NCBI GenBank assembly: GCA_964528155.1
Contig: CAZGRL010000003.1
Location: forward strand, 37,036-101,035
Reading direction: 5' to 3'
From: an uncultured Anaerolineaceae bacterium
GTDB lineage: Bacteria > Chloroflexota > Anaerolineae > Anaerolineales > E44-bin32
Length of the DNA stretch: 64,000 nucleotides
In this document: positions 1-64,000 of the stretch, one piece after another
How positions within the stretch are numbered: the stretch's first letter is position 1
How the letters are laid out: every line of letters starts with the position of its first letter
Made by a program: the position numbers and the translations under genes
Notes under the pieces: model-generated
Told to the model about the DNA's origin: nothing
The model's database searches: none
What the model saw: the letters and a program-made list of their open reading frames with translations, nothing else

Positions 1-1265
1 ATCTTGTCGGTCGACAACCCCCGCAGGTAGCGCGCGAAATCTGCCGCGGCGTCGATCTCCTCATATGTCCCGTGTTCCTCCGCCATCTCGCGCAGGCGGC
101 TCTGATACAGCTCCATCGAGTCAGTCAGAACCGTGAGAACGACGTCGTTCTCACCCAGCTCGTAGTACTTGGCGAACTTGATCGCCATGCTCAGATTGGC
201 AATCCCGGAGAAACCCAGCAGATCCAGATTGGCAACGAGCTCTTCCGGCACACCTTGCTTGACCAGGTAGGCGCGGCCCGCCGGCTCATTGAACAGCCTG
301 GACAGGTTGACGATGACGTTGTCGTCGAGATCAATGATCAGATCGGTGTTTTTCACGTTGTGAATCCAGGGTACGTGCTTGTCCCCAATGCCCTCGATAC
401 GATGCGAGCCGAAACCGTTCTCCAGCAATGTGGGACACTGCTCGGCCTCCCCGGCGGCGATCTTGCTCGCCGGATAGTATTGCTTCAAGTAGTCTCCGCA
501 GGCGATCGTGCCAGCCGATCCGGTGGTCAGGACTACACCCCGGTAGGTGTCGTGCGGACCGAGCTCGCGCTGCAACACCTCCTGCATGGCCGCGCCCGTT
601 ACATCGTAGTGCCACAAGTAGTTGCCGAACTCTTCGAATTGATTGAAGATCATCAGGTTTTCGCCCGAGCGTCGGAGTTCCCAGCACTTGTCGAAGATCT
701 CCTTGACGTTCGACTCAGTCCCGGGTGTGGCGATCACTTCCCCGGCGATGTTGGACAGCCACTCGAAACGCTCCCGGCTCATCCCTTCCGGCAGGATGGC
801 GATCGACGTGCAGGCAAGAAGGGCCGAGTCGTACGCCCCACCCCGACAGTAGTTGCCCGTTGAAGGCCAGACGGCCTTCTGCTGAGTGGGATCGAACTGC
901 CCGGTAACCAGGCGCGGAACGAGGCATCCGAAGGCCGCACCGACTTTGTGGGAGCCGGTCGGGAGCCATTTCCCCACCAGCGCCAGGATGCGGGCTGGAA
1001 CCCCTGTCAGGCTGCTCGGTAGCTCGATGTGATTCACGCCGCCGAAGCCGCCCCCCGAAGCGACCGGCTCGTTCTTCCACGTAATGCGGAACAGGTTCAA
1101 TGGATCGACATCCCACAGCCCGATCCCGGCAAGTTTCTCCCTGACTTTGTCGGGGACGAGCCGTGGATTCTTCATTTGGGCGAAGGTTGGGATGATGATG
1201 CCTCGTTCGCGCGCCCGCTTGAGGCCGCGCTCCAGACTGTCGGCGTCCAGGTTTAGATCGATCAT
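1..1265 (-). CDS. PLP-dependent enzyme, fold type II (cysteine synthase / Trp-synthase-beta superfamily); C-terminus lies outside the window
   Basis: Not in the ORF track because it runs off the edge. My translation from ATG (revcomp of cat 1263-1265): MIDLNLDADSLERGLKRARERGIIIPTF...LPTGSHKVGAAF (PLP-Lys motif)...VVLTTGSAGTIACG (Gly loop)...IEGIGDKHVPW. Track ORFs 72-863(+) and 715-1278(-) are other-frame artefacts. Confidence 0.75.
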   Translation of the reverse strand, partial: MIDLNLDADSLERGLKRARERGIIIPTFAQMKNPRLVPDKVREKLAGIGLWDVDPLNLFRITWKNEPVASGGGFGGVNHIELPSSLTGVPARILALVGKWLPTGSHKVGAAFGCLVPRLVTGQFDPTQQKAVWPSTGNYCRGGAYDSALLACTSIAILPEGMSRERFEWLSNIAGEVIATPGTESNVKEIFDKCWELRRSGENLMIFNQFEEFGNYLWHYDVTGAAMQEVLQRELGPHDTYRGVVLTTGSAGTIACGDYLKQYYPASKIAAGEAEQCPTLLENGFGSHRIEGIGDKHVPWIHNVKNTDLIIDLDDNVIVNLSRLFNEPAGRAYLVKQGVPEELVANLDLLGFSGIANLSMAIKFAKYYELGENDVVLTVLTDSMELYQSRLREMAEEHGTYEEIDAAADFARYLRGLSTDK

Positions 1266-1274
1266 CGAATTGAA

Positions 1275-2252
1275 TCACTCCTGTTTGTGATCTGTGTCAG
1301 AGTCCAGGTCGTGCGGAAGCTTGCGCACGACATATAGGGGGCGGCCTTTCGCCTCGTCATACAGTCTACCGATGTACTCGCCCAGAATCCCGAGCGATAT
1401 GAGCTGGACACCCCCGAGGAAGAGCACGGCGATCAGCGTCGTGGCCTGGCCGAAGAACGCCTGGCTTCCACTCAGGCGGAGGGCGATCACGACGGGGATC
1501 GCCAGCGCGCTGACACCGGCGAAGAGGAAGCCCAGGTAGGTCGCGATCTGCAGCGGAAAGTACGAGAAGCTCGTGATCGCATTCAAGGCAAGCCGCAGCA
1601 TCTTGGTGAACGGATACTTCGTCTTCCCGGCGAAACGCGGCTCCCGATCGTAGGGAACCCCGATCTGACGAAATCCGATCCAGGCCGCCATGCCGCGCGG
1701 GAATCGGTGTCTTTCCCTCATCTGACATAGCGCGTCAGCCGCCTCCCGATCCAAAAGCCGGAAATCCCCCGTGTCCACCGGGATATTGACGTCGGTGATC
1801 CGGTTGATCAGTCGGTAGAAGAGCGCCGCCGTGAATCGCTTGAACCATGTCTCGCCTTCGCGCGAGCTGCGCATGGCGTAGACGACCTGGTAGCCCTCGC
1901 GCCACCGCTTGACAAGCTCGGGGATGAGCTCGGGCGGGTCCTGCAAATCCGAGTCCATGATGACCACGGCCTGGCCGAGGCTGTAATCGAGTCCGGCCGT
2001 CACGGCGACCTGATGACCGAAGTTGCGGGCGAACACAACCGGGCGAACATGATGATCGCTCCGCGCGACCTCCAGGATGGCCTCCGTCGAGCCGTCCGTG
2101 GATCCGTCATCGACCAGGATCAGCTCCCATGCTTCGCCCTCGGCCTGCATGACCTGTGTCACGCGCCGCACGAACTCTGGAAGCGATTCGACCTCATCGA
2201 ACACCGGCGCCACGACCGTGAAGGTCGGCGTCTTGGCTGCTTTACGATTCAT
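1275..2252 (-). CDS. Family 2 glycosyltransferase (polyprenol-phosphate sugar transferase type, GtrB/ArnC/DPM1-like)
   Basis: 325 aa. GT-A motifs VVAPVFDE, LILVDDGSTDGS, MDSDLQDPPE. Two C-terminal TM helices. Confidence 0.85.
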   Translation of the reverse strand: MNRKAAKTPTFTVVAPVFDEVESLPEFVRRVTQVMQAEGEAWELILVDDGSTDGSTEAILEVARSDHHVRPVVFARNFGHQVAVTAGLDYSLGQAVVIMDSDLQDPPELIPELVKRWREGYQVVYAMRSSREGETWFKRFTAALFYRLINRITDVNIPVDTGDFRLLDREAADALCQMRERHRFPRGMAAWIGFRQIGVPYDREPRFAGKTKYPFTKMLRLALNAITSFSYFPLQIATYLGFLFAGVSALAIPVVIALRLSGSQAFFGQATTLIAVLFLGGVQLISLGILGEYIGRLYDEAKGRPLYVVRKLPHDLDSDTDHKQE

Positions 2253-3537
2253 GTCGAATCGTCTCCGTACGTGTCAGCTCGCGATGCAAAGCCTCAAGCG
2301 ACGGCTCGATCACCACCGCCTGTCCCGCGGCCCGCATACCCGCCTGCACGTCCTTGAGCCCGTTCCCCGTGATCAAACACACGACCTGCTCGGTCTCTGT
2401 GACGAGCCCCCTGGCGACAGCCTTGGCCAGCCCGGCGTAGGCGGCAGCCCCGGCCGGCTCGGCGAAGACGGCCGCATCTCGGCCCAGGCTGGCGATCGCC
2501 GCCAGGATCTCAGAATCGGTCACGGTCAGAACCTCACCGGCCGTTTCCCGAACGGCGCGCAACGCACGCAGACCGTCGCGAGGCTGATCAACCGAGATGC
2601 TATCAGCGATCGTGTCAGCCCGGACGGGCCGAATCGCGTTCTCCCCGGATTTGAACGCGTTGTAGATCGCCGCCGAGCCTTCAGATTGCACTCCTATAAG
2701 ACGCGGTGACCGTTCGATCCATCCTAGCGCCATCAGATCCTTGAAGCCCTTGTGCAGCCCGGTGATGATGTTTCCGTCGCCGACCGAGACGAAGACTGAA
2801 TCGGGCGAACGCCATCGTCGCCCATCCCCATCCGGCGGACCCAGCCTGGATGTGAGTTGCTCGCAGATTTCGAATGCCGCCGTCTTCTTGCCCTCGGCCG
2901 TGAACGGATTGTAGCCCGTATTGCGGCAGTACCACCCGAACTCGGCTGAGGCTTCCAGGGTGAGGTCGAACGCCTGGTCATATGTCCCATCGACCAGGAT
3001 GACACGCGCCCCGAAGATCAGGAGCTGGGCTACCTTGGCCGGTGGCGCACTCTTCGGCGCCAGGATCACCGCCGGTTGGCCAGCCGCGGCGGCCATGCCG
3101 GCCAGGGCCGCGCCGGCGTTGCCGGTAGAAGCGGTGGCGACGGTCTCAGCGCCGATCTCCCTGGCACGAGCGACGACGACCGCGCTCGCCCGGTCCTTGA
3201 ACGATGCCGTGGGATTGCGTCCGTCGTCTTTCACCCACAGATGCGCCAGGCCCATGGTTTGTGAGAGTCGTTCGGGCGAGAAGAGCGGCGTCCATCCGAC
3301 GGCTCGCAGCGGTGTGTCGATTAAGCCGGGATCTCGAACCGGCAACAAGGGGACATAGCGCCAGATGGACTCCTCGCGCGACTGTGAGATTCTCTCAGGG
3401 CCAGTCTCCCTGGCGATCGCCGAATAGTCGAGGACGACGTCCAGGTTGGCGCCATCGTCCGGGCAGATATAGGTAACCTCATCCGGCGCGTACTTCCTGC
3501 CGCAACCGGAGCAGACATATCCTGAAAACGTCCCCAT
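2242..3537 (-). CDS. Threonine synthase-like PLP enzyme with N-terminal zinc ribbon
   Basis: 431 aa. CSGCGRKY...YICPDDG zinc ribbon and PLP-lysine motif TASFKDRAS. Overlaps the downstream GT2 gene by 11 nt. Confidence 0.8.
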   Translation of the reverse strand: MGTFSGYVCSGCGRKYAPDEVTYICPDDGANLDVVLDYSAIARETGPERISQSREESIWRYVPLLPVRDPGLIDTPLRAVGWTPLFSPERLSQTMGLAHLWVKDDGRNPTASFKDRASAVVVARAREIGAETVATASTGNAGAALAGMAAAAGQPAVILAPKSAPPAKVAQLLIFGARVILVDGTYDQAFDLTLEASAEFGWYCRNTGYNPFTAEGKKTAAFEICEQLTSRLGPPDGDGRRWRSPDSVFVSVGDGNIITGLHKGFKDLMALGWIERSPRLIGVQSEGSAAIYNAFKSGENAIRPVRADTIADSISVDQPRDGLRALRAVRETAGEVLTVTDSEILAAIASLGRDAAVFAEPAGAAAYAGLAKAVARGLVTETEQVVCLITGNGLKDVQAGMRAAGQAVVIEPSLEALHRELTRTETIRHES

Positions 3538-3546
3538 GCCGGGATA

Positions 3547-4545
3547 CTAGTCCTTTTCGAATGGCATGCCGAGCGCCGCAGGCGGGACGACGCGCATCGA
3601 CCGCAGGACTCTGGCCACGATCATTCGGGCGGCAGGCGGTAGTCCGGCCAGTGTACGATCGACCCACTCGGCGTTGCCGATGTTGACAAGCAGCAATGTC
3701 AAGATCATCAATGGGAAGGGGGCAACCTGAAGCACTTGCGATGGCACGTTGGGAAGCGATGGCTGCAACACAAGCCCAAGCCACTGGAGCAGTCCGAACA
3801 GATAGGCCCCGATGGCGCCCCGGATGGGGTCCCAGCCACCGAAGATCACAAGTGCCAGGGCGATCCATCCGAACCCGTCCAGCCCGCTGATCGTCCCCTT
3901 CCAACCAGCCTTGACGCTGAGAGAAAACGTGGGGCCGGCCAGGCCCACCAACGAGCCCCCGATCACGGTATATGCGTAGCGCATCAAGGGCACGTTGGCG
4001 CCCCGGACAAAAGCGGCTGCCGGGCGTTCGCCGATTCCGCGCAGCATCAATCCGGGCCGCGTCCTGAAAACCCAGAACCAGGCGACGAAGATCAGGACAT
4101 AGCTGATATACACAAGCAGATTCTGCCGGAACAAGAGCGGCCCAAGAACAGGGATTTGACTCAGGAGCGGGATGGAAAGGGCCGGAACGCGGGGACCGGA
4201 GAGCCCCACAAACGGGTTCCCCAAGAAGTAGGCCATGTTCAGGGTCATCAACGCCAGCACATAGCCAACTGCCACCTGTGACTGCTTGAGCGTCAGGCTG
4301 GTGAAAGCCAGGACCAGGGCGACAAGGGCGCCCGTCAGCATGCCGGCCAGGAATCCGAGCAGGACGCTGTTAGTGGATGCGGCCACTGCGAAGGCCGTCA
4401 TGGCTGACAGCACGATGCTCCCATTCACGGACAGGTTGATCACCCCCGCCCGCTCGGTCAGGGTTTCGCCTATGGTGGCGAAGATTATGGGAGCCGCCGC
4501 AGCCAACACACCCGACAGGCCGGTTATGATCGCCGCTGTGTCCAT
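3547..4545 (-). CDS. ABC transporter permease (BMP/nucleoside-type importer)
   Basis: 332 aa, multi-TM, hydrophobic throughout. Operon position next to a second permease, a duplicated ATPase and a BMP binding protein. Confidence 0.85.
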   Translation of the reverse strand: MDTAAIITGLSGVLAAAAPIIFATIGETLTERAGVINLSVNGSIVLSAMTAFAVAASTNSVLLGFLAGMLTGALVALVLAFTSLTLKQSQVAVGYVLALMTLNMAYFLGNPFVGLSGPRVPALSIPLLSQIPVLGPLLFRQNLLVYISYVLIFVAWFWVFRTRPGLMLRGIGERPAAAFVRGANVPLMRYAYTVIGGSLVGLAGPTFSLSVKAGWKGTISGLDGFGWIALALVIFGGWDPIRGAIGAYLFGLLQWLGLVLQPSLPNVPSQVLQVAPFPLMILTLLLVNIGNAEWVDRTLAGLPPAARMIVARVLRSMRVVPPAALGMPFEKD

Positions 4546-4549
4546 ATCC

Positions 4550-5602
4550 CTAACCTAGCTCCCGACGAACCAACCTGCGCCGGGCTCCTTCCATCATCAG
4601 GAAGGCAAGGACCAGGGCACCCTGCAGAACCCCCGAGAGCGCTGAATCGAGTTTGAGTACGATCGGCAACTGGATGCTCCCAATGTTTAGCGCCGCAAAG
4701 AACAGGGATACCGGCGCTGCCCATACGGCTTGGTAGTTGATCAACATGGCGACCAGCAGACCCAGCCAGCCATAGTTGCTTGAGATGCTGGGGATCAGAC
4801 GGTGGTAGACGGCCGTCACTTGGATGGCGCCTGCCACACCGGCAAATACGCCACAAATCAGAAATGCGTTCATCATATAGCGCGCTGTCCGAATTCCCGA
4901 CAGATTGGCCGCGCGCTTGTTTCGGCCGACGGCTTTCAGTCGGAGGCCGAAATAGGTCCCCTGCAACATGAGGAACACGACTACAGTCCCCAGGATTCCG
5001 ATGAGTAGGGCCCACACGCTCAGACGGAGATGAGGCAACGTCGGCATCCACATCTCCTGGGGAAAAGGCACAGTGCCGCTCATCGAGCCGATCCCTGGTC
5101 GCTTCCAGGGGCCGAAGATAAGCCACAGTGTAATGGCGGTCGCCACGAAATCGAGGCCCAGGCCGCCGAAGATCTCGTTAACCCCGCCAAAAGTCTTCAA
5201 GGCACCCGCCAGGCCCGCCCACAACGCGCCGCCGATAGCGCCAGCCATGATGGCGAGCAGGATCATGACCGCTGGGGGAAGGCCGCTACCCTGCACCATG
5301 CGGAGCACACCGGTGGCGAAAATGGCTCCAAGCGTGATCTGCCCCTCCATGCCGATATTCCACAGACCGGCGGCGAATGTCACCAGCAGCCCAGCCGTCG
5401 ATAGCAGCAGAGGCACCCAGGCAACCATGACATTCGAGATGTTGTCAACCGATCCAAAGGCACCGCGTGCTAGTTGATCGAACGCCTGAAAGGGCGGCGC
5501 GCCAGCCAGGACCAACACAGCCACAGTGAAGAGGAATGCCAGTAGGACGGCCCCCAGCCGGAATCCAACGTCGATCCAGCGCGAGCTCTCTCTGACCATC
5601 AT
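4550..5602 (-). CDS. ABC transporter permease (BMP/nucleoside-type importer)
   Basis: 350 aa multi-TM protein, adjacent to its paralogous permease. 4-nt gap to the downstream gene. Confidence 0.85.
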   Translation of the reverse strand: MMVRESSRWIDVGFRLGAVLLAFLFTVAVLVLAGAPPFQAFDQLARGAFGSVDNISNVMVAWVPLLLSTAGLLVTFAAGLWNIGMEGQITLGAIFATGVLRMVQGSGLPPAVMILLAIMAGAIGGALWAGLAGALKTFGGVNEIFGGLGLDFVATAITLWLIFGPWKRPGIGSMSGTVPFPQEMWMPTLPHLRLSVWALLIGILGTVVVFLMLQGTYFGLRLKAVGRNKRAANLSGIRTARYMMNAFLICGVFAGVAGAIQVTAVYHRLIPSISSNYGWLGLLVAMLINYQAVWAAPVSLFFAALNIGSIQLPIVLKLDSALSGVLQGALVLAFLMMEGARRRLVRRELG

Positions 5603-5624
5603 TTCTCCCCGCTCATATGCTGGG

Positions 5625-7091
5625 CTACTTCAGGCCCACCCCGCCGATGAGCTCTCCAAGTCGTTCAACGCTGACCTCCCCCGAGTCGAGAGGCTCCGAC
5701 ACCTTGCCGGCAAAGAAGACCAGAATGCGATCGCTGTAGTGAAGCACTTCTTCGAGATCCGAGGAGACAAAAATCACCGCTGTACCTTCCAGACAGCGCT
5801 CCTTCAGCTTACGCCATGTGAAGATCGCTGATTCCATATCCAGGCCGCGCGTCGGCTGCTCCAGAAGAAGGAGTTTTAGCCCGGAACGCAGCAGGGCCAG
5901 CAACGCCCGCTGCTGGTTCCCACCCGAGAGAGCTTCAACCGGAGACCCCGGCTCACCGCGGATGTTGAACTCATTGATCCCTGCCCGCGCTCTGGCTCGA
6001 CCTTCCTCCCAATCGACGAACATCCCCCTTGAGGCCTGTGTCAGGATGAAATGTTCGGTCAGCGTCATACCCGGGACAAGGCCTTCTTCGAGCCGCGCCG
6101 CCGGCATGTAGCCGCATCCCCGCGCCTTGAAAGCATGGTAGCGCCGTCCGGTCATGTCTTGCCCATCGAGCAGCACCCTGCCGGCGACGGGGCGCACCAG
6201 TCCGGCACAACACTCCAGAAAAAGACGCTGACCACTACCCTCCATTCCCGCCAGCCCGATCACCTCACCCGCGCGGACGGACAATTCGATATCCTGAATC
6301 TGAAGTCTGGGATCCTCCATTGAAACGGTATGAAGTTCCAGCACCACGCGGTCTTCGTAGGTCGGCTTCTTCGGGGCCAGCGCGACCTCCCTGCCAAACA
6401 TCATTTCCACCAGTGTGGACGTCTTGTATGGCGCCTCCGTCTCGCCCACCAGCTTGCCCTCCCGCAAGACGGCGACGCGATGGCACAGTTCTTCGACCTC
6501 TTCCAACTTATGAGAAACGAAAATGACAGTACGACCTTCTTCGGCCAACCGTTGAAGCGTCTTGAACAACTTCTCACGCTGAGGTGCGCTGATCCCCGTG
6601 GTTGGCTCGTCGAGGATCATGACCTGCACACCCAGCCATAGCATTCGCAGGATCTCAAGTTGCTGGCGCTCACCTACGGTAAGAGTGTCCACGTAAGCAT
6701 TTGGATCCAGTGAGAAACCAAACTGCTCACCCAGCTGGCGCAACGCGCGGCGCGCGGTCCTCCGTCGCGGCAGCAGGGCCGAATCACTGCCGATTAGGAA
6801 ATTGTCGATGACTCTCATGGGGGGGAAATCAAGCGGGTCCTGATGCAGCATGCCGACGCCATAGGCAATGGCGTCCGCCGGGGACTTCATGCTCACCGCT
6901 GTTCCGTCAAGTATGATTTGGCCGCTGTCCGGTTCAATGAACCCGGAGAGTACCTTCATCAACGTGCTCTTGCCCGCGCCGTTTTCTCCAAGGAGGCCCT
7001 GGATCGTTCCAGACGGGATGTCGAGCGTGATCCCGGCATTGGCGTGCACGGGGCCGAAGTACTTGTGGATTTCTTTGAGCTCCACCTTCAT
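5625..7091 (-). CDS. ABC transporter ATP-binding protein with two fused ATPase domains
   Basis: 488 aa. Walker A GENGAGKST, Walker B MILDEPT, second-domain signature LSGGNQQR and LLLLEQPTRGLD. Confidence 0.9.
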   Translation of the reverse strand: MKVELKEIHKYFGPVHANAGITLDIPSGTIQGLLGENGAGKSTLMKVLSGFIEPDSGQIILDGTAVSMKSPADAIAYGVGMLHQDPLDFPPMRVIDNFLIGSDSALLPRRRTARRALRQLGEQFGFSLDPNAYVDTLTVGERQQLEILRMLWLGVQVMILDEPTTGISAPQREKLFKTLQRLAEEGRTVIFVSHKLEEVEELCHRVAVLREGKLVGETEAPYKTSTLVEMMFGREVALAPKKPTYEDRVVLELHTVSMEDPRLQIQDIELSVRAGEVIGLAGMEGSGQRLFLECCAGLVRPVAGRVLLDGQDMTGRRYHAFKARGCGYMPAARLEEGLVPGMTLTEHFILTQASRGMFVDWEEGRARARAGINEFNIRGEPGSPVEALSGGNQQRALLALLRSGLKLLLLEQPTRGLDMESAIFTWRKLKERCLEGTAVIFVSSDLEEVLHYSDRILVFFAGKVSEPLDSGEVSVERLGELIGGVGLK

Positions 7092-7161
7092 GATGGGTCC
7101 CGTTTGAACAGGGGGTGGCCGGCGCGCAGCCGGCCCACCCCCTCACGGATCACACTTTCGG

Positions 7162-8451
7162 CTACTGCGACGGAACGCTCTGGCCCTCCATGCCCTCGAG
7201 AAGCTGAGGCAGGTACCAAACTTGCTGGTCGGTGGCCGTTTCACCATCCTGAAGATAGGCGGTGCCGTCCTGCAGATTGATCGGGCCGGTCCACAGATCC
7301 AGGCCGGACCCCAGTTCGCCGATGAACGTGTCCACGGTGGACGAGGCATCAGCGCTCAAACCCTGGCCCTTGGCGAATCCGACTGCCGAGGTGTCCGGGT
7401 TGTTGATGTCCGACCAATCCGGCGGGTTCCAGGCGAACTCCGATTGGAACGTGCCGTCCTGGACCGAATTGATGATCTTCAGGTAGCTTGGCCCCCAGTT
7501 GAAGTACGGCACGCCCAGACACACACTGGGTGCTTCGGCGCAGCCGTCCTTGTAGTCGTAGGAGACCGCCCATACCTGCTGGCCTTGGCCGGCATACTTG
7601 TTGGCCTCCGCCAGCGCCTCGGTGGTGTCAATGCCTGACACAACCACGTCGTAGCCGCTGTTGAAGAAATCATCCGCCACCTGAGTGGGGTCGGAGGTCA
7701 CACCAGGGATGTTGAACCAGAACCCAATCCAGGTCACCTTGAATTGCAGATCGGCGGCATCCTTATTCAGGTAGTTGGTCCAGCAGTACTTCGCACCCAG
7801 ATAGACCGAGGAGGCCAGGCGACGGGTCTCGTCGTTGATCAATGGACCCAGATAGCCGATCTGGCCCGTCTGCGTCGTCAGGGCAGCCGCACAGCCGGCG
7901 ATCATCTTGCCGTAAATCATCTTGCCCATCGTGTTGGTCATGTTCGGGAGGCCCTGGTAGTCCTTCCCGTCCGTCCATGCCTGATCGCCGGAGGCCATGA
8001 TCACCGGGACGTCGGGGTGATTCTGGGCGAACTCGTTGGCGCTGTCCTTCATGTCATCCGAACTGAAGTCGATAATCGTAGCGCCCTGAGACAGCAGGCT
8101 TTCAGCCAGTTGGGCCGGCGTCGTGCCGGGACGGTCAGCCGAGTTCGCTTTGTCGATGTATACGAACTCGAAGCCTGGCAGATTGTCGGCGACATATTGG
8201 GCACCGTCATAGTGCGCCTGGCTCCAGCCATGGTCGTTGTAAGGCCCGACCAGTAACAAACCAAGGACCGGCGGGGCCATCGTCGGTGCTTCGGTCGCCG
8301 GGGCTTCGGTCGCGGCAGCCGGTGGCTGCGTGGGCGCGGGAGCCTGGGTCGGTGGCGCTTGGGTCGGCGTCGCCGCCGGAGCGCAGGCCGCCGCAAGCAT
8401 CACCACGACGGCCGCCACAGCCAGCATGCGCCACATCTTGTTTTCGGGCAT
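7162..8451 (-). CDS. BMP-family ABC substrate-binding lipoprotein (purine nucleoside/nucleobase-type)
   Basis: Start moved to the ATG at 8451 (MPENKMWRML...), 6 nt after GGAGGAG. Signal peptide with lipobox LAAC, Pro/Thr/Ala-rich linker, then a BMP-like body (LLVGPYNDHGWSQ...). Confidence 0.85.
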   Translation of the reverse strand: MPENKMWRMLAVAAVVVMLAAACAPAATPTQAPPTQAPAPTQPPAAATEAPATEAPTMAPPVLGLLLVGPYNDHGWSQAHYDGAQYVADNLPGFEFVYIDKANSADRPGTTPAQLAESLLSQGATIIDFSSDDMKDSANEFAQNHPDVPVIMASGDQAWTDGKDYQGLPNMTNTMGKMIYGKMIAGCAAALTTQTGQIGYLGPLINDETRRLASSVYLGAKYCWTNYLNKDAADLQFKVTWIGFWFNIPGVTSDPTQVADDFFNSGYDVVVSGIDTTEALAEANKYAGQGQQVWAVSYDYKDGCAEAPSVCLGVPYFNWGPSYLKIINSVQDGTFQSEFAWNPPDWSDINNPDTSAVGFAKGQGLSADASSTVDTFIGELGSGLDLWTGPINLQDGTAYLQDGETATDQQVWYLPQLLEGMEGQSVPSQ

Positions 8452-8551
8452 TTCTAACTCCTCCATTAGTTTTCATTCATGATCATTATTCGGCTCAGGG
8501 ATCGGATCTCTACGGAGTGACCCACCTCCTTTCAGGATCGGATCAGGATGG

Positions 8552-9508
8552 TCAAGGGAGGATCCACGTTCCAGTCTCGCCGGCCAATGCCCGGCCGATG
8601 TTCTGCGGATCGGTGATCAGGGCCTCACGGCCGCCCCGCTCCAAGTACCCGATGATCGCCCGGACCTTGGGCTCCATCGATCCTTTGGCGAAGTGACCTT
8701 CGGCCAGATACTGCCTGGCTTCCGCCAGCGTCATCCGGTCCAGCCATCGTTGATCCGGCTTATTGTAGTTTAGAGCCACCTTTTCGACTGCCGTGGTGAT
8801 CAGGAACAAGTCGGCTTGAATGCTGGTGGCCATCAGCGCCGCGCCGAAGTCTTTGTCAATAACGGCCTCGACACCCACCAGGCCCCCGCTTTCGTCCTCA
8901 ACTACAGGGATACCCCCGCCGCCGTTACTGATGACAACGAAACCGGATCGGATGAGGGTCTCGATCGCGTCTCGCTCTACGATCCGCTTCGGTAGCGGCG
9001 ACGGGACGACCCTGCGCCAGCCCCGTCCGGCGTCTTCAACCACGGCCCAGCCGTCAGCCTGGCGGTGCTGGGAGGCCGTGGGCTCGTCCATGAAGGATCC
9101 GATCGGTTTACTCGGACTCTTGAAAGCCGGATCATCGCGATCGACCAGCGCCTGCGTGATAACCGTGGCGGCCTGCCTTTCCAGGCCGCGCTTGTGGAAC
9201 TCGTTGTAAAGCGCCTGCTGAAACATGTACCCGATCGCACCTTGCGTGTCGGCGCCGCAATAGTCGAGTGGAACCGGATGCAGTTCGTGGATCGCCAGCT
9301 CGGTGCGGCGCAAGATGAACCCCACCTGCGGCCCGTTGCCGTGCGTGATGACGACGTTCCACCCGGCCTCGATCATATCGGTGATCCGGGCCATCGACTC
9401 GACAGCCGCGGCGTACTGATCCGGCACGGTCCGATGGGCCTTGTCTTTGATCAGTGAATTGCCGCCCACGGCGACGACAGCGATCTTGCCTCCATTGGCA
9501 TGACTCAT
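8552..9508 (-). CDS. arcC: Carbamate kinase
   Basis: 318 aa. KIAVVAVGGNSL and ITHGNGPQVG motifs of the carbamate kinase / amino-acid kinase fold. Confidence 0.9.
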   Translation of the reverse strand: MSHANGGKIAVVAVGGNSLIKDKAHRTVPDQYAAAVESMARITDMIEAGWNVVITHGNGPQVGFILRRTELAIHELHPVPLDYCGADTQGAIGYMFQQALYNEFHKRGLERQAATVITQALVDRDDPAFKSPSKPIGSFMDEPTASQHRQADGWAVVEDAGRGWRRVVPSPLPKRIVERDAIETLIRSGFVVISNGGGGIPVVEDESGGLVGVEAVIDKDFGAALMATSIQADLFLITTAVEKVALNYNKPDQRWLDRMTLAEARQYLAEGHFAKGSMEPKVRAIIGYLERGGREALITDPQNIGRALAGETGTWILP

Positions 9509-9524
9509 TGACTCGGTCTCCTGC

Positions 9525-10505
9525 TCAGCGCATGGTCAGGGCCATGACGGCCTTCTGCACATGCATCCGGTTTTCCGCCTCATCGTAGACGACGCTCTGC
9601 GGGCCGTCGATCACCGCATTCGACACCTCGACCTCACGATCGGCCGGCAGAGGGTGCATGTAGATGGCGTCCGGTTTGGCCAGAGCCATCTTCCGTTCAT
9701 CGGTGATCCAGGATTCGTACTTCTTGATGATCCGAGCTCCCTCATCTTGATCCGTCGTCGTCAGCAGGGCCCCCCACGACTTGGCGTAAACGATGTCCGC
9801 ATCCTTGAAGCCGGCCTCCATGTCGTCGACGACCTCGAACCCTGCGCCGAACTTGGCCGCCTGGCGCCGGGCCTCTTCCATGACCCCGGGCATCAACTTG
9901 AATTCGGGGGGATGGGCCAGCACAACGTCCAGCCCGAAGCGCGGCATTTGCAGGATGAGCGACTGGGGCACAGAGATCGGCTTCTGATATGAAGCGGCAT
10001 AGGCCCACGACACAACCATCTTCTTCCGCCTCAAGTCGCGTCCCTTCTTCTCGACGATCGTCAGCAAGTCAGCCAGGATCTGGAAGGGGTGATAGATCTC
10101 GCATTGCATGTTCAGAACGGGCACCCGGCTGTGCCGGGCGACATCGTTCAGGTATTGGTTCCCCACTCCCCAATCGACATGTCGAATGGCGATCCCGTCG
10201 AAGTAGCGGCCGAAGATCTCGCCGATCTCTTTGGGCGTGTCTCCATGGGCGATCTGAGTGGTTTTCGCCTCGATGAACGCAGCATGCCCGCCGAGCTGGG
10301 CCATCCCCGCTTCGAAAGACCCGCGTGTGCGCGTGCTGCTGAAGAAGAACAGCATCGCCAGGACTTTGTCTCGCAGGTAGGGATGCGGTTCTCCCAGCGC
10401 CCGCTTGTGCTTGAGATCGAGGGCGACATCCAGAACAGTCTCAACCTCTTCCCGGCTGAAATCCAGGTCGCCGATTAGATCTCGCCCGCGTAAGTCGGTC
10501 TGCAT
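9525..10505 (-). CDS. Non-canonical carbamoyltransferase (OTC superfamily; AOTCase/SOTCase/YgeW-like signature)
   Basis: 326 aa. Carbamoyl-phosphate motifs SSTRTR and HPFQ are present. The OTC ornithine motif DxxxSMG is replaced by YAKSWG, and HCLP by HPLPADR. Confidence 0.8.
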   Translation of the reverse strand: MQTDLRGRDLIGDLDFSREEVETVLDVALDLKHKRALGEPHPYLRDKVLAMLFFFSSTRTRGSFEAGMAQLGGHAAFIEAKTTQIAHGDTPKEIGEIFGRYFDGIAIRHVDWGVGNQYLNDVARHSRVPVLNMQCEIYHPFQILADLLTIVEKKGRDLRRKKMVVSWAYAASYQKPISVPQSLILQMPRFGLDVVLAHPPEFKLMPGVMEEARRQAAKFGAGFEVVDDMEAGFKDADIVYAKSWGALLTTTDQDEGARIIKKYESWITDERKMALAKPDAIYMHPLPADREVEVSNAVIDGPQSVVYDEAENRMHVQKAVMALTMR

Positions 10506-10517
10506 CTGTCCTCCACG

Positions 10518-10587
10518 TTTAGCTGTCAGGCTTCAGCACTCAGCTTTCGGCCCTCAGCATTCAGCTCTCAGCTTTCTGTTGTCAATT
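10518..10587. repeat. Heptanucleotide tandem array, 10 units, consensus NTCAGCT (AGCTGAN on the coding strand)
   Basis: TTTAGCT GTCAGGC TTCAGCA CTCAGCT TTCGGCC CTCAGCA TTCAGCT CTCAGCT TTCTGTT GTCAATT. Ends 3 nt from the GGAGG of gene 9525-10505. Confidence 0.8.
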
Positions 10588-10644
10588 CGAGTGTTCGGTC
10601 TCCGGTCTCTTTGGTCGCAAACTTCAAGGCAGTCCCCCAATACT

Positions 10645-10714
10645 CTTAGCTTGTTGCTTATTGCTCATTGCTGATAGCTGTCAGCTATTAGCTGTCAGCT
10701 TTCAGTTGTCAGCT
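10645..10714. repeat. Heptanucleotide tandem array, 10 units, same consensus
   Basis: CTTAGCT TGTTGCT TATTGCT CATTGCT GATAGCT GTCAGCT ATTAGCT GTCAGCT TTCAGTT GTCAGCT. The last unit overlaps the stop codon at 10713-10715. Contains the palindrome ATAGCTGTCAGCTAT (10674-10688). Confidence 0.8.
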
Positions 10715-11666
10715 ATCCCTCCATCTTCCCCAGCACGAGCGCCAGAAGCGCCATCCGCATCACGACGCCGTTGAAGGCCTCGGCCCAGTAGCGCGCATGG
10801 CGGGTGTAATCGACCTCCTCCAGCAACTCGTCCATCCTGGGCAGCGAGTGAAGGATGAGCGAGTCGGGCTTGGCTTTGCGCATCAGGGCCTTGGTGACCT
10901 GATAGTTTGCCGGCGTCATGCCCACATCGCCCTTGCGCTCATCGCGCGACTTGGTGTAGTCCGGCTGAACGACAGGCTCCATGTACAGAACGTCGGCCTC
11001 GGCGATGGCCTGATCGACGTGTTCGATCTCGCGGTAGCGCAGGTTGAGATCATCCAGTTCCTTCTTAAACTCGTCCGTCAGGGACATCTCGGGCGGAGAA
11101 ACATACCTGGCCTGGATGTCGAACTGCGACATGGCGTAGCTGATCGAATGCATCGTCCGCATGCGCATGTCGCCGATGAGCAGGAAGGTCAAACCGTCCA
11201 GGCGACCCTTCTCCTTGAGGATGGTGTACATATCCGTCAAGACCTGGGTCGGATGCTCGCCCCATCCGTCGCCGCAGTTGATCACCGGCACGCTCGACCA
11301 GCGCGCCGCCTCAGCCGGTGCCCCCTGCTGGAAGTGACGCATGGCGATGACGTCGCCGTAGTACTCCAGCATGTGCACGGTGTCCTTGATCGACTCCTGG
11401 TAGAAGTCGCCGGCCCGGGTCATTTTGGCATCCGAGAAACCCGTCACATGGCCGCCCAGCCGATGCATTGCCGCCTCGGTCGCCAGGCGCGTCCGGGTAG
11501 ATGGCTGGTAGAAAGCCGTCACCAGCGTTTTGCTGGTCAACATGTCCGTATTGCGACGGTCGCGCGCGAACGGAGCGAGCTCATCCGCCACCTGGAAAAC
11601 CCTGAAGAACTCCTCTCGTTCGAATCCTTTGAGCGACAAGATGTCACGCCCTGCGAAACTTCTCAT
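10713..11666 (-). CDS. Aspartate carbamoyltransferase-like paralogue with an altered second-substrate motif
   Basis: 317 aa. STRTR, HPTQ and HSLPR are present. The ATCase Asp-binding R-x-Q-x-E-R region reads LYMEPVVQPDY, so the Arg is missing. Confidence 0.8.
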   Translation of the reverse strand: MRSFAGRDILSLKGFEREEFFRVFQVADELAPFARDRRNTDMLTSKTLVTAFYQPSTRTRLATEAAMHRLGGHVTGFSDAKMTRAGDFYQESIKDTVHMLEYYGDVIAMRHFQQGAPAEAARWSSVPVINCGDGWGEHPTQVLTDMYTILKEKGRLDGLTFLLIGDMRMRTMHSISYAMSQFDIQARYVSPPEMSLTDEFKKELDDLNLRYREIEHVDQAIAEADVLYMEPVVQPDYTKSRDERKGDVGMTPANYQVTKALMRKAKPDSLILHSLPRMDELLEEVDYTRHARYWAEAFNGVVMRMALLALVLGKMEG

Positions 11667-11757
11667 CTTTCTCTTTCTCCTTCATGGGATATGGAGTGTG
11701 TTTCTGTTCCAGCGCCGGATGATCGCCCGGCCTGATCGCGCCGCCACGCGCGTCGGA

Positions 11758-12510
11758 TCAACTGCGACGGCCCACTCGTCGAACGACATGGAAACGAAAC
11801 GTGCCCGGCAGGAAGAAGCTGTGCGAGTGATCGATCACACCGCCGTCCTCGGCGTACAAGAAAGCCTCAAAGCGCAACAACACATCACCGCGTTGAACCT
11901 TCAGCTTACGACCCACGTCGGCCGACGCCGGCACAGCCGTGATCTCGGACCTTGAGAGTCCGAGGGCCGGTGTCCCTTGCTTCAGCAGTAGATCGAGCAC
12001 TGAGCCGCGGAAGCCTTCCTCCAGAGCACTTTCCGAGACGACACCGTCAGGGACGACGTCTACCAGGTAGGCGACGGGCCGGCTATCGGCTTCGATGACC
12101 CGGGAGACATCGAGAACGATTGCCCCCGGAGACCCTCCGAACAGCTGTTGTTCCTCCGGGTCGGATGCTCGGCGATTGATGGTCAGGTCTCCCATTTCGA
12201 CCTCGAGACCAATACGCCCGGCCAGCGTCTCGATGCTCTCCAGCACTTCGAGCCCGGCATCGATGATCGGCAGTGGCCGGGCCACAACCGTCCCCACACC
12301 CTGGCGGCGAATGATCACGCCGCGCTCCTCGAAGGCACGCATCGCCTCGCGCAGCGTGGCGCGCGAGACGCCGAGCTCACGCGATAATGCTGGCTCCGAT
12401 GGCAGGAACGTGCCCGGTGAAGTATGAGCCAGGATGTTCTCCAGGGCCTCAGCCGTGCGCTGGTACAACGGGCTACCCTTTTCAGATCGCTCCCGTCGCG
12501 TCTGCCTCAT
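11758..12510 (-). CDS. GntR-family transcriptional regulator (HutC/UTRA-type)
   Basis: 250 aa. Winged HTH LPSEPALSRELGVSRATLREAMRAFEERGVI plus a roughly 150 aa effector domain. Confidence 0.85.
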   Translation of the reverse strand: MRQTRRERSEKGSPLYQRTAEALENILAHTSPGTFLPSEPALSRELGVSRATLREAMRAFEERGVIIRRQGVGTVVARPLPIIDAGLEVLESIETLAGRIGLEVEMGDLTINRRASDPEEQQLFGGSPGAIVLDVSRVIEADSRPVAYLVDVVPDGVVSESALEEGFRGSVLDLLLKQGTPALGLSRSEITAVPASADVGRKLKVQRGDVLLRFEAFLYAEDGGVIDHSHSFFLPGTFRFHVVRRVGRRS

Positions 12511-12526
12511 GCCGAATTCCTTCTGC

Positions 12527-14329
12527 TCATCCCAGGCTTTCTTCGAGAGGCACGATCGAATGCTGTGTGACGTCCACCAGGCCCTTGTCCGAGATGCGCA
12601 ACTCCGGGATCACCACCAAAGCCAGCAGACTGAGTTGCATGTTGGCGTTGTTCAACTCGCAGCCGCAATCTCGCAGGCCCGCCAGGATGCCCTCAGCCTT
12701 GTCGGCGACGACATCCGCTCGCTCGTCCGACATCAATCCGGCGATCGGAAGCTCGAGCAGGGCCTCAACCCTCCCTTCGCGCACCACGATCTGCCCGCCA
12801 CCGACTCTGGCCAATTCATTGGCCGCCATGGCCATTGAGGCTTCGTCCGTCCCGACCACGAGCATGTGATGTGAGTCGTGCGCGACGGTCGAGCCGGCGG
12901 CACACGGAACCTTCAGGCCAAAACCCTGGACAAAGCCCAATTGGATCGTCCCATTGCCTCGGTGCCTCTCGACAAGAGCCACCTTCGCCAGATCTCGGCT
13001 TGTGTCCGCTTTGAGCTCGCCGCAGTTCGGTTTGAGATCCATCTGGATGTGCCGCGTCGGGGCCTGGTTCTCAATGATTCCGATCACATTCGCTCGTACG
13101 GCATCCGAATCGGAAGCGTGGATCACGAAGTCGGACGGCTCCAGGGGCCGCTTGAGGTGCACCGAATCCTTGACGTCCGCTGGGAACTCGAAGTCAGGCA
13201 ACTCGATTTTCAGGCGGCCGGCCTCGGCGGCGAGCACGCCGCGAGCGATGACTTGCTCCGCTCGGAGGTTCGCCAAGTCGCTCACCAGGAGAATGTCGGC
13301 CCAACGCCCGGGCGCGATCTGTCCGACCTCGTCGGCGACCCCGAAGTGCTCTGCGGTGTTCAGCGTCGCCATCTGTATGGCCGTCATCGGCGTGATCCCT
13401 TGCTTGATGGCATGCCGAACCACACGGTCCATGTGACCGTCGTGCACCAGCGTCCCCGAGTGGCTGTCGTCAGTGACCAGCATGAAATGCCGCGAATCGA
13501 GACCGAGTTTCGTGATCGCCGGGGCTTGGGCGGCCACGTCGTACCAGGCCGATCCAAGACGCAGCATCGCCTTCATACCCTGTCGGACGCGCGCCACGGC
13601 ATCCTGCACACGCGTGCCTTCGTGGTCGTCGGCAGCCCCTCCGGCGGCGTATGCGTGGAACTCGAGCCCGAGATCCGGCGATGGATAGTGCCCACCAATG
13701 ACTTTGCCGGCCGCTTCGGTCGCTGCCATTTCGGCCAGAACCTGGTCGTCGTCCTGAACCACCCCGTGGAAGTTCATCATCTCTCCCAGCCCGATCACAC
13801 CGGGCCAGGCCAGCGCTTCGGCGATTTCAGCCGGACCGAGCACCGCTCCGGGTGTCTCGAGGCCCGGGCTCGAGGGCACACACGATGGCACCTCGACCCA
13901 CACGTGGATCGGTTGGAGCACGGCCTCGTCGTGCATCAATCGCACGCCCCTCAAGCCGAAGACGTTGGCGATCTCGTGAGGGTCGATGAACATCCCAGTC
14001 GTCCCGTGGGGCAGGACAGCGCGGACGAACTCGGTCACAGTGACCATACCCGACTCGACGTGCATATGTCCGTCGAGCAGTCCCGGGACCAGATAGCGGC
14101 CGCCGGCTTCGATGACTTGTGTTCCCTCACCAATCGTGTGACTCGCGTCTTCTCCGACGTAGGCGATCCGCCCTGCGCTCACGGCGACGTCCGTGTGCTC
14201 AATGATCTCGCCCGACTGCACACACACCCAACGACCATCGCGAATGACCAGATTGGCCGATTGACGGCCCATGGCGACATCGATCAATCGGCGCCTCAAC
14301 CCCTGTCGAGATTTCACGTCCATGGTCAC
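12527..14329 (-). CDS. ade: Adenine deaminase
   Basis: 600 aa amidohydrolase. LLDGHMHVESG metal motif and the two-domain length typical of Ade. Confidence 0.85.
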   Translation of the reverse strand: MTMDVKSRQGLRRRLIDVAMGRQSANLVIRDGRWVCVQSGEIIEHTDVAVSAGRIAYVGEDASHTIGEGTQVIEAGGRYLVPGLLDGHMHVESGMVTVTEFVRAVLPHGTTGMFIDPHEIANVFGLRGVRLMHDEAVLQPIHVWVEVPSCVPSSPGLETPGAVLGPAEIAEALAWPGVIGLGEMMNFHGVVQDDDQVLAEMAATEAAGKVIGGHYPSPDLGLEFHAYAAGGAADDHEGTRVQDAVARVRQGMKAMLRLGSAWYDVAAQAPAITKLGLDSRHFMLVTDDSHSGTLVHDGHMDRVVRHAIKQGITPMTAIQMATLNTAEHFGVADEVGQIAPGRWADILLVSDLANLRAEQVIARGVLAAEAGRLKIELPDFEFPADVKDSVHLKRPLEPSDFVIHASDSDAVRANVIGIIENQAPTRHIQMDLKPNCGELKADTSRDLAKVALVERHRGNGTIQLGFVQGFGLKVPCAAGSTVAHDSHHMLVVGTDEASMAMAANELARVGGGQIVVREGRVEALLELPIAGLMSDERADVVADKAEGILAGLRDCGCELNNANMQLSLLALVVIPELRISDKGLVDVTQHSIVPLEESLG

Positions 14330-14359
14330 CTCAGCCCTTGCTTCTCCCGGGCCTTCATC

Positions 14360-15736
14360 TCAGCCGTTCACCAACCGCATCGCTGCCCTGTTGTGCGCTT
14401 CGACCAATGCATCGTGGTCAAGGCTCACCAAGCGACCCTGTCTCACGACCGCATTTCCATGCACAAAATTGAAGTCGACGTCGCCCGGGTTGCAGAAAAC
14501 GGCAGCCGCGACCGGGTCATGCCGGGCACCCGCGAAACCGATCCGATCGAGGTCGATGGCGACGAAGTCGGCGCACTTCCCCGCTTCGAGTGAGCCCAGA
14601 TCGGTCCGCCCCAGAACCGCGGCGCCACCAAGAGTAGCGATTTCAAGGACCTCGCGAGCGCTGAGAAGATCCCCGGCTCCATGGACCTCAGGTGCAACCG
14701 GGACAGCCACCCTCGACAGCAGCATTGCTTGCCGCGCCTCGGCCAGCAAATGCGAGCTGTCATTGCTGGCCGATCCATCGACTCCCAGACCGATGTCCAC
14801 GCCCGCTTTCAGATAGCGTCGCACAGGGGCAATCCCGGACGCCAGACGCATGTTCGACGAAGGGCAATGTGCGACCCCGGTCCGAGCCGCCGCCATCCGC
14901 GCGACTTCATCGGGCAGAATGTGAACGGCGTGGGCGAACCAGACATCGTCGCCGGCCCAATCCAGACTCTCGACGAAAGCGAGGGGCCGCAGACCGAATT
15001 TCTCCAGGCAGAACGATTCCTCATCCAGAGTCTCGGCCAGATGTGTGTGCAGACGCACGTTGTATGCGCGGGCAAGCGAGGCCGCCTCGCGCATCAGCTC
15101 CGGCGTGACCGAAAATGGCGAGCATGGTGCGATGACCACCTGGACCATGGCGCCCGGCTTTGGATCATGGAATGCCTCGATCACCCGGCGGCAGTCTTTC
15201 AAGATCTCATCTTCGGATTCGACGACACGGTCGGGCGGTAGGCCTCCCTGGCTCTCACCCAGGCTCATCGAGCCGCGTGAAGCATGCAGGCGCAGGCCAA
15301 CCTCACCCGCAGCCTGGATCTCGTCATCCAACCGGCAATCGTTCGGGAAGATGTAGAGATGGTCGGATGCGGTCGTACAGCCCGAGAGCGCCAGCTCGGC
15401 CAGCCCAAGCTGCGTCGAAACGCGGACGTCATCTGCCCGCATCCTGGCCCAGATCGGGTACAGGGTCTTGAGCCAACGGAACAGGTCGGCGTCTTGAGCC
15501 TGCGGAATCACCCGTGTCAGGGTCTGATAGAGGTGATGGTGAGTGTTGATCAAGCCGGGGAGGAGCAGATGGCGAGAAAGATCGAGGACTTCGTCAGCGG
15601 TCTCGGGGAGTTCGTTCGTGGGGCCGACCTGGTCAATCCAGCCATCCCGGACGAAGAGCCCGCCATCACGGATCTCCCTGCGGCCGGCGTCCATCGTGAC
15701 CAGGCATTCGGCGTGACGTACCAGGAGCGTCGACAT
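14360..15736 (-). CDS. Amidohydrolase of the guanine/8-oxoguanine deaminase/SsnA group
   Basis: Start set at the internal ATG 15736 (MSTLLVRHAECLVTMD), preceded by GGAAGG. LINTHHHLYQT HxH motif and HLAETLDE. The track ORF extends to 15784. Confidence 0.8.
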   Translation of the reverse strand: MSTLLVRHAECLVTMDAGRREIRDGGLFVRDGWIDQVGPTNELPETADEVLDLSRHLLLPGLINTHHHLYQTLTRVIPQAQDADLFRWLKTLYPIWARMRADDVRVSTQLGLAELALSGCTTASDHLYIFPNDCRLDDEIQAAGEVGLRLHASRGSMSLGESQGGLPPDRVVESEDEILKDCRRVIEAFHDPKPGAMVQVVIAPCSPFSVTPELMREAASLARAYNVRLHTHLAETLDEESFCLEKFGLRPLAFVESLDWAGDDVWFAHAVHILPDEVARMAAARTGVAHCPSSNMRLASGIAPVRRYLKAGVDIGLGVDGSASNDSSHLLAEARQAMLLSRVAVPVAPEVHGAGDLLSAREVLEIATLGGAAVLGRTDLGSLEAGKCADFVAIDLDRIGFAGARHDPVAAAVFCNPGDVDFNFVHGNAVVRQGRLVSLDHDALVEAHNRAAMRLVNG

Positions 15737-15762
15737 GCCACCTTCCAGGGGATGCTGGGCCG

Positions 15763-15791
15763 AGTGTAACACTCCGACCGGCAAGCGTCAA
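15763..15791 (-). promoter_or_regulatory. Sigma-70-like promoter for the amidohydrolase-ade-gntR operon
   Basis: Minus strand reads TTGACG, a 17-nt spacer, then TACACT. The -10 element ends about 27 nt upstream of the ATG at 15736. Confidence 0.5.
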
Positions 15792-15802
15792 TTGTCAGAC
15801 AA
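15792..15802. promoter_or_regulatory. Palindrome TTGTCAGACAA abutting the -35; candidate GntR/HutC-type operator
   Basis: Arms TTGTC/GACAA are perfect inverted repeats. The GT-N-AC core resembles HutC-subfamily operators. The half-site TGTCAG recurs in the 10645-10714 array. Confidence 0.3.
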
Positions 15803-15962
15803 CATCCAAGCGTATCCAACGGAATGTTGCTCGCCCTGGGGCAGATCTGGTGGACTTGGGTTTGTCGGGCGGATCCGCCGCCCAAAACCCGTGTCCACCT
15901 ATCTTCGCAGGAAAGTGCGACAGACTTCCGGCTGCGGCCACAACATCCCAAATAGAGACGGC

Positions 15963-16013
15963 GATCACCCGCTCGGCCTGGCAGGCAGCCGCCGAAGGGA
16001 GGAGCGGGTGATC
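15963..16013 (-). terminator. Hairpin downstream of folD (possible terminator)
   Basis: 12-bp arms GATCACCCGCTC/GAGCGGGTGATC, followed on the minus strand by TCTCTATTTGGG, a weak U tract. Confidence 0.35.
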
Positions 16014-16038
16014 AGATTGTTCGAGCCAGTAGATCGGG

Positions 16039-16917
16039 CTAGGGCCGCTTGCGTGAGGCGGCCCGCAGAGTATTCTGGAGCAGAAGGGTGATGGTCATTG
16101 GCCCCACCCCTCCCGGCGAGGGGGAAATCGCGCCGGCGACCTCCAGCGCTTCGTCAAAGTCGACGTCTCCAACCTGGCGATAGCCCTTCTTGGCGGTCGG
16201 ATCGTCGACCCGGTTCGTCCCTACATCGATAACATACGCCCCCGGCTTGATCCAGTCCCCTTTGATCATCCTCGCCCGCCCAATGGCAGCGATCAAGATA
16301 TCCGCCCCGCGACAAACGGACGGTAGATCAGCGGTTTTCGAGTGGCAGATCGTGACCGTGGCGTTTTCCTTGACCAGGAGTAGGGCCGCCGGCATCCCGA
16401 CGATGTTAGATCGCCCCACGACGACCGCATTCGCTCCTTCGAGTTTGGCCCCAGCCTTTCGCAACAGCACCAGGCATCCTGCCGGCGTGCACGGGACGAA
16501 CAAAGGCTCACGCCCCTTCTGCGCCAGGCGGCCGATATTCAGAGGATGGAAGCCATCGACGTCTTTCTCGATGCTGATCGCCTTGAGGATCGTCTCTTCG
16601 TCAAGACCAGCCGGCAGCGGAAGCTGGACGAGGATACCGTGCACCGCCGGGTCGGCGTTCAGGTCAGACACGAGTTTCTCGACCTCCGCCTGGGAGGCGT
16701 CGGCGGGCAGTTCATGCCCGAATGACTCGATCCCAACCTCGGCGCAAGCCTTCCGCTTAGCGCGTACGTACGTGTGAGATGCCGGGTTGTCGCCGACAAG
16801 AACGGTGGCCAGACCCGGGCGTGGGCCACCGTCGGCCCGGAGAGCCTCGACGCCGGCCGCGATCTCGGAGCGCAGCTCCGCCGCGATTGCTTTCCCATCA
16901 ATGATCTTCGCTGTCAT
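16039..16917 (-). CDS. folD: Bifunctional methylene-THF dehydrogenase / methenyl-THF cyclohydrolase
   Basis: Start at ATG 16917 ([12 protein letters not shown]), after GGGAGAGG. Also [16 protein letters not shown] and [12 protein letters not shown]. Confidence 0.9.
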
Positions 16918-17174
16918 GTTCCTCTCCCGTGCACATGTTGGATACACGCGCCACGACAATCCAGCCACTTCGTCAGGCGGCGGATTTCGGGCTGATTCGA
17001 ATTATCGTTCGGGATGCATCACACCAACAAGGACGTAGATCCGCTGGCAGGCTGACACAAGTCCTCATTCGCCCTGAAGATAGCCCCGAAAGTTCAGTAG
17101 ACTTACTCGATCTTGATTGTGGTCCAGAAGAGCCGGCCGGTGATTGAAGCGTGTCAAAGTCGAGGCATGTATGA

Positions 17175-19250
17175 CTAGCGCGGTCGCCATACCGGATCGA
17201 AATCGTCGGCAGGGTCGGAGGTCAGTTCTTTGTAGTTTGTGCAGGAGGAAGTCAGGATGGCGATGTCGTGCCTGATCCCGGTGGGCCAGGTCTCAAAGGT
17301 CAGCCAGCGACTATCCGGGGAGAGCCGCGGCTCGGCCATCGGCTGGCCTGCCAGCCTCCCCTGGACGCAGATCCGGAACTCGGTTGTGCCCCTGTCCTCA
17401 AACCGGCTGGCGACGACGCGCGGGATACCACCGATCTGCTGTTCGTAGATCAGAACCTGTCCATCTTTAGACCAGTCAGGGTGGGTATTGTCCCGGGCAA
17501 CTGTCCGAGAGAAGCGCCGTTCCTCGCCGCCAGTGCTCGGTATCGTCCACAGTTCATAGACCGACAGTCGCCGTGAGACAAAGAGGAGTTGCGAGCCGGT
17601 CGGAGACCACACCGGCTGGCGATCATGGGCCAGATCGTCGGTGAGATTCTTCAAGCCCGAGCCATCCAGTTTCATCACGTAGATCTGCGCCGGGCCGTCT
17701 CGCAACGAAGTGAAGGCGACGCCCTCACCATCCGGCGCCCACGACGGATCGAAATCACCTCCAGGCGCGGTCGGCAAAGGAGTAAGACTCGAACCGTCGA
17801 CTTTCATTAGCCACAGACTCGAGCCTGGATACTCATCCTGGTTCTTGAGGCACGGAGAAGTGAAGATCAGCCACATGCCGTCCGGGGACCAATCGGGCTG
17901 GCACGCCCCTTCATCGGCATTCGTGAGCTGAACCAGATCCGTGCCATCGATGTTGATCAAGAAGATCTGGGGGACGCCGTCGATCCTGTCCGAGGCGAAT
18001 GCTATCTGGGCCGCGCCGCCGCCGATCGGTGTCGGAGCGCTGGTGGGGCTCCCCGGCGTTCCGGTACCTTCGATGACCGGGGGCTCTGAAGTGCCGTTTT
18101 CGACCGAGGTAGGCTCGTCGGTCGGGAAGAAGACGATGCCGCCTGGGGTCGCCGACTCTGTTGGGCTGGGCGTCTCGCTTGAGGCTGCAAGGCTCGTCGA
18201 GGTAGGCAGGCTCGGCCCTCCTCCGAACACAGACGCCCATCCCTCTGCCAGCTTCGGTCCGCCGAAGGCGAGCCCGGCCACAACGATCACAACCCCGATC
18301 GCCCCCAGGGCGAACCTGAACCTGCGCCGGCGGGAGGCTTCAGGGATGCGGGAGCCAGGCTCGAGGGGCGTAGTCACGCGTCTGGGGGAGACCCGGGTGG
18401 GCTCCATCGCCGGGTAGCCCCTGACCACAGTCGGCCGGCTCGCCCCGGACGCGGAGCTCAGGGCCATGGCGAATTCGTTGATCGACTGGTAGCGCTCGTC
18501 AGGGACGACCGCCAGTGCCTTCTCAACCGCCCGAGACACCGAGCCGGAAACCCGCGGGTTCCTTTTGCGCAAAGGAGTCAGTTCCTCCCGGCCCATGGCG
18601 CGCTCCAGAGCGTCTTCGGGGATTGCTGCCGCCAACGCGGCGTAGATCGTCGCCCCCAGGCCGTAGACATCCGTCCGGGCATCGGTCCTCCCGGTCCCAT
18701 ATTGCTCAGGCGGGGAGAACCCCGGGGTCATCGCCTTGGCGCCGGTTGTCGTGTTCCCGCGATCGTCGACCACCTTGGCCAATCCGAAGTCCACCAGGAT
18801 CGCTCGGCTGTCCTGGGTGATCTTGATGTTCCCCGGCTTGATGTCGCGATGAAGGATGGGAGGCGTTCGAGAGTGAAGATAGGAGAGGGCGTCACAGATC
18901 TCGAGGAACCACCCCATTGACTCGGCTTCCGTCACCGGACCTGCGCGCTCAAGCCGTTGACGCAGGTCCTCTCCGCCGATGTAGTCCATAACAAGGTACT
19001 GCCCCTCGCCTTCAATGACAAAATGGTCTGTAACTCGGGGCAGATTGGGATGTCGCAGGCTGGCGAGGATGGTCGCCTCTCGACGGAACTGACGGGCGTA
19101 CTCCTCCGTCGTAAATAAATTCTCCTTTACAGCAACGGCCACGCCCAGGTTGATATCGTAACCTCGGTACACGGCGCCCATGCCGCCCTGACCGAGGACG
19201 TCTTTAATTCGATACCGATGGCGGAGGACTGCACCAGGCTGAAGAGGCAT
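17175..19250 (-). CDS. Ser/Thr protein kinase with TM segment and C-terminal TolB-like (PD40) beta-propeller
   Basis: 691 aa. GQGGMGAVY, HRDIKPGN, DFGLAK. Central TM segment, Pro/Ser/Thr-rich linker, and repeated DWSPDG / SWAPDG / VWSPTG propeller blades. Confidence 0.9.
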   Translation of the reverse strand: MPLQPGAVLRHRYRIKDVLGQGGMGAVYRGYDINLGVAVAVKENLFTTEEYARQFRREATILASLRHPNLPRVTDHFVIEGEGQYLVMDYIGGEDLRQRLERAGPVTEAESMGWFLEICDALSYLHSRTPPILHRDIKPGNIKITQDSRAILVDFGLAKVVDDRGNTTTGAKAMTPGFSPPEQYGTGRTDARTDVYGLGATIYAALAAAIPEDALERAMGREELTPLRKRNPRVSGSVSRAVEKALAVVPDERYQSINEFAMALSSASGASRPTVVRGYPAMEPTRVSPRRVTTPLEPGSRIPEASRRRRFRFALGAIGVVIVVAGLAFGGPKLAEGWASVFGGGPSLPTSTSLAASSETPSPTESATPGGIVFFPTDEPTSVENGTSEPPVIEGTGTPGSPTSAPTPIGGGAAQIAFASDRIDGVPQIFLINIDGTDLVQLTNADEGACQPDWSPDGMWLIFTSPCLKNQDEYPGSSLWLMKVDGSSLTPLPTAPGGDFDPSWAPDGEGVAFTSLRDGPAQIYVMKLDGSGLKNLTDDLAHDRQPVWSPTGSQLLFVSRRLSVYELWTIPSTGGEERRFSRTVARDNTHPDWSKDGQVLIYEQQIGGIPRVVASRFEDRGTTEFRICVQGRLAGQPMAEPRLSPDSRWLTFETWPTGIRHDIAILTSSCTNYKELTSDPADDFDPVWRPR

Positions 19251-19647
19251 GGATGCTCAGAACAAACAAGAATGCGCGCGCCGGACCGAGGTCATTTTAG
19301 CAAAACCGGCTGGCTTTAGCCACCTTGCGCCCGTTCGGCTGATCGGAATACGCTTTGGATCGGATCTCATGTTATTCCGGGTTGCGCTTGATCTTCTCTG
19401 AAAGGCCGCAATAAGCTCTCGCATCACAACCATCCCCCATTCATGCAGGCCGAGCTCCCAATCCGGCAACTTGGAGCTCGAGCGCCCGGATCCCGAAGGG
19501 ATTGTACGATGTCCTGAGTGATTGGCGTATGGTCCGGCCGTCCTCCCCTCTGCCTGGCCGGTGAGTGACTCAGATTCCTGTCCTGAGAGCGATTGGCATG
19601 TGACGGGTGGATTGTCTCCCCCCGCTGCGACGGCGGGGGGCAACCGA

Positions 19648-20298
19648 CTAGCGTCGGCGCGTGGCGGCTAGAGGCTTACGGCTTGCGTGGCCGGTTTCGA
19701 AACGAGCAGTCGGATGGGGTACCTCGAGCGAGACGAAGTAGGCCTCACCGGCGCAAGCGCGACACAGAACACGCCCGTCGACCGCAACTTCTCTTCCATT
19801 GTTGATCTCTTCCACACATGCGTCGCAGGTCGAGCGTTTGCCAGGGTCGCTGATCAAGGCGGCCAAATCCAGGGTGAGCCTGACGGGTTCCACCGTCAGC
19901 AGCTCGTCATCCGGCATCACCTGGTAGGCAGCCAGTTGACGCTCCCACGGATCCATTATCTCCGGCGCGTACTCGACCGTTCGTGAGCGAGCGGCCGGGT
20001 GCGGCACGGTCCGAATCGCCCTACCGGATCGGCTGTCGACAAAGGTGGCGGCCACTTTGCCGTAGTCGACGATGAACATCGTTCTGCGCCCCACCCAACA
20101 GCCCGTGGCTACACCGATCCCATCTGCCGTGCAGCCTTCGGTCTCAACGAATGCAATCAGGTGCTTATCGGTCTGGGGCAGTTCGAACCCCAATTCCAGG
20201 CCGGCCCGGACCCCCATACGCACTCCCAGCACCTGGCGGGGGCACAGGTGCTGGTGCATCCGTGAGACCCTGTCGAAAAGCAAGCTCAGATCGGCCAT
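19648..20298 (-). CDS. FmdE-family protein with C-terminal zinc ribbon
   Basis: 216 aa. HLCPRQVLGVRMG and ETEGCTADGI motifs, with CDAC...CRAC at the C-terminus. Confidence 0.75.
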   Translation of the reverse strand: MADLSLLFDRVSRMHQHLCPRQVLGVRMGVRAGLELGFELPQTDKHLIAFVETEGCTADGIGVATGCWVGRRTMFIVDYGKVAATFVDSRSGRAIRTVPHPAARSRTVEYAPEIMDPWERQLAAYQVMPDDELLTVEPVRLTLDLAALISDPGKRSTCDACVEEINNGREVAVDGRVLCRACAGEAYFVSLEVPHPTARFETGHASRKPLAATRRR

Positions 20299-20353
20299 GC
20301 GATCCCCTGAGCAGGCGAGGGCTCAGACGGTGCATCCGAGCCCAAGTCGCCGA

Positions 20354-20536
20354 TCACTCCTGCTTCTCTTCGGGGGCCCCTTCCGGGGTTTCTTCCTCTC
20401 CCTTGAGGCCGTCACGAAATGATCGAATCCCCTTGCCGAGTTCGCCGGCGATCTTGCTGACACGGCCAACGCCGAACAGGAGGACAACGATCACGAGGAC
20501 AAGGATCAGTTCCGGCGTGCCAAGTCGCAAAGGCAT
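20354..20536 (-). CDS. tatA: Twin-arginine translocase TatA/E
   Basis: Start at ATG 20536 (MPLRLGTPELILVLVIVVLLFG), after GGAGGAAAG. The track ORF has a spurious N-terminal extension. Confidence 0.85.
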   Translation of the reverse strand: MPLRLGTPELILVLVIVVLLFGVGRVSKIAGELGKGIRSFRDGLKGEEETPEGAPEEKQE

Positions 20537-20690
20537 GCTTTCCTCCGTCATTTTGAGCGCGCGGCTCAGTCCAGCGCGCTCAACATCATGGCTTGAGTTC
20601 CGTTCGTCCTGGCATGCAGAGCACAAACATCACATGCAGGCGATCGATCGCGCATCGCCGCCGACTGGCCAGGTACATTCTAGCCGAGCG

Positions 20691-23707
<3,017 letters not shown>

Positions 23708-23900
23708 CGTTCACACTTGACGACGCGCGCGCGATTCCCAACGTCTCAGACACGATCCGACCTGACGCAGGCCCGATCATTGCCGATATCGTGCGTTCTT
23801 GACTTGTCCCTTGACTTCATTCACGGATGCGCCCCAACCCCGCCGGCGACAGAGCTCCGGGTGATCTCCGCAAGGCACGGTCGAAGCGTGCTCGCCTCCC

Positions 23901-23939
23901 TTTGAGGGATCGAGCAATCCGGAATGCACCCTCGTCAAA
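23901..23939. repeat. Truncated copy of the GGAATGCACCCTC nested-palindrome family
   Basis: TTTGAGGGatcgagcaatccGGAATGCACCCTCgtCAAA. Shares the terminal motif with 27411-27562 and 39691-39846 but lacks the inner hairpin. Confidence 0.6.
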
Positions 23940-23946
23940 TCCCCGT

Positions 23947-23975
23947 TTGACCGACCCGTCCGCCTCGACTAAAAT
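23947..23975 (+). promoter_or_regulatory. Sigma-70-like promoter for the DUF62-murA operon
   Basis: TTGACC, a 17-nt spacer, then TAAAAT. AGGAG lies 5 nt before the GTG start at 23996. Confidence 0.55.
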
Positions 23976-23995
23976 GCGACCTCTCAGGAGCAAGC

Positions 23996-24838
23996 GTGAC
24001 ACCCTCACTGATTGCGGTGCTGACCGACTTCGGGACGAAAGATACCTACGTCGGGGTGATGAAAGGTGTCATCGCCTCAATCGCACCTCAAGCCCGTGTC
24101 ATCGATCTAACGCACGAGATCCCTCCGGGTGATGTCCGTCAGGCGGCTTTCAAGCTCTGGCAGGCTGTGCCGTTCTTCCCCGACGGGACGATCTTCGAGG
24201 TCGTCGTGGATCCGGGCGTCGGAACCCGCCGGCGGGCAGTCGCCGTGGCATGGTCGATGCGCCTGTTCGTGTTGCCTGACAATGGGATATTGACGTATCT
24301 CTTGACGAGCGCCCCCGCCAGCAAGGCGGTCGAGTTGGTCACGCCCACCTTCCGACTCAACCCCGTCAGCAGCACGTTCCACGGCCGGGATGTGTTCGCC
24401 CCCGCGAGCGCCCACCTGGCACGGGGAGTTCCTCTGGACGATCTCGGCCCGCCCGCCGGTGATCTTGTGCGCTTCCCTCTCCCGCGATTGTCCATGAAGG
24501 CCGGCCTCAGGCTTGAAGGAGAAATCCTGCATGCCGATCGGTTCGGCAATCTAGTCACAAGCCTGGGAAGGTTCGAACGACGGACCGACTCCTTGGCTTT
24601 CCTCCCATGGCTTCCAGTGGCTCAGGAGGCTGCGCTGCCGCCGGAGAACCTTTGGCTAAACCTTGAGGGCGGGACTCGTCTGGCCGTGAGGAACACGTTC
24701 GGCGATGTACCGGAAGGCGAATTGGTGGCGTACATCGGCAGCGAGGGGCTGATCGAGGTCGCCGTCAACACAGGCAGCGCCTCCGACAGACTCGGGTTGA
24801 AGACCGGGTCACAAGTAGAGCTCACATACGAAGGTTGA
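23996..24838 (+). CDS. SAM hydrolase / SAM hydroxide adenosyltransferase family (DUF62)
   Basis: 280 aa. LTDFGTKDTYVGVMKGVI, PDNGILT and FHGRDVFAP motifs. Confidence 0.85.
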   Translation: MTPSLIAVLTDFGTKDTYVGVMKGVIASIAPQARVIDLTHEIPPGDVRQAAFKLWQAVPFFPDGTIFEVVVDPGVGTRRRAVAVAWSMRLFVLPDNGILTYLLTSAPASKAVELVTPTFRLNPVSSTFHGRDVFAPASAHLARGVPLDDLGPPAGDLVRFPLPRLSMKAGLRLEGEILHADRFGNLVTSLGRFERRTDSLAFLPWLPVAQEAALPPENLWLNLEGGTRLAVRNTFGDVPEGELVAYIGSEGLIEVAVNTGSASDRLGLKTGSQVELTYEG

Positions 24839-24840
24839 GA

Positions 24841-26127
24841 ATGAAGGCGTTCGCCATTGAAGGCGGCTATCCGCTGCAAGGTGATTTCACACCCTCGGGC
24901 AATAAGAACGCAGCTTTGCCTCTGCTGACCGCGTGTCTATTGACGGACGAGCCCGTGACCCTGCACAACATCCCGGAGATCGGCGATGTCCACATCATGC
25001 GCCAGCTTCTGGAAAGCCTCGGGGTGACGATCGAGCCGCTCGAACACGGCGTGTGGCGAGTCCAGGCAAGTGAGGTCCGCAAGGCCGATGTGGACCCGGA
25101 GCTCTGCCGTCAGATCCGGGCCTCGATCCTGCTCGCTGGACCGATGCTCGGACGTGCCGGGGGGATCGACCTGCCGCCACCCGGGGGTGACGTCATCGGT
25201 CGGCGAAGAGTAGACACCCATTTCTTGGCCCTCAGGGCCCTTGGCGCGGGCGTGGAGTACGCCGATCGCGCGTTCCACATCCACGCATCAGGCCGGATGC
25301 AGGGGACGAACATCTTGCTGGATGAAGCCAGCGTCACGGCCACCGAAAACGCCATTATGGCTGCGGTCACCGCCAAGGGTCGGACGGTGATCCGCAATGC
25401 CACATCCGAACCACACGTTCAGGATCTGTGTCTATTCCTGACGACCCTCGGGGCGCGTATCGACAACATCGGGTCGAACACATTGGTGATCGAGGGGATA
25501 GATCGGCTACACGGCGGGGAGTACACCATCGGTCCCGACTACCTGGAAGTGGTCAGCTTCATCGGAGCTGCCGCCGTGACCGGCGGCCGGATCCGGATCC
25601 ACCGGGCCGCGCCGGAGCATCTGGACATGATCCACCTAGTCTTCAGCCGGCTGGGCGTCACCTGGGATGTCGAGAATGGGGACGTCGTCGTTCCGGCGGA
25701 ACAATCGCTGGAAGTCGTGCCCGATGTTGGTGGTGCGGTCCCCGAGATACACGTAATGCCCTGGCCAGCATTCCCGACCGACTTGATGAGCATCGCCATC
25801 GTCCTGGCCACCCAGTCGCGCGGTACGGTCCTCTTCCACGATTGGATGTACCCCAGCCGGATGTTCTTCATCGACAAGCTGGTGAGCATGGGAGCCCGCA
25901 TAGTCCTGTGCGATCCGCACCGCTGTCTGGTTCAGGGGCCGAGCCGCCTCCTGGGGGAACACCTCGACAGCCCGGACATCCGCGCCGGCATGGCGCTCAT
26001 CCTGGCCGCACTCGGGGCGGAAGGCTCCTCCGTGATCCGCAACATCGGCCAGATCGAACGCGGCTACGAGCGCGTGGACGAGAAGCTGCGTCAGTTGGGC
26101 GCTCACATCGAGAGGCTCGAATCCTGA
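24841..26127 (+). CDS. murA: UDP-N-acetylglucosamine 1-carboxyvinyltransferase
   Basis: MKAFAIEGGYPLQGDFTPSGNKNAALPLL. The ATG at 24841 is preferred over the track TTG at 24835. Confidence 0.93.
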   Translation: MKAFAIEGGYPLQGDFTPSGNKNAALPLLTACLLTDEPVTLHNIPEIGDVHIMRQLLESLGVTIEPLEHGVWRVQASEVRKADVDPELCRQIRASILLAGPMLGRAGGIDLPPPGGDVIGRRRVDTHFLALRALGAGVEYADRAFHIHASGRMQGTNILLDEASVTATENAIMAAVTAKGRTVIRNATSEPHVQDLCLFLTTLGARIDNIGSNTLVIEGIDRLHGGEYTIGPDYLEVVSFIGAAAVTGGRIRIHRAAPEHLDMIHLVFSRLGVTWDVENGDVVVPAEQSLEVVPDVGGAVPEIHVMPWPAFPTDLMSIAIVLATQSRGTVLFHDWMYPSRMFFIDKLVSMGARIVLCDPHRCLVQGPSRLLGEHLDSPDIRAGMALILAALGAEGSSVIRNIGQIERGYERVDEKLRQLGAHIERLES

Positions 26128-26331
26128 GGCCAACAAGGAAGCATCAGGCCGTCCGCGCTCGCCTGGCGAGTCGACCCTCCCTTCTCCCCTGGCAGCTTGT
26201 CTCTTGCAGTGTCCGTCCCCCTCGAGCATCGACGACCGGCGGCCATCGAGCCTGCGAGTGAATCATCAGGACGTACGGTTTGCACCTCGAGCCCTGGACA
26301 CGTTGTACCGGGGCAGAGAGATGCCCCCACA

Positions 26332-26438
26332 CTCTCCCACCCCCGTCATCCTGCCTGCCCAGGCCGCAGGCCAGGGAGAGGAGATGGTCCGTATGAAGGA
26401 TGGGGCCGGCTTCGCCGGCCCCATCCTTCATACGGACC
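26332..26438. repeat. Bipartite palindromic element (C-rich hairpin plus 25-bp perfect hairpin)
   Basis: Hairpin 1: CTCTCCC...GGGAGAG (26332-26380). Hairpin 2: GGTCCGTATGAAGGATGGGGCCGGC-TTC-GCCGGCCCCATCCTTCATACGGACC (26386-26438). Lies between convergent murA and the ParA-like gene. Confidence 0.85.
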
Positions 26439-26455
26439 ACGAGGTGCCAGACACC

Positions 26456-27223
26456 TCAGCCCGGGGCCATGTCCTCGACCTCGTAGGCCAGGTTGCGGTA
26501 GGCCACGGCTCCATCGCTGATGGACTGATAGGCCAGGACCGATTGCCGGGCCGCGGGAGCTCGGGCCAGCGACTCGTCTTCGGGGATCACCGTCTGGAAT
26601 ACACGCTTCTTGAAGACCTCCCGAAGTTCGTCCAGCACCTCATTCGAATGGTGTGAGCTTTCCTTATATAGGGTAGCCAGCAAGCCCAAGAGCCGCAGCT
26701 GAGGATGGAGCTTGTCGTGCACCAGCCACATCGTTTCGAGCATCGACCTCACGCCGCGCAGGGCCAGGTAATGGCACTCGACCGGGACGATGAGTTCTTC
26801 GGCCGCCAACAATCCATTCACAGTCAGCAGACCAAGGCTGGGAGGTGTATCGATCAGGACGTAGTCGACCTGCCCAAGGCCTTGCTGCAGGCTCTGACGC
26901 AGCCTTTGTGTCCGATCCGGAAGGTTGATCATGGCGTGCTCGGCCGCCGAGAGATCGACGCTGGCCGGGGCAAGCCACAGACGCTCGCCGATCGGCTTGA
27001 CGACCTCCCTCAAGCGACTGTCGTCATGTACCAGGAGGGTGTAGGTTGTCGGGGTCAGACGGTAGGGATCCAGGCCGACGCCGGCGGTCAGTGCCGCCTG
27101 GGGATCGATGTCCACAAGCAAAACCCGCTTGCCGCGCTCCGCCAAAGCCGCGCCCAGATTCGAGACAGTCGTGGTCTTGCCCACACCACCTTTCTGGTTG
27201 GCAATCACGATCACGCGGGCCAT
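26456..27223 (-). CDS. ParA/Soj-family ATPase with no adjacent ParB
   Basis: 255 aa. Deviant Walker [14 protein letters not shown], then DIDPQA and LIDTPPSLG. Confidence 0.88.
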
Positions 27224-27410
27224 GCCCGGAGTATAGACCAGCGTTTGGACACGGGCAATGTGCGGTTGATCCTGCAGTACGGGCTATTGTCCTCGTCATC
27301 GTCACATGTGATTGTCCGTCACCTGGATGCCTGTTTGCCGGTCGAGAGCCCTGCCAGCCTGCAGGCCCGCACGGCGGGAATAGCAGCCCGGGAGGAATGG
27401 TCAGCGTCCC

Positions 27411-27562
27411 TCAATTGAGGGTGCATTCGATTTCGGGGGGCGCGTCCTCGTTGTAAAAAGGGAAAATGTGTCTTGGACGGCGGCTGTGCCGCCGTCCAAG
27501 ACACATTTTCCCTTATTCCTCGCGAGGGGCTTGCCCCCCAAGTTGGAATGCACCCTCAATTC
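27411..27562. repeat. Nested palindromic element (outer GAGGGTGCATTC inverted repeat plus inner 24-bp perfect hairpin)
   Basis: Inner: GGGAAAATGTGTCTTGGACGGCGG-CTGTG-CCGCCGTCCAAGACACATTTTCCC (27460-27512). Outer: AATTGAGGGTGCATTC...GGGGGGC versus GCCCCCC...GAATGCACCCTCAATT. Confidence 0.85.
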
Positions 27563-27570
27563 ATTTCACG

Positions 27571-27599
27571 TTGACCGAGGCTAATGCATAAGGTATAAT
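27571..27599 (+). promoter_or_regulatory. Near-consensus sigma-70 promoter for rpmH-rnpA
   Basis: TTGACC (27571-27576), a 17-nt spacer, then TATAAT (27594-27599), about 52 nt before the rpmH ATG. Confidence 0.7.
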
Positions 27600-27651
27600 C
27601 CTCCGGTCTGGTCGATAACAAACGGCCCGAATGGCCGTCGGGGACGAGTGA

Positions 27652-27828
27652 ATGCCGAAAAGAACGTATCAGCCCAAGATCCGTCGCCGCGTGCGTGTGC
27701 ATGGCTTTCGTTCACGCATGGCGACGCGGGCAGGTCGCGCCGTGCTCAAGCGGCGCCGGTCGAAGGGTCGCCACCGTCTTGCGGTTCGTTCGAACGCCCA
27801 TATCAAGAAGGTCAACTGGAAGGCATAA
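27652..27828 (+). CDS. rpmH: 50S ribosomal protein L34, with a short C-terminal extension
   Basis: 58 aa, below the ORF-track cutoff. [58 protein letters not shown]. The track ORF 27648-27839 is in the wrong frame. Confidence 0.9.
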
Positions 27829-27898
27829 AGTGGTCATGACCTCGGAGCGCGTATGCAGACGCGCTCCCAGTCACTCGCCCTCCGAGCCAACCAGGTGA

Positions 27899-28255
27899 AT
27901 GGACCGACGGTACCGGCTTACAGCTTCGGCAGACTTTCAGCGGGTGCGGCGTACGGGAAAGGCCTATGCCCACCCGCTGGTTATTCTGATGACTTGCCCC
28001 AACGGCCTGGATCTGTCACGCTTCGGCGTCACCGCCGGGCGCAGAGTAGGTGGCGCGGTGGTTCGTAATCGCGCCAAGCGACTCTTGAGAGAGGCGGTCC
28101 GTCCGCACGTGGCCCGGACCCGCCCCGGCTGGGACGTCGTTTTGATCGCCCGCCCAGGATTGTTGGCCGCACCCTGGCCTTCCCTGGCGGAGGCCGTCGA
28201 CCATCTGATGCAGCTATCGGGCTGCCTGGTACGTTTGAATGACAACACCCATTGA
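27899..28255 (+). CDS. rnpA: Ribonuclease P protein component
   Basis: 118 aa, basic, with [24 protein letters not shown] (the RNR motif). Sits after rpmH. Confidence 0.85.
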
Positions 28256-28523
28256 GGTTCACCCTGGTGAACCGGCTCTGCGGGAGATCCCTGTCACCTG
28301 GGGAAACCTGGCCCGCCTGCCGGTATTAGGGTTGATCCGCTTTTATCAACTGACGATTTCCCGGGCGCTGCCCGCCGACACCTGTCGATTCACGCCGACC
28401 TGCTCCCACTATGGCTATCAGGCGATCGCCAAGTACGGCGTGCTCAAGGGAGGGGCTCTGGCGGTCTGGCGGCTCCTGCGTTGCCAGCCGTTCAGTCGCG
28501 GCGGCTACGACCCGGTGCCGTAG
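28239..28523 (+). CDS. yidD: Membrane protein insertion efficiency factor YidD
   Basis: [33 protein letters not shown]...[17 protein letters not shown]. The start may lie downstream of 28239. Confidence 0.85.
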
Positions 28524-28530
28524 GAGTTCC

Positions 28531-29616
28531 ATGAAGGAACCCAAACACGCGATGTCGAGGCCTACGATAGTGCTGGCGATCGCCATCCTGTCTATAGCCC
28601 TGACCGGCTGCTCCGGCGCCGCCAGCGCGGCCAACAGTTGGCCAGGCCTCTCGGTTGGCGAACAGAACGTATACGTTTCTTTCAATCAGGCCGTCCACGC
28701 CATCGACAAGGGGAGCGGCACAGAGCGCTGGCACTTTCCTGCCGAGGCCGATCGCAAACTCACTTTCTTTGCCTCCCCTACACCGACGGACGATGGACAC
28801 GTCATTGTGGGAGGCTACGACAACAAGGTCTATTCCCTCAACGCTTCTGACGGCTCGATTGCCTGGACATTCGAAGGAGCTACCAACCGCATTGTCGGCG
28901 CGGCCAGCGTCAGCGATGATCTGGTCTTTGTGCCCGGTTCCGATGGGACGCTGTACGCACTTCACCGGTCGAACGGGACGCTTGCCTGGTCGTTTGCAGC
29001 GTCTGAGGCACTCTGGGCGGATCCGCTGGCCGATGACAGCCGTGTGTACGTCGCTTCGCTTGATCATCACATCTACGCGCTCAACCGGGACACCGGGGCT
29101 GAAGTATGGCGGCGCGATCTCGAGGCGGCCATCGCCGATGGGCCAGTCCTCACGGACGGCCGGCTGCTCGTCGGCACGCTCGGCAAAGGCCTTCAGGCGC
29201 TCGATCCGGCCACGGGAGATGTGGCCTGGGTGTTCTCCACAGATGGCTGGGTTTGGGGAACCCCGGCTATCGATCAGGGGTTGGCGCTCTTCGGAGACGT
29301 GAACGGAGCGGCCTACGCTGTGAACGCGGCCGACGGCACTCAGGTTTGGCGGATCCAGTTGGACGGCTCGATTACGGCCAGCCCGGCGCTGGAAAACGGC
29401 ATCGCCTACTTCCCCACCGAGTCGGGTACAGTGTTTGCGAGAAGCGCCGACAGCGGTGATCCCGTATGGCAGATCCCGGTCGGCGGCGAGCTCTTGTCGG
29501 ATCCGATCCTGGGCGGCGACAGTCTGTTCGTGGCTTCACTGGGGGGAGACTCGCTTGTGACGTGCCTTGACTCGGGCTCCGGCGCGACCCGCTGGAGCTT
29601 CCAGCCGGCACAATAG
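28531..29616 (+). CDS. PQQ-like (BamB-type) beta-propeller repeat lipoprotein
   Basis: ATG at 28531, 5 nt after AGGAG. Signal peptide with lipobox LTGC. Repeated 'G.(V/L)YA(L/V)(N/H)...G...W' blades. Confidence 0.8.
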   Translation: MKEPKHAMSRPTIVLAIAILSIALTGCSGAASAANSWPGLSVGEQNVYVSFNQAVHAIDKGSGTERWHFPAEADRKLTFFASPTPTDDGHVIVGGYDNKVYSLNASDGSIAWTFEGATNRIVGAASVSDDLVFVPGSDGTLYALHRSNGTLAWSFAASEALWADPLADDSRVYVASLDHHIYALNRDTGAEVWRRDLEAAIADGPVLTDGRLLVGTLGKGLQALDPATGDVAWVFSTDGWVWGTPAIDQGLALFGDVNGAAYAVNAADGTQVWRIQLDGSITASPALENGIAYFPTESGTVFARSADSGDPVWQIPVGGELLSDPILGGDSLFVASLGGDSLVTCLDSGSGATRWSFQPAQ

Positions 29617-29631
29617 ATGGGGACTTGAGGT

Positions 29632-30375
29632 ATGTGGGACACATTTGTGCTCAACCCGATGATCAACGCCCTTCTGGGTATCTACGGCGTTTTCGGCAGC
29701 AATTTCGGATTGGCGATCATCGTATTCACTGCTCTCGTGCGCCTGATCACATTGCCTCTCACCTTGCAGCAGCAAAGAAGCACGCAGAAGATGCAGGAGC
29801 TGCAAAACTCCAAGAAGTGGCAGGACATTCAGAAGAAGTTCAAGAATGACAAGCAGAAACTGCAGGAGCAGCAACTGAAGCTCTACCAGGAGATGGGGAT
29901 CAATCCGCTCAGCGGCTGCCTGCCACTGGTGATCCAATTGCCGATCATCTTCGGGCTTTATCAGGCGATTATCCAGGCCCTGGCGGCTACGCCGGTCCAG
30001 CTCCTCAGGCTGGCCGGGCATCTCTACGAATTCGTTTCCGCCACAACCATTCCGCTGAACAGCCGTTTCTTGTGGATGAACCTCGGCCAGCCGGAGCATC
30101 TGACTTTTCCCATTCCAATTCTCACGATACTGGTTGTCGTCAGCACGTTCCTGCAGACCAAGCTCACGACGCCTCCATCGCCTGACTCCCAGGGCAGCCA
30201 GATGACCCAGATGATGACGTGGTACATGCCCGTCCTTCTCGGGTACTTCGCGTACACCTACGCCTCCGGTCTGGCCTTGTATTTCGTCGTGTCGAACTTG
30301 TTGGCGGTTGTCCAGTATGCGGCGATGGGGAAGGTGGATTGGCGTAATCTCGTATCGCTGCGGCGCGCAACATAG
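29632..30375 (+). CDS. yidC: Membrane protein insertase YidC (short form)
   Basis: 247 aa. AIIVFTALVRLITLPLT, KLYQEMGINPLSGCLPLVIQLPI. Confidence 0.9.
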   Translation: MWDTFVLNPMINALLGIYGVFGSNFGLAIIVFTALVRLITLPLTLQQQRSTQKMQELQNSKKWQDIQKKFKNDKQKLQEQQLKLYQEMGINPLSGCLPLVIQLPIIFGLYQAIIQALAATPVQLLRLAGHLYEFVSATTIPLNSRFLWMNLGQPEHLTFPIPILTILVVVSTFLQTKLTTPPSPDSQGSQMTQMMTWYMPVLLGYFAYTYASGLALYFVVSNLLAVVQYAAMGKVDWRNLVSLRRAT

Positions 30376-30498
30376 GCACCTCATGGAACGGCGGCCGAGG
30401 CCGTTCGGCATCGTTGTGTCCTCAGGACGATCGGCCCGACATCCTCATGACGGTACAATCGTGAACGCAGGTCGAGAGCGCGGGTTGAAGGTGAGATT

Positions 30499-31221
30499 AT
30501 GGGCACGATAAGAACGAGCCTTGAGGTGATCGCCCCTACGGTCGATGAAGCCGTGGCCCGTGGGGCCGCGGAGCTCGGACGTCCGGAGAGCGAGTTGGAG
30601 GTCGAAGTTCTTGACGAAGGCGGAAGAGGCGTCCTCGGATTGGGTGCTCGACAGGCCCGGGTGCGCCTGAGTGTGCGCTCGGCGACCGAGATGCAGCAAC
30701 CACAGCATGAAGTAACCGCGGAGGTGTCGGAGGACGACTCGCAGGCGCTCCAGGTCGCCATCGACACGGTTTCTGAGTTGCTGACCCGCATGGGTTTTGT
30801 CGCCAGAGCGACGGCACGCTGGGACGAAAACTCGGATCCCGATCAGATTCGCCCCCTGCATGTCGACATCCACGGCGACGACTTGAGCACACTCATCGGA
30901 CGGAAGGGTGAGACCCTGTCGGCCCTGCAATACATCACGCGCCTGATCGTTTCCAAAGAGCTGGACGGGCCGGTAGCCGTCGTGATCGACATCGAGGGCT
31001 ACCGGGCTCGACGAGAACAACAGCTGCGTCAACTGGCGCGCAAGATGGCCCAACAGGCTGAAGAGCGAGGCCGGACCATGACACTGGAGCCGATGCCCGC
31101 CAACGAACGACGCATCATTCATATCGAATTGCGAGATCATCCTTCCGTCTATACGGAGAGCACCGGCGAAGGCTCAGCTCGCAAGGTCACGATCATCCCT
31201 CGGACACCAGACACGCCCTGA
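30499..31221 (+). CDS. jag: Jag/KhpB RNA-binding protein (Jag_N, KH and R3H domains)
   Basis: 240 aa. IGRKGETLSALQYI (KH) and ERRIIHIEL (R3H). Sits after yidC. Confidence 0.85.
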   Translation: MGTIRTSLEVIAPTVDEAVARGAAELGRPESELEVEVLDEGGRGVLGLGARQARVRLSVRSATEMQQPQHEVTAEVSEDDSQALQVAIDTVSELLTRMGFVARATARWDENSDPDQIRPLHVDIHGDDLSTLIGRKGETLSALQYITRLIVSKELDGPVAVVIDIEGYRARREQQLRQLARKMAQQAEERGRTMTLEPMPANERRIIHIELRDHPSVYTESTGEGSARKVTIIPRTPDTP

Positions 31222-31256
31222 TTGGTCCGTCCCTATGCCTGGGCTATAATCGCCTC

Positions 31257-32108
31257 ATGCCCCACCCCTCCGTGCCCAGGGCGATCGACTACCTGATCAT
31301 CGGCCACCTCGCCCAGGATGGAGCGGGCGCCGCTTCGCGCTTGGGCGGGACCGCGGCCTACGCGGGTGTCACGGCCGCAGCGATGGGGCGGCAAGTGGGG
31401 CTCGTCACTTCAACGGCTCCCGGTCTCGACCTGGAGCCGTTGTCCGACATCGACCTGGCCAATTCCCCGGCACCGCGTCCGACCAGCTTCGAGAACCGCT
31501 ACGAGAGCGGCAGGCGACGGCAAAGGCTGAATTCCCTGGCAAACCCACTGGGTTTTGAAGACATCCCCGCGGCGTGGCAGCGATCTCCACTGGTGCATCT
31601 TGCGCCCATTGCCGGCGAGGTTGACCCCTCCCTCGCCCGGCGGTTCCCGAATTCGTTCGTGGGTATCACGGCCCAAGGTTGGCTGCGAGAGTGGGATCAT
31701 GAGGGGATCGTGTATGCTTCGTCCTTTGAGGCGATCAAAGATGTGCTGCATTCGGCGGACGCCGTCGTCGTCAGCCTAGAAGATCTCGTCGGCGACCGGC
31801 GGGAGGCCGAAGCCATGGCCGGTCATTGTCGTCTGCTGGCCATCACGGAAGGGGCTAAAGGCGCCACGGTCTTCCGCGAGGGTGAGGTGCGTCACATCCC
31901 GGCGCCGGCCTCCAACGAAGTCGATCCAACAGGGGCCGGCGACGTATTCGCCGCGGCATTCTTCATCCATCTCAGCCTCACCGGCGACCCCTGGCTGGCG
32001 GCCAGATTCGCCAACAGGATCGCCTCGGCCTCCGTCGCGGTTGAGGGCGTCGCCCCCATCGGCGAGCTGGTCGCCAATCTCGAAAGCCAAAGTCAGGCCG
32101 TCGAATGA
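31257..32108 (+). CDS. PfkB-family carbohydrate/nucleoside kinase
   Basis: 283 aa. C-terminal DPTGAGDVFAAAF motif. Confidence 0.8.
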   Translation: MPHPSVPRAIDYLIIGHLAQDGAGAASRLGGTAAYAGVTAAAMGRQVGLVTSTAPGLDLEPLSDIDLANSPAPRPTSFENRYESGRRRQRLNSLANPLGFEDIPAAWQRSPLVHLAPIAGEVDPSLARRFPNSFVGITAQGWLREWDHEGIVYASSFEAIKDVLHSADAVVVSLEDLVGDRREAEAMAGHCRLLAITEGAKGATVFREGEVRHIPAPASNEVDPTGAGDVFAAAFFIHLSLTGDPWLAARFANRIASASVAVEGVAPIGELVANLESQSQAVE

Positions 32109-32908
32109 CACGCATCTACGCAATGGTCAACCAGAAGGGGGGTGTGGGAAAAACGACGACCGTCATCAATCTGGGTGCGTATCTGGCTCAGGCCGGCCAA
32201 CGCATTCTGCTGGTGGATCTTGATCCGCAGGCGAATGCCACGGCCTGCCTGGGTGTGGATCACTCTCAAGTGGATGTTGGAACCTACGACACCCTGATCG
32301 GCCGCGCCGACGCCGGCGACATCTTGCTGTACAACCCGAACCTCAAGCTCTCGCTCCTGCCTTCCTCGCCCGCTCTGGCAGGCGCGCAAGTCGAACTGGT
32401 AGATATCGAATCCCGAGAGTCGCTCCTCAAGCGAGCACTGGCGACAGTCCGAGAGCACTTCGATTACGTCCTGATAGATTGCCCGCCCTCGCTGGGACTG
32501 CTGACAATCAACGGGCTGCTCGCCGCCGCCACCGGCGTGATCATTCCGGTCCAGTGCGAGTATCTGGCCTTGGAAGGATTGACCCAATTGATGCAAACGT
32601 TGAAGCGAGTGCGCAAGGGCTTGTTTCCTTCTTTGAAGGTCCGTGGGCTGCTCTTGACCATGCATGACGCGCGCACCAATCTCTCGCATGACGTCGTGCG
32701 AGAGGTGCGCAGTCACTTCCCAGGGGAGGTTTTCGACACAGTGATTCCGCGCAGCGTGCGCCTGGCGGAAGCGCCATCCCATGGCTTACCGATCTCCGAA
32801 TATGATCCGTCTTCGACCGGAGCGATGGCCTACAAGGAGTTGGCAGAGGAGCTCATGCGAGGGGATCACGTCGAAGTGTCCATGGCCGTTGCCGGAGTGG
32901 GAGGCTGA
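32105..32908 (+). CDS. parA: Chromosome partitioning ATPase ParA/Soj
   Basis: [35 protein letters not shown] overlap with the upstream gene. Confidence 0.92.
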   Translation: MTRIYAMVNQKGGVGKTTTVINLGAYLAQAGQRILLVDLDPQANATACLGVDHSQVDVGTYDTLIGRADAGDILLYNPNLKLSLLPSSPALAGAQVELVDIESRESLLKRALATVREHFDYVLIDCPPSLGLLTINGLLAAATGVIIPVQCEYLALEGLTQLMQTLKRVRKGLFPSLKVRGLLLTMHDARTNLSHDVVREVRSHFPGEVFDTVIPRSVRLAEAPSHGLPISEYDPSSTGAMAYKELAEELMRGDHVEVSMAVAGVGG

Positions 32909-32909
32909 G

Positions 32910-33767
32910 ATGCCGACCAGGCGAGGCCTTGGGAAGGGCCTGGATGCACTGATACCCCGCGCCGACAATTTGGGCGGGGTGGAACAGATCGCCGTTGAGG
33001 CCATCCTTCCGAATCCACGTCAGCCCCGGCGAGATTTCGATTCGGCGGAGCTCGAGGGCTTGGCGGCTTCGATCCGTGAGCACGGCGTGCTCCAACCGCT
33101 GATCGTCACGCCTGAACCCGACAGCAACAAGTATCGGTTGATCGCCGGTGAGCGACGGTTGCAGGCCGCTCAGATGGCCGGCCTGGGCGCCGTGCCGGTC
33201 ATCGTCCGGAGCGCCAGCGACCAGGAACGCCTCGAACTTGCTCTTATCGAGAACCTCCAACGCACCGACCTTAACCCACTTGAGGCGGCCGAGGGTTATC
33301 GTCAACTCATCGAGGATTTCAGCCTGTCACACGAGGACGCCGCCGCAAGGGTCGGGAAGACGCGGACGACCGTGAGCAACACGCTCCGACTGCTCAAGTT
33401 GGGCGAGCCGGCCCGCCAGGCGCTCACCGACGGGAGGATCAGCGAAGGCCACGCGCGCGCCCTGCTGGGCCTCCCCACCGGACAATCGCAGACCGCCGCG
33501 TTGGGGATGATCGAATCGCGGGAGCTCAACGTGCGCCAGACGGAGTCTCTGGTCCGGCGCCTGGCCGGTGAGCGACGGCCGGCGCGCAAGTCAAAGTCGA
33601 AATCGCCCGAAGAGACTGATCTCGAGGCCCAATTGCGTCAGGCCCTTGGCACACGGGTCATCCTGCGCAGGAGCGGCAAGGGCGGCAGCCTGGTCATCCG
33701 CTTCTATTCCGACGAGGAGCTCAACGCGATCCTCGATCGGCTGCTTGACGGCACGACGGGGGATTGA
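32910..33767 (+). CDS. parB: Chromosome partitioning protein ParB/Spo0J
   Basis: Start at ATG 32910 (MPTRRGLGKGLDALIP), 1 nt after the parA stop. Also IAGERRLQAA and LIENLQR. Confidence 0.92.
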   Translation: MPTRRGLGKGLDALIPRADNLGGVEQIAVEAILPNPRQPRRDFDSAELEGLAASIREHGVLQPLIVTPEPDSNKYRLIAGERRLQAAQMAGLGAVPVIVRSASDQERLELALIENLQRTDLNPLEAAEGYRQLIEDFSLSHEDAAARVGKTRTTVSNTLRLLKLGEPARQALTDGRISEGHARALLGLPTGQSQTAALGMIESRELNVRQTESLVRRLAGERRPARKSKSKSPEETDLEAQLRQALGTRVILRRSGKGGSLVIRFYSDEELNAILDRLLDGTTGD

Positions 33768-33768
33768 A

Positions 33769-34839
33769 TTGCGCTACCTCGTCTACGGAGCTGGCGCCGT
33801 CGGAAGCTTCATCGGCGGTTGTCTGGCCCTGGCCGGGAATCCGGTGGTCTTCGTCGGAAGAGGTTCAACCCGGCGAGCTGTGATCGACGGCGGCCTTCAA
33901 CTCACCGGGGACAGGACATCGGGTCTGATAGGCGGACCCGATTTCTTTGAACGGCTTGATCCCGTCCTCGGCCTCCCCTCCCCAGACGTCATCTTGCTTA
34001 CAACCAAGGCCTACGACCTTGCCACGGCGACGGAAGACCTGGCGCGCTTTGCTTCGCATATGCCGCCAATTGTGGGCTTGTTGAACGGAATTGGTACGGA
34101 ATCCTACCTGGCCGCACACATAGGATCGGAGAATGTCATCCCCGCCTCTGTGACGACCGCCGTCCAGAAGATCCAGCCAGGCACGATTCGAGTCGAGCGC
34201 CGACGCGGCGTCGGCCTGGGCGCAGGCCATCCGCTCAGCCGGGCCATCGCCGACGATATGCAAGCCGCCGGTCTGCAGCCCAGGCTGTACTCGAGCCCCG
34301 ATCGAATGAAATGGTCGAAGCTCATCACGAACATCGTCGCCAACGCGACGTGCGCCATAACAGGCTGGTCTCCGGCCGCTGTCTACCGCCACACTGCGCT
34401 CGCGCGACTCGAGCTGAAGAGCCTGCGCGAGGCATTCCAGGTCATGCGCGCGCAGGGACTGTCGCCGGTCAACCTCCCGGGGGTGCCGGTGGCGTTGTTC
34501 GAGCCTCTGCTGGTTCTTCCCGACACCCTTGTCCGGCCGGCGATCGCCCGCTACGTGGCCTCCGGGCGTGGCGCCAAGCCTCCGTCGCTGCACTTCGACA
34601 TCGGGCGTCGTAGATCCGAAATCGGCTGGCTCAATGGTGCGGTCGTTTCGTGGGGAGCGCGCCTGGGCATCGCTACCCCGGCCAACGATGTCTTGACGGA
34701 TGTCATGTCGGAGCTGGTGATGGGCGAGGCCGACCCGGCCGCGTATCACGGTCGACCTGAAGCACTTCTGTCACGGGCAACCGACGCGCGGTCGACGGGC
34801 GTCAGGTATAATGCCGCGTCGGCGACACGTGAGCGTTGA
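33769..34839 (+). CDS. 2-dehydropantoate 2-reductase family (ApbA/PanE-like) oxidoreductase
   Basis: A TTG start at 33769 gives LRYLVYGAGAVGSFIGG (Rossmann GxGxxG). The track ORF from 33568 overlaps parB and is an over-extension. Confidence 0.75.
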   Translation: MRYLVYGAGAVGSFIGGCLALAGNPVVFVGRGSTRRAVIDGGLQLTGDRTSGLIGGPDFFERLDPVLGLPSPDVILLTTKAYDLATATEDLARFASHMPPIVGLLNGIGTESYLAAHIGSENVIPASVTTAVQKIQPGTIRVERRRGVGLGAGHPLSRAIADDMQAAGLQPRLYSSPDRMKWSKLITNIVANATCAITGWSPAAVYRHTALARLELKSLREAFQVMRAQGLSPVNLPGVPVALFEPLLVLPDTLVRPAIARYVASGRGAKPPSLHFDIGRRRSEIGWLNGAVVSWGARLGIATPANDVLTDVMSELVMGEADPAAYHGRPEALLSRATDARSTGVRYNAASATRER

Positions 34840-34956
34840 GCGCGGCTGGGGAGGTTGCGTGTCCGGGGAGAGCGGTCCCGGAGGGACCAGGAGACACGCT
34901 GCCAGCCACTGGGCTGACACGGGATTCAGCCCGGGATCAGGGCGCGAGGAAAAGGC

Positions 34957-35709
34957 TTGACAATGGCATTCGACGGGAAGGTGGCTCTTGTAACAGGTGC
35001 CTCGCGCGGCATCGGGCGCGCGATCGCTCTCGAACTTGGTTCCCTGGGCGCGCGTGTCGCCGTGAACTATCACTCCCAATCCGAGGCAGCTGAACAGGTC
35101 GTCGATGCCATCGCCGGTGCTGGCGGTGAGGCCCACGCTTTCCAGGCCGATGTCGGCGACTTCGCCGAAGCGGAGAAACTCGTCAAGTCGACCATCGAGC
35201 GTTTTGGCGACTTACACATCCTCGTGAACAATGCTGGTATCACCCGCGACGGACTGATCATGACCATGTCCGAGAAGGACTGGGACGACGTTATTCGCAC
35301 CAACCTTAAGTCGACGTTCAATTGCTCCAAGCATGCTGTCCGCCACATGCTTCGGCGACGCTACGGCCGGATCATCAACATCACCTCCATATCCGGACAC
35401 ATTGGGAACGCCGGACAGACGAATTACTCGGCCTCCAAGGCCGGACAGATCGGGTTCACCAAGGCTCTCGCGAGGGAGGTCGCATCGCGGAACATCACCG
35501 TCAACGCGGTGGCAGCCGGCTATATCGATACCGAGATCTGGGAGACTGTGCCCGAGAACATTCGAGAGGGCATGGTTGACTTGATCCCGCTCGGACGCAA
35601 GGGCGAGGCAGAAGACATCGCCAAGGCCGTCGCTTTCCTCGCTTCCGAACAGGCCGGATACGTCACAGGACACATCTTGAGCGTGGACGGCGGGATGGCC
35701 ATGGCCTAG
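34957..35709 (+). CDS. fabG: 3-oxoacyl-ACP reductase (SDR)
   Basis: 250 aa. [25 protein letters not shown]. Confidence 0.88.
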
Positions 35710-35774
35710 GAGCCACGCGAATGGCCGCTGTGCACACCGAAGAACAGGGCAGGCCGGGAAGACAGGAAAGTAAA

Positions 35775-36140
35775 ATGGATGACAAGCGAGACGTGGGCGC
35801 GCCCTCCAAAGGAAAGACGACGATCGCTCCAAGTGTATTGCTGACCATCGCCCGCCTGACCGCGCTAGGCGTCCCGGGGGTCGTTCGGATGGCCGAGGTG
35901 CCCGGGGGAGTGGATCGCCTGTTCCGCAAGGGGGCGAGCGAAGGCGTCAGGATTGAAGTCGACGATGATTCGGTCGCCGTCGATCTGTATCTCGTCCTGG
36001 CAAACGAGACCAACGCGCGCGAAGTGAGCCGCACGGTGCAGTCTGAAGTCGCCCGAGCGGTCGAAGACATGGTCGGGATGCAGGTCAAGCGGATCGACAT
36101 ACATATCGAAGACATCGACTTCGGCGAAACGACAGAATGA
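35775..36140 (+). CDS. Asp23/Gls24-family envelope stress protein
   Basis: Start at ATG 35775 (MDDKRDVGAPSKGKTTIAPSVLLTIARLTALGVPGV). Upstream of nusB, as in many Gram-positive-type genomes. Confidence 0.8.
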   Translation: MDDKRDVGAPSKGKTTIAPSVLLTIARLTALGVPGVVRMAEVPGGVDRLFRKGASEGVRIEVDDDSVAVDLYLVLANETNAREVSRTVQSEVARAVEDMVGMQVKRIDIHIEDIDFGETTE

Positions 36141-36153
36141 TGGACATGCCTCA

Positions 36154-36594
36154 ATGAAGCATGAGCGACGCCGGGCAAGGAACCTGGCCATCCAAGTCCT
36201 GTACGAGGTCGATTGTGTTGACCACCCGGCCGACGAAGTCATCGCCCGTCACATCCAGGCAAACGAGACACTCGGATCGGACGGCGCCGAGTTTCTTACG
36301 CGCCTTGTCAAGGGAACCGTCCAATCAAGGCATATCCTGGACCGACTGATCGCCGAATGCGCCCCGGAATGGCCCGTCGACCAACTGGCTGTCGTCGACA
36401 GGAACATCTTGCGGCTGGCGCTGTGGGAGTTCGCCGTCTCCGGTGAGACGCCCGTCAGGGTCGCGATCAACGAGGCCGTGGAGCTGGCGAAGCGCTTCGG
36501 GTCGGACAGTGCCCCGCGGTTCATCAACGGCGTCCTCGGGACCCTGGCCGAGCGCGAACAAGAAATCCGCCGTCAGTTCCAGCCCGCAGGCTGA
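36154..36594 (+). CDS. nusB: Transcription antitermination factor NusB
   Basis: 146 aa. RRRARNLAIQVLYE, AINEAVELAKRFG, RFINGVLG. Confidence 0.9.
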   Translation: MKHERRRARNLAIQVLYEVDCVDHPADEVIARHIQANETLGSDGAEFLTRLVKGTVQSRHILDRLIAECAPEWPVDQLAVVDRNILRLALWEFAVSGETPVRVAINEAVELAKRFGSDSAPRFINGVLGTLAEREQEIRRQFQPAG

Positions 36595-36598
36595 ATGC

Positions 36599-37045
36599 AT
36601 GGAGTTCCTCGGGATCGGGCCGCTCGAGCTTGCCTTTATCATTCTGATCGCCGTGATCGTGATCGGTCCGCGTGACATCGGCAGATTCGCTCGCAGCGCC
36701 GGCCAGTTTCTGAACAGGTTGTATCGCTCGGAGGAATGGAAGGCGCTCAACCAGGCCTCGCGCAATCTACGAACGCTCCCGAATCGGCTGGCCCGCGAGG
36801 CCGCCCTGGACGAGCTCGAGAAGACACGCCAGGAGGCGGAAAAGGCCATCCAAGCCGACAGTCCCTCATCCGAAGCATCTCAAGCCCAGACCGCATCTGA
36901 GGCCGGGAATGCCTCCTGGGGTCCTCGCTTCCCCGAGAAGCAATCCGGCATGCAGGCCTGGGTCGCGCCGTCCAACGACACGCCCCCTTCCCAAGAACCC
37001 GCTGAAGCCTCTGAAGAAACACCAACCTCGGATCCGCCTGCCTGA
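36599..37045 (+). CDS. TatA/B-family Sec-independent translocase component (TatB-like)
   Basis: Start at ATG 36599 (MEFLGIGPLELAFIILIAVIVIGPRD). Amphipathic, acidic tail. Immediately precedes tatC. Confidence 0.75.
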   Translation: MEFLGIGPLELAFIILIAVIVIGPRDIGRFARSAGQFLNRLYRSEEWKALNQASRNLRTLPNRLAREAALDELEKTRQEAEKAIQADSPSSEASQAQTASEAGNASWGPRFPEKQSGMQAWVAPSNDTPPSQEPAEASEETPTSDPPA

Positions 37046-37902
37046 TGCTCAAATCCATTCTTCGCACCCTCGGACGGATCGTGATGGCCCCCGTCCGTTT
37101 GATCAAATGGCCCTACCGTCGCCTGCAACAGTTCTTGTCGTACGAGCCGGAGGAGACGTCGACCGTCGATGTCTTCGCCAAAGCCATCGAGCGCCCATCC
37201 ATTCTCGTCGAGCATTTGGAGGCTTTGCGCGCCCACTTGTTTCGCTCCGTGGCCGTTCTGGCACTCACGACGGCGTTGAGCTTTGCCGTGGCGGGCAAGA
37301 TCCTGGCCTGGCTCACCGAGCCAATCGGCGGTATCCAGGAGCTGCAGGCGATCGAGGTGACCGAGTCGATCGGGGCCTACATGCGCGTGTCTCTGCTCAG
37401 TGGGTTTGCTCTGGCATTCCCCTACATCTGCTTCGAGTTCTTCGCCTTCATCAATCCCGGGCTTCGGCGTCGCGAACGGGTGCTGATCCTCACCGCCATT
37501 CCGGCGGCTTTCATCCTCTTTCTGGCCGGCCTGGCCTTCGCGTATTTCGTCATGCTCCCGGCGGCGCTTCCGTTCTTGCTCAACTTCATGGGGATTTCGA
37601 CCCGGGTTCGCCCGATGAACTATGTACGCTTCGTGACCGGGCTGATGTTCTGGATCGGGGTCGCGTTTCAGTTCCCCCTGATCGTCTACGCGCTGGCGGC
37701 CATCGGTATCGTCAACGCCCGTTCGCTGATGAACGGCTGGCGCTTTGCCGTGGTGGGGATTGCCGTCCTGGCGGCGGCCGTAACCCCCACGGTCGACCCG
37801 GTGAACATGGCGTTGGTGATGGCGCCCATGATCATCCTGTATTTCCTGAGCATCGGACTGGCCGCAATTGCCGGGCGCCGTCGAGAACCTGCCGAGACCT
37901 GA
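37045..37902 (+). CDS. tatC: Twin-arginine translocase subunit TatC
   Basis: 285 aa, 6 TM helices, VEHLEALRAHLFRS, and an FxFINPGL-type loop. Confidence 0.9.
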   Translation: MLKSILRTLGRIVMAPVRLIKWPYRRLQQFLSYEPEETSTVDVFAKAIERPSILVEHLEALRAHLFRSVAVLALTTALSFAVAGKILAWLTEPIGGIQELQAIEVTESIGAYMRVSLLSGFALAFPYICFEFFAFINPGLRRRERVLILTAIPAAFILFLAGLAFAYFVMLPAALPFLLNFMGISTRVRPMNYVRFVTGLMFWIGVAFQFPLIVYALAAIGIVNARSLMNGWRFAVVGIAVLAAAVTPTVDPVNMALVMAPMIILYFLSIGLAAIAGRRREPAET

Positions 37903-38008
37903 GCGACCCTCCCCCAGAACACCTGCAGTAGATGCCAGTGACACAGGATGGCTGCTCATCCCCTGATGCGCTTGCACGTGAAGCGACAGCGATCCCCACC
38001 CCCTCTAT

Positions 38009-38117
38009 CCCCTCCCCCGTCGTCCTGACCGGAGCAGTCGAAGGACGGGGGAGGGGAATGAGGAGGCGATTTTTAAGGATGGGACCGGCGCAGCCGGTCC
38101 CATCCTTCAAAATCGCC
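38009..38117. repeat. Bipartite palindromic element, same family as 26332-26438
   Basis: Hairpin 1: CCCCTCCCCCGTC...GACGGGGGAGGGG. Hairpin 2: GGCGATTTTTAAGGATGGGACCGGC-GCA-GCCGGTCCCATCCTTCAAAATCGCC, paired at 24 of 25 positions. Lies between convergent tatC and the methyltransferase. Confidence 0.85.
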
Positions 38118-38144
38118 ACTGGATGGCTCGAGCGCACCAGCCCC

Positions 38145-38891
38145 TCAATTGCGTGGCAGCGGCCGCAGGCGGGCGATCTGGACTGACTCGCGCAACAGGA
38201 TCTCTTTGTCTCTCTCGCGAGTGCGGAACAGATCTTCAATCAGGCGCGCAGTCGAATCTTCGATGAACGCATCTTGCCACTCGCTTTCGAGGTGGTGCCT
38301 GAGATCATCAAGCGAGGGCGCGTGGGTTGTGAAACGGAAGCGGGTCTTGCGCTCAAGCTTGAACCACCCTCGCTCGATCACTTGCGCCAGGGCCTGATCC
38401 GCCTGCTCGTACTCGAGGTAGTCGTCCGTCTCGCGCAACCATCCTGCATCATGGACTCTTCCGGCAATCCGAACCTGAATCGAGGGCGGTTCAGGGGATG
38501 GATGGATATCGACCAGCGCACCGTCGGGTTGGAGCAGACCGTGGATTTTCTCCAGGGCATGAACCATGCCCTCGGCTTCGATTCATCAAAGGCTCCAGGA
38601 GAGCAGCACTACGTTGAAGGCGAGAGGCCCCGCCGGAGGCGTATACGCTTCGAGACCGATCGCTCGAAAATCTATTCGGCCACGTAGATCGTTCGGGAGC
38701 CTCATCTTGGCCAGGGCGATGTCGTCCTCATCCGGGTCGATCGCGATGACATGGGCCACTCGATCAGCGTATCGGAAAGTCAACCGCCCATCCCCGGCGC
38801 CGATCTCGAGGACGCGCGGCGGCGTCGGCGCTTGCAGGAATTCGAGCACCGTCCGCAGCTCTTCGCCTTCTGGATCAAGGATGACTGCCAT
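38145..38891 (-). pseudogene. Class I SAM-dependent methyltransferase interrupted by two consecutive in-frame TGA codons
   Basis: ORFs 38586-38891 and 38145-38567 are in the same frame. The joint reading is ...VLEIGAGDGRLT...FNVVLLSWSL-TGA-TGA-IEAEGMVHALEKIHGLLQPDGALV. The stops (38583-38588) sit where this fold usually has two residues before the post-II helix. Confidence 0.7.
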
Positions 38892-38999
38892 CGACGATGA
38901 CTCCTTCAGTCAGGCACGGGTACACCTTGGCCGCACCCCCCAGCCGCTCAGTGTCTGAGTCTCACCAGCATGCGGGCGACACGACCGCCCAAGCTGAAA

Positions 39000-39605
39000 T
39001 CAAGCCTTGCTTCGCCGCTGCACCTGCCTGCGCATGATCGGTCGCCGAGGAGAGCGCCGGGCGACTTCGCGGAAACCCTCTCGCTCGAACGTCGAGGCCG
39101 AGCCGGGGAAAGCATCGGCGGCGGAGAATTTCGAGCCCGGCGCGCGCTCCACAGGGTAGCCCTCCACCAGTGTCGCTCCTTCAGCCGCGGCGTGGTCGAC
39201 AGCGGCCTTGACGAGCGCCCGGGAGAGCCCCTGCCTGCGGTGCGCCTTGGAGACAAAGAAGCACACGATCGACCATACCGGCCGATCATCCACCCTTTTC
39301 AAGACATGCGACCTCTCCAACGAAGAGAATTCCTCTCGAGGGGCGACCGAAACCCAGCCAACGGGTTCTCCGCCGATGTATGCCAGCAGGCCCGGCACCC
39401 GACCGCTGTCAACGATCCGCTTGAGCGCTTTTCGGTTCCCTTCGTTCGAATTCTCGCTCCATTCCGATCGCTTGATTCGATACCACATGCACCAGCATCC
39501 GCTACACGCCCCACGCGGCCCGAAAAGCCGCTCGAGATCTTCCCACCGTTCGGGCGTCACCGGATGAAACCGAATGTCAGACTTCCTCACCATGACCTTC
39601 TCCAT
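39000..39605 (-). CDS. GNAT-family N-acetyltransferase
   Basis: 201 aa. VCFFVSKAHRRQGLSRALVKAAVDHA matches the acetyl-CoA binding R/Q-x-x-G-x-A/G motif. Confidence 0.8.
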   Translation of the reverse strand: MEKVMVRKSDIRFHPVTPERWEDLERLFGPRGACSGCWCMWYRIKRSEWSENSNEGNRKALKRIVDSGRVPGLLAYIGGEPVGWVSVAPREEFSSLERSHVLKRVDDRPVWSIVCFFVSKAHRRQGLSRALVKAAVDHAAAEGATLVEGYPVERAPGSKFSAADAFPGSASTFEREGFREVARRSPRRPIMRRQVQRRSKA

Positions 39606-39690
39606 TCATTCGCACGGGTATGGGTTCTTACCGACGCTGCCTCCGCCCTCATTATGGAGCATTCCACGCTTTTATCTTACCCGGATTGAG

Positions 39691-39846
39691 GAATTGCAGA
39701 GGGTCACCGCTGGGGTGAGTTCCAACCGGATGAGGAATACGGGAAGATGTATGTTGGACGGCGGCAGAGCCGCCGTCCAACATACATCTTCCCTCTAGAA
39801 CGAGGCCGCGACCCTCGATATGGGACGCACCCTCGCCGTTGGCGTA
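39691..39846. repeat. Nested palindromic element, diverged copy of 27411-27562
   Basis: Inner: GGGAAGATGTATGTTGGACGGCGG-CAGAG-CCGCCGTCCAACATACATCTTCCC (39741-39793). The outer arms AATTGCAGAGGGT... and ...GGGACGCACCCTCGCC are degenerate. Confidence 0.8.
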
Positions 39847-39914
39847 TTCTTTCGCGCGATCGCGCCCAGGGGTACAATCATCCTACCCCGCACGTTTCTC
39901 CAAGGAGGCCGAGC

Positions 39915-41279
39915 ATGCGTCCTGTCTTTGCGATATCAGGGGGTGTCTCCAAATTCGCAAAAGCGCGCCCCGATAAGACATTCCAGGCAGTGATCAAGGA
40001 ATCCTACGACTACGCCATCGACGATTTGGGAATCGACTTCCCCACTTTCACTTCTCTGGTCGACGGCTCCGTCGCCGCTTATTTCTCGGATCACTTCGCC
40101 AGACAACTGATGGCCGGAATCATGGCCCAGGACTACCTGGGATTGTGCCCCAAGCCCAGTCATCGTGTCGAAGGAGGCGGCGCCACCGGCGGGCTGTGTT
40201 TCCAGGAAGCCTGGAAATCGATCGCCTCCGGTCACATGGACGTCTGCGTCGCCTACGGCTTTGAGACGATGAGCCACGTCGAGACGTGGAAAGGGAACGA
40301 GTTTATCGCCCTCGCCTCCGACGTCTCGTGGGACTACCCCGTCGGAGGTTTCTATTCCGGCTATTACGCCATGATGGTCACTCGCCACATGAAGGAATTC
40401 GGCACAACGGTCGAGCAGATGGCGGCGGTGTCCGTCAAGAATCACATCAATGCCTATCACAACCCGTACGCGCAGAAACGTCATCGATACACCATCCAGG
40501 ACGTGAGGGAATCCCCGATGGTGGCCTGGCCTCTCACCCGACTCGATATCTGTGTGATGTCGGATGGCGCGGCGTCCGTCATCCTGGCCTCGGAGGACGG
40601 TCTGCGCCGGCTAGAAGCCGCCGGGGCCTCCATCCGGCGTCCGCTGGCACGGATCACGGGGATCGGCCGCGGCACCGACGCCATGCGGATGGCCGACCGA
40701 CCTCATGTGGATTACGACACTTTCATGCGCGACTACGCGACGGAGAAGGAGCGTTCATCCGACGATACACACAAGTACTACAAGAACCTGTGGGATCATG
40801 GCACTAGGTACCCGGGCGTGCATTCGTTCCGCGCTGGCCGGACGGCCGGGAACATGGCCTACAAACACGCCGGCATTCAGGATCCTCTACAACAACTCGA
40901 TTTCATCGAGCTTCATGACGCCTACACCTCGAGTGAGATCCAGACGTACGAGGATATGGGCCTGTGTCGCTACGGTGAGGGAGGGCCCTTCGCCGAATCA
41001 GGCAAGGCCTTCATGCCCGGCGTCGATTACGGGATGAAGTTGCGCGACCAACCCGAGTGTCCCGTGAATCCTTCCGGCGGATTGATCGCCTGCGGACATC
41101 CGGTCGGCGCCACCGGACTCATGCAGGCCGTGTTCGCCATTTGGCAGCTCCAAGGCACGATCGAGAAACACTTCGACGACAAGACGCTGCAGGTCCAAGA
41201 TGCCCGTCGCGGGGCGATCCATTCCCATGCAGGTACAGGAACCTACGTGACCATCAGCGTTCTGGAACGGGAGGAGTAG
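39915..41279 (+). CDS. Thiolase-like protein (SCP-x / archaeal-type acetyl-CoA C-acyltransferase family)
   Basis: ATG at 39915, after AAGGAGG. MRPVFAISGGVSKFAK..., NPSGGLIACGHPVGATG. Confidence 0.85.
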   Translation: MRPVFAISGGVSKFAKARPDKTFQAVIKESYDYAIDDLGIDFPTFTSLVDGSVAAYFSDHFARQLMAGIMAQDYLGLCPKPSHRVEGGGATGGLCFQEAWKSIASGHMDVCVAYGFETMSHVETWKGNEFIALASDVSWDYPVGGFYSGYYAMMVTRHMKEFGTTVEQMAAVSVKNHINAYHNPYAQKRHRYTIQDVRESPMVAWPLTRLDICVMSDGAASVILASEDGLRRLEAAGASIRRPLARITGIGRGTDAMRMADRPHVDYDTFMRDYATEKERSSDDTHKYYKNLWDHGTRYPGVHSFRAGRTAGNMAYKHAGIQDPLQQLDFIELHDAYTSSEIQTYEDMGLCRYGEGGPFAESGKAFMPGVDYGMKLRDQPECPVNPSGGLIACGHPVGATGLMQAVFAIWQLQGTIEKHFDDKTLQVQDARRGAIHSHAGTGTYVTISVLEREE

Positions 41280-41282
41280 TCC

Positions 41283-41831
41283 ATGTCGAAGATCCCCGAC
41301 AAGCGACCTGAGAGCCTGGGCGGGTACGTCATCCACGGTGTGCCGTTTCCGACAGATACAGATCCCGATGCGCTGGCATTCTTGAAAAGGCTCGCCCCGA
41401 TCCAGATCGAGCAGAAGTACCAGATCACTTATCTGCACTCTTACGGACAGGACAGCCCGTGGTTCGCCGCAGCGACCAATCGAAAACTCCTTGCCACGCA
41501 CGACGCCGACAGTGGATACACTTATGCCACGCCTCGCGGGCATGACATGTACAGCGGCAAGGAAACGGATTGGATTGACATCAGTGACCGGCCGGCCAAA
41601 ATCCATGCCTTCACCGTGTGTCATTTTGGCTCTGAGGAATTCCTACCGGAGACACCCTTCGTGTTGGCGCTGATCGAATTCGAGGACGTCAACACGCTCT
41701 TCCTGACACGCCTCCTGGGGGTAGACCCCGATCAAGCAACGTTGGACTGGATCGGGATGTCTGTTGAGCCCCGCTTTCTTCGCAACAGCAAACTCAAACC
41801 GACGGACGTCTATTTCGTCCCGGCCGGCTGA
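41283..41831 (+). CDS. DUF35 OB-fold protein (thiolase partner)
   Basis: 182 aa, 3 nt after the thiolase stop. PFVLALIEFEDV...RLLGVDP OB-fold core. The usual Cys4 zinc ribbon is not evident. Confidence 0.75.
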   Translation: MSKIPDKRPESLGGYVIHGVPFPTDTDPDALAFLKRLAPIQIEQKYQITYLHSYGQDSPWFAAATNRKLLATHDADSGYTYATPRGHDMYSGKETDWIDISDRPAKIHAFTVCHFGSEEFLPETPFVLALIEFEDVNTLFLTRLLGVDPDQATLDWIGMSVEPRFLRNSKLKPTDVYFVPAG

Positions 41832-41849
41832 CACGGGGAGCGGGTTCGA

Positions 41850-42578
41850 TTGCCTTCGACACTGCCTCGCGATCATCCGAACCTGGTTGCGGCTGCCTCG
41901 CGATTGAGGCGCAACTTGTGGATCTGGGCGGGGCTGTTCCTGGCGATGGCCGTCCTGATTTACACCGCGCTCGGTTCCGCGCACATCCTCCGGGCGGCAC
42001 CATGGATCATCGGCGCGCTGCTCTTCATTTTCGGCCGCCAGCCTGCCTTCCTCGCTCTCGCCAGCATCTTCTGGGGACTTGAGCTGATACACCTGGTGCC
42101 GGGAGCCGAGGCCGCGCTCGGACCCAATCCCCTCTCGGCCTCACTTGGATCGAGCCCCCTCGAGATACTGGGCTACGCAGTTCTCGAAGCGGTCATGCTG
42201 ATCACCGCCTGGAATCAGTTCATGTTCTACCGGATGCTGTACGGGACCCAGGGCTTCACCGGCCTCGATTCTGAAGCTCCTTTGATCCCCGAAGTCGTCC
42301 CTAATCAGACCTCGCGCCTGGCGTGGACTGCCCTCATCCTGGCCCTCGGGAGCGTGATTGTCACTGCTGCCGCAATCCCCCTCGCCCGCCAGGCGAGATC
42401 AGTGTTTGCGGTCGACACAGCTCTGGGCCTGTCCGAGCTCGCCATGGGGCTTGGTCTGGGCGTGGCCTTCTCCCCGACGACCCGGCGCAGGTTAGCACTG
42501 GCAGGCACGCTCATCGGCGCTGTGGGTTTCGCCTTGAGCCTGGCCATTAACCAGGCGCTGGGTGGAAGCGGGGCCTGA
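41850..42578 (+). CDS. Polytopic membrane protein, unknown function
   Basis: 242 aa with about 6 hydrophobic helices. Same reading frame as the next two ORFs. Confidence 0.55.
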   Translation: MPSTLPRDHPNLVAAASRLRRNLWIWAGLFLAMAVLIYTALGSAHILRAAPWIIGALLFIFGRQPAFLALASIFWGLELIHLVPGAEAALGPNPLSASLGSSPLEILGYAVLEAVMLITAWNQFMFYRMLYGTQGFTGLDSEAPLIPEVVPNQTSRLAWTALILALGSVIVTAAAIPLARQARSVFAVDTALGLSELAMGLGLGVAFSPTTRRRLALAGTLIGAVGFALSLAINQALGGSGA

Positions 42579-42581
42579 GGG

Positions 42582-43091
42582 ATGACCGGCCAGCCTCAGG
42601 CGACACCGACATCCGAGCTGGGCCTGCAGACCGGCCAGCACCGGCTTCGCCGACTCCTCCGCCTGGCGTATCCCGCCCTCGGCCTGACCGGCCTGCTCGC
42701 CACACTCGCTCTGTGGGCGTTCGCCACTTGGCGTTGGTTCTTCGCTTACTCCACCTACGGTCCTGCGCTCGTCTGGCGCGTTGCGTTTCCTATCGTCTTG
42801 CTCAGCGTGGCCACCCTCGCTGCCGGTCTTGTTGGAGTCCTGGCCAGGATCCGGCTCGGGCCGCTGGTCGTCACAACCTACGAGAGAGGTCTGACCGTCC
42901 GTCGGGGTCGGCGGGGTAAGCTCATTCGTTGGGGTCACATTCGCTATCTGCGCACGGCGGCGGTGCGCTACGGTTTCTCCGGATTGAGTTGGGGACGACG
43001 GGCTTCGATCACGCTCGCGCTCGACAGCGGGGAGAAGCTCCGTTTCACAACGGCCCTGACAGACATCGAAGGCCTGATCGCTAATGTGTAG
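42582..43091 (+). CDS. Membrane protein with 2-3 TM helices and a soluble beta-rich tail, unknown function
   Basis: 169 aa. ATG lies one codon after the upstream TGA. Ends at a TAG that is in frame with ORF 43098-43370. Confidence 0.55.
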   Translation: MTGQPQATPTSELGLQTGQHRLRRLLRLAYPALGLTGLLATLALWAFATWRWFFAYSTYGPALVWRVAFPIVLLSVATLAAGLVGVLARIRLGPLVVTTYERGLTVRRGRRGKLIRWGHIRYLRTAAVRYGFSGLSWGRRASITLALDSGEKLRFTTALTDIEGLIANV

Positions 43092-43097
43092 GGCAAT

Positions 43098-43370
43098 GTG
43101 TATCCGAGACTGTTGGACGAATACACACGCGAGTTTAATGACGGTCACGTGCTCAGTTTCGGTCCGCTGACGCTGTCCCCGCAAGCCATCCAACGGGGCC
43201 GAAGCCGACTCGAATGGACGAATCTTGGCCGCGCCTCACTTGAGAACGGGAGGCTGGTGCTGACACCTCGCCCTGCGGCAGAGGGTTCGAAGATCCGGGT
43301 CGAGGCCGGACGAATACCGAACGTCGACTTGTGTTTGCAGTTCATCCAACAATTGAGCAGGCAGATTTGA
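43098..43370 (+). CDS. Hypothetical protein, possibly the C-terminal part of 42582-43091
   Basis: 90 aa from a GTG two codons after the in-frame TAG, with no separate RBS. The sequence ...LIANV-TAG-GNVYPRLLDEY... reads continuously. Confidence 0.4.
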   Translation: MYPRLLDEYTREFNDGHVLSFGPLTLSPQAIQRGRSRLEWTNLGRASLENGRLVLTPRPAAEGSKIRVEAGRIPNVDLCLQFIQQLSRQI

Positions 43371-45871
43371 AGGGCATTCAGAGCGCGCCTCCCCGTTCCT
43401 TCAACCGATCGCGATTGTCGCCGCTGGTCGCCTCGCTGCTCCTCACAGCGTGCTCTTTGATCGCCTCTCCAACCTCGATGAACACCTCGCCTCCCGAGGC
43501 GAGCCAGGTTGCCCCTTCCGGGACCGTCGATCTAAATCTCACTGTTTCACCTCCAGCCGGTACGCCTACCGATGCCCGCGTCGTGCTGGTATTGGTCGAC
43601 GAAGTCAGCGGACTGCCATTCAACAGGCAAGAGGTCCTGATGCAACCGCAACCCGACGGCAGGTGGCAGGTAGCCGTCAACCGGCCCGTGGACTCCGTGC
43701 TCCACTACAAGTACGCGGTTCGAGGGAGCGTGAACGCAGATGAAGTCAACACTCGGGGTGGCGTCATCCGTTACCGAACGCTTTGGCTGCCTTCGGCCAT
43801 CACCGTCGATGACCTGGTCGCCGCTTGGGCTGGCAGTACGTATTCCGGCCCGACCGGACGCATCGTTGGCACGGTGGTCGACTCCAATTCGGGCGGGCCG
43901 TTACAGGAAGTCATCGTCAGCGCGGCAGGCGTCTCGGCGTTCACCGACGGACAGGGGGAGTTTCGCCTGGATGGCCTTGAACCTGGTCTATATACGCTGA
44001 CCGCTGTCAGCGCGGACGGTTCTACGGTTCCCTTCCAACAGGGGGCCGTGGTCGCAGCGGAAAGTGCTACCCCCGTTCGCCTTGCGCTGCACCCGGCCGT
44101 GCCCGTGCAAGTAACCTTCGAAGTCGAGATCCCGGCGGACACACCCTCCGGGATGCCCTTGCGAATGGCCGGGAACCTTCGCCAATTCGGTGACCGTTTC
44201 GCCGACATTCCCGGCGAGACGGGCGGCACCATCGGCAGTATGCCGACGCTGGTCCAGGTCGACGCGAGTCACTACATCCTGATCGCTGATCTGTTTTCTG
44301 GCACTGACTTCCACTACAAGTACACACTCGGGGACGGACTGTGGAATGCCGAGCGCGATGAGCAGGGTTTTCTGACCACACGTCAACTGATCATCCCTGA
44401 GGAGGATACGGTGACCCAGGATGTGGTCGTATCCTGGTCGACTCCAGGAATAGGGCCGGTGACCTTCAATACCCACGTGTCCAACTCGGACGCGCGGGAT
44501 CTGTCGCTGGGATTGCAGTTCATGCCGTCAGATGGGTTTCAACCCCTCCCTATGTCGCCAAGTGGTGAGGGCTCCTGGTCCTATGTCCTGTATGGCCCTT
44601 TGGATGTCCAAGGACCACTGGCCTACCGGTATTGCCGAATGGCGGACTGCTCCCGAGTGGAACCGGGTGGGACAGGCGAGTTGGCCACACAGCCCCGGGG
44701 CGTCAGCCCCTCGACCGATCCGTCCGAAGTGAACGATGATGTCACGTCATGGGTATGGCAGGCAGGGCAGTCTCCGTTGCCGGACATACCGACAGCGGAG
44801 ATCGAGCCTCGCCCGGGTTTCGAGGCGGGCGTGGAGCTGCAGCCAGATCCCGATCCGAACTCGATCGCCCTCATGGACGCGACCCTGGGTGAGATCGCTG
44901 ATGGTGGCGCCAACGCGGTCACACTTACGCCGACCTGGGAGCTCAGTCCGCCCAATCAATCGCCGATGATGGCTTTCGATCCGAGTGATGCACTGTTCGC
45001 AAGTGAGATCGAGGCGGAAATGGCCGTCGCGCACAGTCTCGGGCTCGAGGTCACTATTCGGCCGATCCTTTCGGCTCCCGGTGGTGATATTGGCCAGTGG
45101 TGGCAAGACTCCGCGCGGGATACGCCATGGTGGAAAGCGTGGTTCGAGGACTATCGCAGCTTCCTGCTGACCTATGCTCGGGTTACAGCCGATGGTGGTG
45201 CCGAAAAGCTCATCATCAGTGGATCTGAACTGGCGCCGGCATTTCCCCAAGGCGTATTGCAGGACGGATCGCTCGCCGGCGTGCCACCCGATGCGGAAAA
45301 CCACTGGCTTGAGATCATCGACGATGTGCGAGCCGCCTTCCCCGGGACCGTCGTCTTGGAACTGGAACTCGCTGACGGTCTGCAGCCGCCTCCAGCGTTT
45401 GTCGATGCGGTCGACCAGATTCAGATCTACTGGCATCCAACGCTCGCGGCGCAAGGAGGAAGATCCTTCGACAGTTTCCGGGCGGAGGCCGGACGCTGGA
45501 TGGACCAGGCCGTTATCGGGGAGCCCCGGCTGGCCGACAAGCCACTCATCCTGAGCGTGGAATACCCGTCCGTCGAAGGAGGGACCGACGGATGTGTCCG
45601 AAATCCGAGCGGCGACTGCTATTTGGCGTCTGCCTTCGCCATGGGGGCAATCCCCGACCCAGCTCTCCCCCTCGATCTGGAATCCCAGGCGCTGGCATAC
45701 AGCGCGGTACTCATGGAAGCCTACAGCAGGTCCCAGTTCAGTGGGTTCTACGCCCGCGGCTACAACCCATCTGCCGCCTTGCAGGACCTCTCCACTTCCG
45801 TGCGCGGCAAGCCAGCTCAAGTTGTATTGTGGTATTGGTTCTCACGCATCAGCGGTAAGGTTGCACCGTGA
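43331..45871 (+). CDS. Large secreted lipoprotein with a CarboxypepD_reg-like domain and a possible glycoside-hydrolase-like TIM barrel
   Basis: Lipobox LLLTAC. GRIVGTVVDSNSGGPL...TDGQGEFRLDGLEPGLYTL. The start is uncertain: a TTG at 43367 overlaps the upstream TGA. Confidence 0.65.
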   Translation: MFAVHPTIEQADLKGIQSAPPRSFNRSRLSPLVASLLLTACSLIASPTSMNTSPPEASQVAPSGTVDLNLTVSPPAGTPTDARVVLVLVDEVSGLPFNRQEVLMQPQPDGRWQVAVNRPVDSVLHYKYAVRGSVNADEVNTRGGVIRYRTLWLPSAITVDDLVAAWAGSTYSGPTGRIVGTVVDSNSGGPLQEVIVSAAGVSAFTDGQGEFRLDGLEPGLYTLTAVSADGSTVPFQQGAVVAAESATPVRLALHPAVPVQVTFEVEIPADTPSGMPLRMAGNLRQFGDRFADIPGETGGTIGSMPTLVQVDASHYILIADLFSGTDFHYKYTLGDGLWNAERDEQGFLTTRQLIIPEEDTVTQDVVVSWSTPGIGPVTFNTHVSNSDARDLSLGLQFMPSDGFQPLPMSPSGEGSWSYVLYGPLDVQGPLAYRYCRMADCSRVEPGGTGELATQPRGVSPSTDPSEVNDDVTSWVWQAGQSPLPDIPTAEIEPRPGFEAGVELQPDPDPNSIALMDATLGEIADGGANAVTLTPTWELSPPNQSPMMAFDPSDALFASEIEAEMAVAHSLGLEVTIRPILSAPGGDIGQWWQDSARDTPWWKAWFEDYRSFLLTYARVTADGGAEKLIISGSELAPAFPQGVLQDGSLAGVPPDAENHWLEIIDDVRAAFPGTVVLELELADGLQPPPAFVDAVDQIQIYWHPTLAAQGGRSFDSFRAEAGRWMDQAVIGEPRLADKPLILSVEYPSVEGGTDGCVRNPSGDCYLASAFAMGAIPDPALPLDLESQALAYSAVLMEAYSRSQFSGFYARGYNPSAALQDLSTSVRGKPAQVVLWYWFSRISGKVAP

Positions 45872-45901
45872 ATCACGTGGTGCTCGATTGATCCGGAGGT
45901 A

Positions 45902-47869
45902 ATGATGAGCGCCGAGCTTAACTTCGGCGGGGAAATCGTCTGGCGGCCGAGCCCGGAAATCGTCGAGCGGGCGAACCTCACGCGTTTCATGCGCACGCAC
46001 GACATCGAGTCTTTCGATGTGCTGCTCAAACGGTCGGCGCGCGACGTTGCGTGGTTCACCGGAGCCGTCATCGATTTCCTGGGCGTGCGCTTTCGCACGC
46101 CATATGACCGTATCGTCGATCTGTCGCGAGGGATCGCCTGGCCCCGATGGTGTCCCGGTGCCGTGATGAATATCACCGACAGCTGCCTCGACAATCACCT
46201 CGACACGAACACCGCTCAGAATTTGGCGCTCATCTGGGAGAGTGAGGAGGGCGCATCGGTCGAGCTCACCTATGCCGAACTCACGCGAGAGGTCAACCTT
46301 ACGGCGAACGCGCTGCGCGCGCTCGGCCTGGGCAAAGGCGACTCGATCGGCCTATTCATGCCAATGGCGCCGGAGGTCGTGATTGCGCTGCTGGCGATCG
46401 CCAGGATTGGCGCCGTCATCCTCCCCTTGTTCTCGGGCTATGGCGCCGGGGCAGTCGCCAGCCGGCTGGCCGATGCCGGGGCGCGTGCCCTGATCACAGT
46501 CGACGGCTTTTTCCGGCGCGGCCGGATTGTGCCCATGAAGCAGATTGCCGATTCGGCGGCGGCGAGAGTTCCGAGCCTCGAGCACATGATCGTGCTTCGG
46601 CGGACCAGCGTCGAGGTGGGCATGCAGCCCGGTCGCGATCATTGGTGGCACGAGATCATCAGAGCGCAGTCGGACGAAGCGGAAACCGAGGCGACGTCGG
46701 CCGAAGACCTGCTGATGATCATCTACACATCCGGAACAACCGGCCGCCCCAAGGGCGCCGTCCACACTCACTGCGGCTTCCCGATCAAGGCCGCCCAGGA
46801 CATGGCTTTCGGGATGGACGTTCACTCCGGCGATCGGATTCACTGGATGACGGACATGGGCTGGATGATGGGGCCGTGGTTGGTCTTCGGCGCGCTGTTG
46901 CTTGGGGCGACGTGTGTCATCTACGATGGCGCCCCGGATCATCCCGGGCCGGATCGTGTCTGGCAGCTTGTGGAGAGCCACCGTATCAACAGCCTGGGAG
47001 TATCACCGACCTTCATTCGCGCGCTGATCGCACACGGCGAAGAGCCGGTGAAGCGCCACGACTTGTCTTCGCTGCGCCTCTTCGGCTCCACCGGCGAGCC
47101 GTGGAACCCCCAACCCTGGATGTGGCTCTTCGACGTCGTCGGCGAACGCCGGCGCCCGATCATCAACTACTCCGGCGGGACCGAAATCTCAGGCGGGATC
47201 CTGATGGGGAACCCAATCCTGCCCTTGAAGCCGTGCGCCTTCTCGGCCCCTTGCCCGGGGATCGCCGCCGATGTGTTCGATGAGAACGGTCAGCCGATCC
47301 GCGGCGAGGTCGGTGAATTGGTGATCAAAGCACCCTGGATCGGGATGACCCGCGGATTCTGGAAGGACCCGGAGCGATATGAGCGCACATATTGGTCGCG
47401 CTGGCCCGGCGTCTGGGTCCACGGTGACTGGGCCGCCGTCGACAACGATGGGATGTGGTACATCTTCGGACGATCCGATGACACGATCAAAGTCGCCGGG
47501 AAGCGACTCGGTCCGGCCGAAATCGAGTCCGTCCTGGTTGAGCATTCGGCAGTCATCGAAGCGGCGGCGATCGCCATCCCTGACCCGATCAAGGGGGGCG
47601 CCCTGGTGTGCTTCTGCGTCCTGGCGGGAGAGCGTGATGCCTCCGGCCTTGAGGCGGAGCTGATTGAGCTGGTAGCGGGGGAGTTGGGGAAGCCTCTCGC
47701 GCCGCGTGCGGTTCACTTCGTGGCGGACCTGCCGAAGACCCGCAACGCCAAGGTGATGCGGCGTATCCTTCGAGCCGCCTTCCTCGGAGAAGACCCGGGC
47801 GATACGTCGTCGCTTGTTAATCCCGAGTCGTTGGAGGCGATCCGGCGCATCCGGCAGGCGCAGTCCTAG
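45902..47869 (+). CDS. AMP-forming acyl-CoA synthetase (acetate/propionate/acetoacetate-CoA ligase family)
   Basis: 655 aa. [42 protein letters not shown] lies before ATGATG. Confidence 0.88.
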
Positions 47870-47948
47870 ATGTCTGGCCTTGTGTGTCTGATTACCCGCC
47901 TCACCCCCCTGCCCCCTCTCCGCCTGGGATCCTGGCGACGCCCCAGGT

Positions 47949-48007
47949 GATGTTCAAGTGAAGGTGTGGGAGCGGCTTCGCCGCTCCCACACCTTCACTT
48001 GAACATC
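47949..48007. repeat. 28-bp perfect hairpin flanked by C-rich and G-rich tracts
   Basis: GATGTTCAAGTGAAGGTGTGGGAGCGGC-TTC-GCCGCTCCCACACCTTCACTTGAACATC. Upstream tract CCCCCCTGCCCCCTCTCCGCC, downstream tract GGTGGTGGAGGACGAGCGGGAG. Confidence 0.85.
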
Positions 48008-48108
48008 CGTCCCCCGGGCGGGATCGGTGGTGGAGGACGAGCGGGAGATCCTTCCCTTGGTCTCGTGAACGAGTGAGGTTCGACACCTGATGGCACGCTG
48101 CCAGAAGT

Positions 48109-48220
48109 GGTAGGTTGATGGTGTTGGTGATCATGACGGAAGACCGGGGACGGGGGACGGGACAAGCCGGCGGGGCACCGAAGGATGGTTATCCGGTCGT
48201 CGGTCCCCGGTCGTCGGTCA
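48109..48220. repeat. Heptanucleotide-periodic tract of 16 units in one phase
   Basis: GGTAGGT TGATGGT GTTGGTG ATCATGA CGGAAGA CCGGGGA CGGGGGA CGGGACA ... CCGGTCG TCGGTCC CCGGTCG TCGGTCA. Confidence 0.7.
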
Positions 48221-48261
48221 TGGCTGGGCTCGCCCAAGTCACAATCTAGCGAGAGGCAAAC

Positions 48262-49413
48262 ATGGACTTCGAACTGAATGACGAGCAACGCATGTGGCGC
48301 CAAGCCGTCCACGACTTCTGCGCCAAAGAAGTCGCGCCATTGGCTGCCCAAATGGACTCTTCCGGTGAGCTTGACCCAGGTCTTCTGGAGAAACTGGCGC
48401 CCCTCGGATTGCTTGGGCTCAATGTGCCGGAGGCGTACGGCGGCGCCGGTGTGGACGCCATCAGCACCGCAATTGCCATCGAGGAGCTCGGGTGGGCCTC
48501 GGGCAGCCTGGCCCTCTCCGTATCCGCTCACAACGGCCTTGCCTCTGCGCCGATTGCCCTCTTCGGAAGCGAGGAGCAGAAGCAGCGTTGGCTGCCGATC
48601 CTGACTGGAGGCGAACACGGGCTGGGGTCGCTGGCCCTCACTGAGCCGGGGGGTGGGTCGGATCTGGTCGGGGCCGTGCAGACGCGCGCCGAGCTCGACG
48701 GTAATCAGTGGAGGATCAACGGGAGCAAGGCCTGGATCACCAACGCCAGCCTGGCGCCGCTGATCGTCACCTTGTGCCGGACGGACGCCGGCGGCGGATC
48801 GCGGTCGCTCAGCTTGATCGTCGTCCCAACGGACACGCCCGGCCTTGCCATACATCCGGCCGAGAAGAAGATGGGTGTACGCGGCTCACCGTCGCACGCG
48901 TTGAGCTTCGAAGATGTGCAGGTCCCGAAGGATCACATCCTGGGTGAGCCGGGAAGAGGTCTGTATCAGACCCTCGAAGTCCTCGACGGGGGGCGAATCG
49001 GAATCGGCGCGTTGTCCGTCGGCCTGGGTCGCGCCGCGCTGGAAGTGGCCTCCACCTATGCTCGTGAGCGTGAGGCATTCGGGCAAGCGCTGGCCATCCA
49101 TGCCACTATTCAGACGATGATCGCCGACGCCGCGACCCAGATCGATGCCTCGCGGCTGATGATCTACCGGGCAGCGTGGCTGAAGGACGCCGGTCTTCCG
49201 TATACGCGTGAGGCGGCCATGGGGAAGCTGATGGCGACGGAGGCTGCAGAGCGGGTTTGCCGGGATGCGATCCAGATCCTCGGCGCCTATGGCTACAGCA
49301 GTGAGTACCCGGTCGAGCGCTTCTATCGCGATGCGCGCGCCATGACGATCGGCGAGGGGACGAGCGAAGTGCAACGGATGGTCATCGCCAGGAGAGTGCT
49401 GGGGCTGTCGTGA
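48262..49413 (+). CDS. Acyl-CoA dehydrogenase
   Basis: 383 aa. LTEPGGGSD, YRDARAMTIGEGTSEVQ. Confidence 0.9.
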   Translation: MDFELNDEQRMWRQAVHDFCAKEVAPLAAQMDSSGELDPGLLEKLAPLGLLGLNVPEAYGGAGVDAISTAIAIEELGWASGSLALSVSAHNGLASAPIALFGSEEQKQRWLPILTGGEHGLGSLALTEPGGGSDLVGAVQTRAELDGNQWRINGSKAWITNASLAPLIVTLCRTDAGGGSRSLSLIVVPTDTPGLAIHPAEKKMGVRGSPSHALSFEDVQVPKDHILGEPGRGLYQTLEVLDGGRIGIGALSVGLGRAALEVASTYAREREAFGQALAIHATIQTMIADAATQIDASRLMIYRAAWLKDAGLPYTREAAMGKLMATEAAERVCRDAIQILGAYGYSSEYPVERFYRDARAMTIGEGTSEVQRMVIARRVLGLS

Positions 49414-49429
49414 ACACGCGAACCCGGCT

Positions 49430-49999
49430 TTATCCGCCTACAGCTTGAAGGGCTTCCTGCAAATCCGATTCCTGGACGAACCCAATCCATTGGCGCAGGA
49501 CCGTGCCTTCTCCATCGAGCAAGAAGATGTGAGGCTGATACTGATATCCGAGGGCTCGCTTGAAGGGCGCCGTCTGCGGATCATCGATGTCCAGGTAGAC
49601 AAAGCCGATCTTGCTCCCCCACTGCTGCTCCAGCCCGTGCACGACGGGCGCCATAGCCTGGCAGGTCGGTCACCAGAACGCGAAGAACTCGACCAGTTGC
49701 GGCTTGCCGGAGGCGAGTACGACGCTCCCCGGATCCGTGGCATGCAGCCCCTTGCGGACAGTCGGAGTCGGCTCCGGCGGGGCCAGACTCGCCTCGGAAG
49801 GGGTCACAATCGGACTTGGGGCAGCCTCGGTCGGGGGGACCAGAGGCAAAGGCGTGGCCGTGTCCGGAGGCGGTTGCTGAACCTGGGTGCTCGGCGGCGG
49901 GCTCGCCAAGCCAGGCGAGCAACCGATGAGCACCAGCGCAGCCAGGACCATGAGACCCGAACGGGTCCAGGTAGGATGAGGCCAGAGGTGTCGTGTCAT
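49430..49999 (-). CDS. Thioredoxin-like lipoprotein; candidate selenoprotein with in-frame UGA at 49670-49672 in W-U-P-T-C
   Basis: Track ORFs 49670-49999 and 49430-49654 share a frame. The readthrough is LVEFFAFW-TGA-PTCQAMAPVVHGLEQQW...IFLLDGEGTV. Signal peptide with lipobox LIGC, then a Pro/Thr linker. Confidence 0.7.
49630..49661 (-). promoter_or_regulatory. Candidate bacterial SECIS hairpin
   Basis: mRNA CCAGGCUAUGGCGCCCGUCGUGCACGGGCUGG. Stem GCCCGU/ACGGGC with apical loop CGUGC starting 21 nt after the UGA. CCAG/CUGG forms a lower stem. Confidence 0.5.
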
Positions 50000-50174
50000 T
50001 CAAGCTTGCCCTCGATACAGAACCCTCTCCCCAAGGACGGCCCTGCGCTGAAGTTTCCAACATGACGAGCCTACCAACCAGGGATTACCGAAAGATTACG
50101 GTTGACGCAGCCCTGGGTGGGATGAGAAGATACGCCTCGCCTATAATCAGGGCTGTGCCGATCCAGAGGTCCGA

Positions 50175-51707
50175 ATGACACGCAAGCTTGTGGAATGCGT
50201 ACCCAACTTCTCCGAAGGTCGACGCGTCGAGGTGGTCGATGCACTGGCTGGAGTCGTGGGGAGGACCCCGGGCGTCTACCTGCTCGATCGGCATTCCGAC
50301 GCCGACCACAACCGATCGGTCCTCACCTTCGCCGGCGAGCCACAGGCAGTCAGCGATGCGGCCTTCAAGGCAATCGCCCTGGCGGCGCAGAAGATCGACC
50401 TGGACAAGCATACGGGGGAACATCCCCGCATCGGCGCAACCGACGTGGTCCCCTTCGTCCCGCTCGGCGATACCACAATGGACGAATGCGTCGAATTGGC
50501 GCGCCGACTTGGGCGGCGCGTCGGTGACGAACTGGGAATCCCGGTTTATCTGTATGAGGCCGCCGCCACTCGCCCGGATCGGGTGAATCTGGCAGACATT
50601 CGCCGGGGGGAGTACGAAGCGCTGAAGCAATCGATCGCCTCCGATCCGGATCGCCGACCCGACTTCGGCCCGGCCAGGATCGGCCCGGCAGGCGCCACAG
50701 TGATCGGCGCCAGGCAGTTCCTGATCGCTTTCAACGTTTACCTGGCGACGGATGACGTGTCGATCGCCAAGGCGATCGCCAAGGCTGTCCGTACATCGTC
50801 GGGCGGTCTGCCATCCGTCAAGGCGCTCGGTTTGCTGGTCGAGGGGCTGGCACAGGTCTCGATGAATCTCACCGACTTCACGCAGACCTCTGTGCCACGT
50901 GTGGTCGAAGCCATACGACAAGAGGCCGTCCGGCGAGGCACGTCGATCCATCACTCCGAACTCGTCGGTCTGATCCCTCAGGCAGCCATCGTCGAAACAG
51001 CCCGCTGGTACTTGCAGCTCGATCGGTTCGCTTCCGAGCAGGTGCTCGAGACAAAGTTGTACGACGCGCTGGCGACACAAGCCGAAGACGAGAAGTCGTT
51101 CCTGGAGCAACTGGCGGAGGGAACACCGACTCCCGGCGGCGGATCCGCCGCGGCCCAGGCTGGGACAATGGCTGCAGCTCTCGTCTCCATGGTGGCTCGC
51201 CTGACCGTGGGGAAGAAGAAATATGCCGAGGTTGAAAGCCGTGTGCAGCAGATCATCGAACAATCCGAGGCCATGCGGAGTGAGCTATCGGAGGCCGTGG
51301 CGGCGGACGCGCACGCGTTCGACGGCGTGATGCAGGCCATGCGCATGCCGCACGATTCGCCCGAGGAAGAGGCGGCCAGGGCTGAAGCCATGGAGCGGGC
51401 GATGCACCAGGCGGCCGCCGTACCGTTGGAAGTCGCCCGACGGGCGAGGAAGCTCATCGACCTCGCCGCGGAATTGGCCGAGATTGGAAACGTCAATGCC
51501 ATTACCGACGCCGCTTCCGGCGCGGCGATGGCGCGGGCCGCCCTGCGTGCGGCAAGCCTCAATGTCAAGATCAACGCTTCTGGGATTTCCGATCAGGTAG
51601 CCGCCCGCACGTGGCTCAGCCAACTGACGGAGTTGGAGCATCAGGCTTTCGCCGCCGAAGCCCGCCTCCACGAGGCGCTACGCCAGAGGGCCAATCTCGA
51701 GCTGTAA
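50175..51707 (+). CDS. ftcD: Fused glutamate formimidoyltransferase / formimino-THF cyclodeaminase
   Basis: 510 aa. N-terminal LVECVPNFSEGRR. The C-terminal helical cyclodeaminase domain has GTPTPGGGSAAAQAG. Confidence 0.85.
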   Translation: MTRKLVECVPNFSEGRRVEVVDALAGVVGRTPGVYLLDRHSDADHNRSVLTFAGEPQAVSDAAFKAIALAAQKIDLDKHTGEHPRIGATDVVPFVPLGDTTMDECVELARRLGRRVGDELGIPVYLYEAAATRPDRVNLADIRRGEYEALKQSIASDPDRRPDFGPARIGPAGATVIGARQFLIAFNVYLATDDVSIAKAIAKAVRTSSGGLPSVKALGLLVEGLAQVSMNLTDFTQTSVPRVVEAIRQEAVRRGTSIHHSELVGLIPQAAIVETARWYLQLDRFASEQVLETKLYDALATQAEDEKSFLEQLAEGTPTPGGGSAAAQAGTMAAALVSMVARLTVGKKKYAEVESRVQQIIEQSEAMRSELSEAVAADAHAFDGVMQAMRMPHDSPEEEAARAEAMERAMHQAAAVPLEVARRARKLIDLAAELAEIGNVNAITDAASGAAMARAALRAASLNVKINASGISDQVAARTWLSQLTELEHQAFAAEARLHEALRQRANLEL

Positions 51708-51726
51708 CCCCCTTCAAAGCGACGCC

Positions 51727-53391
51727 CTACCACCCGCTGGCGGCAAACAACGTCTCCAGAAAGCTCCTCCGCTCGTCCGGCGTCATCGGCCTGGGCTGGG
51801 CATAGTTCTCCAGATAAGCCGTCAACAGCTCGGTCCCGATGTGTCTGCCATCATAGAAGACGTAGCGGTCGATGAACTCCTGACGGGTGGGCTCCGACCA
51901 CATCTGGTCGAAGAACAAGTTCCCCAGCCCGTAATGGATGAACGACCCGCTGTAGAACTCAAACCCTTGAGGCTGGTGGGCCTGGCTCCCGCTGACGATC
52001 ACCGCACCGGCATCGACAGCCTCCCGGAAACCGGCAACCTGGTCGGGAAGCGGTGAAGACCGGTAGGACTCGGGCCACTGGAAGGTGAAGACTGTGATGT
52101 AGCCCTGCGCCCGCAGGTCCGCCAGCTCGCCGTACAGGCGCCCAAAGTCGCAAGGCGTGGAGCCGGGCGAGGTGGCCGTCGCCCAGTCGAAGGATGGTCC
52201 AGCAGGATTGCATCCAAGGAAGGCGAAGCGATTCCCGTGGTCCTCCAGCAGGGCTGGCTGCATGGACGCCTCAAGATTCTCCCCACCCCCGAACGTCGCC
52301 CATCCAAGCTGGCGATACAGATCAAGTGAGTAAAGCATGGCCGGTTGGCCCCAATCGATCAGGTGATTCCCGGTCAGCTCGACGACGTCTACTCCCACGT
52401 CTTCAAGCAGTTGGATGTAGTTCGGCGCGCTGCAGAAACGCATGTTGGCCGGGCTCGGGTCCGCCGGCGGGCATGTCTCGGAGAAGGACACCTCATTGCT
52501 CACATGAGTGATATCGGCCTGCCGCAGCCAGTCTCCGACGAGCTCGCCAGGAAAATCCACGCCCTGCAGGTCCATCATCCAGGCTGTGGCGCGCGTCAAG
52601 GCCGTCACCCCCGTGATCACGACCACACTCAACCGTTCCGGGTCGCGATTCGATGCCGGCCAGTTGAGTCGCGCCTGCACGGCTTCGATCGCCGCCGGAT
52701 CGCCACTCAGACCAAGAGGGATTGCCAGGGGGTACGCGTCGGGTGTGAAGTCCTTATGGAGTGGGGACTGACCATCCACCTCCAGGACCTTCCAACGCGG
52801 GTCGAGGGCTTCGAAGGGAACGAGCGCTCTTGAGGGTCGCGCGGCCCAGGCGCGATCGATCAATTCGGTTTCACCCTCGACGTCCTGTAGTCCGCTCCCT
52901 GGGTCTCCGAGTTGCGAACGAAGAGCCGCCTCCGTCCGGGGAGTTGTCATCCACGTCTCGGCGCCCTCACCCGGTGCGCCCCACGCCTGACGCAGGTCAT
53001 CGCTCGTGAGGCCGTCTTCGACCGTCGGGAACGGGGCCACGACAGCGTAGATCCACCGGCTGAGCTCCATGTCCGCAAAGGGCTCCACCCTGACCATCGC
53101 CGATGCCGGATCCTCAACCATCAGAAACGACCCCGGCTCGTTCGTCACAAGCGCGCCGACCTGATCTGCCAGCGCCTCCGGCACGCCGGGGGCGATCCAG
53201 ATCGAGATCATCGCCGGCGTCGGGGTCGGCGCTCGGGGTTGGAACGGGGTGAGACTGGGAGTGGGATGGACGATTTCGACTGTCGGCAGCGGCTCCGCCC
53301 CGGATCCGGCGACGGGGGCGCAACCGATCAGGACGGCGGCACAGACAAGCAGGCTTATGCGGGAGCGCACGACGATACCAGATGGGGACAC
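51727..53391 (-). CDS. CapA-family (PGA_cap metallophosphatase-like) lipoprotein
   Basis: 554 aa. Lipobox LIGC, plus VDVVELTGNHLIDWG and VSGSQAHQPQG. Confidence 0.8.
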   Translation of the reverse strand: MSPSGIVVRSRISLLVCAAVLIGCAPVAGSGAEPLPTVEIVHPTPSLTPFQPRAPTPTPAMISIWIAPGVPEALADQVGALVTNEPGSFLMVEDPASAMVRVEPFADMELSRWIYAVVAPFPTVEDGLTSDDLRQAWGAPGEGAETWMTTPRTEAALRSQLGDPGSGLQDVEGETELIDRAWAARPSRALVPFEALDPRWKVLEVDGQSPLHKDFTPDAYPLAIPLGLSGDPAAIEAVQARLNWPASNRDPERLSVVVITGVTALTRATAWMMDLQGVDFPGELVGDWLRQADITHVSNEVSFSETCPPADPSPANMRFCSAPNYIQLLEDVGVDVVELTGNHLIDWGQPAMLYSLDLYRQLGWATFGGGENLEASMQPALLEDHGNRFAFLGCNPAGPSFDWATATSPGSTPCDFGRLYGELADLRAQGYITVFTFQWPESYRSSPLPDQVAGFREAVDAGAVIVSGSQAHQPQGFEFYSGSFIHYGLGNLFFDQMWSEPTRQEFIDRYVFYDGRHIGTELLTAYLENYAQPRPMTPDERRSFLETLFAASGW

Positions 53392-53476
53392 AGTCGGGGA
53401 TTATCCCAGCTTGTCGCGGCCGCGACAATCCCTGGCCGACAAGCGGCGCCCCCGGGAAGCCGCCCTGCGCAAGCCC

Positions 53477-54385
53477 TCAGTCTGAGAGAGCCAGGAACAC
53501 GTCTTCCAGCGTGGGCGTCGTCGGGCGTACCGAGACATCCTGTAGCCCTAGCTCCTTGAGCCGATTCTCAATGATCATCGGCTGCAGATCGGCACGGGAT
53601 ATCGCACGCAGATGATCGCCGGAAAGGCCGGACCGTTGCACCTCGGGGAGCCCCGCCAGAGCATCCAGCGCCTCCACGATCGGCCGCGCATAGACATCCC
53701 ACGCCTTCCCCTGGAAGGCGGTCCGCTTGAGGACGGATGTCGGTTGCATCGCCAGCAGCTTGCCCCTGCGCATGATTCCGACGCGCCCGCAGTACTCGGC
53801 CTCGTCCATGTAATGTGTGGTCACGAAGATCGTGACGTCCTTCTCGGCCATCTCATAAATGAGGTCCCAGAAAGCACGACGCGCCAGCGGATCGACGCCG
53901 CTCGTGGGCTCGTCGAGGAAGAGCAGCGTAGGCTGATGTACAACCGCCGTCGCCAGCGCCAGACGTTGGCGCCAGCCGAGGGGAAGATCGCCGGCGCGCT
54001 CATCCCTCGCATGGGTCAGTCCGACCAGATCCAGGCTGTCCGCCAGGCGCGACCGATCGGTCACACCGTAGACACCCGCGTAGAACTCCAGGTTCTCCCA
54101 CGCCGTCAATTCGTCATACAGCGCGAACTTCTGCGACATGTATCCGACCTGCGGCCGGATGGCTTCCGTCTGCCTGGCGACATCAAGCCCCAAGACCGTC
54201 GCCGTCCCTTCGGTCGGGAGCAGAAGCCCGAGGAGCATGCGTATCGTCGTGGTCTTGCCTGAACCATTCGGCCCAAGGTAGCCGACGACTTCACCCGGCT
54301 CGACCTCGAATGTCACATGATCGACGGCAGTGAACGATCCGAATCGTTTGGTCAACCCATCGACGCGCACGATCGGATCAGGCAT
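53477..54385 (-). CDS. ABC transporter ATP-binding protein (ABC-2 exporter type)
   Basis: Start at ATG 54385 (MPDPIVRVDGLTKRFG). GPNGSGKTT, LFLDEPTSGVD. 8-nt overlap with the upstream ATPase gene. Confidence 0.88.
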   Translation of the reverse strand: MPDPIVRVDGLTKRFGSFTAVDHVTFEVEPGEVVGYLGPNGSGKTTTIRMLLGLLLPTEGTATVLGLDVARQTEAIRPQVGYMSQKFALYDELTAWENLEFYAGVYGVTDRSRLADSLDLVGLTHARDERAGDLPLGWRQRLALATAVVHQPTLLFLDEPTSGVDPLARRAFWDLIYEMAEKDVTIFVTTHYMDEAEYCGRVGIMRRGKLLAMQPTSVLKRTAFQGKAWDVYARPIVEALDALAGLPEVQRSGLSGDHLRAISRADLQPMIIENRLKELGLQDVSVRPTTPTLEDVFLALSD

Positions 54386-55310
54386 CGGTCTCTTCCAGCA
54401 GCTCGATGAACACGTCTTCGATAGTCGGCGGTGACGTCTCCATCCGACCGACAGTGGCTCCCATACCGACCATCGCCTCCTCCAGGCGTGAGCAGATATC
54501 GGCCGAGACCGGGTCCGAAAGACGCAGCCGCAAACGGTCCCCGAAGGCGTGCGCCGATTCGACCTCCGGATCATCGCGGGCGACGCGCTCGAGGATCGCA
54601 CGGGGACCGCCTTCCACTTCGAGAATCCTGTCTTGCAATCGGGCTTCGATCCCCTGGGGTGAGCCCTCGACCATCAGCTTGCCGCGGTTGAGAAAACCCA
54701 ATCGACTGCAGCGCGCCGCCTCATCCATGTAGGGTGTGCTGATCAACACGGCCACGCCTTCACGCAGCAGACGAAAGAGCAATTGCCAGAACGCCTGCCG
54801 CGTCACCGGATCGACACCGCCGGTCGGTTCGTCGAGCAGCAAGACCTGCGGGCGGTGGATCAGCGCAGCCGCCAGACCCAGTTTCTGTCGCATCCCACCC
54901 GATAGTGCTTCTGCCCGACGGTCGGCGAATTCGTCCAGGCCGACGAACGTCAGGATCTCCCGCGCCCGAGGAAGCCACTCGTTCCGCCCCAACCCACGCA
55001 CTTCCGCGAAGAAGCGCAAGTTCTCCATAGCCGTGAGTTCGCCGTACAGGCTGAAACGTTGAGGGAGATAGCCGATCCGCTCTCGCACCAGTTCGGGCTT
55101 GTCGGCCAAATCCATCCCGGCGATCGTCACCTGGCCGGAGTCGGCGCGCAGCGCCCCGCATAACAGCCGCATCGTCGTGGTCTTCCCGGCGCCATCCGGA
55201 CCGACCAGGCCGTAAATCTCCCCCTCCGACACCGAGAAGGAGAGCCCGTCAACGGCGCGCGTGTCGCCGAAGGCACGACTCAGGTCGTGGACCTCGATCA
55301 GCTTCTGCAT
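54378..55310 (-). CDS. ABC transporter ATP-binding protein (second ATPase of the same exporter)
   Basis: Start at ATG 55310 (MQKLIEVHDLSRAFG). GPDGAGKTT, LSGGMRQK, LLLDEPTGGVD. Confidence 0.88.
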   Translation of the reverse strand: MQKLIEVHDLSRAFGDTRAVDGLSFSVSEGEIYGLVGPDGAGKTTTMRLLCGALRADSGQVTIAGMDLADKPELVRERIGYLPQRFSLYGELTAMENLRFFAEVRGLGRNEWLPRAREILTFVGLDEFADRRAEALSGGMRQKLGLAAALIHRPQVLLLDEPTGGVDPVTRQAFWQLLFRLLREGVAVLISTPYMDEAARCSRLGFLNRGKLMVEGSPQGIEARLQDRILEVEGGPRAILERVARDDPEVESAHAFGDRLRLRLSDPVSADICSRLEEAMVGMGATVGRMETSPPTIEDVFIELLEETDA

Positions 55311-55397
55311 GACAGTCCCGTCGCTGCGAGGAGAGATACGACCTTCGATCCCCGAAGTGAACACGGTGGACGTATCGTACGCATGAGCGCCATACCC

Positions 55398-56555
55398 TCA
55401 GTCCAGACGTTTGCGGAAGCGCAGCGCGGCCGCGGCCATGACCACCGCCCCAAAAATCGCCAGAGCGACGATCTCCGATATCAGACTTCCGGCGCCGACT
55501 CCTTTTAGCAGAACCGAGCGGATGATGATCAGGTAGTAGCGCAAGGGGATGACATATGAGATGACTCGCAGAACCGGCGGCATGGCGGCGAGCGGGAAGA
55601 AGAAGCCGGACAGAAAGACCGTGGGCAGCAGGGTGAACCAGCTCAGCATCATCGCCTCCTGCTGGGTCCGGGCCACAGTCGAAATGAACAGTCCGATACC
55701 GAGCGATCCGACCAGGAACAGCGCTGTCAGCGCCAGCAGCAAGCTCAGGCTCCCCCGGATGGGTACGCCAAACCACAGGGTTCCGACGACCAGGATCTCC
55801 AGCGTGTCGAAGAAGGCGATGATGACATAGGGGATCATCTTGCCGAGGATGAGCTCCCCCGAGCGAAGCGGGGTGACGATGAGTTGTTCGATCGTCCCCC
55901 GTTCGCGCTCGCGGACGATGGCGGTTGCCGTCAACATGGCGGTCATCAGCTGCAGGATCATCCCGATCAAGGCCGGAACCATAAAGAAAGCGCTGACCAT
56001 GTCCGGGTTGTACCAGACCTGGGCACGCACTTCGAGGGAGGGCTGGAACTGGCTCAGGATCCCGCGCTGAGCGAGTCGTTCGACGGTTATCTCGGTCGAA
56101 TGCGCCTGACCGATCAGCTCGGCGGCAGCGAAGCTGGTCGAAGCGACGTTGGGGTCCGATCCGTCGAGGACGAAGGCGACGGTAGCCGTCCTCCCGGCGG
56201 CGATCTTCTGTCCGTAGTCGGGTGGGATGACCATACCGGCCAGCGCGTCACCGTCATCGATCAGCGCGCGCATTTCGGCTTCGGAGCCCACCGTTTGAAT
56301 CACTCGGAAGTAGTCGGCCGACAGATATGCATCGATCAATCGTCGGGCGGCCGGGCCCCGATCCTGATCAAACACCGCCAGCGGCACATTGCGGACATCG
56401 GTCGTCGCCGTGTATCCCAGCAGGAAGAGCTGGATCACCGGGATGGCGAAGGTGAAGTACAACGTACGCGGATCGCGCACGATCTGGATGAATTCCTTAC
56501 GGACGAGCGAAACGAGGCGGTTATTGATCATAGCTGGCTCGATATTGCGGCTCAT
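55398..56555 (-). CDS. ABC-2 type transporter permease
   Basis: 385 aa. N-terminal TM helix, large extracytoplasmic loop, and 5 C-terminal TM helices. Confidence 0.85.
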   Translation of the reverse strand: MSRNIEPAMINNRLVSLVRKEFIQIVRDPRTLYFTFAIPVIQLFLLGYTATTDVRNVPLAVFDQDRGPAARRLIDAYLSADYFRVIQTVGSEAEMRALIDDGDALAGMVIPPDYGQKIAAGRTATVAFVLDGSDPNVASTSFAAAELIGQAHSTEITVERLAQRGILSQFQPSLEVRAQVWYNPDMVSAFFMVPALIGMILQLMTAMLTATAIVRERERGTIEQLIVTPLRSGELILGKMIPYVIIAFFDTLEILVVGTLWFGVPIRGSLSLLLALTALFLVGSLGIGLFISTVARTQQEAMMLSWFTLLPTVFLSGFFFPLAAMPPVLRVISYVIPLRYYLIIIRSVLLKGVGAGSLISEIVALAIFGAVVMAAAALRFRKRLD

Positions 56556-56603
56556 GCATGACGGGTCGTCGGGGACGGGATGACGGCGAGCAGGTCGCCA
56601 TCG

Positions 56604-57356
56604 TCACGGACGATCACTTTCCAGACCAGCGCGGGAGGACCCGGTCGGAGACCTCTCAGCCGACCCGTGACGAGCGTCTGTATCGCTCGGGTCCCCGAGG
56701 ACCCCGGACAAGAAGATGTCGGCGAAGGCAGCCAGATCGGCCGGATCGTCGCGAAAGCTGACGGTCCCGCCCAGGATCGTGACCGTGATGGCGTAGGACA
56801 TGAAGAGACCGAAGAAGGCTCTGGCCAGGATGATATCGGGGTAGCGGCGCACGGAAGGATCAGCCTGCTTGAGCCGTTGGACAAAGTCAAGCAGTTGGGG
56901 GAGAAAGCGTCCGACCAGGGCGCTGGCGTGGCGGCCTTGAAACTCGATGAGCTCAATGAACATCAGCCGCAGGTTGTCGAACTGGTTCACCATAGCCGAT
57001 CGCATGCGCTGGACCGCGTCGTGGGTGAGCTCACGCGCATTTCGGCCCTGGGCTGCTTTCAAGGCCCCCAGAACGGCGTGATGCGGCACTCGATCGGAGA
57101 GGAGATCGACGAAGAGGGCTTCTTTCCCCTGAAAGTGATTGTAGATCGCGGCCGGCGTGATACCCGCCCGGCCGGCCACCTGGCGCATCGACGTGCCATG
57201 GTAGCCCTGTTCGAGGAAGAGCTGGAAGGCAGCCTCAAGAATCACCTCGCGGGTACTTGGACCGTGCGCGTTCCCTCTTGCCACCGTCGCCCCTGCCCCA
57301 TCTTGTAGATAAACGGACGTTCGTTCGTTGGGTCCAGTGTAGGGCCCCTCTCGCAC
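56604..57356 (-). CDS. TetR-family transcriptional regulator
   Basis: REVILEAAFQLFLEQGYHGTSMRQVAGRAGITPAAIYNHF. The true start is probably internal to the 250-aa ORF. Confidence 0.8.
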   Translation of the reverse strand: MREGPYTGPNERTSVYLQDGAGATVARGNAHGPSTREVILEAAFQLFLEQGYHGTSMRQVAGRAGITPAAIYNHFQGKEALFVDLLSDRVPHHAVLGALKAAQGRNARELTHDAVQRMRSAMVNQFDNLRLMFIELIEFQGRHASALVGRFLPQLLDFVQRLKQADPSVRRYPDIILARAFFGLFMSYAITVTILGGTVSFRDDPADLAAFADIFLSGVLGDPSDTDARHGSAERSPTGSSRAGLESDRP

Positions 57357-57423
57357 CCTGTCAAGAAATAAAAGCCCGGCCGGATTGGCACCCGACCGGG
57401 CGATCTATCCGCATGGCAACCCC

Positions 57424-57648
57424 TCAGTCGCCACCCCCCAGCTCGCTGACTTGCTTCATCAACCCTAACAACAGAAGCCCCAGCCGGATGCCTTCCCCCG
57501 CTCCCAACCTGAGCTGGCCACCTTCGCGTTCGGCCCGCTGAGTCAGCAGATAGGCCATCCCCACACCAAAGAACGCTCCGAAGAGCCCCCCGGCCAGGAT
57601 CACGCGCCCCTTCCAGTTTTGGTCCTTTTCCATGCCAGCTATCCTCAC
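57424..57648 (-). CDS. Small membrane protein, unknown function
   Basis: 74 aa, one or two hydrophobic helices, 4-nt overlap with the upstream ORF. Confidence 0.4.
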   Translation of the reverse strand: MRIAGMEKDQNWKGRVILAGGLFGAFFGVGMAYLLTQRAEREGGQLRLGAGEGIRLGLLLLGLMKQVSELGGGD

Positions 57649-58088
57649 TCAGCGCGGAAAATCGATGTCACCGAGTCAACCCCGGCTCGCAACGAGGCCC
57701 ATACACCCTTGGCCGAGACGATCGGCCGCGCCGCCAAATCCGCTCCGCGCCGCACACCAGACCGAACCCTGAGCAATACCTCCCACCCCTTGCGGATCGG
57801 TCCCGGCAACCAGCCGATCAGATAGCCCAGCCCGACGGCCAGCGCGATGCAGGCCAGTGTGAAGAGGAATCCCAGCAGGATCACAGGGATCAGCAGGAAC
57901 ACTGTCGAGGCGTCGGCCCAGGCACCGGCCGAGCCGACGGCGCCCCTACGCAGGAGTAGCACCAGCCCGATCAGCACCAACAGGCCGACAAAAAGCGGCA
58001 CATAGATCTGCAACCAGACCTGTCGCAAGTATCGGGGTGATGGTTTCGGTCGAGGTTCGCTCGAAAGCCAAGTGCTGCGCGGTTGCAT
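57645..58088 (-). CDS. Membrane protein, unknown function
   Basis: 147 aa with 3 predicted TM helices. Confidence 0.5.
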   Translation of the reverse strand: MQPRSTWLSSEPRPKPSPRYLRQVWLQIYVPLFVGLLVLIGLVLLLRRGAVGSAGAWADASTVFLLIPVILLGFLFTLACIALAVGLGYLIGWLPGPIRKGWEVLLRVRSGVRRGADLAARPIVSAKGVWASLRAGVDSVTSIFRAE

Positions 58089-58233
58089 GATGGATTTATT
58101 GTAGCATGCATGCTGCGCGCGCAGATTGCCGGGGTGCCGAGACGGCCGGCCTCAGGCCCGTCTGTCGGACCACTCTCCCACTTTCAGCGGTACGGGGCCT
58201 GGGTTAGAATGATCACGGAACAGGAGGTTTCTC

Positions 58234-59445
58234 ATGAGCGACTTACCGGGAAGAGGGCTTGTCGCCTGCTTGAAGACCAATCCCGAGACCGTTCTCGACG
58301 ACACCGACAAAGTGATGCGCCTGGCCGGATTCGAAGCCGCGCTTCCTAGGGGCGTAACCACCGGCCTCAAGATCAATATCTCCTGGCAAACGTGGTATCC
58401 AGCCTGCTCGTCCGAGCCGTGGCAGATCGAAGGCGCAATTCGGACGCTGCAGTCGGCCGGATACACCGACCTGATCGGGGTTCACAACGACACCGTCGTC
58501 GTCGACACTTCGGTCGGGGAGTTCAACAACAAGCACCGTTTTGTGACGGACAAATACGGTGTCCCGTGTGTTTATCTCTATGAAGAGAACTTTGAGTGGT
58601 TCGAGTACAAGCCGAAGCGTCCGTTCCTGGTCCTGGACAAAGTCTATCCCGACGGCGTGTTCATCCCAAAGGCGATCGTCGGCCTCAACATGGTTCACCT
58701 GCCGACCATCAAAACCCACGTGTTCACGACGATAACGGGGGCGATGAAAAACGCTTTCGGCGGACTGCTTCACCGCAACCGTCACTGGACGCACGCGGTG
58801 ATCCACGACACCCTGGTCGACCTGTTGATGATCCAGCAGGACATCCATCCGGGACTGTTCGCGTTGATGGATGGAACATTCGCCGGAGACGGCCCCGGGC
58901 CGCGGGCGATGCGCTGGCACGAGAAAGACATCCTGCTCGCCTCGGCCGATCAAGTGGCCATCGACGCCGTGTCCGCAAAGCTCCAGGGCTTCGATCCGAT
59001 GAGCCTCCGCTTCATCCGCAAGGCGCACGAAGCCGGAATGGGAGTAGGCGACCCGCGCCAGATCAAGATCGTTGGCTACGACATCGAACAGGAACCGGAC
59101 TGGGGGTTCCGCCAGGAGGACACCTTCGCCAGCCGCGGCCAGAAGATGATCTATCACGGTCCGCTGAAGCCGTTCGAGAAGCTTCTGCTGCAGAGCCCGC
59201 TTGTTCCCTGGTCGTATTTCGCCAGCAACTTCTATCACAATGTGTATTGGTATCCCTTCGTGGGACGCAAGCGGGTCGAGGCCGCGTTGGCGACGAAGTG
59301 GGGGCGGCTTTTCAAGGAGTATGGGAACGGCCAGGTCGTGATGCCCGGAATGGAGCCCAAGACCGTGGTCCAGGCTGCCATCGGCACGCTGGTGATGGCC
59401 GGGCTCGTGATCGGAGGCCTGAGTCTTCTCCGACGCCGCGGATGA
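58234..59445 (+). CDS. DUF362 domain protein with a C-terminal TM anchor
   Basis: 403 aa. AGGAGG lies before the ATG. KINISW...SSEPW, and THVFTTITGAMKNAFGG typical of DUF362. Confidence 0.75.
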   Translation: MSDLPGRGLVACLKTNPETVLDDTDKVMRLAGFEAALPRGVTTGLKINISWQTWYPACSSEPWQIEGAIRTLQSAGYTDLIGVHNDTVVVDTSVGEFNNKHRFVTDKYGVPCVYLYEENFEWFEYKPKRPFLVLDKVYPDGVFIPKAIVGLNMVHLPTIKTHVFTTITGAMKNAFGGLLHRNRHWTHAVIHDTLVDLLMIQQDIHPGLFALMDGTFAGDGPGPRAMRWHEKDILLASADQVAIDAVSAKLQGFDPMSLRFIRKAHEAGMGVGDPRQIKIVGYDIEQEPDWGFRQEDTFASRGQKMIYHGPLKPFEKLLLQSPLVPWSYFASNFYHNVYWYPFVGRKRVEAALATKWGRLFKEYGNGQVVMPGMEPKTVVQAAIGTLVMAGLVIGGLSLLRRRG

Positions 59446-60416
59446 AGAGCCTCCGCCGACGTCTGTTGGCCGGGCTGATCTTCGGCTTCGTCGTGATCCT
59501 CGGCCTGACATTGCTCGGCGATGTCCGCCAGGTTGCGCAACACCTGGCGGCGTTTTCTTGGCAGCTGACGCCCCTCATCCTGGCCTGTACCCTTTTCAAC
59601 TACCTGCTGAGGTTCATCAAGTGGCACTTCTATCTCGGCCAGGTCGGTGTGCATGATCTTCCCGTGGTTGAGAGTGCCAGATTGTTCGTCGGCGGTTTCC
59701 CTCTGGCGGTCACCCCCGGCAAGGTGGGCGAGGCGCTCAAGGGCGTTTGGCTGAACCAGCGGGCCGGGATCCCTGTGGCCCGCGCCGTCCCGGTCGTCGT
59801 AGCCGAGCGGATCAGCGACGGCCTGGCCGTGACGGCGCTTTCGACGCTTGGCGTCATCGCCTACCCGCGTTACTGGCCGGCCTTCGTCAGCGTGCTAACG
59901 CTGCTGATCGCCGGCGTGATCCTCACCCAGATCCGCCCTCTGGCCTTGGCACTCATCGGGCTAGTCGAACGCATGCCGTTGGCGGGGCGAGCGACCGGAC
60001 ACCTGCGCGAGTTCTACGAGGGAACCTATAGTCTGTTCCGGCCGAAGGCGACCGTGGCAGCAGTGTCGCTGGGGACAGTCGCCTGGCTCGGGGAGGGCAT
60101 CGGCTTCTATATCATCTTGCGCGGACTTGGCGTTCCGGCTTCGTGGCAGACGCTGTCGATCGCGGTTTTCGTGCTGGCCTTTTCAACGATCGTGGGAGCC
60201 GTGTCGACCCTCCCCGGCGGGCTGGGCGCAGCCGAAGCCAGCATCGCCGGCATGCTCACGCTGCTCCTCACCCTTCCCGCCGGCATCCCGGCCGCGGCAA
60301 CACTGTTGATTCGATTCGCCACCCTGTGGTTCGGGGTCTCCCTCGGCCTGGGCGTGTGGGCGGTGTCAAGCGATTTACTGCTCTCAATGGGGGAGGTGGC
60401 GAAGAGTGATGCGTAA
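59442..60416 (+). CDS. Flippase-like / lysyl-PG-synthase TM-region family (UPF0104) membrane protein
   Basis: The ATG at 59442 overlaps the DUF362 stop (ATGA). MKSLRRRLLAGLIFGF..., PGKVGEALK. 8 TM helices. The track ORF from 58596 is an over-extension. Confidence 0.75.
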   Translation: MKSLRRRLLAGLIFGFVVILGLTLLGDVRQVAQHLAAFSWQLTPLILACTLFNYLLRFIKWHFYLGQVGVHDLPVVESARLFVGGFPLAVTPGKVGEALKGVWLNQRAGIPVARAVPVVVAERISDGLAVTALSTLGVIAYPRYWPAFVSVLTLLIAGVILTQIRPLALALIGLVERMPLAGRATGHLREFYEGTYSLFRPKATVAAVSLGTVAWLGEGIGFYIILRGLGVPASWQTLSIAVFVLAFSTIVGAVSTLPGGLGAAEASIAGMLTLLLTLPAGIPAAATLLIRFATLWFGVSLGLGVWAVSSDLLLSMGEVAKSDA

Positions 60417-60494
60417 AGCGCGAGTCTGAAACGTGATGCGTGAAACGTGAAGAGCAAGACGTAAAACGTATTGCGTAAAACGTAATGCTCAATG
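60411..60494. repeat. Heptanucleotide tandem array, 12 units, consensus CGTRAAR
   Basis: GCGTAAA GCGCGAG TCTGAAA CGTGATG CGTGAAA CGTGAAG AGCAAGA CGTAAAA CGTATTG CGTAAAA CGTAATG CTCAATG. The first unit contains the stop codon of the upstream gene. Confidence 0.8.
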
Positions 60495-60561
60495 GAGTGG
60501 CGAGGATCGATACAGGCTCTACCGAATCGGCGGAGCACACTACTCCTCCAGCAGATCACCC

Positions 60562-60589
60562 TTAGTGTTTTCACGTTTTACGTTTTACG
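60562..60589. repeat. Inverted block of the same heptamers, 4 units
   Basis: TTAGTGT TTTCACG TTTTACG TTTTACG, the reverse complement of CGTAAAA CGTAAAA CGTGAAA ACACTAA. Confidence 0.75.
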
Positions 60590-60624
60590 ATCCGCAACGT
60601 CCATGACATGAACCCCAAGATCCA

Positions 60625-61296
60625 TTGCCCGAGATCAAAACCTTGCCCTTGATCACCGTCGAACTCCACTGCCACACCTACCGCTCGAAGGACAGCCTGA
60701 TGCTGCCGGCGCGGATACTGGAAGTCTGCCGGCGACGCGGGATCGACCGCGTGGCCATCACCGATCACAACACGATCGATGGCGCGTTGGAGGCCCAGGA
60801 ATTGTCCCCGGAACGGGTGATCGTCGGCGAGGAGATCATGACCGATCGCGGGGAGCTTCTGGGCTACTTCCTGAGTGAATTGATCCCGGCCGGACTATCT
60901 CCTCAAGAGACGATCGAGCGGCTGCGCGACCAGGGGGCCGTGATCAGCGTTGCGCATCCGTTCGACTCTGCCCGCAAAGGGTCCTGGGCGGAAGCCGAGC
61001 TTCGCCGGATCCTACCTCTGGTCGATGCCATTGAAACGTTCAACGCCCGGACGTGGACGAAGGGCGCCAACGACCGGGCTAAGGCCTTGGCCGACGAAGT
61101 CGGGATCACGGGGACGGCTGGCTCCGACGCCCATGCCTACCTCGAGGTCGGGAGGGCCTTCATGCGCATGCCCGAGTTTGAAGGACCGTCCGAGATGCAG
61201 TCTTCACTGCGTTCGGCGGAGATCGCCGCGCGTCGATCATCTCCGCTGGTGCACTTCCTCTCGCGCTATGCTTCGTTGCGGAAACGGCTGGGCTAG
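60625..61296 (+). CDS. PHP-domain metal-dependent phosphoesterase
   Basis: 223 aa, TTG start. VELHCHTYRSKDS, AITDHNT, VAHPF, GSDAH. Confidence 0.8.
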   Translation: MPEIKTLPLITVELHCHTYRSKDSLMLPARILEVCRRRGIDRVAITDHNTIDGALEAQELSPERVIVGEEIMTDRGELLGYFLSELIPAGLSPQETIERLRDQGAVISVAHPFDSARKGSWAEAELRRILPLVDAIETFNARTWTKGANDRAKALADEVGITGTAGSDAHAYLEVGRAFMRMPEFEGPSEMQSSLRSAEIAARRSSPLVHFLSRYASLRKRLG

Positions 61297-62510
61297 CCCA
61301 CCCAGATCCATTGAAGGAACAAGGCGGCGAAATACAACTGCAATCCCAACGCGATGGCTGTGTAGGTCAGCCGTCGCGCCGGTGTATTACACAGCATTCC
61401 CAGGCCGACGAACAAGGGGAACATCATCATCGCGTGGCGCATCCAACTGCTGAGAGGTTCACCGACAACATCGAACGAAAGAAGTAACACCACGATGGTC
61501 ACCTGAAATACAACAAGTGGCCGTGGCAGATGACTTGCGCCCCAGATGACCATGATCATGGCCAGCGCCAACGTGGCGAGGTTGATCCAGCCTGTTAACG
61601 GGAAGAATGCCGAACCGAAACTCCCCGGTATCTTCGCCAGGGTTTCCCATGGCCATTGCGTCACGACCCCCCATCCTTCGTGATGGATCGTCGGCCAGGA
61701 CGGCAGTTCCTGGATCTTCTGCCAGCCGAGGAACAGTCCAGAACCTAAGACCGGCGCAAGCGGAACTAGAAGAATAGGAGCCGGACATGCGGCGTGGGCC
61801 TGAGCCCACCGTCTCCAGGTTTCCCACGCGAGGAGTGCCGAGAGCGGAAGTGCCATCGGGTGGGTCAGCCCTGCTACAACTCCGACGGTCAAGGCCGCGA
61901 GCCAGCGGGACCGACGCGCCTCACGGTAGGCCAAGAGTATCAGGAACAGCGTCAAAGACTCGGCGTACGGGGCAAACAAGAAGAACGCCGAAGGGAAAAG
62001 GACCAGGGCCATAAGCGCGCTGCGCGCCACGCGTGGGCTGAGGACCTCATTGACAAGCTCGTAGAACAGCACGAAGGCCAGGAGGGCGGCGACGTTGGAC
62101 ACGAGCAGCAGCGCCAGCAGCTCGCTCCCGCCAATGAGGGGCGCGACAAGGCGTCCTAGCAGTGGATACAGCGGATGAAAAGCAGAGAGATCCGGCGACA
62201 CATAGCCGAAGGCGGCGATCCGCACATAGTGAATCGCGTCCCACCGCAGCCAGTTCGATATGAATGATGTCCCGGGCCCGAAGGACGGCTGGGCCAGACC
62301 GAAGGTGTACTGCGCGCCCGCTCCTAACCGGATCAAACCCAGCTTTTCCAGGACGAAGCCCCATGTGAGGAGACCAGCCCTGGTCAAGATCCAGGCGAGT
62401 GAGGCCCATCGCCAGGACTCGGGAACCGAGACGGCACCACGAACCCAAACTGACCACCCGGAGCGGGCCAACCCGACCGGTAGGCTCTCACGGCGTGATA
62501 CCACGCCCAT
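61293..62510 (-). CDS. Polytopic membrane glycosyltransferase-like protein (PIG-V / GT-C-like)
   Basis: 405 aa with about 10 TM helices. The WLRWDAIHYVRIAAFGY motif is characteristic of PIG-V-like mannosyltransferases. Confidence 0.6.
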   Translation of the reverse strand: MGVVSRRESLPVGLARSGWSVWVRGAVSVPESWRWASLAWILTRAGLLTWGFVLEKLGLIRLGAGAQYTFGLAQPSFGPGTSFISNWLRWDAIHYVRIAAFGYVSPDLSAFHPLYPLLGRLVAPLIGGSELLALLLVSNVAALLAFVLFYELVNEVLSPRVARSALMALVLFPSAFFLFAPYAESLTLFLILLAYREARRSRWLAALTVGVVAGLTHPMALPLSALLAWETWRRWAQAHAACPAPILLVPLAPVLGSGLFLGWQKIQELPSWPTIHHEGWGVVTQWPWETLAKIPGSFGSAFFPLTGWINLATLALAMIMVIWGASHLPRPLVVFQVTIVVLLLSFDVVGEPLSSWMRHAMMMFPLFVGLGMLCNTPARRLTYTAIALGLQLYFAALFLQWIWVG

Positions 62511-62811
62511 GATGTATTAGTCCTAGTTGTCTCTCGAAAGTGAGGAGGCCGGATCGTGTCCGGCCAGCGTGGAAGGTTCCCCCAAGCGGTGCATCGCCCT
62601 GGTCGACAGACCCAAAGCACCGGTGAGTCGAGGAAGTGGACCTCGCCCCCGTACACGCCCGCCTTAAGTGCGCTTATATCCTACGGCCGGAAACGACCGG
62701 ATGCAATAACCTTCCGTCGATCGGCCGCGGGTAGGCGGGCGCTGCATCTCGCTGTCCTATGCCACCAGTTGAGGCACTCGGACGGTGAAAGCCGGGACAG
62801 CGGTCGAAAAC

Positions 62812-64000
62812 CTACGGCTGCTCGTCCTGGGGCTCGCCATCCTTCGATCGACTGCGTAGGTGGGGGAAGAGGATGACTTCTCGGATCGTGGATTGGTCCG
62901 TCAGGAGCATCGTCAACCGGTCGACCCCCATGCCGAAACCGCCGTTGGGTGGCATGCCGTAGCGCATCGCCCTGAGGTAGTCCTCGTCCATCGGGTGACG
63001 TTCCTCGTCATCGGCGGCGTAATCCCGGCCCATCTCCAGGAATCGCTGCTCCTGATCCAGCGGGTCGTTCAACTCGGTAAACGCGTTGCAAAGCTCCAAG
63101 CCGCCGACGAACCCCTCGAAACGTTCGACCGTATTCGGATCCCCTTCCTTACTCTTGGCCAGAGGAGAGATGTCACGCGGGTAATCGTAGATGAACGTAG
63201 GCTGGATCAGCGACGGCTCGAGCTGACTGGCCAGAAGCGACTCGATCAGCTTGCCGCGCGTCGATCTCGCTGAAGGCTGATGGCCCTTTTCGATCATCAC
63301 CTTGCGCAGTGAGTCGGCGGTCGGGTACTGGCGGATGTCGATGCCCGAGATCTCTTGCAGCGCGGCGCGCAGGTCTTGCCGCTTCCAGGGAGGTGTGAGG
63401 TCGATGGAATGGTCGCGATACTGGATGGTCGTGCCACCGGCCGTCTGCTCGGCGACGTGGGCGATCATTTGCTCAGTCAGCTCCATCACCGCCCGGTAGT
63501 CGGCGTAGGCCATGTAGAACTCGAGTTGGGTAAACTCGGGGTTGTGTTTGAAGGAGACGCCCTCATTACGGAAATCGCGGCCGATCTCGTACACCCGCTC
63601 CAGCCCGCCGACGAGCAGCCGCTTGAGATACAGTTCGAACGAGATCCGCAAGTACAGGTCCTGATGGAGCTGGTTGTGGTGGGTGACGAAGGGCTTGGCC
63701 GCGGCACCGCCGTAGATCGGTTGAAGAATCGGGGTTTCGACCTCGACGAAGCCATGCGAGTCCAGGAACTCGCGCAAGGCCCGGATCACCCCGGCCCTCA
63801 TCTGGAAGATCTGGCGGATTTCGGGGTTGACGGCCAGGTCGGCGTAGCGCTCCCGATAGCGGGCTTCGGGATCGCCAAAGGCGGCGTGCACCACTCGCTC
63901 ACCGTCGACGATCTCTTCCTTGGCCGCCGGCAGCGGACTGATGGCCTTGGCTAACATCCCGAACGCAGCCACGCGCAGGGTGGCCTCGCCGGTCTTGGTC
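62812..64000 (-). CDS. lysS: Lysine--tRNA ligase, class II; N-terminus lies outside the window
   Basis: ETPILQPIYGGAAAKPF, RDFRNEG, FEGFVGGLELCNAFTELNDP, GMGVDRL. The frame continues upstream of the track Met at 63972 (TKTGEATLRVAAFG...). Confidence 0.9.
   Translation of the reverse strand, partial: TKTGEATLRVAAFGMLAKAISPLPAAKEEIVDGERVVHAAFGDPEARYRERYADLAVNPEIRQIFQMRAGVIRALREFLDSHGFVEVETPILQPIYGGAAAKPFVTHHNQLHQDLYLRISFELYLKRLLVGGLERVYEIGRDFRNEGVSFKHNPEFTQLEFYMAYADYRAVMELTEQMIAHVAEQTAGGTTIQYRDHSIDLTPPWKRQDLRAALQEISGIDIRQYPTADSLRKVMIEKGHQPSARSTRGKLIESLLASQLEPSLIQPTFIYDYPRDISPLAKSKEGDPNTVERFEGFVGGLELCNAFTELNDPLDQEQRFLEMGRDYAADDEERHPMDEDYLRAMRYGMPPNGGFGMGVDRLTMLLTDQSTIREVILFPHLRSRSKDGEPQDEQP

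Follow-up and report, generated by a model that had tools for sequence, protein, structure and literature searches.

The window (the whole stretch of DNA that was analysed, 64,000 nucleotides) carries 13 co-oriented minus-strand genes, separated by short gaps, which run from position 15736 to its left edge. The sequence-only reading had described this row, with the same co-orientation and short gaps, but had counted sixteen genes; the identities it gave to them all proved right. The features, from right to left, are the following:

19250-17175, minus strand: Ser/Thr kinase gene, upstream of the row
16968-16039, minus strand: folD, upstream of the row
15763-15791, minus strand: sigma-70-like promoter motif TTGACG-17-TACACT, with an extended TG, 5′ of the first gene
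14360-15736, minus strand: AH1, 8-oxoguanine deaminase (amidohydrolase), predicted to convert 8-oxoguanine to urate
12527-14329, minus strand: AH2, adenine deaminase, with an Adenine_deam_C domain
11758-12510, minus strand: GntR/HutC-type regulator (HTH and UTRA effector domain)
10713-11666, minus strand: TC1, 'pseudo-ATCase' carbamoyltransferase, proposed to phosphorolyse a 2-(alpha)-ureido group
10506-10712, minus strand: spacer between TC1 and TC2, holding 14-nt repeats in two arrays (10532-10576 and 10675-10716)
9525-10505, minus strand: TC2, compact AOTCase/YgeW-like carbamoyltransferase, proposed to phosphorolyse a 3-(side-chain) ureido group
8552-9508, minus strand: carbamate kinase (CK; carbamoyl phosphate + ADP to ATP + CO2 + NH3)
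7162-8466, minus strand: Bmp/PnrA-family substrate-binding protein of an ABC importer (PF02608, 38 bits)
5625-7091, minus strand: ABC ATPase with two nucleotide-binding domains
4550-5602, minus strand: ABC permease (BPD_transp_2)
3547-4545, minus strand: second ABC permease (BPD_transp_2)
2242-3537, minus strand: ThrC-like fold-type-II PLP enzyme with an N-terminal CxxC ribbon, a core module partner
1275-2252, minus strand: GT2 polyprenyl-phosphate glycosyltransferase-like gene
1-1265, minus strand: PLP2, CysK-like fold-type-II PLP enzyme cut by the window edge (489 aa in relatives), a core TC1 partner

An open reading frame at 715-1278 in the program-made list was rejected as a wrong-frame artefact, the true last gene being PLP2, with its start at 1265. 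The row had been called an island, a term that composition does not justify: GC content is flat (0.59-0.65) over the whole window. The promoter motif reported earlier is present and well placed: a GGAAGG ribosome-binding site and the ATG at 15736 follow it after about 27 nt. Chance would give 3.6 motifs of this type in 17 kb and a scan yielded 3, which makes the motif by itself no evidence. As the repeats of the TC1-TC2 spacer are hypervariable among close relatives and absent from one related locus (L088), they are probably not a conserved regulatory site.

AH1 passed the NCBIfam equivalog cutoff of NF006055 (671 bits, cutoff 532), and aligned end to end with PDB 3HPA (560 bits) and with 7WW2, '8-oxoguanine deaminase' (532 bits). 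No sequence-level difference from these two was detected. Solved 8-oxoguanine deaminases, of which AH1 is a close homologue with predicted specificity, have urate as their product, a point in favour of the urate reading given below. Its orthologues (48-51% identity) also adjoin TC1 in Acidimicrobiales. AH2 (TIGR01178, 498 vs cutoff 472; 271 bits to PDB 3NQB) is found beside TC1 in Anaerolineae only, and the GntR/UTRA gene adjoins TC1 in 40 related loci. The importer cassette varies among close relatives. The GT2 gene is confined to Anaerolineae, and inside the row it lacks a role in the scheme proposed below, a point against that scheme.

TC1 narrowly passed TIGR00670 (242, cutoff 237). Its carbamoyl-phosphate site is kept (STRTR, R105 and HPTQ are present), but EPVVQPDY takes the place of RxQxER, GDFYQE that of the K84 loop and HSLP that of HPLP. 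TC1 is thus devoid of R229, Q231 and K84, the aspartate-binding residues of ATCase. It forms a tight clade of its own, with at least 72% identity within and at most 49% to the next representatives; across at least 5 phyla, identity is 72-88%. TC2 has no DxxxSMG and no HCLP motif, the ornithine-binding residues of OTC being lost, and it fell under every curated family cutoff. It carries AOTCase/knotted-group signatures: an extended 120s loop, a W-x-Y..KP loop and YAKSWGAL. Both enzymes failed the ATCase and OTCase substrate-motif tests, in agreement with the earlier view of them as atypical: they are not biosynthetic PyrB and ArgF. The carbamate kinase is clear (TIGR00746, 373 vs 358; PRK12352, 402 vs 266), and its gene is adjacent to TC2 in 56 loci.

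Co-occurrence was measured in 40 GTDB loci where TC1 is flanked by 8 kb or more on either side. TC2 and CK were each present in 39 of the 40, and TC1 travels with both PLP enzymes as well. The ThrC-like enzyme recurs with TC1 in Spirochaetota, Thermotogae and Phycisphaerales; in Actinomycetota a divergent ThrC-like form sits between PLP2 and TC1. PLP2 adjoins TC1, or is separated from it by one ThrC-like gene, in 11 non-Anaerolineae loci. Two PLP enzymes are more than the chemistry proposed below needs, which also weighs against it.

In Spirochaetota, Actinomycetota and other Anaerolineae, the orthologues of TC1, TC2 and CK adjoin genuine genes for SsnA, YgfK or F420-dependent luciferase-like reductase (F420-LLM), Xdh and hydantoinase. 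This bears out the earlier proposal of a catabolic carbamoyltransferase and carbamate kinase module tied to purine use, similar to the ygeW-ygeX-yqeA-ssnA genes of enterobacteria. In the 11 well-flanked loci lacking the Anaerolineae-type GntR, Xdh was found beside TC1 in 8, SsnA in 5, and LLM or YgfK in 5. One spirochaetal locus (L035) has the order Xdh, cyclic amidohydrolase, TC1, PLP2, TC2, CK, YgfK (TIGR03315, 1355 bits), SsnA (TIGR03314, 556 vs 455) and ThrC-like.

Absence of xdh, hydantoinase and related genes from the window, noted earlier, was confirmed by tblastn, but it is misleading, and the intermediates are less obscure than it had made them seem. Near-identical relatives, whose PLP2 is 92-96% identical, have hydantoinase and Xdh 4-9 kb past the left window edge: after PLP2 come a D-hydantoinase (TIGR02033, 519 vs 393), an XdhB-like FAD subunit and a fused FeS-Mo Xdh, within 9 kb (locus L087 ends inside the Xdh gene). 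This type of Xdh is then followed by SsnA in 23 of 31 metagenome loci, and by F420-LLM in 20 of 31. The transcarbamylase module and the Xdh side are physically joined in five loci (L105, L108, L147, L150 and L162). Neither SsnA nor the reductase turned up on the contig of the window itself or in the 10 kb that could be covered in its closest relatives. Beside their hydantoinase, these relatives also carry methylmalonate-semialdehyde dehydrogenase (MMSDH) and a class-III aminotransferase, a hint of pyrimidine catabolism that counts against a purine role. No YgeY-type M20 gene was recurrent, Peptidase_M20 not being among the families that recur near TC1; M20 proteins encoded near Xdh-SsnA fall into a single sequence cluster, whose tested member belongs to a dipeptidase family.

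Xdh, SsnA, YgfK or the F420 luciferase-like reductase, and hydantoinase mark the anaerobic reductive uric-acid (2,8-dioxopurine) pathway. We consider it probable that the row is an environmental variant of the energy-conserving lower branch of this pathway, together with an importer and feeder deaminases. This pathway was described in 2025: YgeW and YqeA yield ATP from 2,3-diureidopropionate, the second ureido group is hydrolysed by YgeY, and YgeX produces pyruvate; Chloroflexota SsnA clusters employ an F420 luciferase-family enzyme (PMC12507026; bioRxiv 10.1101/2025.04.24.650524). In the scheme we propose, where all functional links come from gene neighbourhood, purine bases would be imported by the Bmp-type ABC system, and the two deaminases would give urate from 8-oxoguanine and hypoxanthine from adenine. 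Urate would be converted to 2,3-diureidopropionate by genes expected just outside the window, which in relatives are the Xdh FAD and FeS/Mo subunits, SsnA, the F420-dependent luciferase-like reductase and the D-hydantoinase. TC2, in YgeW's place, would phosphorolyse the side-chain (3-) ureido group, and TC1, in place of the E. coli YgeY hydrolase, the alpha (2-) ureido group; the regiochemistry of YgeW is itself under dispute (PMC12990295). Each carbamoyl phosphate would give ATP via CK, up to 2 ATP per urate. The ThrC-like and CysK-like enzymes may replace YgeX, turning 2,3-diaminopropionate (or albizziin) into pyruvate and ammonia, and the GntR/UTRA protein would regulate the row. On this reading the module is a new version of an already known pathway, and two carbamoyltransferases instead of one may double its ATP yield. 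The part suggested earlier for folD and FTCD is not supported, as neither a formimino nor a C1-folate step occurs in the reductive urate pathway. The fused FTCD is indeed present (50175-51707), but 34 kb off, among acyl-CoA genes, and the adjacency of folD to the module is limited to Anaerolineae.

The same pathway could also operate with only one ureido group phosphorolysed. TC2 would do the job of YgeW, the CysK-like enzyme would free urea from albizziin by beta-elimination, and TC1 would have another ureido substrate, for example allantoate/ureidoglycine or, once its ring is opened, 5-ureido-dihydrouracil, the minor product of SsnA. Two points speak in favour: in Actinomycetota and Spirochaetota TC1 lies beside PLP2 or one gene away from it, while TC2 pairs with CK, and the beta carbon of alanine derivatives is where CysK-family enzymes typically work. 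Allantoate, moreover, is the substrate of the Rubrobacter pseudo-ATCase (PMC4016543). However, neither urease or urea-handling genes nor uricase or allantoate-forming genes were recurrent in the loci compared, and the near-invariable co-occurrence of TC1 and TC2 is expected if one substrate series serves both. We regard this possibility as unlikely.

Less likely still is a role of one or both transcarbamylases in reductive pyrimidine catabolism, where phosphorolysis of N-carbamoyl-beta-alanine or N-carbamoyl-beta-aminoisobutyrate would replace beta-ureidopropionase, and the products would pass through the aminotransferase and MMSDH found past the window edge in relatives. Downstream of PLP2, L087 and L088 do encode a dihydropyrimidinase (the TIGR02033 match above), a class-III aminotransferase and MMSDH (TIGR01722, 532 vs 448), and a catabolic beta-alanine transcarbamylase was proposed as a possibility (PMC4581275). 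Elsewhere, though, MMSDH is not recurrent with TC1, the aminotransferase recurs in no more than four loci, all from Acidimicrobiales and with 31-33% identity, and the recurrent partners Xdh, SsnA and YgfK/LLM are purine-specific. TC1 has also lost R229 and Q231, which would hold the beta-alanine carboxylate if it were bound like aspartate. Finally, that TC1 and TC2 are the organism's biosynthetic PyrB and ArgF, supplied with carbamoyl phosphate by CK amid unrelated neighbours, is very improbable: public annotations (aspartate and (N-acetyl)ornithine carbamoyltransferase) and the TIGR00670 score of TC1 point that way, but the motif losses contradict it, the row has no pyr or arg genes, and the linkage to CK, Xdh and SsnA is kept across phyla.

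The reductive urate reading places the module next to the urate cluster of E. coli and Clostridium sporogenes (xdhD-ygfM, ygfK, ssnA, hyuA, ygeW, yqeA, ygeY, ygeX; PMC12507026; bioRxiv 10.1101/2025.04.24.650524). Both have a carbamoyltransferase and CK for substrate-level ATP and end with a fold-type-II PLP enzyme, and in relatives the module lies together with Xdh, SsnA, YgfK (or the Chloroflexota F420-LLM) and hydantoinase. Here, however, there are two transcarbamylases, neither in the YgeW family (TIGR03316, 180 vs 500), YgeY-type M20 hydrolases do not recur near the module, and ThrC-like and CysK-like enzymes take the place of YgeX. The 8-oxoguanine and adenine deaminases and the GntR regulator are additional, and a Bmp-type ABC importer stands instead of a UacT-type permease. 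The arginine and agmatine deiminase pathways (catabolic OTCase or PTCase with CK) likewise couple ureido phosphorolysis to CK for ATP, but with other substrates, other transcarbamylase subfamilies and a single transcarbamylase per pathway. L-2,3-diaminopropionate transcarbamylase (DPTCase), an OTC-branch enzyme from the biosynthesis of zwittermicin and viomycin, catalyses the reversible reaction between 2,3-diaminopropionate + carbamoyl phosphate and albizziin (beta-ureidoalanine) (PMC4581275), which in reverse is the reaction proposed for TC2. DPTCase is biosynthetic, with HDLP and (T/S)RWQTTG; TC2 lacks both, and has HPLP and KSWGALL.

TC1 also resembles the pseudo-ATCases of Barba et al. 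2013, which share its ATCase-like fold, intact carbamoyl-phosphate site and loss of the RxQ motif. Group 1 is the Rubrobacter ureidoglycine carbamoyltransferase, adjoining CK; group 2, from Nocardioides JS614, adjoins a ygeW homologue, xdhABC and hyuA; group 3 has HSLP and V-x-P motifs (PMC4016543). Matched to these groups by description, TC1 carries the group-3 signature (HSLP and V-Q-P), while its gene layout, next to a second, YgeW-like transcarbamylase and near xdh and hydantoinase, is that of group 2. Group 1 offers a precedent for phosphorolytic cleavage of a diureido acid, allantoate (PMC4016543), which is shorter by one methylene than the substrate proposed here.

The gene list was drawn up from six-frame ORFs and profile searches. 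It comprises 13 co-oriented genes on the minus strand, from 15736 to the left edge of the window; the sequence-only reading had announced sixteen, a miscount, as its own list holds 13. From AH1 to PLP2, the row reads as follows.

Genes of the row (bit scores are given against model cutoffs where these apply)
15736-14360, minus: AH1, 8-oxoguanine deaminase (NF006055, 671 bits vs cutoff 532; 3HPA, 560 bits; 7WW2, 532 bits)
14329-12527, minus: AH2, adenine deaminase (TIGR01178, 498 vs 472; 3NQB, 271 bits)
12510-11758, minus: GntR/UTRA regulator (profile searches)
11666-10713, minus: TC1, ATCase-like transcarbamylase (motifs and scores)
10505-9525, minus: TC2, OTC/AOTC-like transcarbamylase (motifs and scores)
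9508-8552, minus: carbamate kinase (TIGR00746, 373 vs 358; NF009007, 402 vs 266)
8466-7162, minus: Bmp-family binding protein (PF02608, 38 bits)
7091-5625, minus: ABC ATPase with two NBDs (profile searches)
5602-4550 and 4545-3547, minus: two permeases (profile searches)
3537-2242, minus: ThrC-like PLP enzyme (profile searches)
2252-1275, minus: GT2 (profile searches)
1265-<1, minus: PLP2, CysK-like PLP enzyme, passing the window edge (489 aa in relatives)

Two ORFs overlapping PLP2 in another frame, both devoid of family matches, were discarded: 715-1278 (minus strand, 187 aa) is a wrong-frame artefact, and 72-863 (plus strand, 263 aa, in GC-rich DNA) is spurious. GC content is flat along the window, and the named best matches place it in Anaerolineales, Chloroflexota. 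The motif of the promoter proposed ahead of the row is present and well sited before the RBS and ATG, but its frequency is no higher than in shuffled sequence, and the number of sites in a promoter scan does not exceed chance. An Rfam search of the window found no RNA families, and an exact-sequence look-up of the window GT2 and ThrC-like proteins returned no match.

A scan of GTDB species genomes with TC1 yielded 80 loci (73-88% identity), onto which the window proteins were mapped. These loci belong to Anaerolineae, Acidimicrobiales, Gaiellales, Thermoleophilia, Spirochaetota, Phycisphaerales, Thermotogae and one Verrucomicrobiota MAG; five phyla or more have TC1 orthologues, at 72-88% identity. 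The carriers include an Anaerolinea thermophila MAG (L072) and MAGs of uncultured Pelolinea (L034, L039). Of the 40 loci in which TC1 is flanked by 8 kb or more on both sides, 39 have TC2 and 39 have carbamate kinase; TC2 adjoins carbamate kinase in 56 loci. Each lineage again has PLP2 and a ThrC-like enzyme; in Actinomycetota, the protein encoded between PLP2 and TC1 is a divergent ThrC-like one with the same N-terminal CxxC ribbon. AH2, GntR, folD and GT2 are limited to Anaerolineae in the mapped loci. Over loci L007-L086, TC1 of Anaerolineae is 72-79% identical to that of Actinomycetota, Spirochaetota and Planctomycetota, with carbamate kinase at 55-68% and the ThrC-like protein at 25-56% in the same loci. 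The high TC1 identity across phyla reflects either lateral transfer or an unusually strong constraint on TC1. TC2 has two subtypes, of 64-74% and 47-52% identity.

Beyond Anaerolineae, the TC1 core sits among an FeS subunit, an Xdh Mo subunit, SsnA, a luciferase-like F420-dependent reductase (F420-LLM) or YgfK, a FAD subunit and a cyclic amidohydrolase. The clearest case, a Spirochaetota locus (L035), reads Xdh - amidohydrolase - TC1 - PLP2 - TC2 - carbamate kinase - YgfK - SsnA - ThrC-like (YgfK, 1355 bits vs 835; SsnA, 556 vs 455). The full reductive urate gene set (XdhD-type Xdh, a reductase of the YgfK, UacX or F420-LLM kind, SsnA and hydantoinase, next to carbamoyltransferase, carbamate kinase and a PLP lyase) accompanies TC1 in actinobacterial loci as well as in L035. 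That pathway was reportedly worked out in 2025 in gut bacteria, where one ATP is kept and the second ureido group is lost by hydrolysis. Urate is converted to 2,8-dioxopurine by XdhD, reduced by YgfK and ring-opened by SsnA and HyuA to 2,3-diureidopropionate; in the lower half, YgeW with phosphate gives carbamoyl phosphate, from which YqeA makes ATP, YgeY hydrolyses, and YgeX leads to pyruvate (PMC12507026; bioRxiv 10.1101/2025.04.24.650524). In the SsnA clusters of Chloroflexota, YgfK gives way to an enzyme of the F420 luciferase family (PMC12507026). The Xdh, SsnA, YgfK or LLM, and hydantoinase genes observed beside the TC1 core in the non-Anaerolineae loci are the marker genes of this pathway.

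All functional statements made here rest on homology and gene neighbourhood. TC2 would play the role of YgeW; it is always paired with carbamate kinase, as ygeW is with yqeA. TC1 would stand in for the YgeY hydrolase, and each of the two ureido groups of 2,3-diureidopropionate would then be recovered as carbamoyl phosphate, with up to 2 ATP. No YgeY-type M20 protein recurs near TC1. In 4 of 16 loci, an M20 peptidase in the neighbourhood of Xdh-SsnA-LLM was considered as a candidate YgeY. These four proteins fall into a single sequence cluster; the one tested was rejected, being of the dipeptidase family, on the opposite strand and beside DUF1385. One or both PLP enzymes may convert diaminopropionate (or albizziin) to pyruvate; the need for two is not explained by the scheme. 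A rival scheme has only one ureido group phosphorolysed, PLP2 eliminating urea from albizziin. A bolder reading, somewhat less likely than not, is that in a form of anaerobic urate breakdown spread widely in the environment (Anaerolineae, Acidimicrobiia, Thermoleophilia, Spirochaetota and others) two dedicated transcarbamylases take both ureido groups as carbamoyl phosphate, yielding 2 ATP per urate, and two new fold-type-II PLP enzymes replace diaminopropionate ammonia-lyase. The variant is common in uncultured anaerobes of sediment, groundwater and digesters.

Upstream of these steps, AH1 would convert 8-oxoguanine to urate. It reaches the curated equivalog score for 8-oxoguanine deaminase, has full-length similarity to the solved enzymes 3HPA and 7WW2, and fails the SsnA model (NF005540, 124 vs 444). 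Its orthologues, at 48-51% identity, adjoin TC1 in Acidimicrobiales too. AH1 is not a substitute for SsnA, since it occurs together with true SsnA in three loci (L058, L064 and L086); AH2 was likewise ruled out as a hydantoinase substitute, both being present in L058. AH2 would supply hypoxanthine for Xdh-type hydroxylases, and the Bmp-type ABC system probably imports bases. The ABC cassette (3547-8466) is swapped between close relatives (L002, L005, L087, L088): compared to the window, L002 has TC1 94%, Bmp 27% and ATPase 38% identical, and the transporter proteins of L088 are 92-95% identical.

Other parts of the row and its surroundings yielded separate observations. GT2 (1275-2252) resembles polyprenyl-phosphate glycosyltransferases, with C-terminal membrane helices, and lies between the two PLP genes, overlapping one by 11 nt and separated from the other by 9 nt. 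All through Anaerolineae the order ThrC-like - GT2 - PLP2 is retained, whereas other phyla lack this block, and a role for GT2 in purine catabolism is not apparent. The 207-nt spacer between TC1 and TC2 (10506-10712) carries two arrays, each of about three 14-nt units, TAGCTGTCAGCTAT at 10675-10716 and TTCAGCCCTCAGCT at 10532-10576; the near-palindrome AGCTGWCAGCT is confined, in the window, to this spacer. Close relatives have other GCTRA-type repeats there, or 45 nt only. The palindromic 14-nt repeats were rejected as a GntR operator, since the spacer is hypervariable and the closest relative lacks it.

Immediately before the row, and on its strand, come folD (16039-16968) and a Ser/Thr protein kinase gene (17175-19250) fused to PD40/Tricorn-type beta-propeller repeats, a synteny found in Anaerolineae relatives only. 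At 50175-51707 the window encodes a fused formiminotransferase-cyclodeaminase (FTCD_N + FTCD + FTCD_C), preceded by acyl-CoA dehydrogenase, AMP-binding enzyme and thiolase-like genes (39.7-49.4 kb) and followed by a PGA_cap gene; no connection between FTCD and the purine row was found. The idea that folD or FTCD handles one-carbon products of the row was abandoned, given the restriction of folD to Anaerolineae loci and the isolation of FTCD from the row.

By tblastn, the window itself holds no Xdh, YgfK, SsnA, hydantoinase or LLM; of the pathway set it has just the transcarbamylases, carbamate kinase and PLP enzymes. Its left flank was reconstructed from contigs that agree with the window in gene sizes and carry a PLP2 92-96% identical to its own. 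Beyond PLP2, these relatives carry, in order, a small ORF, a methylmalonate-semialdehyde dehydrogenase and a D-hydantoinase/dihydropyrimidinase (519 vs 393), then a class-III aminotransferase followed by an XdhB-like FAD subunit and finally a fused FeS-Mo Xdh, which puts hydantoinase and Xdh at the syntenic position in close relatives. The relatives' Xdh served as query in a metagenome scan, the loci returned not including the L087 contig. Among those with enough downstream sequence, this Xdh type is followed by SsnA in 23 of 31 and by F420-LLM in 20 of 31, and F420 biosynthesis genes often come next. Five loci (L105, L108, L147, L150, L162) join ThrC-like - GT2 - PLP2 - small ORF - hydantoinase - Xdh - SsnA on one molecule. 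Judging from the relatives' flanks and these joined loci, there is most likely a purine-to-pyruvate supercluster of roughly 25-30 kb, of which the window covers the first two thirds.

In Chloroflexota-type loci L093, L101, L115, L130, L135, L143 and L158, the F420 genes directly after the Xdh-SsnA-LLM module encode CofD, F420 gamma-glutamyl ligase and F420-dependent NADP oxidoreductase; several of these loci have DUF1385 and an M20 dipeptidase in divergent orientation upstream of the module. The ORF that follows PLP2 in Anaerolineae clusters (155-230 aa, 38-63% identity between loci, no Pfam/NCBIfam match; L087 11526-11993, L039 16818-17429, L058 11548-12234, L080 16943-17503) would lie just past the left edge of the window.

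In L087 (12254-18535) and L088, the closest relatives, the methylmalonate-semialdehyde dehydrogenase is of the CoA-acylating type and, with the class-III aminotransferase, adjoins the hydantoinase. Together the three genes are characteristic of reductive pyrimidine catabolism; a beta-ureidopropionase was not found near them in these two loci. The dehydrogenase and aminotransferase lend some support to a second rival, in which pyrimidine-derived N-carbamoyl-beta-amino acids would be the substrates of the transcarbamylases, but the dehydrogenase does not recur with TC1 in the other loci, and the aminotransferase recurs only at 31-33% identity in four Acidimicrobiales loci.

Public sources list TC1 under the name 'aspartate carbamoyltransferase'; for TC2 their name is '(N-acetyl)ornithine carbamoyltransferase'. 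The carbamoyl-phosphate site of TC1 is intact (STRTR, R105 in RH, HPTQ), these residues (STRTR, R105, HPxQ) being common to the whole superfamily. In ATCase, R229 and Q231 of the 240s loop (RxQxER) bind the aspartate beta-carboxylate. TC1 fails the ATCase test at this place: YMEPVVQPDY, conserved in at least 90% of 82 orthologues, stands where ATCases have YxTRxQxER. Its 80s loop, GDFYQE, has a 2-residue insertion and no Lys (K84), and it has HSLP where ATCases have HPLP. Curated scores are split (TIGR00670, 242.1 vs cutoff 236.95; NF002032, 220 vs 263). Among 50%-identity representatives, the GD insertion always goes with loss of RxQxER, and TC1 forms a tight clade (representatives at 78-79% identity, the next at 44-49%). 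TC2 (326 aa, short 80s loop) lacks both the ornithine-binding DxxxSMG and HCLP, and has AKSWGALL and HPLP. It falls under all curated cutoffs: OTC (TIGR00658, 244 vs 281; NF001986, 256 vs 306), YgeW (TIGR03316, 180 vs 500; NF005538, 187 vs 453) and AOTCase (250 vs 288). Aligned to AOTCase 3L04, it shows VDWGVGNQYL, the W-x-Y..KP loop and an identical YAKSWGAL; the shared features include an extended 120s loop and the carboxylate-binding Lys of YAKSWGAL. An extended 120s loop, a proline-rich loop and a Lys of the 240s region that binds the substrate carboxylate mark the knotted transcarbamylases (AOTCase/SOTCase/YTCase), of which TC2 may be one. AlphaFold2, given a shallow alignment of TC2, produced a poor structure (mean pLDDT 60.6), which was not used to judge the knot. 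The earlier suspicion that both enzymes are atypical was borne out, the substrate motifs being missing in both. Judged by these motifs, TC1 and TC2 are not PyrB or ArgF; the rival that makes them ordinary PyrB and ArgF is contradicted.

Which enzyme takes which ureido group may be read from their families. ATCase-type enzymes act on alpha-ureido acids; with this chemistry, and with the Arg holding the alpha-carboxylate kept and the beta-carboxylate binders lost, TC1 would take the 2-ureido group. OTC/AOTC-type enzymes act on side-chain ureido groups. An OTC-branch enzyme makes beta-ureidoalanine from diaminopropionate (PMC4581275), and on both grounds TC2 would take the 3-ureido group.

If the scheme is true, substrate-level ATP would be doubled to 2 per urate. 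Thousands of proteins whose present annotation is aspartate or ornithine carbamoyltransferase or cysteine synthase A would also receive a function, 8-oxoguanine and adenine would be suggested as environmental entry substrates, and a testable prediction on the order of ureido cleavage would follow. That order is stated as disputed for the E. coli pathway (PMC12990295); the assignment of ATCase-like enzymes to the alpha-ureido and AOTCase/YgeW-like enzymes to the side-chain ureido group would settle the dispute, and the order proposed here agrees with Liu et al. Judged against Table 1 of PMC4016543, TC1 fits the pseudo-ATCases (HSLP or H[ST]LP, no RxQ). By motif description, subgroup 3 of Barba et al. 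2013 has HSLP and V-x-P, and TC1 has HSLP and V-Q-P; for a subgroup-1 member, phosphorolysis of the diureido acid allantoate has been demonstrated (PMC4016543). Subgroups 2 and 3 have been orphans since their description in 2013; under the scheme, the orphan pseudo-ATCase clade would gain its first physiological substrate. A literature search found no description of the arrangement with two transcarbamylases, two PLP enzymes, deaminases and an ABC system. The type of pathway is already known; compared to it, the hydrolase has apparently been swapped for a second transcarbamylase, which would raise the energy yield of purine fermentation.

Follow-up and report, generated by a model that had tools for sequence, protein, structure and literature searches.

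Candidate catabolic transcarbamylases for reductive urate breakdown in an uncultured Anaerolineaceae bacterium

Two neighboring genes of an uncultured Anaerolineaceae bacterium encode divergent transcarbamylases that are probably catabolic enzymes of a Chloroflexota variant of the reductive urate (2,8-dioxopurine) pathway. They lie in a 64,000-nucleotide stretch of contig CAZGRL010000003.1, referred to here as the window. Judged from sequence, the upstream product (P0002) is a pseudo-ATCase of the Nocardioides JS614 type and the downstream product (P0001) a short-form member of the YgeW clade; together with carbamate kinase, the pair most likely obtains ATP from the urea-like groups of anaerobic uric acid breakdown. 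Two observations count for this catabolic reading: in both families the carbamoyl-phosphate site is invariant and the second-substrate site is changed yet likewise invariant, and the genome carries pyrB and argF on other contigs.

Gene array around the transcarbamylase pair

The genes surrounding the pair in the window are as follows.

1..1265, minus strand: 5′ part of the gene for a 489-aa PLP enzyme, continuing past the left edge of the window
1275..2252, minus strand: GT2 glycosyltransferase, between the two PLP genes
2242..3537, minus strand: threonine-synthase-like PLP (fold type II) enzyme
3547..8466, minus strand: BMP/PnrA-type ABC importer, whole gene set
3547-4545 and 4550-5602, minus strand: importer permeases
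5625-7091, minus strand: importer ATPase
7162-8466, minus strand: importer binding protein
8552..9508, minus strand: carbamate kinase (TIGR00746, 373 bits versus a cutoff of 358; NF009007, 402 versus 266)
9525..10505, minus strand: P0001, short-form (326 aa) YgeW-clade transcarbamylase
10506..10712, minus strand: spacer of 207 bp between the P0001 and P0002 genes, with two AGCTGA(C/G) heptamer arrays
10713..11666, minus strand: P0002, putative pseudo-ATCase of the Nocardioides A1SH59 type
11758..12510, minus strand: GntR/HutC-family regulator with GntR and UTRA domains
12527..14329, minus strand: adenine deaminase (TIGR01178, 498 bits versus a cutoff of 472)
14360..15784, minus strand: 8-oxoguanine deaminase family amidohydrolase (NF006055, 671 bits versus a cutoff of 532)

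P0001 lies directly downstream of P0002, and directly downstream of P0001 is carbamate kinase, which makes ATP from carbamoyl phosphate and ADP and is present as a single copy in the genome. All three belong to a single-strand array of about 52 kb that also encodes F420 biosynthesis and odd PLP enzymes. Immediately beyond the left edge of the window, on the shared strand, are genes for an XdhD-like hydroxylase, an LLM F420 oxidoreductase, a true SsnA (504 bits versus a cutoff of 444), and a D-hydantoinase (520 bits versus 393). Characterized members of the 8-oxoguanine deaminase family form urate. An Rfam scan of window positions 1-17000 returned no matches.

No DAP ammonia-lyase (YgeX) scored above its cutoff in the genome, and the best match was the ThrC-like gene of the operon. 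That gene is a second paralogue, and its product is a candidate stand-in for YgeX; the other paralogue, on contig C37, is probably the housekeeping thrC. In the 489-aa PLP enzyme a PALP domain is weakly recognizable, the matches to cysteine synthase/CBS are distant, and no NCBIfam model matched at an E value of ≤1e-25.

Second-substrate sites and family placement

The translation of P0002 (10713-11666, minus strand) contains QPSTRTR, GEHPTQ, LHSLPRMDE, and LYMEPVVQPDYTKSRDER, and that of P0001 (9525-10505, minus strand) contains SSTRTR, HPFQ, YAKSWG, and HPLPADR. All motifs that an earlier note on this DNA had quoted for the two genes were confirmed. Orthologues from at least six phyla keep the unusual motifs without variation, so we do not attribute these to chance or decay. 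Among 33 P0002 orthologues from several phyla, the invariant motifs are STRTR, TRAGD-Y-QE, GDGWGEHPTQ, GD-RMRTMH, EPVVQ-DY-K, and LHSLPR-DE.

When P0002 is aligned with the PyrB of Escherichia coli, the ATCase of P. abyssi, and the canonical PyrB of this genome, the aspartate ligands Arg229 and Gln231 are replaced by Pro231 and Val233, and in the 80s loop Lys83-Lys84 is replaced by Phe88-Tyr89 with Asp87 inserted. In ATCase, Lys84 is an aspartate ligand contributed by the neighboring chain. The earlier note had seen the loss of the aspartate-binding arginine but not that of the two lysines. Its own safeguard, that a ligand might be present but shifted by a misalignment, does not apply here: realignment to the three ATCases recovered no arginine, and although the Gln of the VVQ motif is offset by one position from Gln231, shifting it restores no Arg. 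Equivalents of Arg167 (R170), Arg105 (R110), His134 (H138), and Gln137 (Q141) are retained, and the carbamoyl-phosphate site (S56-T59, R110, H138, and Q141) is intact and invariant in orthologues. These replacements make the use of aspartate by P0002 unlikely. Weighing against our main reading, K239 (invariant) and R241 (near-invariant) in the 240s loop could bind a carboxylate.

The closest solved structure to P0002 is P. abyssi PyrB (1ML4; 40% identity), which has the same fold and the same carbamoyl-phosphate ligands, with R167 part of the likeness. The AlphaFold2 model (pLDDT 84) has an ATCase fold and superposes on 1ML4 with a TM score of 0.86 to 0.89. This fold, a TIGR00670 score slightly above the cutoff (242.1 versus 236.95), and public annotations that uniformly say aspartate carbamoyltransferase would fit a divergent true ATCase, either a second anabolic isozyme or a catabolic enzyme acting on N-carbamoyl-aspartate. 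We nevertheless regard such an ATCase as very unlikely. Unlike PyrB, P0002 has K83, K84, R229, and Q231 replaced, with invariant replacements at the last three, and HSLP instead of HPLP; it scores below the NF002032 cutoff (220.2 versus 263); its gene partners are catabolic, without pyr linkage; and the genome has a canonical PyrB (TRVQKERF, HPLPR) on contig C67, adjoining pyrC and pyrF.

A 2013 study (Barba et al., PMC4016543) had already described pseudo-ATCases within purine-catabolic clusters, which removes the earlier note's claim that an ATCase-like paralogue is unusual in a catabolic operon. Among them was A1SH59 of Nocardioides JS614 ("ATC_III_HSLP"), reported adjacent to a ygeW homologue and then the sole known member of its type (PMC4016543). 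P0002 is an orthologue of this protein: in an IQ-TREE phylogeny the two cluster with support of 94/95, separately from true ATCases and from ureidoglycine carbamoyltransferase (UGTCase), and P0002 pairs with its sister P0142 at 100/97. Both A1SH59 and P0002 contain HSLP in place of HPLP, GDGWGEHPTQ, GDMRMRTMHS, and IYMEPVVQxDY, both have lost RxQ, and both have an adjacent ygeW homologue and a genuine PyrB paralogue elsewhere in the genome. The A1SH59 gene is near xanthine dehydrogenase genes; unlike it, the P0002 gene is accompanied by carbamate kinase, two PLP enzymes, and an F420-type upper pathway. A homologue search with a single protein found no relatives below 84% identity and thus no diversity, and a search of representatives revealed a gap in identity down to relatives at 44 to 49%. 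The pseudo-ATCase family extends to at least 575 species genomes in six or more phyla.

One pseudo-ATCase of the 2013 study was assayed as a UGTCase (PMC4016543). The assayed UGTCase, Rxyl_2847 of Rubrobacter xylanophilus, is ATCase-derived and catabolic, splitting one ureido group from a diureido acid (allantoate to ureidoglycine plus carbamoyl phosphate). Like P0002, it has H(S/T)LP and a 130s-loop Trp, a neighboring carbamate kinase gene, and a purine-catabolic setting. On tree and motifs we rejected UGTCase membership for P0002, and we assign little probability to the same activity. P0002 falls in a separate clade and lacks both the GX[SC] motif (GCS in UGTCase at the position of PVV in P0002) and the 80s-loop Lys that UGTCase retains. 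Further, UGTCase belongs to the oxidative allantoin pathway, which appears to be absent: uricase (PF01014) was not found in the genome, no allantoinase scored above the cutoff in the genome or adjoins P0002, and the neighbors of P0002 are reductive-pathway genes.

A 20-sequence tree places P0001 and E. coli YgeW together in an inclusive clade (support, 87/94) that excludes AOTCase and the OTCs. P0001 has YAKSWGAL and DERKMAL in common with AOTCase, and the 80s-loop QIAHG, NMQC, a proline-rich loop, and the KSW lysine in common with E. coli YgeW. NMQC, YAKSW, TTQIAHG, and SWAYAASYQKPISVPQ align with YgeW and are invariant in orthologues; across 28 of these, K242-W244-G245, NxQC, H284-L286-P287-A288-R290, and the proline-rich loop do not vary. 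The YgeW second-substrate residues Q160 and K270 are present, along with an OTC-like 80s loop bearing Gln. By alignment P0001 (326 aa versus about 396 aa) lacks the additional helices that YgeW has at its N and C termini and the two that YgeW has in the 240s loop, and it scores far below the YgeW models NF005538 (187 bits versus 453) and TIGR03316 (180 versus 500). On a possible trefoil knot in the C-terminal domain, the AlphaFold2 model is a mediocre guide (pLDDT 75, with strand 47-58 wrongly helical), and in Foldseek it scored OTC and AOTCase alike (TM score, 0.66 to 0.73); the proline-rich loop signature is present in the alignment. The motifs and the clade bear out the earlier placement of P0001 on the AOTCase/SOTCase/YgeW side, and its use of ornithine is unlikely.

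The best NCBIfam matches of P0001 are nonetheless OTC and AOTCase models (256 and 250 bits), which, with the AOTCase motif YAKSWGAL and the adjoining carbamate kinase, could suggest an acetylornithine or ornithine transcarbamylase, either of the ArgF′ type or a catabolic OTC of the arginine deiminase route. A role in arginine metabolism has very little to recommend it in light of the remaining evidence, however. P0001 is below every curated cutoff (OTC models, 256 bits versus 306 and 244 versus 281; AOTCase model, 250 versus 288), has YAKSWG and HPLP where OTCs have DxxxSMG and HCLP, lacks the extended AOTCase 80s loop bearing Trp77, and groups with YgeW. Its operon has a purine-gene context and no arginine deiminase, and a canonical ArgF (DTWVSMG, HCLPAHR) is encoded on another contig. 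The earlier view that aspartate and ornithine are improbable substrates for either enzyme is supported.

Linkage and co-occurrence in other genomes

We counted neighbors at 80 pseudo-ATCase loci, 64 of them with enough flanking sequence, after filtering out antisense artifacts of greedy ORF calling in GC-rich loci. A YgeW-clade gene is present in 54 of the 64 and carbamate kinase in 51, and the YgeW-clade gene is immediately downstream of the pseudo-ATCase in 36; in Phycisphaerales, the partner found close to the pseudo-ATCase is a long, true YgeW. Across all 80 loci, a GntR/HutC regulator is kept immediately upstream in 44, the BMP/PnrA importer is syntenic in 31 to 37, the ThrC-like PLP gene is linked in 35 (including carbamate kinase-ThrC-like-pseudo-ATCase triplets in Phycisphaerae), and the 489-aa PLP family is nearby in about 33. 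The GT2 glycosyltransferase is syntenic in 19 loci, exclusively from Anaerolineae, and we doubt that it belongs to the pathway. Clusters with the transcarbamylase-kinase trio in Spirochaetota, Actinomycetota, and other Chloroflexota also carry an XDH-like hydroxylase, SsnA, a cyclic amidohydrolase, and YgfK or an F420 LLM reductase. Against our main reading, some compact pseudo-ATCase clusters have no hydantoinase within 10 kb.

These neighborhoods bear on a further alternative, in which P0002 acts in reductive pyrimidine or β-amino-acid catabolism and replaces β-ureidopropionase by phosphorolysis of N-carbamoyl-β-alanine or of a ureido acid, such as ureidomalonate, formed once transamination has taken place. 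The array does hold, grouped 6 to 10 kb from the window edge, the dihydropyrimidinase-type hydantoinase, a class III omega-aminotransferase (583 bits versus a cutoff of 472), and a CoA-acylating methylmalonate-semialdehyde dehydrogenase (529 bits versus 448). However, these three genes are not among the recurrent pseudo-ATCase neighbors in other phyla, where the conserved partners are the YgeW-clade protein, carbamate kinase, PLP fold type II enzymes, XDH, SsnA, and YgfK, and the kept R167 equivalent points to an α-carboxylate substrate. We therefore consider a pyrimidine role improbable, if less so than the other alternatives.

In a survey of 401 sampled Chloroflexota genomes, whose counts are not phylogenetically independent, SsnA (E ≤ 1e-90) occurs in 19 of 26 genomes with a pseudo-ATCase versus 52 of 375 others. 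Four of the seven SsnA-negative pseudo-ATCase genomes were inspected, and three of these have a divergent SsnA-like or other amidohydrolase beside the trio. YgeY is missing from 13 of the 26 pseudo-ATCase genomes versus 2 of the 52 SsnA-positive genomes without a pseudo-ATCase. We rejected strict replacement of YgeY by the pseudo-ATCase, since the two genes are directly adjacent in 10 of the 26 sampled genomes (and also in loci L072 and L086); the weaker statement holds that YgeY is dispensable almost only where a pseudo-ATCase is present. Where YgeY and the pseudo-ATCase coexist, three enzymes would share the cleavage of just two ureido groups, an excess that counts against our main reading. 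In the present genome, a true YgeY adjoins another YgeW-like paralogue on contig C43; these could run the standard route, which likewise counts against it.

A possible phosphorolytic route for urate

The earlier note held that YgeW-type enzymes lack an agreed substrate, a view now outdated: two 2025 studies showed that YgeW phosphorolyzes 2,3-diureidopropionate as part of the reductive urate pathway and makes ATP with YqeA, and they disagree solely on which ureido group is cleaved (bioRxiv 10.1101/2025.04.24.650524; PMC12507026). Neither study mentions an ATCase-like member (bioRxiv 10.1101/2025.04.24.650524; PMC12507026), and one places an F420 LLM reductase in the position of YgfK in Chloroflexota (PMC12507026). 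The present array resembles the E. coli YgeW-YqeA module in its adjacent carbamate kinase and in its SsnA, XdhD-like, and hydantoinase genes. Unlike that module, it has a second, ATCase-derived transcarbamylase, an F420 LLM reductase instead of YgfK, and PLP enzymes of other subfamilies instead of YgeX.

The motifs, the clade placements, the linkage of the genes, and the co-occurrence pattern are observations; what the substrates are, which cleavage comes first, and how much ATP results are inferred. Purines would be imported, deaminated by adenine deaminase and the 8-oxoguanine-type deaminase, and converted via urate by the XdhD-like hydroxylase, F420-dependent reductase, SsnA, and hydantoinase to 2,3-diureidopropionate, which has two ureido groups. 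P0001 and P0002 would each split off a ureido group with phosphate, giving carbamoyl phosphate from which the single adjacent carbamate kinase would make ATP, and the two PLP enzymes would then deaminate a diaminopropionate-type product. P0002 is expected to remove the C2 ureido group, since it keeps the R167 equivalent, has lost the residues that bind the β-carboxylate of aspartate, and has H(S/T)LP and a 130s-loop Trp in common with the allantoate-cleaving UGTCase; the side chain of its substrate would then be a neutral ureido or amine. This step is expected to be, or to parallel, the hydrolytic YgeY step of E. coli. The HyuA product is the (R)-isomer, but L-amino acids are what ATCase-type enzymes act on, a mismatch that speaks against our main reading. 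More tentatively, and with the balance somewhat against it, the route may be fully phosphorolytic, with P0002 acting on the C2 (N-alpha) and the short YgeW on the C3 ureido group of 2,3-diureidopropionate and a yield of two ATP per purine. The E. coli and Clostridium route yields one.

Hundreds of environmental genomes, from Anaerolineae, Gaiellales, Phycisphaerae, Spirochaetota, and others, carry a pseudo-ATCase named aspartate carbamoyltransferase, and mislabeling it as pyrB overstates the capacity for pyrimidine synthesis and masks a purine-fermentation trait. For enzymology, the pseudo-ATCase group would gain defined, purchasable candidate substrates, and work on it may help decide where on the substrate YgeW-type enzymes cleave. 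Should the two-transcarbamylase reading be true, the pseudo-ATCase clade, an orphan since 2013, would gain its first function, and there would be a variant of the reductive urate pathway that conserves more energy, with bearing on nucleobase use by sediment and sludge anaerobes and on the choice of enzymes for engineered urate-lowering strains.

Second-substrate sites of the two transcarbamylases

Both transcarbamylase genes translate intact, each product carrying two Pfam transcarbamylase domains. The ATCase-like protein P0002 (10713 to 11666, minus strand) contains QPSTRTR, GEHPTQ, LHSLPRMDE, and LYMEPVVQPDYTKSRDER, and the short-form YgeW-clade protein P0001 (9525 to 10505, minus strand) contains SSTRTR, HPFQ, YAKSWG, and HPLPADR; the motifs quoted in an earlier note on this DNA are present in these translations. 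Among NCBIfam models, P0002 scores narrowly above one ATCase cutoff (242 versus 237) and below another (220 versus 263), and P0001 falls below every curated cutoff (OTC, 256 versus 306; AOTCase, 250 versus 288; YgeW, 187 versus 453).

Alignment with E. coli PyrB, P. abyssi ATCase, and the genome's own PyrB shows that P0002 retains Arg167 and the carbamoyl-phosphate ligands (ATCase numbering). Arg229 and Gln231 are replaced by Pro and Val, and Lys83-Lys84 of the 80s loop by Phe-Tyr plus an Asp insertion. The earlier note had reported the Arg of the aspartate-binding motif as missing while allowing for misalignment by eye; the alignment upholds the loss (Arg229 to Pro), and no register shift regains the Arg. 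That P0002 is a true aspartate user is the less well supported reading. The motifs TRAGD-Y-QE, GDGWGEHPTQ, GD-RMRTMH, EPVVQ-DY-K, and LHSLPR-DE are invariant in 33 P0002 orthologs (75 to 88% identity), as are the P0001 motifs in 28 orthologs. Invariance of the changed P0002 motifs marks the altered site as a constrained new pocket rather than the product of decay.

The AF2 model of P0002 has an ATCase fold (pLDDT 84, pTM 0.88), with low confidence in the 80s and 240s loops, and its nearest structure is PALA-bound P. abyssi ATCase (TM 0.86 to 0.89). All PDB matches to the model are true ATCases, indicating that no structure exists for the P0002 clade (pseudo-ATCase). Confidence in the P0001 model is lower (pLDDT 75), and OTC and AOTCase fit it equally well; a knot as in the AOTCase/SOTCase/YgeW group is a candidate feature.

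Relatives and gene neighborhoods

The earlier note considered an ATCase-like paralog in a catabolic operon unusual, a phenomenon that had already been described: the pseudo-ATCase A1SH59 of Nocardioides JS614 lies next to a ygeW homolog, xdhABC, and hyuA, with no function assigned (Barba et al., PMC4016543). A1SH59, taken from the supplement of that paper, shares IYMEPVVQADY, GDMRMRTMHS, GDGWGEHPTQ, and HSLPRMDEL with P0002, and the two cluster in our tree (support 94/95), separate from true ATCases and from ureidoglycine carbamoyltransferase (UGTCase).

On a genome scan, relatives turned up in at least 575 species genomes; the best 80, at 74 to 89% identity, belong to Chloroflexota, Planctomycetota, Actinomycetota, Spirochaetota, Verrucomicrobiota, and Thermotogota. 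At 50%-identity representatives, the family forms two full-length clusters followed by a gap and then relatives at 44 to 49%, the majority of which also lack RxQ and have an altered 80s loop.

Operon genes in transcription order, all on the minus strand
Gene 1: 8-oxoguanine-deaminase-family amidohydrolase
Gene 2: adenine deaminase
Gene 3: GntR/HutC regulator
Gene 4: 10713 to 11666, P0002
Gene 5: 9525 to 10505, P0001
Gene 6: carbamate kinase
Then: BMP-type ABC importer
Then: threonine-synthase-like (ThrC-like) PLP enzyme
Then: 1275 to 2252, GT2 glycosyltransferase
Last: 489-aa PLP enzyme, extending past the window's left edge

The 207-bp spacer between the transcarbamylase genes (10506 to 10712) holds two AGCTGA(C/G) heptamer arrays (TRF periods 7 and 14) and has no Rfam match; in most related loci just 10 to 100 bp separate the two genes. 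The GT2 gene, with no evident part in purine breakdown, keeps its position between the PLP genes at 19 Anaerolineae loci, and five other loci have a GT2-like gene separating the transcarbamylase genes.

Of the pseudo-ATCase loci, 64 have 2.5 kb or more of downstream sequence; a YgeW-clade gene is present at 54 of these (immediately downstream in 36) and carbamate kinase at 51. Further recurrent neighbors are the ThrC-like PLP enzyme, an ~490-aa PALP enzyme, an XdhD-like hydroxylase with FAD subunit, SsnA-like amidohydrolases, a cyclic amidohydrolase, and YgfK or an F420 LLM reductase. A Spirochaetota locus (XDH, cyclic amidohydrolase, pseudo-ATCase, PALP-490, YgeW-like, carbamate kinase, YgfK, SsnA, ThrC-like) has the same gene set as E. 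coli, with other parts in place of YgeY and YgeX. In Phycisphaerales the pseudo-ATCase is paired with a true, long-form YgeW that is sister to the one in E. coli, which speaks for short and long forms being equivalent in function. Another threonine-synthase-related PLP family, more divergent and with an N-terminal Cys-rich CxGCG...CP motif, appears at L089, L091, and L092 (Chloroflexota genomes G253, G349, and G160) and at L058; its gene there is the immediate upstream neighbor of the pseudo-ATCase or stands two genes from it, and it represents a subfamily other than that of the window's ThrC-like gene.

Pseudo-ATCase occurs in 26 of 401 sampled Chloroflexota genomes, and SsnA (E ≤ 1e-90) in 19 of those 26 versus 52 of the 375 others; these counts and those for YgeY below are phylogenetically non-independent. 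Four of the seven apparent exceptions were inspected: all have XDH next to the transcarbamylase-carbamate kinase trio, three have YgfK-like genes, and three have a divergent SsnA-like gene or other amidohydrolase. Among SsnA-positive genomes without pseudo-ATCase, 50 of 52 have YgeY, versus 13 of the 26 genomes with pseudo-ATCase (those without YgeY represent about five genera or families), and directly adjoins pseudo-ATCase in 10 of the 13 having both. From these counts and this adjacency, pseudo-ATCase seems able to make YgeY dispensable, yet is no plain substitute.

The surrounding purine gene array

The start of the window falls within an ~52-kb minus-strand gene array on contig C3.

Array genes on C3, left of the window
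True SsnA (504 bits, cutoff 444)
XdhD-like hydroxylase (928 aa) and more XDH subunits
10400 to 27400, same strand: LLM F420 oxidoreductase, CofD, CofE, and NADPH-F420 reductase
27671 to 33922: class-III aminotransferase, D-hydantoinase (520 bits, cutoff 393), and CoA-acylating methylmalonate-semialdehyde dehydrogenase, together

The F420 biosynthesis and LLM-class oxidoreductase genes sit between the XDH subunits and SsnA, which fits F420-driven reduction replacing YgfK; an F420 "luciferase-family" reductase has been noted in Chloroflexota SsnA clusters (PMC12507026). The genes at 27671 to 33922 resemble a catabolic branch of beta-amino-acid or pyrimidine type within the purine array; a role for P0002 itself in pyrimidine or beta-amino-acid catabolism is less well supported.

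The genome has no uricase domain and no above-cutoff allantoinase or YgeX-type diaminopropionate ammonia-lyase. Its top match to the YgeX model is the operon's own ThrC-like gene, and contig C37 carries a better housekeeping thrC. There are six transcarbamylases, including canonical ArgF and a canonical PyrB adjoining pyrC and pyrF. Given further YgeW-like paralogs adjoining true YgeY (365 bits, cutoff 321; C43:3048-5305) and adjoining an SsnA-like amidohydrolase, an XDH Mo-subunit, and a UbiD-family decarboxylase (C35:15395-25638), the genome may hold several ureide routes. The PyrB (L002, C67) reads STRTSSSF, like human CAD, versus the usual bacterial STRTRLSF. The adjoining end of the contig consists of a long G/C homopolymer stretch and is probably an assembly artifact.

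Proposed catabolic function

The earlier note's statement that YgeW lacks an agreed substrate has been overtaken by two 2025 studies, which give 2,3-diureidopropionate: E. coli YgeW phosphorolyses it in the reductive urate (2,8-dioxopurine) pathway, giving ATP with YqeA (bioRxiv 10.1101/2025.04.24.650524; PMC12507026). Neither study mentions an ATCase-like member, and their neighborhood coloring by PF00185 and PF00291 would not distinguish one.

Most likely, P0002 and P0001 have catabolic roles, drawing carbamoyl phosphate from reductive-urate ureido intermediates and passing it to the single carbamate kinase. P0001 would be the YgeW equivalent, and P0002 would be expected to act on 2,3-diureidopropionate, or on the monoureido compound formed from it, by taking off the ureido group at C2, since it retains the alpha-carboxylate Arg, has lost the beta-carboxylate ligands, and has H(S/T)LP and a 130s-loop Trp in common with UGTCase, and since a transcarbamylase review proposes that the Ser/Thr of H(S/T)LP contacts a ureido nitrogen. 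UGTCase cleaves allantoate (allantoate + phosphate to ureidoglycine + carbamoyl phosphate, as assayed for Rubrobacter Rxyl_2847; Barba et al., PMC4016543), and allantoate cleavage by P0002 is again less well supported than action on the reductive-urate ureides. The two 2025 studies are at odds over YgeW regiochemistry, one assigning cleavage to the 3-ureido group, with 3-amino-2-ureidopropanoate as product, and the other to the 2-ureido group, with albizziin as product, a dispute that this two-transcarbamylase system could help settle.

Follow-up and report, generated by a model that had tools for sequence, protein, structure and literature searches.

Background

The STRR1-3 repeats have the heptameric consensus units CCCCAGT, TTGGTCA and CAACAGT. 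STRR heptamers stand in tandem in heterocystous cyanobacteria (Calothrix and Anabaena; cited in PMC4692102), where they are dispersed in non-coding DNA. For heptameric SSRs in general, an excess was noted in many bacterial genomes, and polymerase slippage was put forward as a hypothesis for it (Mrazek 2007, as cited in PMC4692102). Intergenic heptamer arrays are described as over-represented in many prokaryotes (PMC6344855; cited in PMC4692102), and tandem heptamers are reported to form the most abundant periodic repeat of prokaryotic intergenic DNA, for which no function is known (PMC6344855). The GGGAATC repeats of Xanthomonas (Rehm et al. 2015) often form convergent (inverted) array pairs, overlap stop codons and follow a strand rule; they are about two times commoner between convergent than between divergent genes and diverge rapidly, with extensive differences in length and sequence between close relatives (PMC4692102). 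In both Xanthomonas and Nostoc, the coding strand carries the purine-rich form where the array directly follows or overlaps a stop codon, and the non-coding strand carries it where the array immediately precedes a start codon (PMC4692102). TAACTGA repeats, known from Beggiatoaceae, cyanobacteria and Bacteroidetes, have a patchy distribution across phyla (MacGregor 2015; PMC4679880). In Coxiella burnetii, strain-variable GACAGAT heptamers belong to an intervening sequence (IVS) that carries an S23p ORF, possesses a 28-bp terminal stem and is cleaved by RNase III (PMC4990558).

Genetic context of the spacer

The spacer under study (positions 10506-10714, 209 nt) is located in a 64,000-nt window of a contig from an uncultured Anaerolineaceae bacterium, for which the assembly comprises 4.72 Mb in 285 contigs with 61% G+C. 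As had been predicted, the two genes between which it lies are co-oriented, both encoding carbamoyltransferases on the minus strand. The upstream gene (10713-11666, minus strand) is aspartate-carbamoyltransferase-like, with Pfam matches to OTCace_N and OTCace and a score of 242 bits against TIGR00670 (cutoff 237). The downstream gene (9525-10505, minus strand) matches the same two Pfam families and is ornithine-carbamoyltransferase-like, its top NCBIfam matches being OTCase families, each under its own cutoff. A Shine-Dalgarno sequence of the downstream gene, GGAGG, was read from the sequence at 10510-10514 on the minus strand, 4 nt from the ATG (10503-10505). The gene order on the minus strand is 8-oxoguanine-deaminase-like amidohydrolase, adenine deaminase, GntR/HutC regulator and aspartate-carbamoyltransferase-like gene, then the spacer, followed by the ornithine-carbamoyltransferase-like gene, carbamate kinase and a BMP-family ABC transporter. 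For the mRNA strand, neither a promoter nor an intrinsic terminator was predicted in the spacer, and an Rfam search of the entire 64-kb window at gathering thresholds returned no family.

Two heptamer arrays and a core

The description of the spacer as two 7-nt arrays in the original prediction was confirmed, as was the excess of 7-nt periodicity over shuffled sequence, which held for the spacer and for both arrays. Lag-7 identity was 0.54 over the 209 nt (z 8.6; 0 of 1000 dinucleotide shuffles as high), 0.73 in the array at 10645-10714 (z 7.4) and 0.62 in that at 10518-10587, neither array value being reached in 1000 shuffles; in the latter array, lag-14 identity was 0.71. Tandem Repeats Finder (TRF) reported rows with periods 7 and 14 at both arrays, with a period-14 score of 62 at 10518-10587.

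On the mRNA strand, the 5' array (10645-10714, minus strand) consists of 10 units by lag-7 identity and TRF, namely AGCTGAC, AACTGAA, AGCTGAC, AGCTAAT, AGCTGAC, AGCTATC, AGCAATG, AGCAATA, AGCAACA and AGCTAAG, in which A-G-C is almost invariant and the remaining four positions are variable (column conservation 1.0/0.9/1.0/0.7/0.6/0.6/0.4). This array was correctly predicted to start within the stop codon of the upstream gene, the TAG at 10713-10715 being inside the first unit. Because the upstream protein ends with GKMEG*, one Gly more than the GAME* or GKME* of relatives, the stop codon is supplied by the array. The 3' array (10518-10587, minus strand) had likewise been counted as 10 units, of which 8 are good (AGCTGAG, AGCTGAA, TGCTGAG, GGCCGAA, AGCTGAG, TGCTGAA, GCCTGAC and AGCTAAA) and are preceded by two weak ones (AATTGAC and AACAGAA). 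GCTGA is conserved here together with two variable positions, a 14-nt higher-order repeat is present, and the last unit ends shortly before the downstream GGAGG. The two arrays are 1 nt out of register with each other. The exact unit number may be imprecise, since the assembly is in 285 contigs and the close relatives are metagenome-assembled.

The 57-nt core (10588-10644, minus strand) lacks a lag-7 signal. Its supposed uniqueness was qualified by two copies of CGGTCTC (10596-10609), the unit of another heptamer family found at many other loci; in blastn against the genome, only this 14-nt GGTCTCC repeat was matched elsewhere. A conserved MITE-type core was rejected, the core being unique in the genome apart from the 14-nt heptamer dimer, and no exact copy of a 26-nt word from the core was found among metagenome contigs. 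An independent 1.9-kb JGI contig encoding an identical upstream protein breaks off 13 nt into the array, with the first two units exactly as here; an exact-protein look-up with the downstream protein returned nothing.

Slippage-driven phase variation, also proposed for these arrays, was not borne out: exact adjacent copies are rare, and an intercistronic array cannot switch a reading frame. Phase-variable contingency SSRs are near-perfect repeats in an ORF or promoter, where altered unit numbers turn expression on or off; the present arrays differ from them, as their copies are imperfect and are bounded by the stop codon of one gene and the ribosome-binding site of the next.

Heptamer arrays across the genome

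At lag 7, a lag-k window scan of the assembly detected 176 arrays (159 intergenic by a crude in-house gene call), compared with only 1-6 at each of the control lags 5, 8, 10, 11 and 13. The genome-wide scan suggested with the original prediction thus revealed an excess specifically at lag 7; TRF rows numbered 320 for period 7, whereas periods 8 and 11 gave 128 and 127, respectively. The arrays make up 0.18% of the genome and form about 100 modules, with the heptamer units present in about 90 unrelated spacers. The arrays at the carbamoyltransferase spacer are therefore not locus-specific.

Four unit families were distinguished: xxxxAGC/GCTxxxx (e.g. AGCTGAC, AGCAATA and GCTGANN), CGTGAAA/CGTAAAA, CAAGAC/CAGGAC and GACGGxG/GACCGGA. 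Within arrays, some columns were near-invariant and others near-random (mean sorted conservation falling from 0.98 to 0.46), and this unevenness exceeded that of permuted mismatches in 86% of arrays. Adjacent exact unit copies were rare in the genome, and many contigs of the assembly terminate in arrays.

The window contains two further modules. In one (48132-48223), a GACGG-type array (48132-48166) is accompanied by a complementary one of the CCGGTC type (48192-48223). The other (60411-60597) has CGTRAAA units, a core and inverted GTTTTAC units, and was predicted to fold into a long hairpin of -63.8 kcal/mol (z -2.9).

Layout, polarity and folding of the modules

In the usual module, a purine-rich array comes first and a pyrimidine-rich one second, with a short core between them. 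Between neighbouring arrays, the transition was from purine to pyrimidine in 16 cases and from pyrimidine to purine in 1; the left half of the spacer held 41 of 52 purine-rich arrays, and the right half 50 of 63 pyrimidine-rich ones (Fisher p 3e-10). This order, purine at the 5' side and pyrimidine at the 3' side, is strand-symmetric and independent of gene orientation. Among spacers of at least 60 nt, modules were found in 4.2% of those between tandem genes, 6.2% between convergent and 1.8% between divergent genes, and 35% of the arrays adjoining the 3' end of a gene start no more than 5 nt from the stop codon; modules frequently adjoin stop codons or provide them. The idea that arrays serve as stop pads in all frames turned out to be only partly true, with 36 of 115 arrays containing no stop codon at all; in the purine-rich orientation, 29 of 115 arrays close all three frames vs 2 of 115 control segments.

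Long imperfect hairpins were predicted in about half of the module-bearing spacers, and the median fold z relative to shuffles was -1.9 for array spacers vs -0.2 for array-free ones (p 0.011). Since AGCT is self-complementary, the two arrays of the carbamoyltransferase spacer are able to pair nearly end to end; when paired, they gave -43.4 kcal/mol vs -17.7 +/- 4.3 for shuffles (z -6). The carbamoyltransferase spacer is of a minority type, both of its arrays being purine-rich on the mRNA strand, and the minimum-energy fold of the whole spacer (z -1.3) is unremarkable relative to shuffles; in these two features the copy is atypical, which counts against reading it as a gene-less module, as is done below.

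Comparison with described repeats

The spacer belongs to the known, unexplained class of intergenic heptanucleotide repeats. Like the GGGAATC of Xanthomonas and the GGGGA(C/T)T of Nostoc, the repeats are tandem arrays of degenerate 7-nt units that occupy many intergenic sites, and they share with the Xanthomonas repeats the convergent array pairs, the strand rule, the closeness to stop codons, the scarcity between divergent genes and the wide variation in length and sequence between close relatives. They differ in that the units are different, GGGAATC and GGGGATT never being in tandem here, and the host is a member of Chloroflexota; the G-quadruplex explanation is not transferable, because the units here are mostly not G-tracts. 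The likeness to STRR in form but not in sequence, noted in the original prediction, was upheld: both are families of tandem heptanucleotides, dispersed in non-coding DNA and represented by more than one unit type in a genome, whereas the STRR1-3 consensus units never occur in tandem here, the host is not cyanobacterial and the arrays are more degenerate. TAACTGA repeats are similar in being intergenic and patchy across phyla and in providing stop codons in the forward orientation, and the unit TAGCTGA is one base away from them. However, they mainly cover the ribosome-binding site directly ahead of start codons, whereas stop-abutting arrays are commoner here and the downstream carbamoyltransferase gene keeps a normal GGAGG. 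None of the published heptamer units was found in tandem in this genome.

The REP, BIME and REPIN elements of enterobacteria and pseudomonads are imperfect palindromes of 20-40 nt tied to RAYT transposases; REPs often form inverted pairs at the 3' ends of genes or in operons, are transcribed and can stabilise the upstream mRNA. The modules resemble them as abundant extragenic elements with inverted pairs at 3' ends and in operons, but their units are tandem 7-mers. An analogy to REPs driven by a RAYT was rejected, as only one weak Y1_Tnp match (42 bits) was found, inside a 518-aa frame.

A literature search for heptamer repeats in Chloroflexota or Anaerolineae retrieved no report. The novelty claimed for the spacer has to be qualified, since intergenic heptamer arrays are described in many prokaryotes. 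The class gains Anaerolineae as a new lineage, a new set of unit sequences and three regularities, namely the purine-first order, unit cores of 3-5 conserved nucleotides with variable flanks, and a very strong association with S23p genes.

The same site and the same units in relatives

Relatives, which are Anaerolineae/Chloroflexota MAGs, varied widely at the carbamoyltransferase site. The two genes are separated by 4-12 nt in six of them (L014, L015, L019, L025, L027 and L028) and by about 30 nt in L006, and apparent GC-rich hairpins were seen by eye in L003, L007, L020 and L024. Heptamer modules occupied the site as TCAGCnn...GCTGAnn in L002/G014, L005 and G010, GATCAGG...CCTGATC in L001/G004, GTGACAn...nTGTCAC in G003 and GGTGATC...GATCACC in G012; five other unit types were present among the modules of relatives at this site. 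Persistence of a module here across several genera could reflect local selection rather than neutrality.

In G001, which belongs to the same genus, the upstream protein is 94% identical and the syntenic DNA 75-82% identical. Its spacer consists of four AGCAATA units, an unrelated 120-nt core and three copies of the pair GCTAATT GCTAACT, and this 3' array is in phase with that of the window when both are aligned on the ribosome-binding site. Given the orthologous spacer and the shared phase, the module is older than the split of the two genomes, and it has been rebuilt unit by unit. The syntenic site in G001 lacks a counterpart of the second module of the window (48132-48223). Modules change rapidly between relatives.

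Of 41 relatives, 24 contained the pattern GCTGANN x4, as did 28 of the 301 genomes in a sample covering the phylum. When the pattern was reversed as a control, nearly all genomes gave zero, with a few phylum genomes matching, one of them heavily. GCTGANN x4 also occurred in a MAG labelled Phycisphaerales.

S23p genes inside heptamer arms

The genome has three matches to PF05635 (S23p, the 23S-rRNA-intervening-sequence protein), and all three lie inside purine-then-pyrimidine modules built from the local unit vocabulary. On contig C44, a gene at 19352-19735 (minus strand) is enclosed by an AGCAATA-type left arm (19295-19335) and a CTTATTG-type right arm (19735-19805); on contig C16, a gene at 30936-31394 (plus strand) is enclosed by a GACGG-type left arm (30863-30896) and a CCGTC-type right arm (31558-31598); and on contig C5, a degraded gene lies between an AAAACGT-type left arm (25601-25655) and an ACGTTTT-type right arm (about 26280-26325). 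The arms of the three cassettes were predicted to pair at -40, -59.5 and -34.5 kcal/mol, respectively (z about -6). From 18 related genomes, 20 PF05635 genes were taken, with complementary heptamer arrays on both sides of 15, on one side of 3 and on neither side of 2. As base rates, 0.5% of the genes of this genome had arrays on both sides, and at the loci of relatives an array was contained in 2.8% of windows of 280 nt. No paper tying PF05635 to heptamer arrays in general was found in a literature search, and the association makes an old descriptive puzzle experimentally testable.

The layout of the S23p arms is that of protein-coding 23S rRNA intervening sequences. As in the Coxiella IVS, the S23p genes of this genome are enclosed by complementary arms (-35 to -60 kcal/mol); in contrast, the carbamoyltransferase spacer contains no ORF and lies between protein genes rather than in rRNA. 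Its arm units are nevertheless common to the gene-carrying S23p cassettes of this genome, and the inner units of its 5' array (AGCAATG AGCAATA AGCAA..) are identical in 33 of 37 nt to the arm of the cassette on C44. There is no S23p ORF between its arrays, and the 57-nt core has neither DNA nor protein similarity to S23p genes and proteins, so that the idea of the core as the remnant of such a gene was rejected and descent from a gene-carrying cassette gained no support.

Relatives differ at the site between two NuoM paralogues, at which an S23p cassette is present in G000, G001 and G014, a heptamer module without the gene in G010 and G002, and a short empty spacer in G003, G028, G030 and G031. 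Array-rich relatives with no detectable S23p gene exist (e.g. G010), so that the S23p protein is not needed for the persistence of arrays.

Relation to the GntR regulator

The original prediction had linked the arrays to the GntR regulator encoded upstream, through TGTCAG half-sites matching a palindrome at the operon promoter. The palindrome TTGTCAGACAA (15792-15802) is unique in the genome. TGTCAG has 1722 genomic copies, and of the 92 copies of GCTGTCAGC, 29 are in heptamer arrays at unrelated loci, so that the half-site match is meaningless; the resemblance of the arrays to TTGTCAGACAA is a by-product of the genome-wide unit. As the units recur in 24 of the 41 relatives and, within this genome, in about 90 spacers at unrelated loci, the GntR link is a coincidence, and the spacer has no specific tie to GntR or to carbamoyltransferase function. 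A GntR/HutC operator is also not what was found here in other respects, the units being genome-wide and phylum-wide and the site intercistronic with no predicted promoter. For annotation, heptamer spacers should not be taken as operators of an adjoining regulator.

Possible origin and function of the spacer

We consider that the spacer is probably a gene-less heptamer-arm module between two cistrons, neutral or selfish in nature, with a possible effect through intercistronic RNA structure or RNase III. Such a module would have entered, or grown in, a once-short spacer between two translationally close cistrons, where it may have overwritten the original stop codon of the upstream gene while sparing the ribosome-binding site of the downstream one. 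It would then be kept up by duplication and loss of units, a process suggested by the 14-nt higher-order repeats. Presumably co-transcribed with the operon, the two arrays could pair into a stem of 4-5-bp helices broken by internal loops, which is a candidate substrate for RNase III (an rnc gene is present in the genome, at C6:7336-7986) or, alternatively, an intercistronic structure that may uncouple the two genes. A wider proposal, which we put forward tentatively and regard as doubtful, is that the heptamer arrays of STRR, Xanthomonas, Beggiatoaceae and Anaerolineae are cis-acting arms of one widespread IVS-like selfish element. The full form of this element would be an S23p gene, encoding an Avd-like four-helix-bundle protein, in a stem of inverted 7-nt arrays; spacers such as that of the carbamoyltransferases would be gene-less, MITE-like derivatives excised by RNase III from polycistronic transcripts; and the conservation of five plus two positions would correspond to 5-bp helices with 2-nt internal loops between them.

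An earlier hypothesis, in which the 7-nt unit is favoured by the polymerase, would make the arrays passive microsatellites, i.e. SSRs generated by slippage in tolerant non-coding DNA, with S23p genes inserting into, or being retained in, pre-existing hairpins. Block duplications are indeed seen as 14-nt higher-order repeats here and in G001, relatives differ in the presence of arrays and in unit number, arrays exist in genomes with no S23p match, and slippage is the hypothesis cited for such SSRs in PMC4692102. However, exact neighbours are rare, 2-4 fixed positions of the unit vary while 3-5 stay near-invariant, and four vocabularies recur at about 90 loci; moreover, the purine-then-pyrimidine polarity and the inverted pairing are unexpected from slippage alone, and S23p genes are associated with arrays in 3 of 3 cases here and 15 of 20 in relatives. 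We therefore judge this explanation to be rather unlikely. Still less probable is a locally selected, REP-like RNA element serving between the cistrons as a processing site, stabiliser, attenuator or translational uncoupler. That heptamer modules occupy the site in G001, G014, G010, G003, G012 and G004, and hairpins of the apparent GC-rich type in four other relatives, would fit such an element, as would the z of -2.5 to -4 at which most of the tested heptamer spacers fold and an mRNA strand free of predicted promoters and terminators. Nonetheless, no structure is required between the carbamoyltransferases, because several relatives have only 4-12 nt there; the spacer of the window itself folds no better than shuffles, and the same modules occur in about 90 unrelated spacers.

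The gene-less module is also preferred to a protein-binding platform, in which the arrays would be tandem sites for GntR/HutC or for a general protein that binds single strands over a footprint of 7 nt, for example one with a cold-shock domain. Units with a conserved core of 3-5 nt and variable flanks do resemble repeated binding sites, and a cold-shock protein bound at one per heptamer has been discussed for TAACTGA repeats (PMC4679880). The abundance of TGTCAG, the genome-wide and phylum-wide occurrence of the units and the non-promoter position of the spacer argue against GntR as the binder, and the four unrelated unit families in both orientations against a general one, which leaves this explanation highly improbable. 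An assembly artefact, that is, a collapsed or chimeric repeat in a short-read metagenome bin, is extremely unlikely. Although many contigs end in arrays and the independent JGI contig stops within this one, the latter is identical over the first two units; relatives have similar arrays in the interior of large contigs and in genomes made up of a single contig, and the spacer of G001 is orthologous to that of the window.

Gene cluster around the heptamer-array spacer

The genes at window 7162-15784 encode an 8-oxoguanine-deaminase-like protein, an adenine deaminase, two carbamoyltransferases, a carbamate kinase and a BMP-type ABC transporter, a set that looks like a cluster for purine catabolism and for making ATP from carbamoyl phosphate. 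Both carbamoyltransferases are annotated at class level, with no specificity assigned, and all scores of the downstream one fell below the NCBIfam cutoffs. The palindrome TTGTCAGACAA (window 15792-15802), upstream of the operon encoding a GntR/HutC regulator, occurs only once in the whole genome; it may be a real operator, but has no relation to the heptamer arrays, to which the original prediction had tied it.

Heptamer arrays flanking genes and contig ends

In the whole genome, all three S23p genes (PF05635, 23S-rRNA-intervening-sequence protein) were found to be enclosed by inverted heptamer-array arms, at C44:19295-19805, C16:30863-31598 and C5:25601-26330 (contigs of the same assembly, all three loci outside the window); in each case the 5′ arm is the purine-rich one and the 3′ arm the pyrimidine-rich one. 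The C44 cassette, flanked by two NuoM paralogues, was common to the same-genus genome G001 and the comparison genome G014. On contig C8 (about 46-72 kb), GACGG/CCGTC arrays were observed in many spacers and on both flanks of seven genes. These seven were ordinary genes sited between modules, with the pyrimidine-rich arm on the left and the purine-rich arm on the right, the reverse of the order around the S23p genes.

Within the window, a GACGG/CCGGTC module (48132-48223) adjoined a 28-bp hairpin element; since the syntenic spacer of G001 was without an array, this module varies in presence among congeners. In another module (60411-60597), CGTRAAA arrays that begin close to a stop codon were followed by a core and then by inverted GTTTTAC units, with a predicted hairpin of -63.8 kcal/mol (z -2.9).

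Arrays were also noticed at the ends of several contigs (e.g. C183:1-46, C140:6-36, C165:63-89 and C113:275-307); short-read assemblies thus break at such arrays, and more of them exist than were counted.

Related arrays in other genomes

Short GCTGANN arrays of 4-5 units (loci L098-L117) were located within a larger dispersed repeat in G215:C1 and G170:C1, single-contig Chloroflexota genomes of 1.7-1.8 Mb. This repeat resembles a composite MITE-like element; its conserved flanks include ...cccgtttcggtcatt... as well as a hairpin, gtcattgcgagcc...gaagcaatc. Inverted TCAGCnn/GCTGAnn arrays of the same unit family as in the Anaerolineaceae genome were seen at 2597-2686 of L043, a MAG labelled Phycisphaerales and assigned to a different phylum; they could have arisen by horizontal transfer or by convergence, or reflect an error in binning.

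Follow-up and report, generated by a model that had tools for sequence, protein, structure and literature searches.

An ISKra4-type, promoter-targeting MITE of an Anaerolineaceae genome carries a perfect palindrome with mirrored arm changes, probably of DNA-level origin

Two long palindromes in a 64,000-nucleotide stretch of DNA from an uncultured Anaerolineaceae bacterium (the window) are the cores of two copies, A and B, of a small dispersed element that we named F1. F1 is a non-autonomous MITE of an IS that probably belongs to the ISKra4 family (Mutator-like DDE). The arms of the two palindromes differ by substitutions that are mirrored on the opposite arm, and our best explanation, which we hold to be probable but well short of certain, is that F1 is an ISKra4-derived, promoter-targeting MITE whose mirrored arm changes stem from templated correction at the level of DNA. 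An earlier note on this DNA had described a "nested palindrome"; that structure is the MITE, which went unrecognized there, and what the note took for outer arms is the target duplication plus the terminal inverted repeat that F1 shares with the ISKra4-family IS.

The genome (G000) is a fragmented MAG of 4.72 Mb in 285 contigs with a GC content of 61% and a completeness of 93%, in which the window corresponds to C3:37036-101035. Genes were called with a home-made codon-usage caller that over-extends starts. The F1 family is small and the MAG fragmented; with 18 hairpins at contig edges, the copy numbers given below are lower bounds. The sample used for covariation consisted of the copies of this genome.

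Results

The loci of copies A and B

Copy B (39713..39832, minus strand in consensus orientation) was delimited by family alignment and blast. It is 120 bp long and partly eroded, reads GGGTGAGTTCC... and ...GGGACGCACCC at its ends in the window, and folds as a long foldback. The target-site duplication on its left (39704..39712, TCACCGCTG) shares 7 of 9 bases with that on its right (39833..39841, TCGCCGTTG). The palindrome at the core occupies 39741..39793 and reads GGGAAGATGTATGTTGGACGGCGGC-AGA-GCCGCCGTCCAACATACATCTTCCC, with perfect arms of 25 bp and the loop AGA. As claimed earlier, copy B lies in a divergent region, between a GNAT acetyltransferase gene on the minus strand (39000-39605) and a thiolase gene on the plus strand (39915-41279) that is followed by a DUF35/OB-fold gene. 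A promoter-like site of the thiolase operon (39850..39878, plus strand) has a weak -35 element (TTTCGC/TTCGCG) and a -10 element TACAAT at 39873-39878; it is offset by 18 from the end of the MITE, has 8 of 12 matches, and was not called by a stricter promoter scan at copy B. The sister species G001, which lacks the MITE here, shares the conserved thiolase-side block TTTCTTTCG..GATCGCGCC..GGGGTACAATC.

Copy A (27419..27555, plus strand) is full length at 137 bp, runs from GGGTGCATTCG to GGAATGCACCC, and is 93% identical to the F1 consensus over positions 1-135. Its target-site duplications, TCAATTGA on the left (27411..27418) and TCAATTCA on the right (27556..27563), agree at 7 of 8 bases. The palindrome, at 27458..27514, has perfect arms of 27 bp and the loop TGT. 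The -35 box of a sigma70-type promoter, TTGACC-17-TATAAT (27571..27599, plus strand), begins 15 nt past the end of copy A; this promoter is conserved in G001 and reads towards rnpA (27899-28255, plus strand), the other neighbor being parA on the minus strand. Both copies thus occupy divergent regions, and judged by their flanks they are in opposite orientation. A segmental duplication of the two loci was rejected, as the flanking genes differ.

Between the strong promoter beside copy A and rnpA (27571-27899), about 300 nt are conserved in G001 at approximately 74% identity. This interval probably holds rpmH, missed by the gene caller, in an arrangement of parA divergent from rpmH-rnpA that is typical of origin-proximal regions.

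F1 and its parent IS

Blast searches and alignment within the genome revealed 10 alignable copies of F1 and 2-3 remnants (C36, C38, C15), located on at least 9 contigs. The element is about 137 bp long, non-coding, and has the shared ends GGGTGCATTCCA/TGGAATGCACCC. In the consensus a left end, GGGTGCATTCCATTTCGGGGGGC, is followed by a spacer of 16 nt, the hairpin, a second spacer and the right end GCCCCCCAAGTTGGAATGCACCC. Target duplications are of 8-9 bp, with 9 of 9 bases identical in C12, 7 of 8 in A, C180 and C15, 7 of 9 in B and 6 of 8 in C53; the duplication was lost in C89.

The first 23 and the last 24 nt of F1 match the ends of a 1413-bp IS of the same genome at 100%. The sole complete copy of this IS is C69:1-1413, and four fragments at contig edges are also 100% identical; the genome holds at least 3 identical copies. 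Its transposase matched the ISKra4 model NF033572 in two frames, with 194.9 bits over model residues 96-418 and 54.9 bits over residues 14-102; each piece falls below the 205-bit cut-off of the model, the sum lies above it, and the second-best family was ISLre2. The switch of frame in C69:1-1413 falls near ...CGRGLFP / FFPLDGQ..., and could represent either a programmed frameshift or a homopolymer assembly error. A programmed frameshift was reported in the sister ISMich2 group (PMC3942029).

These features are those by which MITEs are recognized: dispersed non-coding copies shorter than 300 bp, ends identical to those of an IS, and a target duplication of the length found in the IS family. The core of F1, approximately 90 nt including the hairpin, had no similarity to the interior of the IS. 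Among 41 relatives searched, full F1 copies were found only in this genome, and matches to the IS ends in three relatives. G001, a genome of the same genus, preserves synteny around both loci of the window but has no MITE there; its spacers are too diverged to rebuild an exact empty site, and it keeps the promoter blocks just past both insertion points. A scan of a public collection with the pattern GGACGGCGGCNNNGCCGCCGTCC, which is too generic and matches GC-rich hairpins in many phyla, returned among the matches listed only one true F1 member, the window's own contig (L162).

Insertion upstream of promoters

The flanks of every copy were scanned for outward-directed -35/-10 pairs. A pair with at least 9 of 12 matches, starting 14-18 nt from the element end and reading outward, was present at 8 of 13 MITE or IS copies, compared to 0.46% of 20,000 random intergenic points (p ~2e-16). 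Apart from copy A (11/12), these were C180 (TTGACC-18-TATAAT, 11/12), C89 (TTGAAC-18-TATAAT, 10/12), C12 (TTGACG-17-TAGACT, 9/12) and C7 (TTGACG-17-TAGATT, 9/12), together with the IS ends C25 (TTGACA-17-TACAAT, 11/12), C58 (TTGATG-17-TATAAT, 10/12) and C69 (TTGACC-17-TACCAT, 9/12). Copies B, C15 and C136 have weaker matches (8/12). All three of the IS ends with available flank have the spaced promoter, and the same arrangement was seen at an intact copy (C48, n = 1) of a second MITE family, F2, described below.

According to Guerillot et al. (2014, PMC3942029), elements of the ISKra4 group insert at a distance of 13-17 bp from sigma-A promoters, as do TnGBS and ISLre2; the group has 8- or 9-bp direct repeats, and its inverted repeats end in C. 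Copies A and B are thus found in divergent promoter regions because the transposase inserts 14-18 bp upstream of -35 boxes, and the location of both reflects targeting by the transposase, not a regulatory role. An intrinsic terminator was rejected as the identity of F1, whose copies lie upstream of promoters. A terminator scan called none at copy B, and flagged copy A only on the minus strand by way of its TTCCCTTTTT tail.

Mirrored changes in the arms of F1

Copies A and B differ at three arm positions, 6 (A/G), 11 (G/A) and 13 (C/G), each of which is mirrored on the opposite arm so that both palindromes are perfect, and their loops and outer parts have diverged; in all of this the earlier note was correct. 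It had described arms of 24 bp with a CAGAG loop, a structure that we recovered with a different count: copy B has arms of 25 bp and a loop of 3 nt, the closing C-G pair having been assigned to the loop. When 2.3 Mb of the genome were shuffled under a first-order Markov model, 0 hairpins scored 16 or above, which excludes chance as the source of the palindromes of A and B. Folding as single-stranded DNA gave z = -9.8 for copy B and -11.3 for copy A.

In the alignment of 10 copies, 97.6% of stem cells are paired, versus 40-49% with a slid partner. Six of the 25 stem pairs (8 cells) have changed on both sides, a number that 0 of 500 shuffles reached. The mirrored events fall at position 13 in A, 6 in B, 11 in B, C53 and C15, 4 and 17 in C89, and 7 in C12, and comprise 3 transitions and 3 transversions. 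As the position 11 change is common to B, C53 and C15, it was inherited by B, and the comparison of A with B is therefore one of three events placed on the family tree, not of three events private to the two copies.

Uncompensated mismatches were also present. The earlier note had held that uncompensated mismatches at the rate of neutral decay, in a larger sample, would count against it; they occur in 4 of the 10 copies and total 9 (C53 1, C12 1, C7 2, C15 5), which goes part of the way towards that outcome, yet the six mirrored pairs, which arose independently, greatly exceed the expectation for neutral decay. In one remnant the palindrome has collapsed to GGGAAAACGCATTTTCCC. In C15, just one of the arms has the G that copy B carries at position 6, and the copy thus resembles an intermediate halfway through conversion.

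When the flanks are aligned in a common orientation, A and C136 have TGT loops, whereas C3_605, C89 and C7 have the exact reverse complement, ACA. The sister copies B and C15 have the loops TCT and GGA, and the reverse complement of GGA, TCC, is one base off TCT. In F1, one or two events in master copies might already suffice to account for such inversion. The arms of F1 have diverged by 0.09-0.10 versus 0.18-0.23 in the adjacent core, a slowness that hints at some constraint and is not predicted by unbiased conversion alone.

A second MITE family

F2 is an older MITE family with GGGTGTATCCGG ends and at least 11 copies; a search of this genome for a full-length IS of the F2 type found none. 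Its loops are likewise found in both senses (GGA in three copies versus TCC in three, and GAA versus TTC). The outer arms have diverged by 0.38 versus 0.41-0.55 in the flanks, which is near neutral, and pairing is still kept. Copies of F2 whose terminal repeats have decayed, and which are unable to transpose, still have perfect hairpins, so that selection for transposition cannot be what maintains them. When copies were ascertained by their flanks they fell into two groups, approximately 12 with a near-perfect palindrome and 3-4 from which the palindrome was deleted, with differing junctions. The residual mismatches of F1 and F2 together (n = 17) were 6 G:T, 3 A:C and 8 of transversion type; with 6 G:T of 17, wobble is not preferentially tolerated and an RNA tolerant of G:U is not indicated.

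Hairpins of the same design across the genome

The genome contains approximately 110 hairpins with stems of at least 20 bp that share one design, a 25-bp stem and a 3-nt loop with a CRGC-NNN-GCYG apex. Of the long hairpins, 141 of 152 are perfectly Watson-Crick paired and 86 of 152 have a loop of 3 nt. Stem lengths peak sharply at 25-26 bp within a limit of 24-27 bp; pairing across the class is ~1.0 up to position 23 and then falls to 0.90, 0.78, 0.51, 0.40 and 0.22. Conservation reaches 85-97% in the apex C[G/A]GC-NNN-GC[C/T]G, both strands show a 5' arm depleted in C, and the stem has a polarity, U-rich on the 5' side and A-rich on the 3' side. In 46 of 80 cases the loop is GNA/TNC closed by C-G, which is the d(GCGNAGC) mini-hairpin motif, known for its extraordinary stability in DNA (PMC13037366, PMC3201870).

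Hairpins with stems of at least 20 bp lie between tandem genes in 39 cases, convergent genes in 33 and divergent genes in 20, against a baseline of 1393/307/373 gaps. Outside F1 and F2, 31 of the 39 tandem hairpins are nearer the upstream stop codon (p = 3e-4), and the median distance in convergent gaps is 29 nt. A U-tract (at least 5 T in the 8 nt after the stem) follows 5 of 109 hairpins. The hairpins that are not part of MITEs have a purine-rich 5' flank and a pyrimidine-rich 3' flank on both strands. Those near stops may constitute a lineage-specific 3'-end signal. Only 6 of 112 hairpins are inside GGGTG...CACCC MITEs, and a strict scan for flanking inverted repeats gave 4 of 97; the reading as a MITE holds for F1 and F2 and, on these counts, finds little support for the rest of the hairpin class.

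Covariance-model matches to the class, taken on both strands from 139 candidates scored per genome, numbered 117 in G000, 25 in G001, 57 in G005, 109 in G012 and 13 in G019. With that same number of candidates per genome, the class was patchy, being abundant in 4-5 of 24 family genomes and without matches in most others. For 5 of 6 perfect hairpins of G001 that were examined, the orthologous spacer of G000 also has a hairpin. In the clearest pair of orthologs (G001 C22 versus G000 C54:24334), the arms differ at 7 of 24 positions, each difference having its mirrored counterpart. A conventional terminator-like hairpin of 11 bp (G001 C22, L285 ~735-860; G000 C54 ~24035-24150) is also conserved between the two species and has a mirrored change, GAGCTGATCAGCTC versus GAGCCGATCGGCTC.

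Eighteen hairpins are at contig edges (for example C12:66844-66898 and C203:1-55), and many contigs end exactly in a long hairpin. Palindromes break assembly, and the true number of hairpins is therefore underestimated.

Further hairpins of this design occur in the window. Two members of the GAAGGATGGGRCCGGC subfamily, at 26385-26439 and 38065-38117, are perfect or near-perfect and lie downstream of stop codons of minus-strand genes, 17 nt from that of parA and 28 nt from that of ORF 38145-38567, respectively; the two differ by a mirrored G/A change. Another, with 28-bp arms, is at 47949-48007. A separate repeat that we termed module 1 is found at ~26320-26380 and 38008-38056 of the window, and has about 31 copies genome-wide. 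It consists of CCCCTC[CT]CCG[GC]C, approximately 30 variable nt and G[GC]CGG[GA]GAGGGG, 54-56 nt in total, and its arm variants co-vary (CCCCCGGC/GCCGGGGG and CTCCGCC/GGCGGAG). About half of the copies are 4-8 nt from a long perfect hairpin, and orthologous spacers of the sister species G001 retain the composite of module 1 and hairpin.

Discussion

A probable templated origin of the mirrored changes

The patterns in this small family indicate that the mirrored arm changes of F1 are most likely of DNA-level origin. According to the explanation we prefer, the ISKra4-family transposase would presumably mobilize F1 in trans, inserting it 14-18 bp upstream of a -35 box and producing the 8-9-bp target duplications. 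A substitution in one arm would subsequently create a mismatch within the intrastrand hairpin, and the mismatch would then be removed or copied to the other arm, either through a template switch within the replicating molecule or through conversion between the arms of the extruded hairpin. The same process would occasionally copy through the loop and leave it inverted. Copies that escape correction would lose the palindrome through deletion or decay.

Of the two options that the earlier note had put forward for A and B, copying from one arm and selection on pairing, the family data favor the former; selection on pairing, in whose favor speak the conserved stem length of 25 bp, the conserved apex and the retention of hairpins of the same design at orthologous sites, is the less favored. 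Templated DNA correction appears to fit better than selection on an RNA, given the mirrored transversions, the loops found in both senses, the absence of any favor towards G:T, and the perfect hairpins of decayed copies. The transversions count against an RNA route because they offer no G:U intermediate. The same direction is indicated by the perfect Watson-Crick pairing of 141 of 152 long hairpins, by outer arms of F2 that stay paired while diverging at a near-neutral rate, by the two-group distribution of flank-ascertained F2 copies and by the DNA-stable GNA/TNC loops.

In their study of template switching, Monttinen and Loytynoja regarded a compensatory change combined with loop inversion as the strongest support for that process (2022, PMC8794818). 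F1 resembles template-switch (quasipalindrome) mutagenesis as described there and in Ripley's model, with multi-base mirrored changes, perfect Watson-Crick stems and loop inversion. The study found loop inversions to be "extremely rare" in RNA genes, whereas here they recur in F1 and F2, both of them small families, probably for lack of constraint on the loops.

Alternative explanations

Selection on a functional RNA or DNA hairpin (a terminator or insulator, an RNA-stabilizing 3' structure or an RNase III site), with mutations in one arm deleterious and second-site changes fixed, would also generate mirrored pairs. The narrow range of stem lengths and the shared apex extend across unrelated families, the design is kept at orthologous spacers of the sister species while at least 7 of 24 arm positions have turned over, the wider class clusters near stop codons, and the arms of F1 evolve more slowly than their flanks, all of which favor this explanation. 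Against it, F1 copies occupy promoter regions instead of gene ends, U-tracts are rare and the stem has its U-rich side at 5' and its A-rich side at 3', the stems are perfectly Watson-Crick paired with no preference for G:U and with half of the mirrored changes transversions, the loops flip to their reverse complement, and the class is patchy among relatives. In addition, Rfam matches were only sub-threshold and to generic miRNA-hairpin models. We consider it unlikely that selection of this kind accounts for the mirrored changes. A simpler explanation is that the mirrored differences are trivial, the copies being young and the variants derived from different master copies. Inheritance of the position 11 change by transposition and the restriction of F1 to this genome among the 41 searched are in keeping with it. 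Each master variant would nonetheless need two complementary substitutions, and six such pairs are beyond chance; moreover the flanks have diverged by 18-37% with the stems still almost fully paired, and the stems of older F2 copies with decayed ends are perfect. This explanation is very improbable.

The fixed geometry might instead be read by a protein, such as a host nuclease, a nucleoid protein or a second mobile-element enzyme (compare REP/RAYT), the MITE having merely captured one of its hairpins. A 25-bp "ruler", an invariant apex, DNA-stable GNA loops and a 5' arm C-depleted on both strands would suit such a reader, as would the recurrence of the design in at least three flank contexts (F1, F2 and beside module 1) and a MITE core that does not derive from the IS. 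A RAYT was not found, however, nor did any candidate protein emerge that co-occurs with the hairpins. For the conserved apex, survivorship would be another explanation, with only those hairpins that still nucleate continuing to be corrected. We regard a hairpin-reading protein as quite improbable. Within the templated-correction explanation that we prefer, the 25-bp limit, the near-invariant apex and the retention at orthologous sites are more easily read as structural constraint or survivorship than as a pure by-product. A bolder proposal is that the ~110 hairpins, the MITE cores included, form one lineage-wide class of DNA element of fixed geometry, actively kept perfect by a dedicated process or protein across speciation while the arms turn over. 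We find this proposal doubtful; if true, the hairpins would be a functional feature of Anaerolineae genomes or a new self-maintaining selfish DNA, beyond decaying MITE cores.

Comparison with known repeats

Several MITEs of other bacteria, including Correia/NEMIS of Neisseria, ERIC/IRU of enterobacteria and RUP of Streptococcus pneumoniae, are non-coding elements of 100-160 bp dispersed between genes, with terminal inverted repeats, and fold over their entire length into a long hairpin. Correia elements duplicate TA and are linked to promoter, terminator and RNase III effects. F1 is similar to these families in size, intergenic location, terminal inverted repeats and long hairpin. Unlike Correia elements, it has a duplication of 8-9 bp and is targeted to promoters, and only its central 25 bp are perfect, the outer foldback being approximately 70% paired.

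The REP/REPIN-RAYT systems of E. coli and Pseudomonas, and SMAG of Stenotrophomonas, comprise abundant intergenic palindromes that co-vary and often follow stops, much like the wider hairpin class. That class differs in having no RAYT, no family sequence or GTAG-type head, and stems that are hypervariable, perfect and 25 bp long, and F1 differs in its IS-type terminal repeats and target duplications. A REP/RAYT system was rejected, there being no RAYT (Y1 HUH transposase) gene flanked by repeats in the 93%-complete genome. The only match to PF01797 above the cut-off is a 515-aa protein (C116:6125-7672) with an N-terminal receiver-like (REC) region and a C-terminal Y1_Tnp domain (42 bits); no hairpins or repeats are nearby, and from its sequence the domain looks like a domesticated transposase domain. 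A known RNA family was likewise rejected, as Rfam 15 gave no gathering-level match in the window; the sub-threshold matches at the hairpins were to models of eukaryotic miRNA precursors.

The parent IS resembles the ISKra4 group (p-MULT 4, Mutator-like DDE), TnGBS and ISLre2 in its 8-9-bp repeats, the terminal C and insertion about 15 bp upstream of -35. The elements described for the ISKra4 group (PMC3942029) are full-length ISs, transposons and ICEs, whereas F1 is a derivative of 137 bp that has no coding sequence and whose hairpin core is foreign. We found no literature on MITEs of the ISKra4 group or on palindromic repeats of Anaerolineae.

Implications

These results provide a concrete parent and a mechanism for one of the families of palindromic repeats that litter Anaerolineae genomes. 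Mirrored substitutions together with loop inversions are decisive according to the template-switch literature, in which they are rarely seen. Perfect hairpins that are unconstrained and present in high copy offer a natural system for measuring the rate at which one arm is copied from the other in replication. They also call for caution with covariation methods such as R-scape, since changes that look compensatory are possible without RNA function. Finally, F1 inherits the promoter targeting of the transposase, and its copies therefore serve as existing markers by which real sigma70-type promoters can be located in an uncultured lineage.
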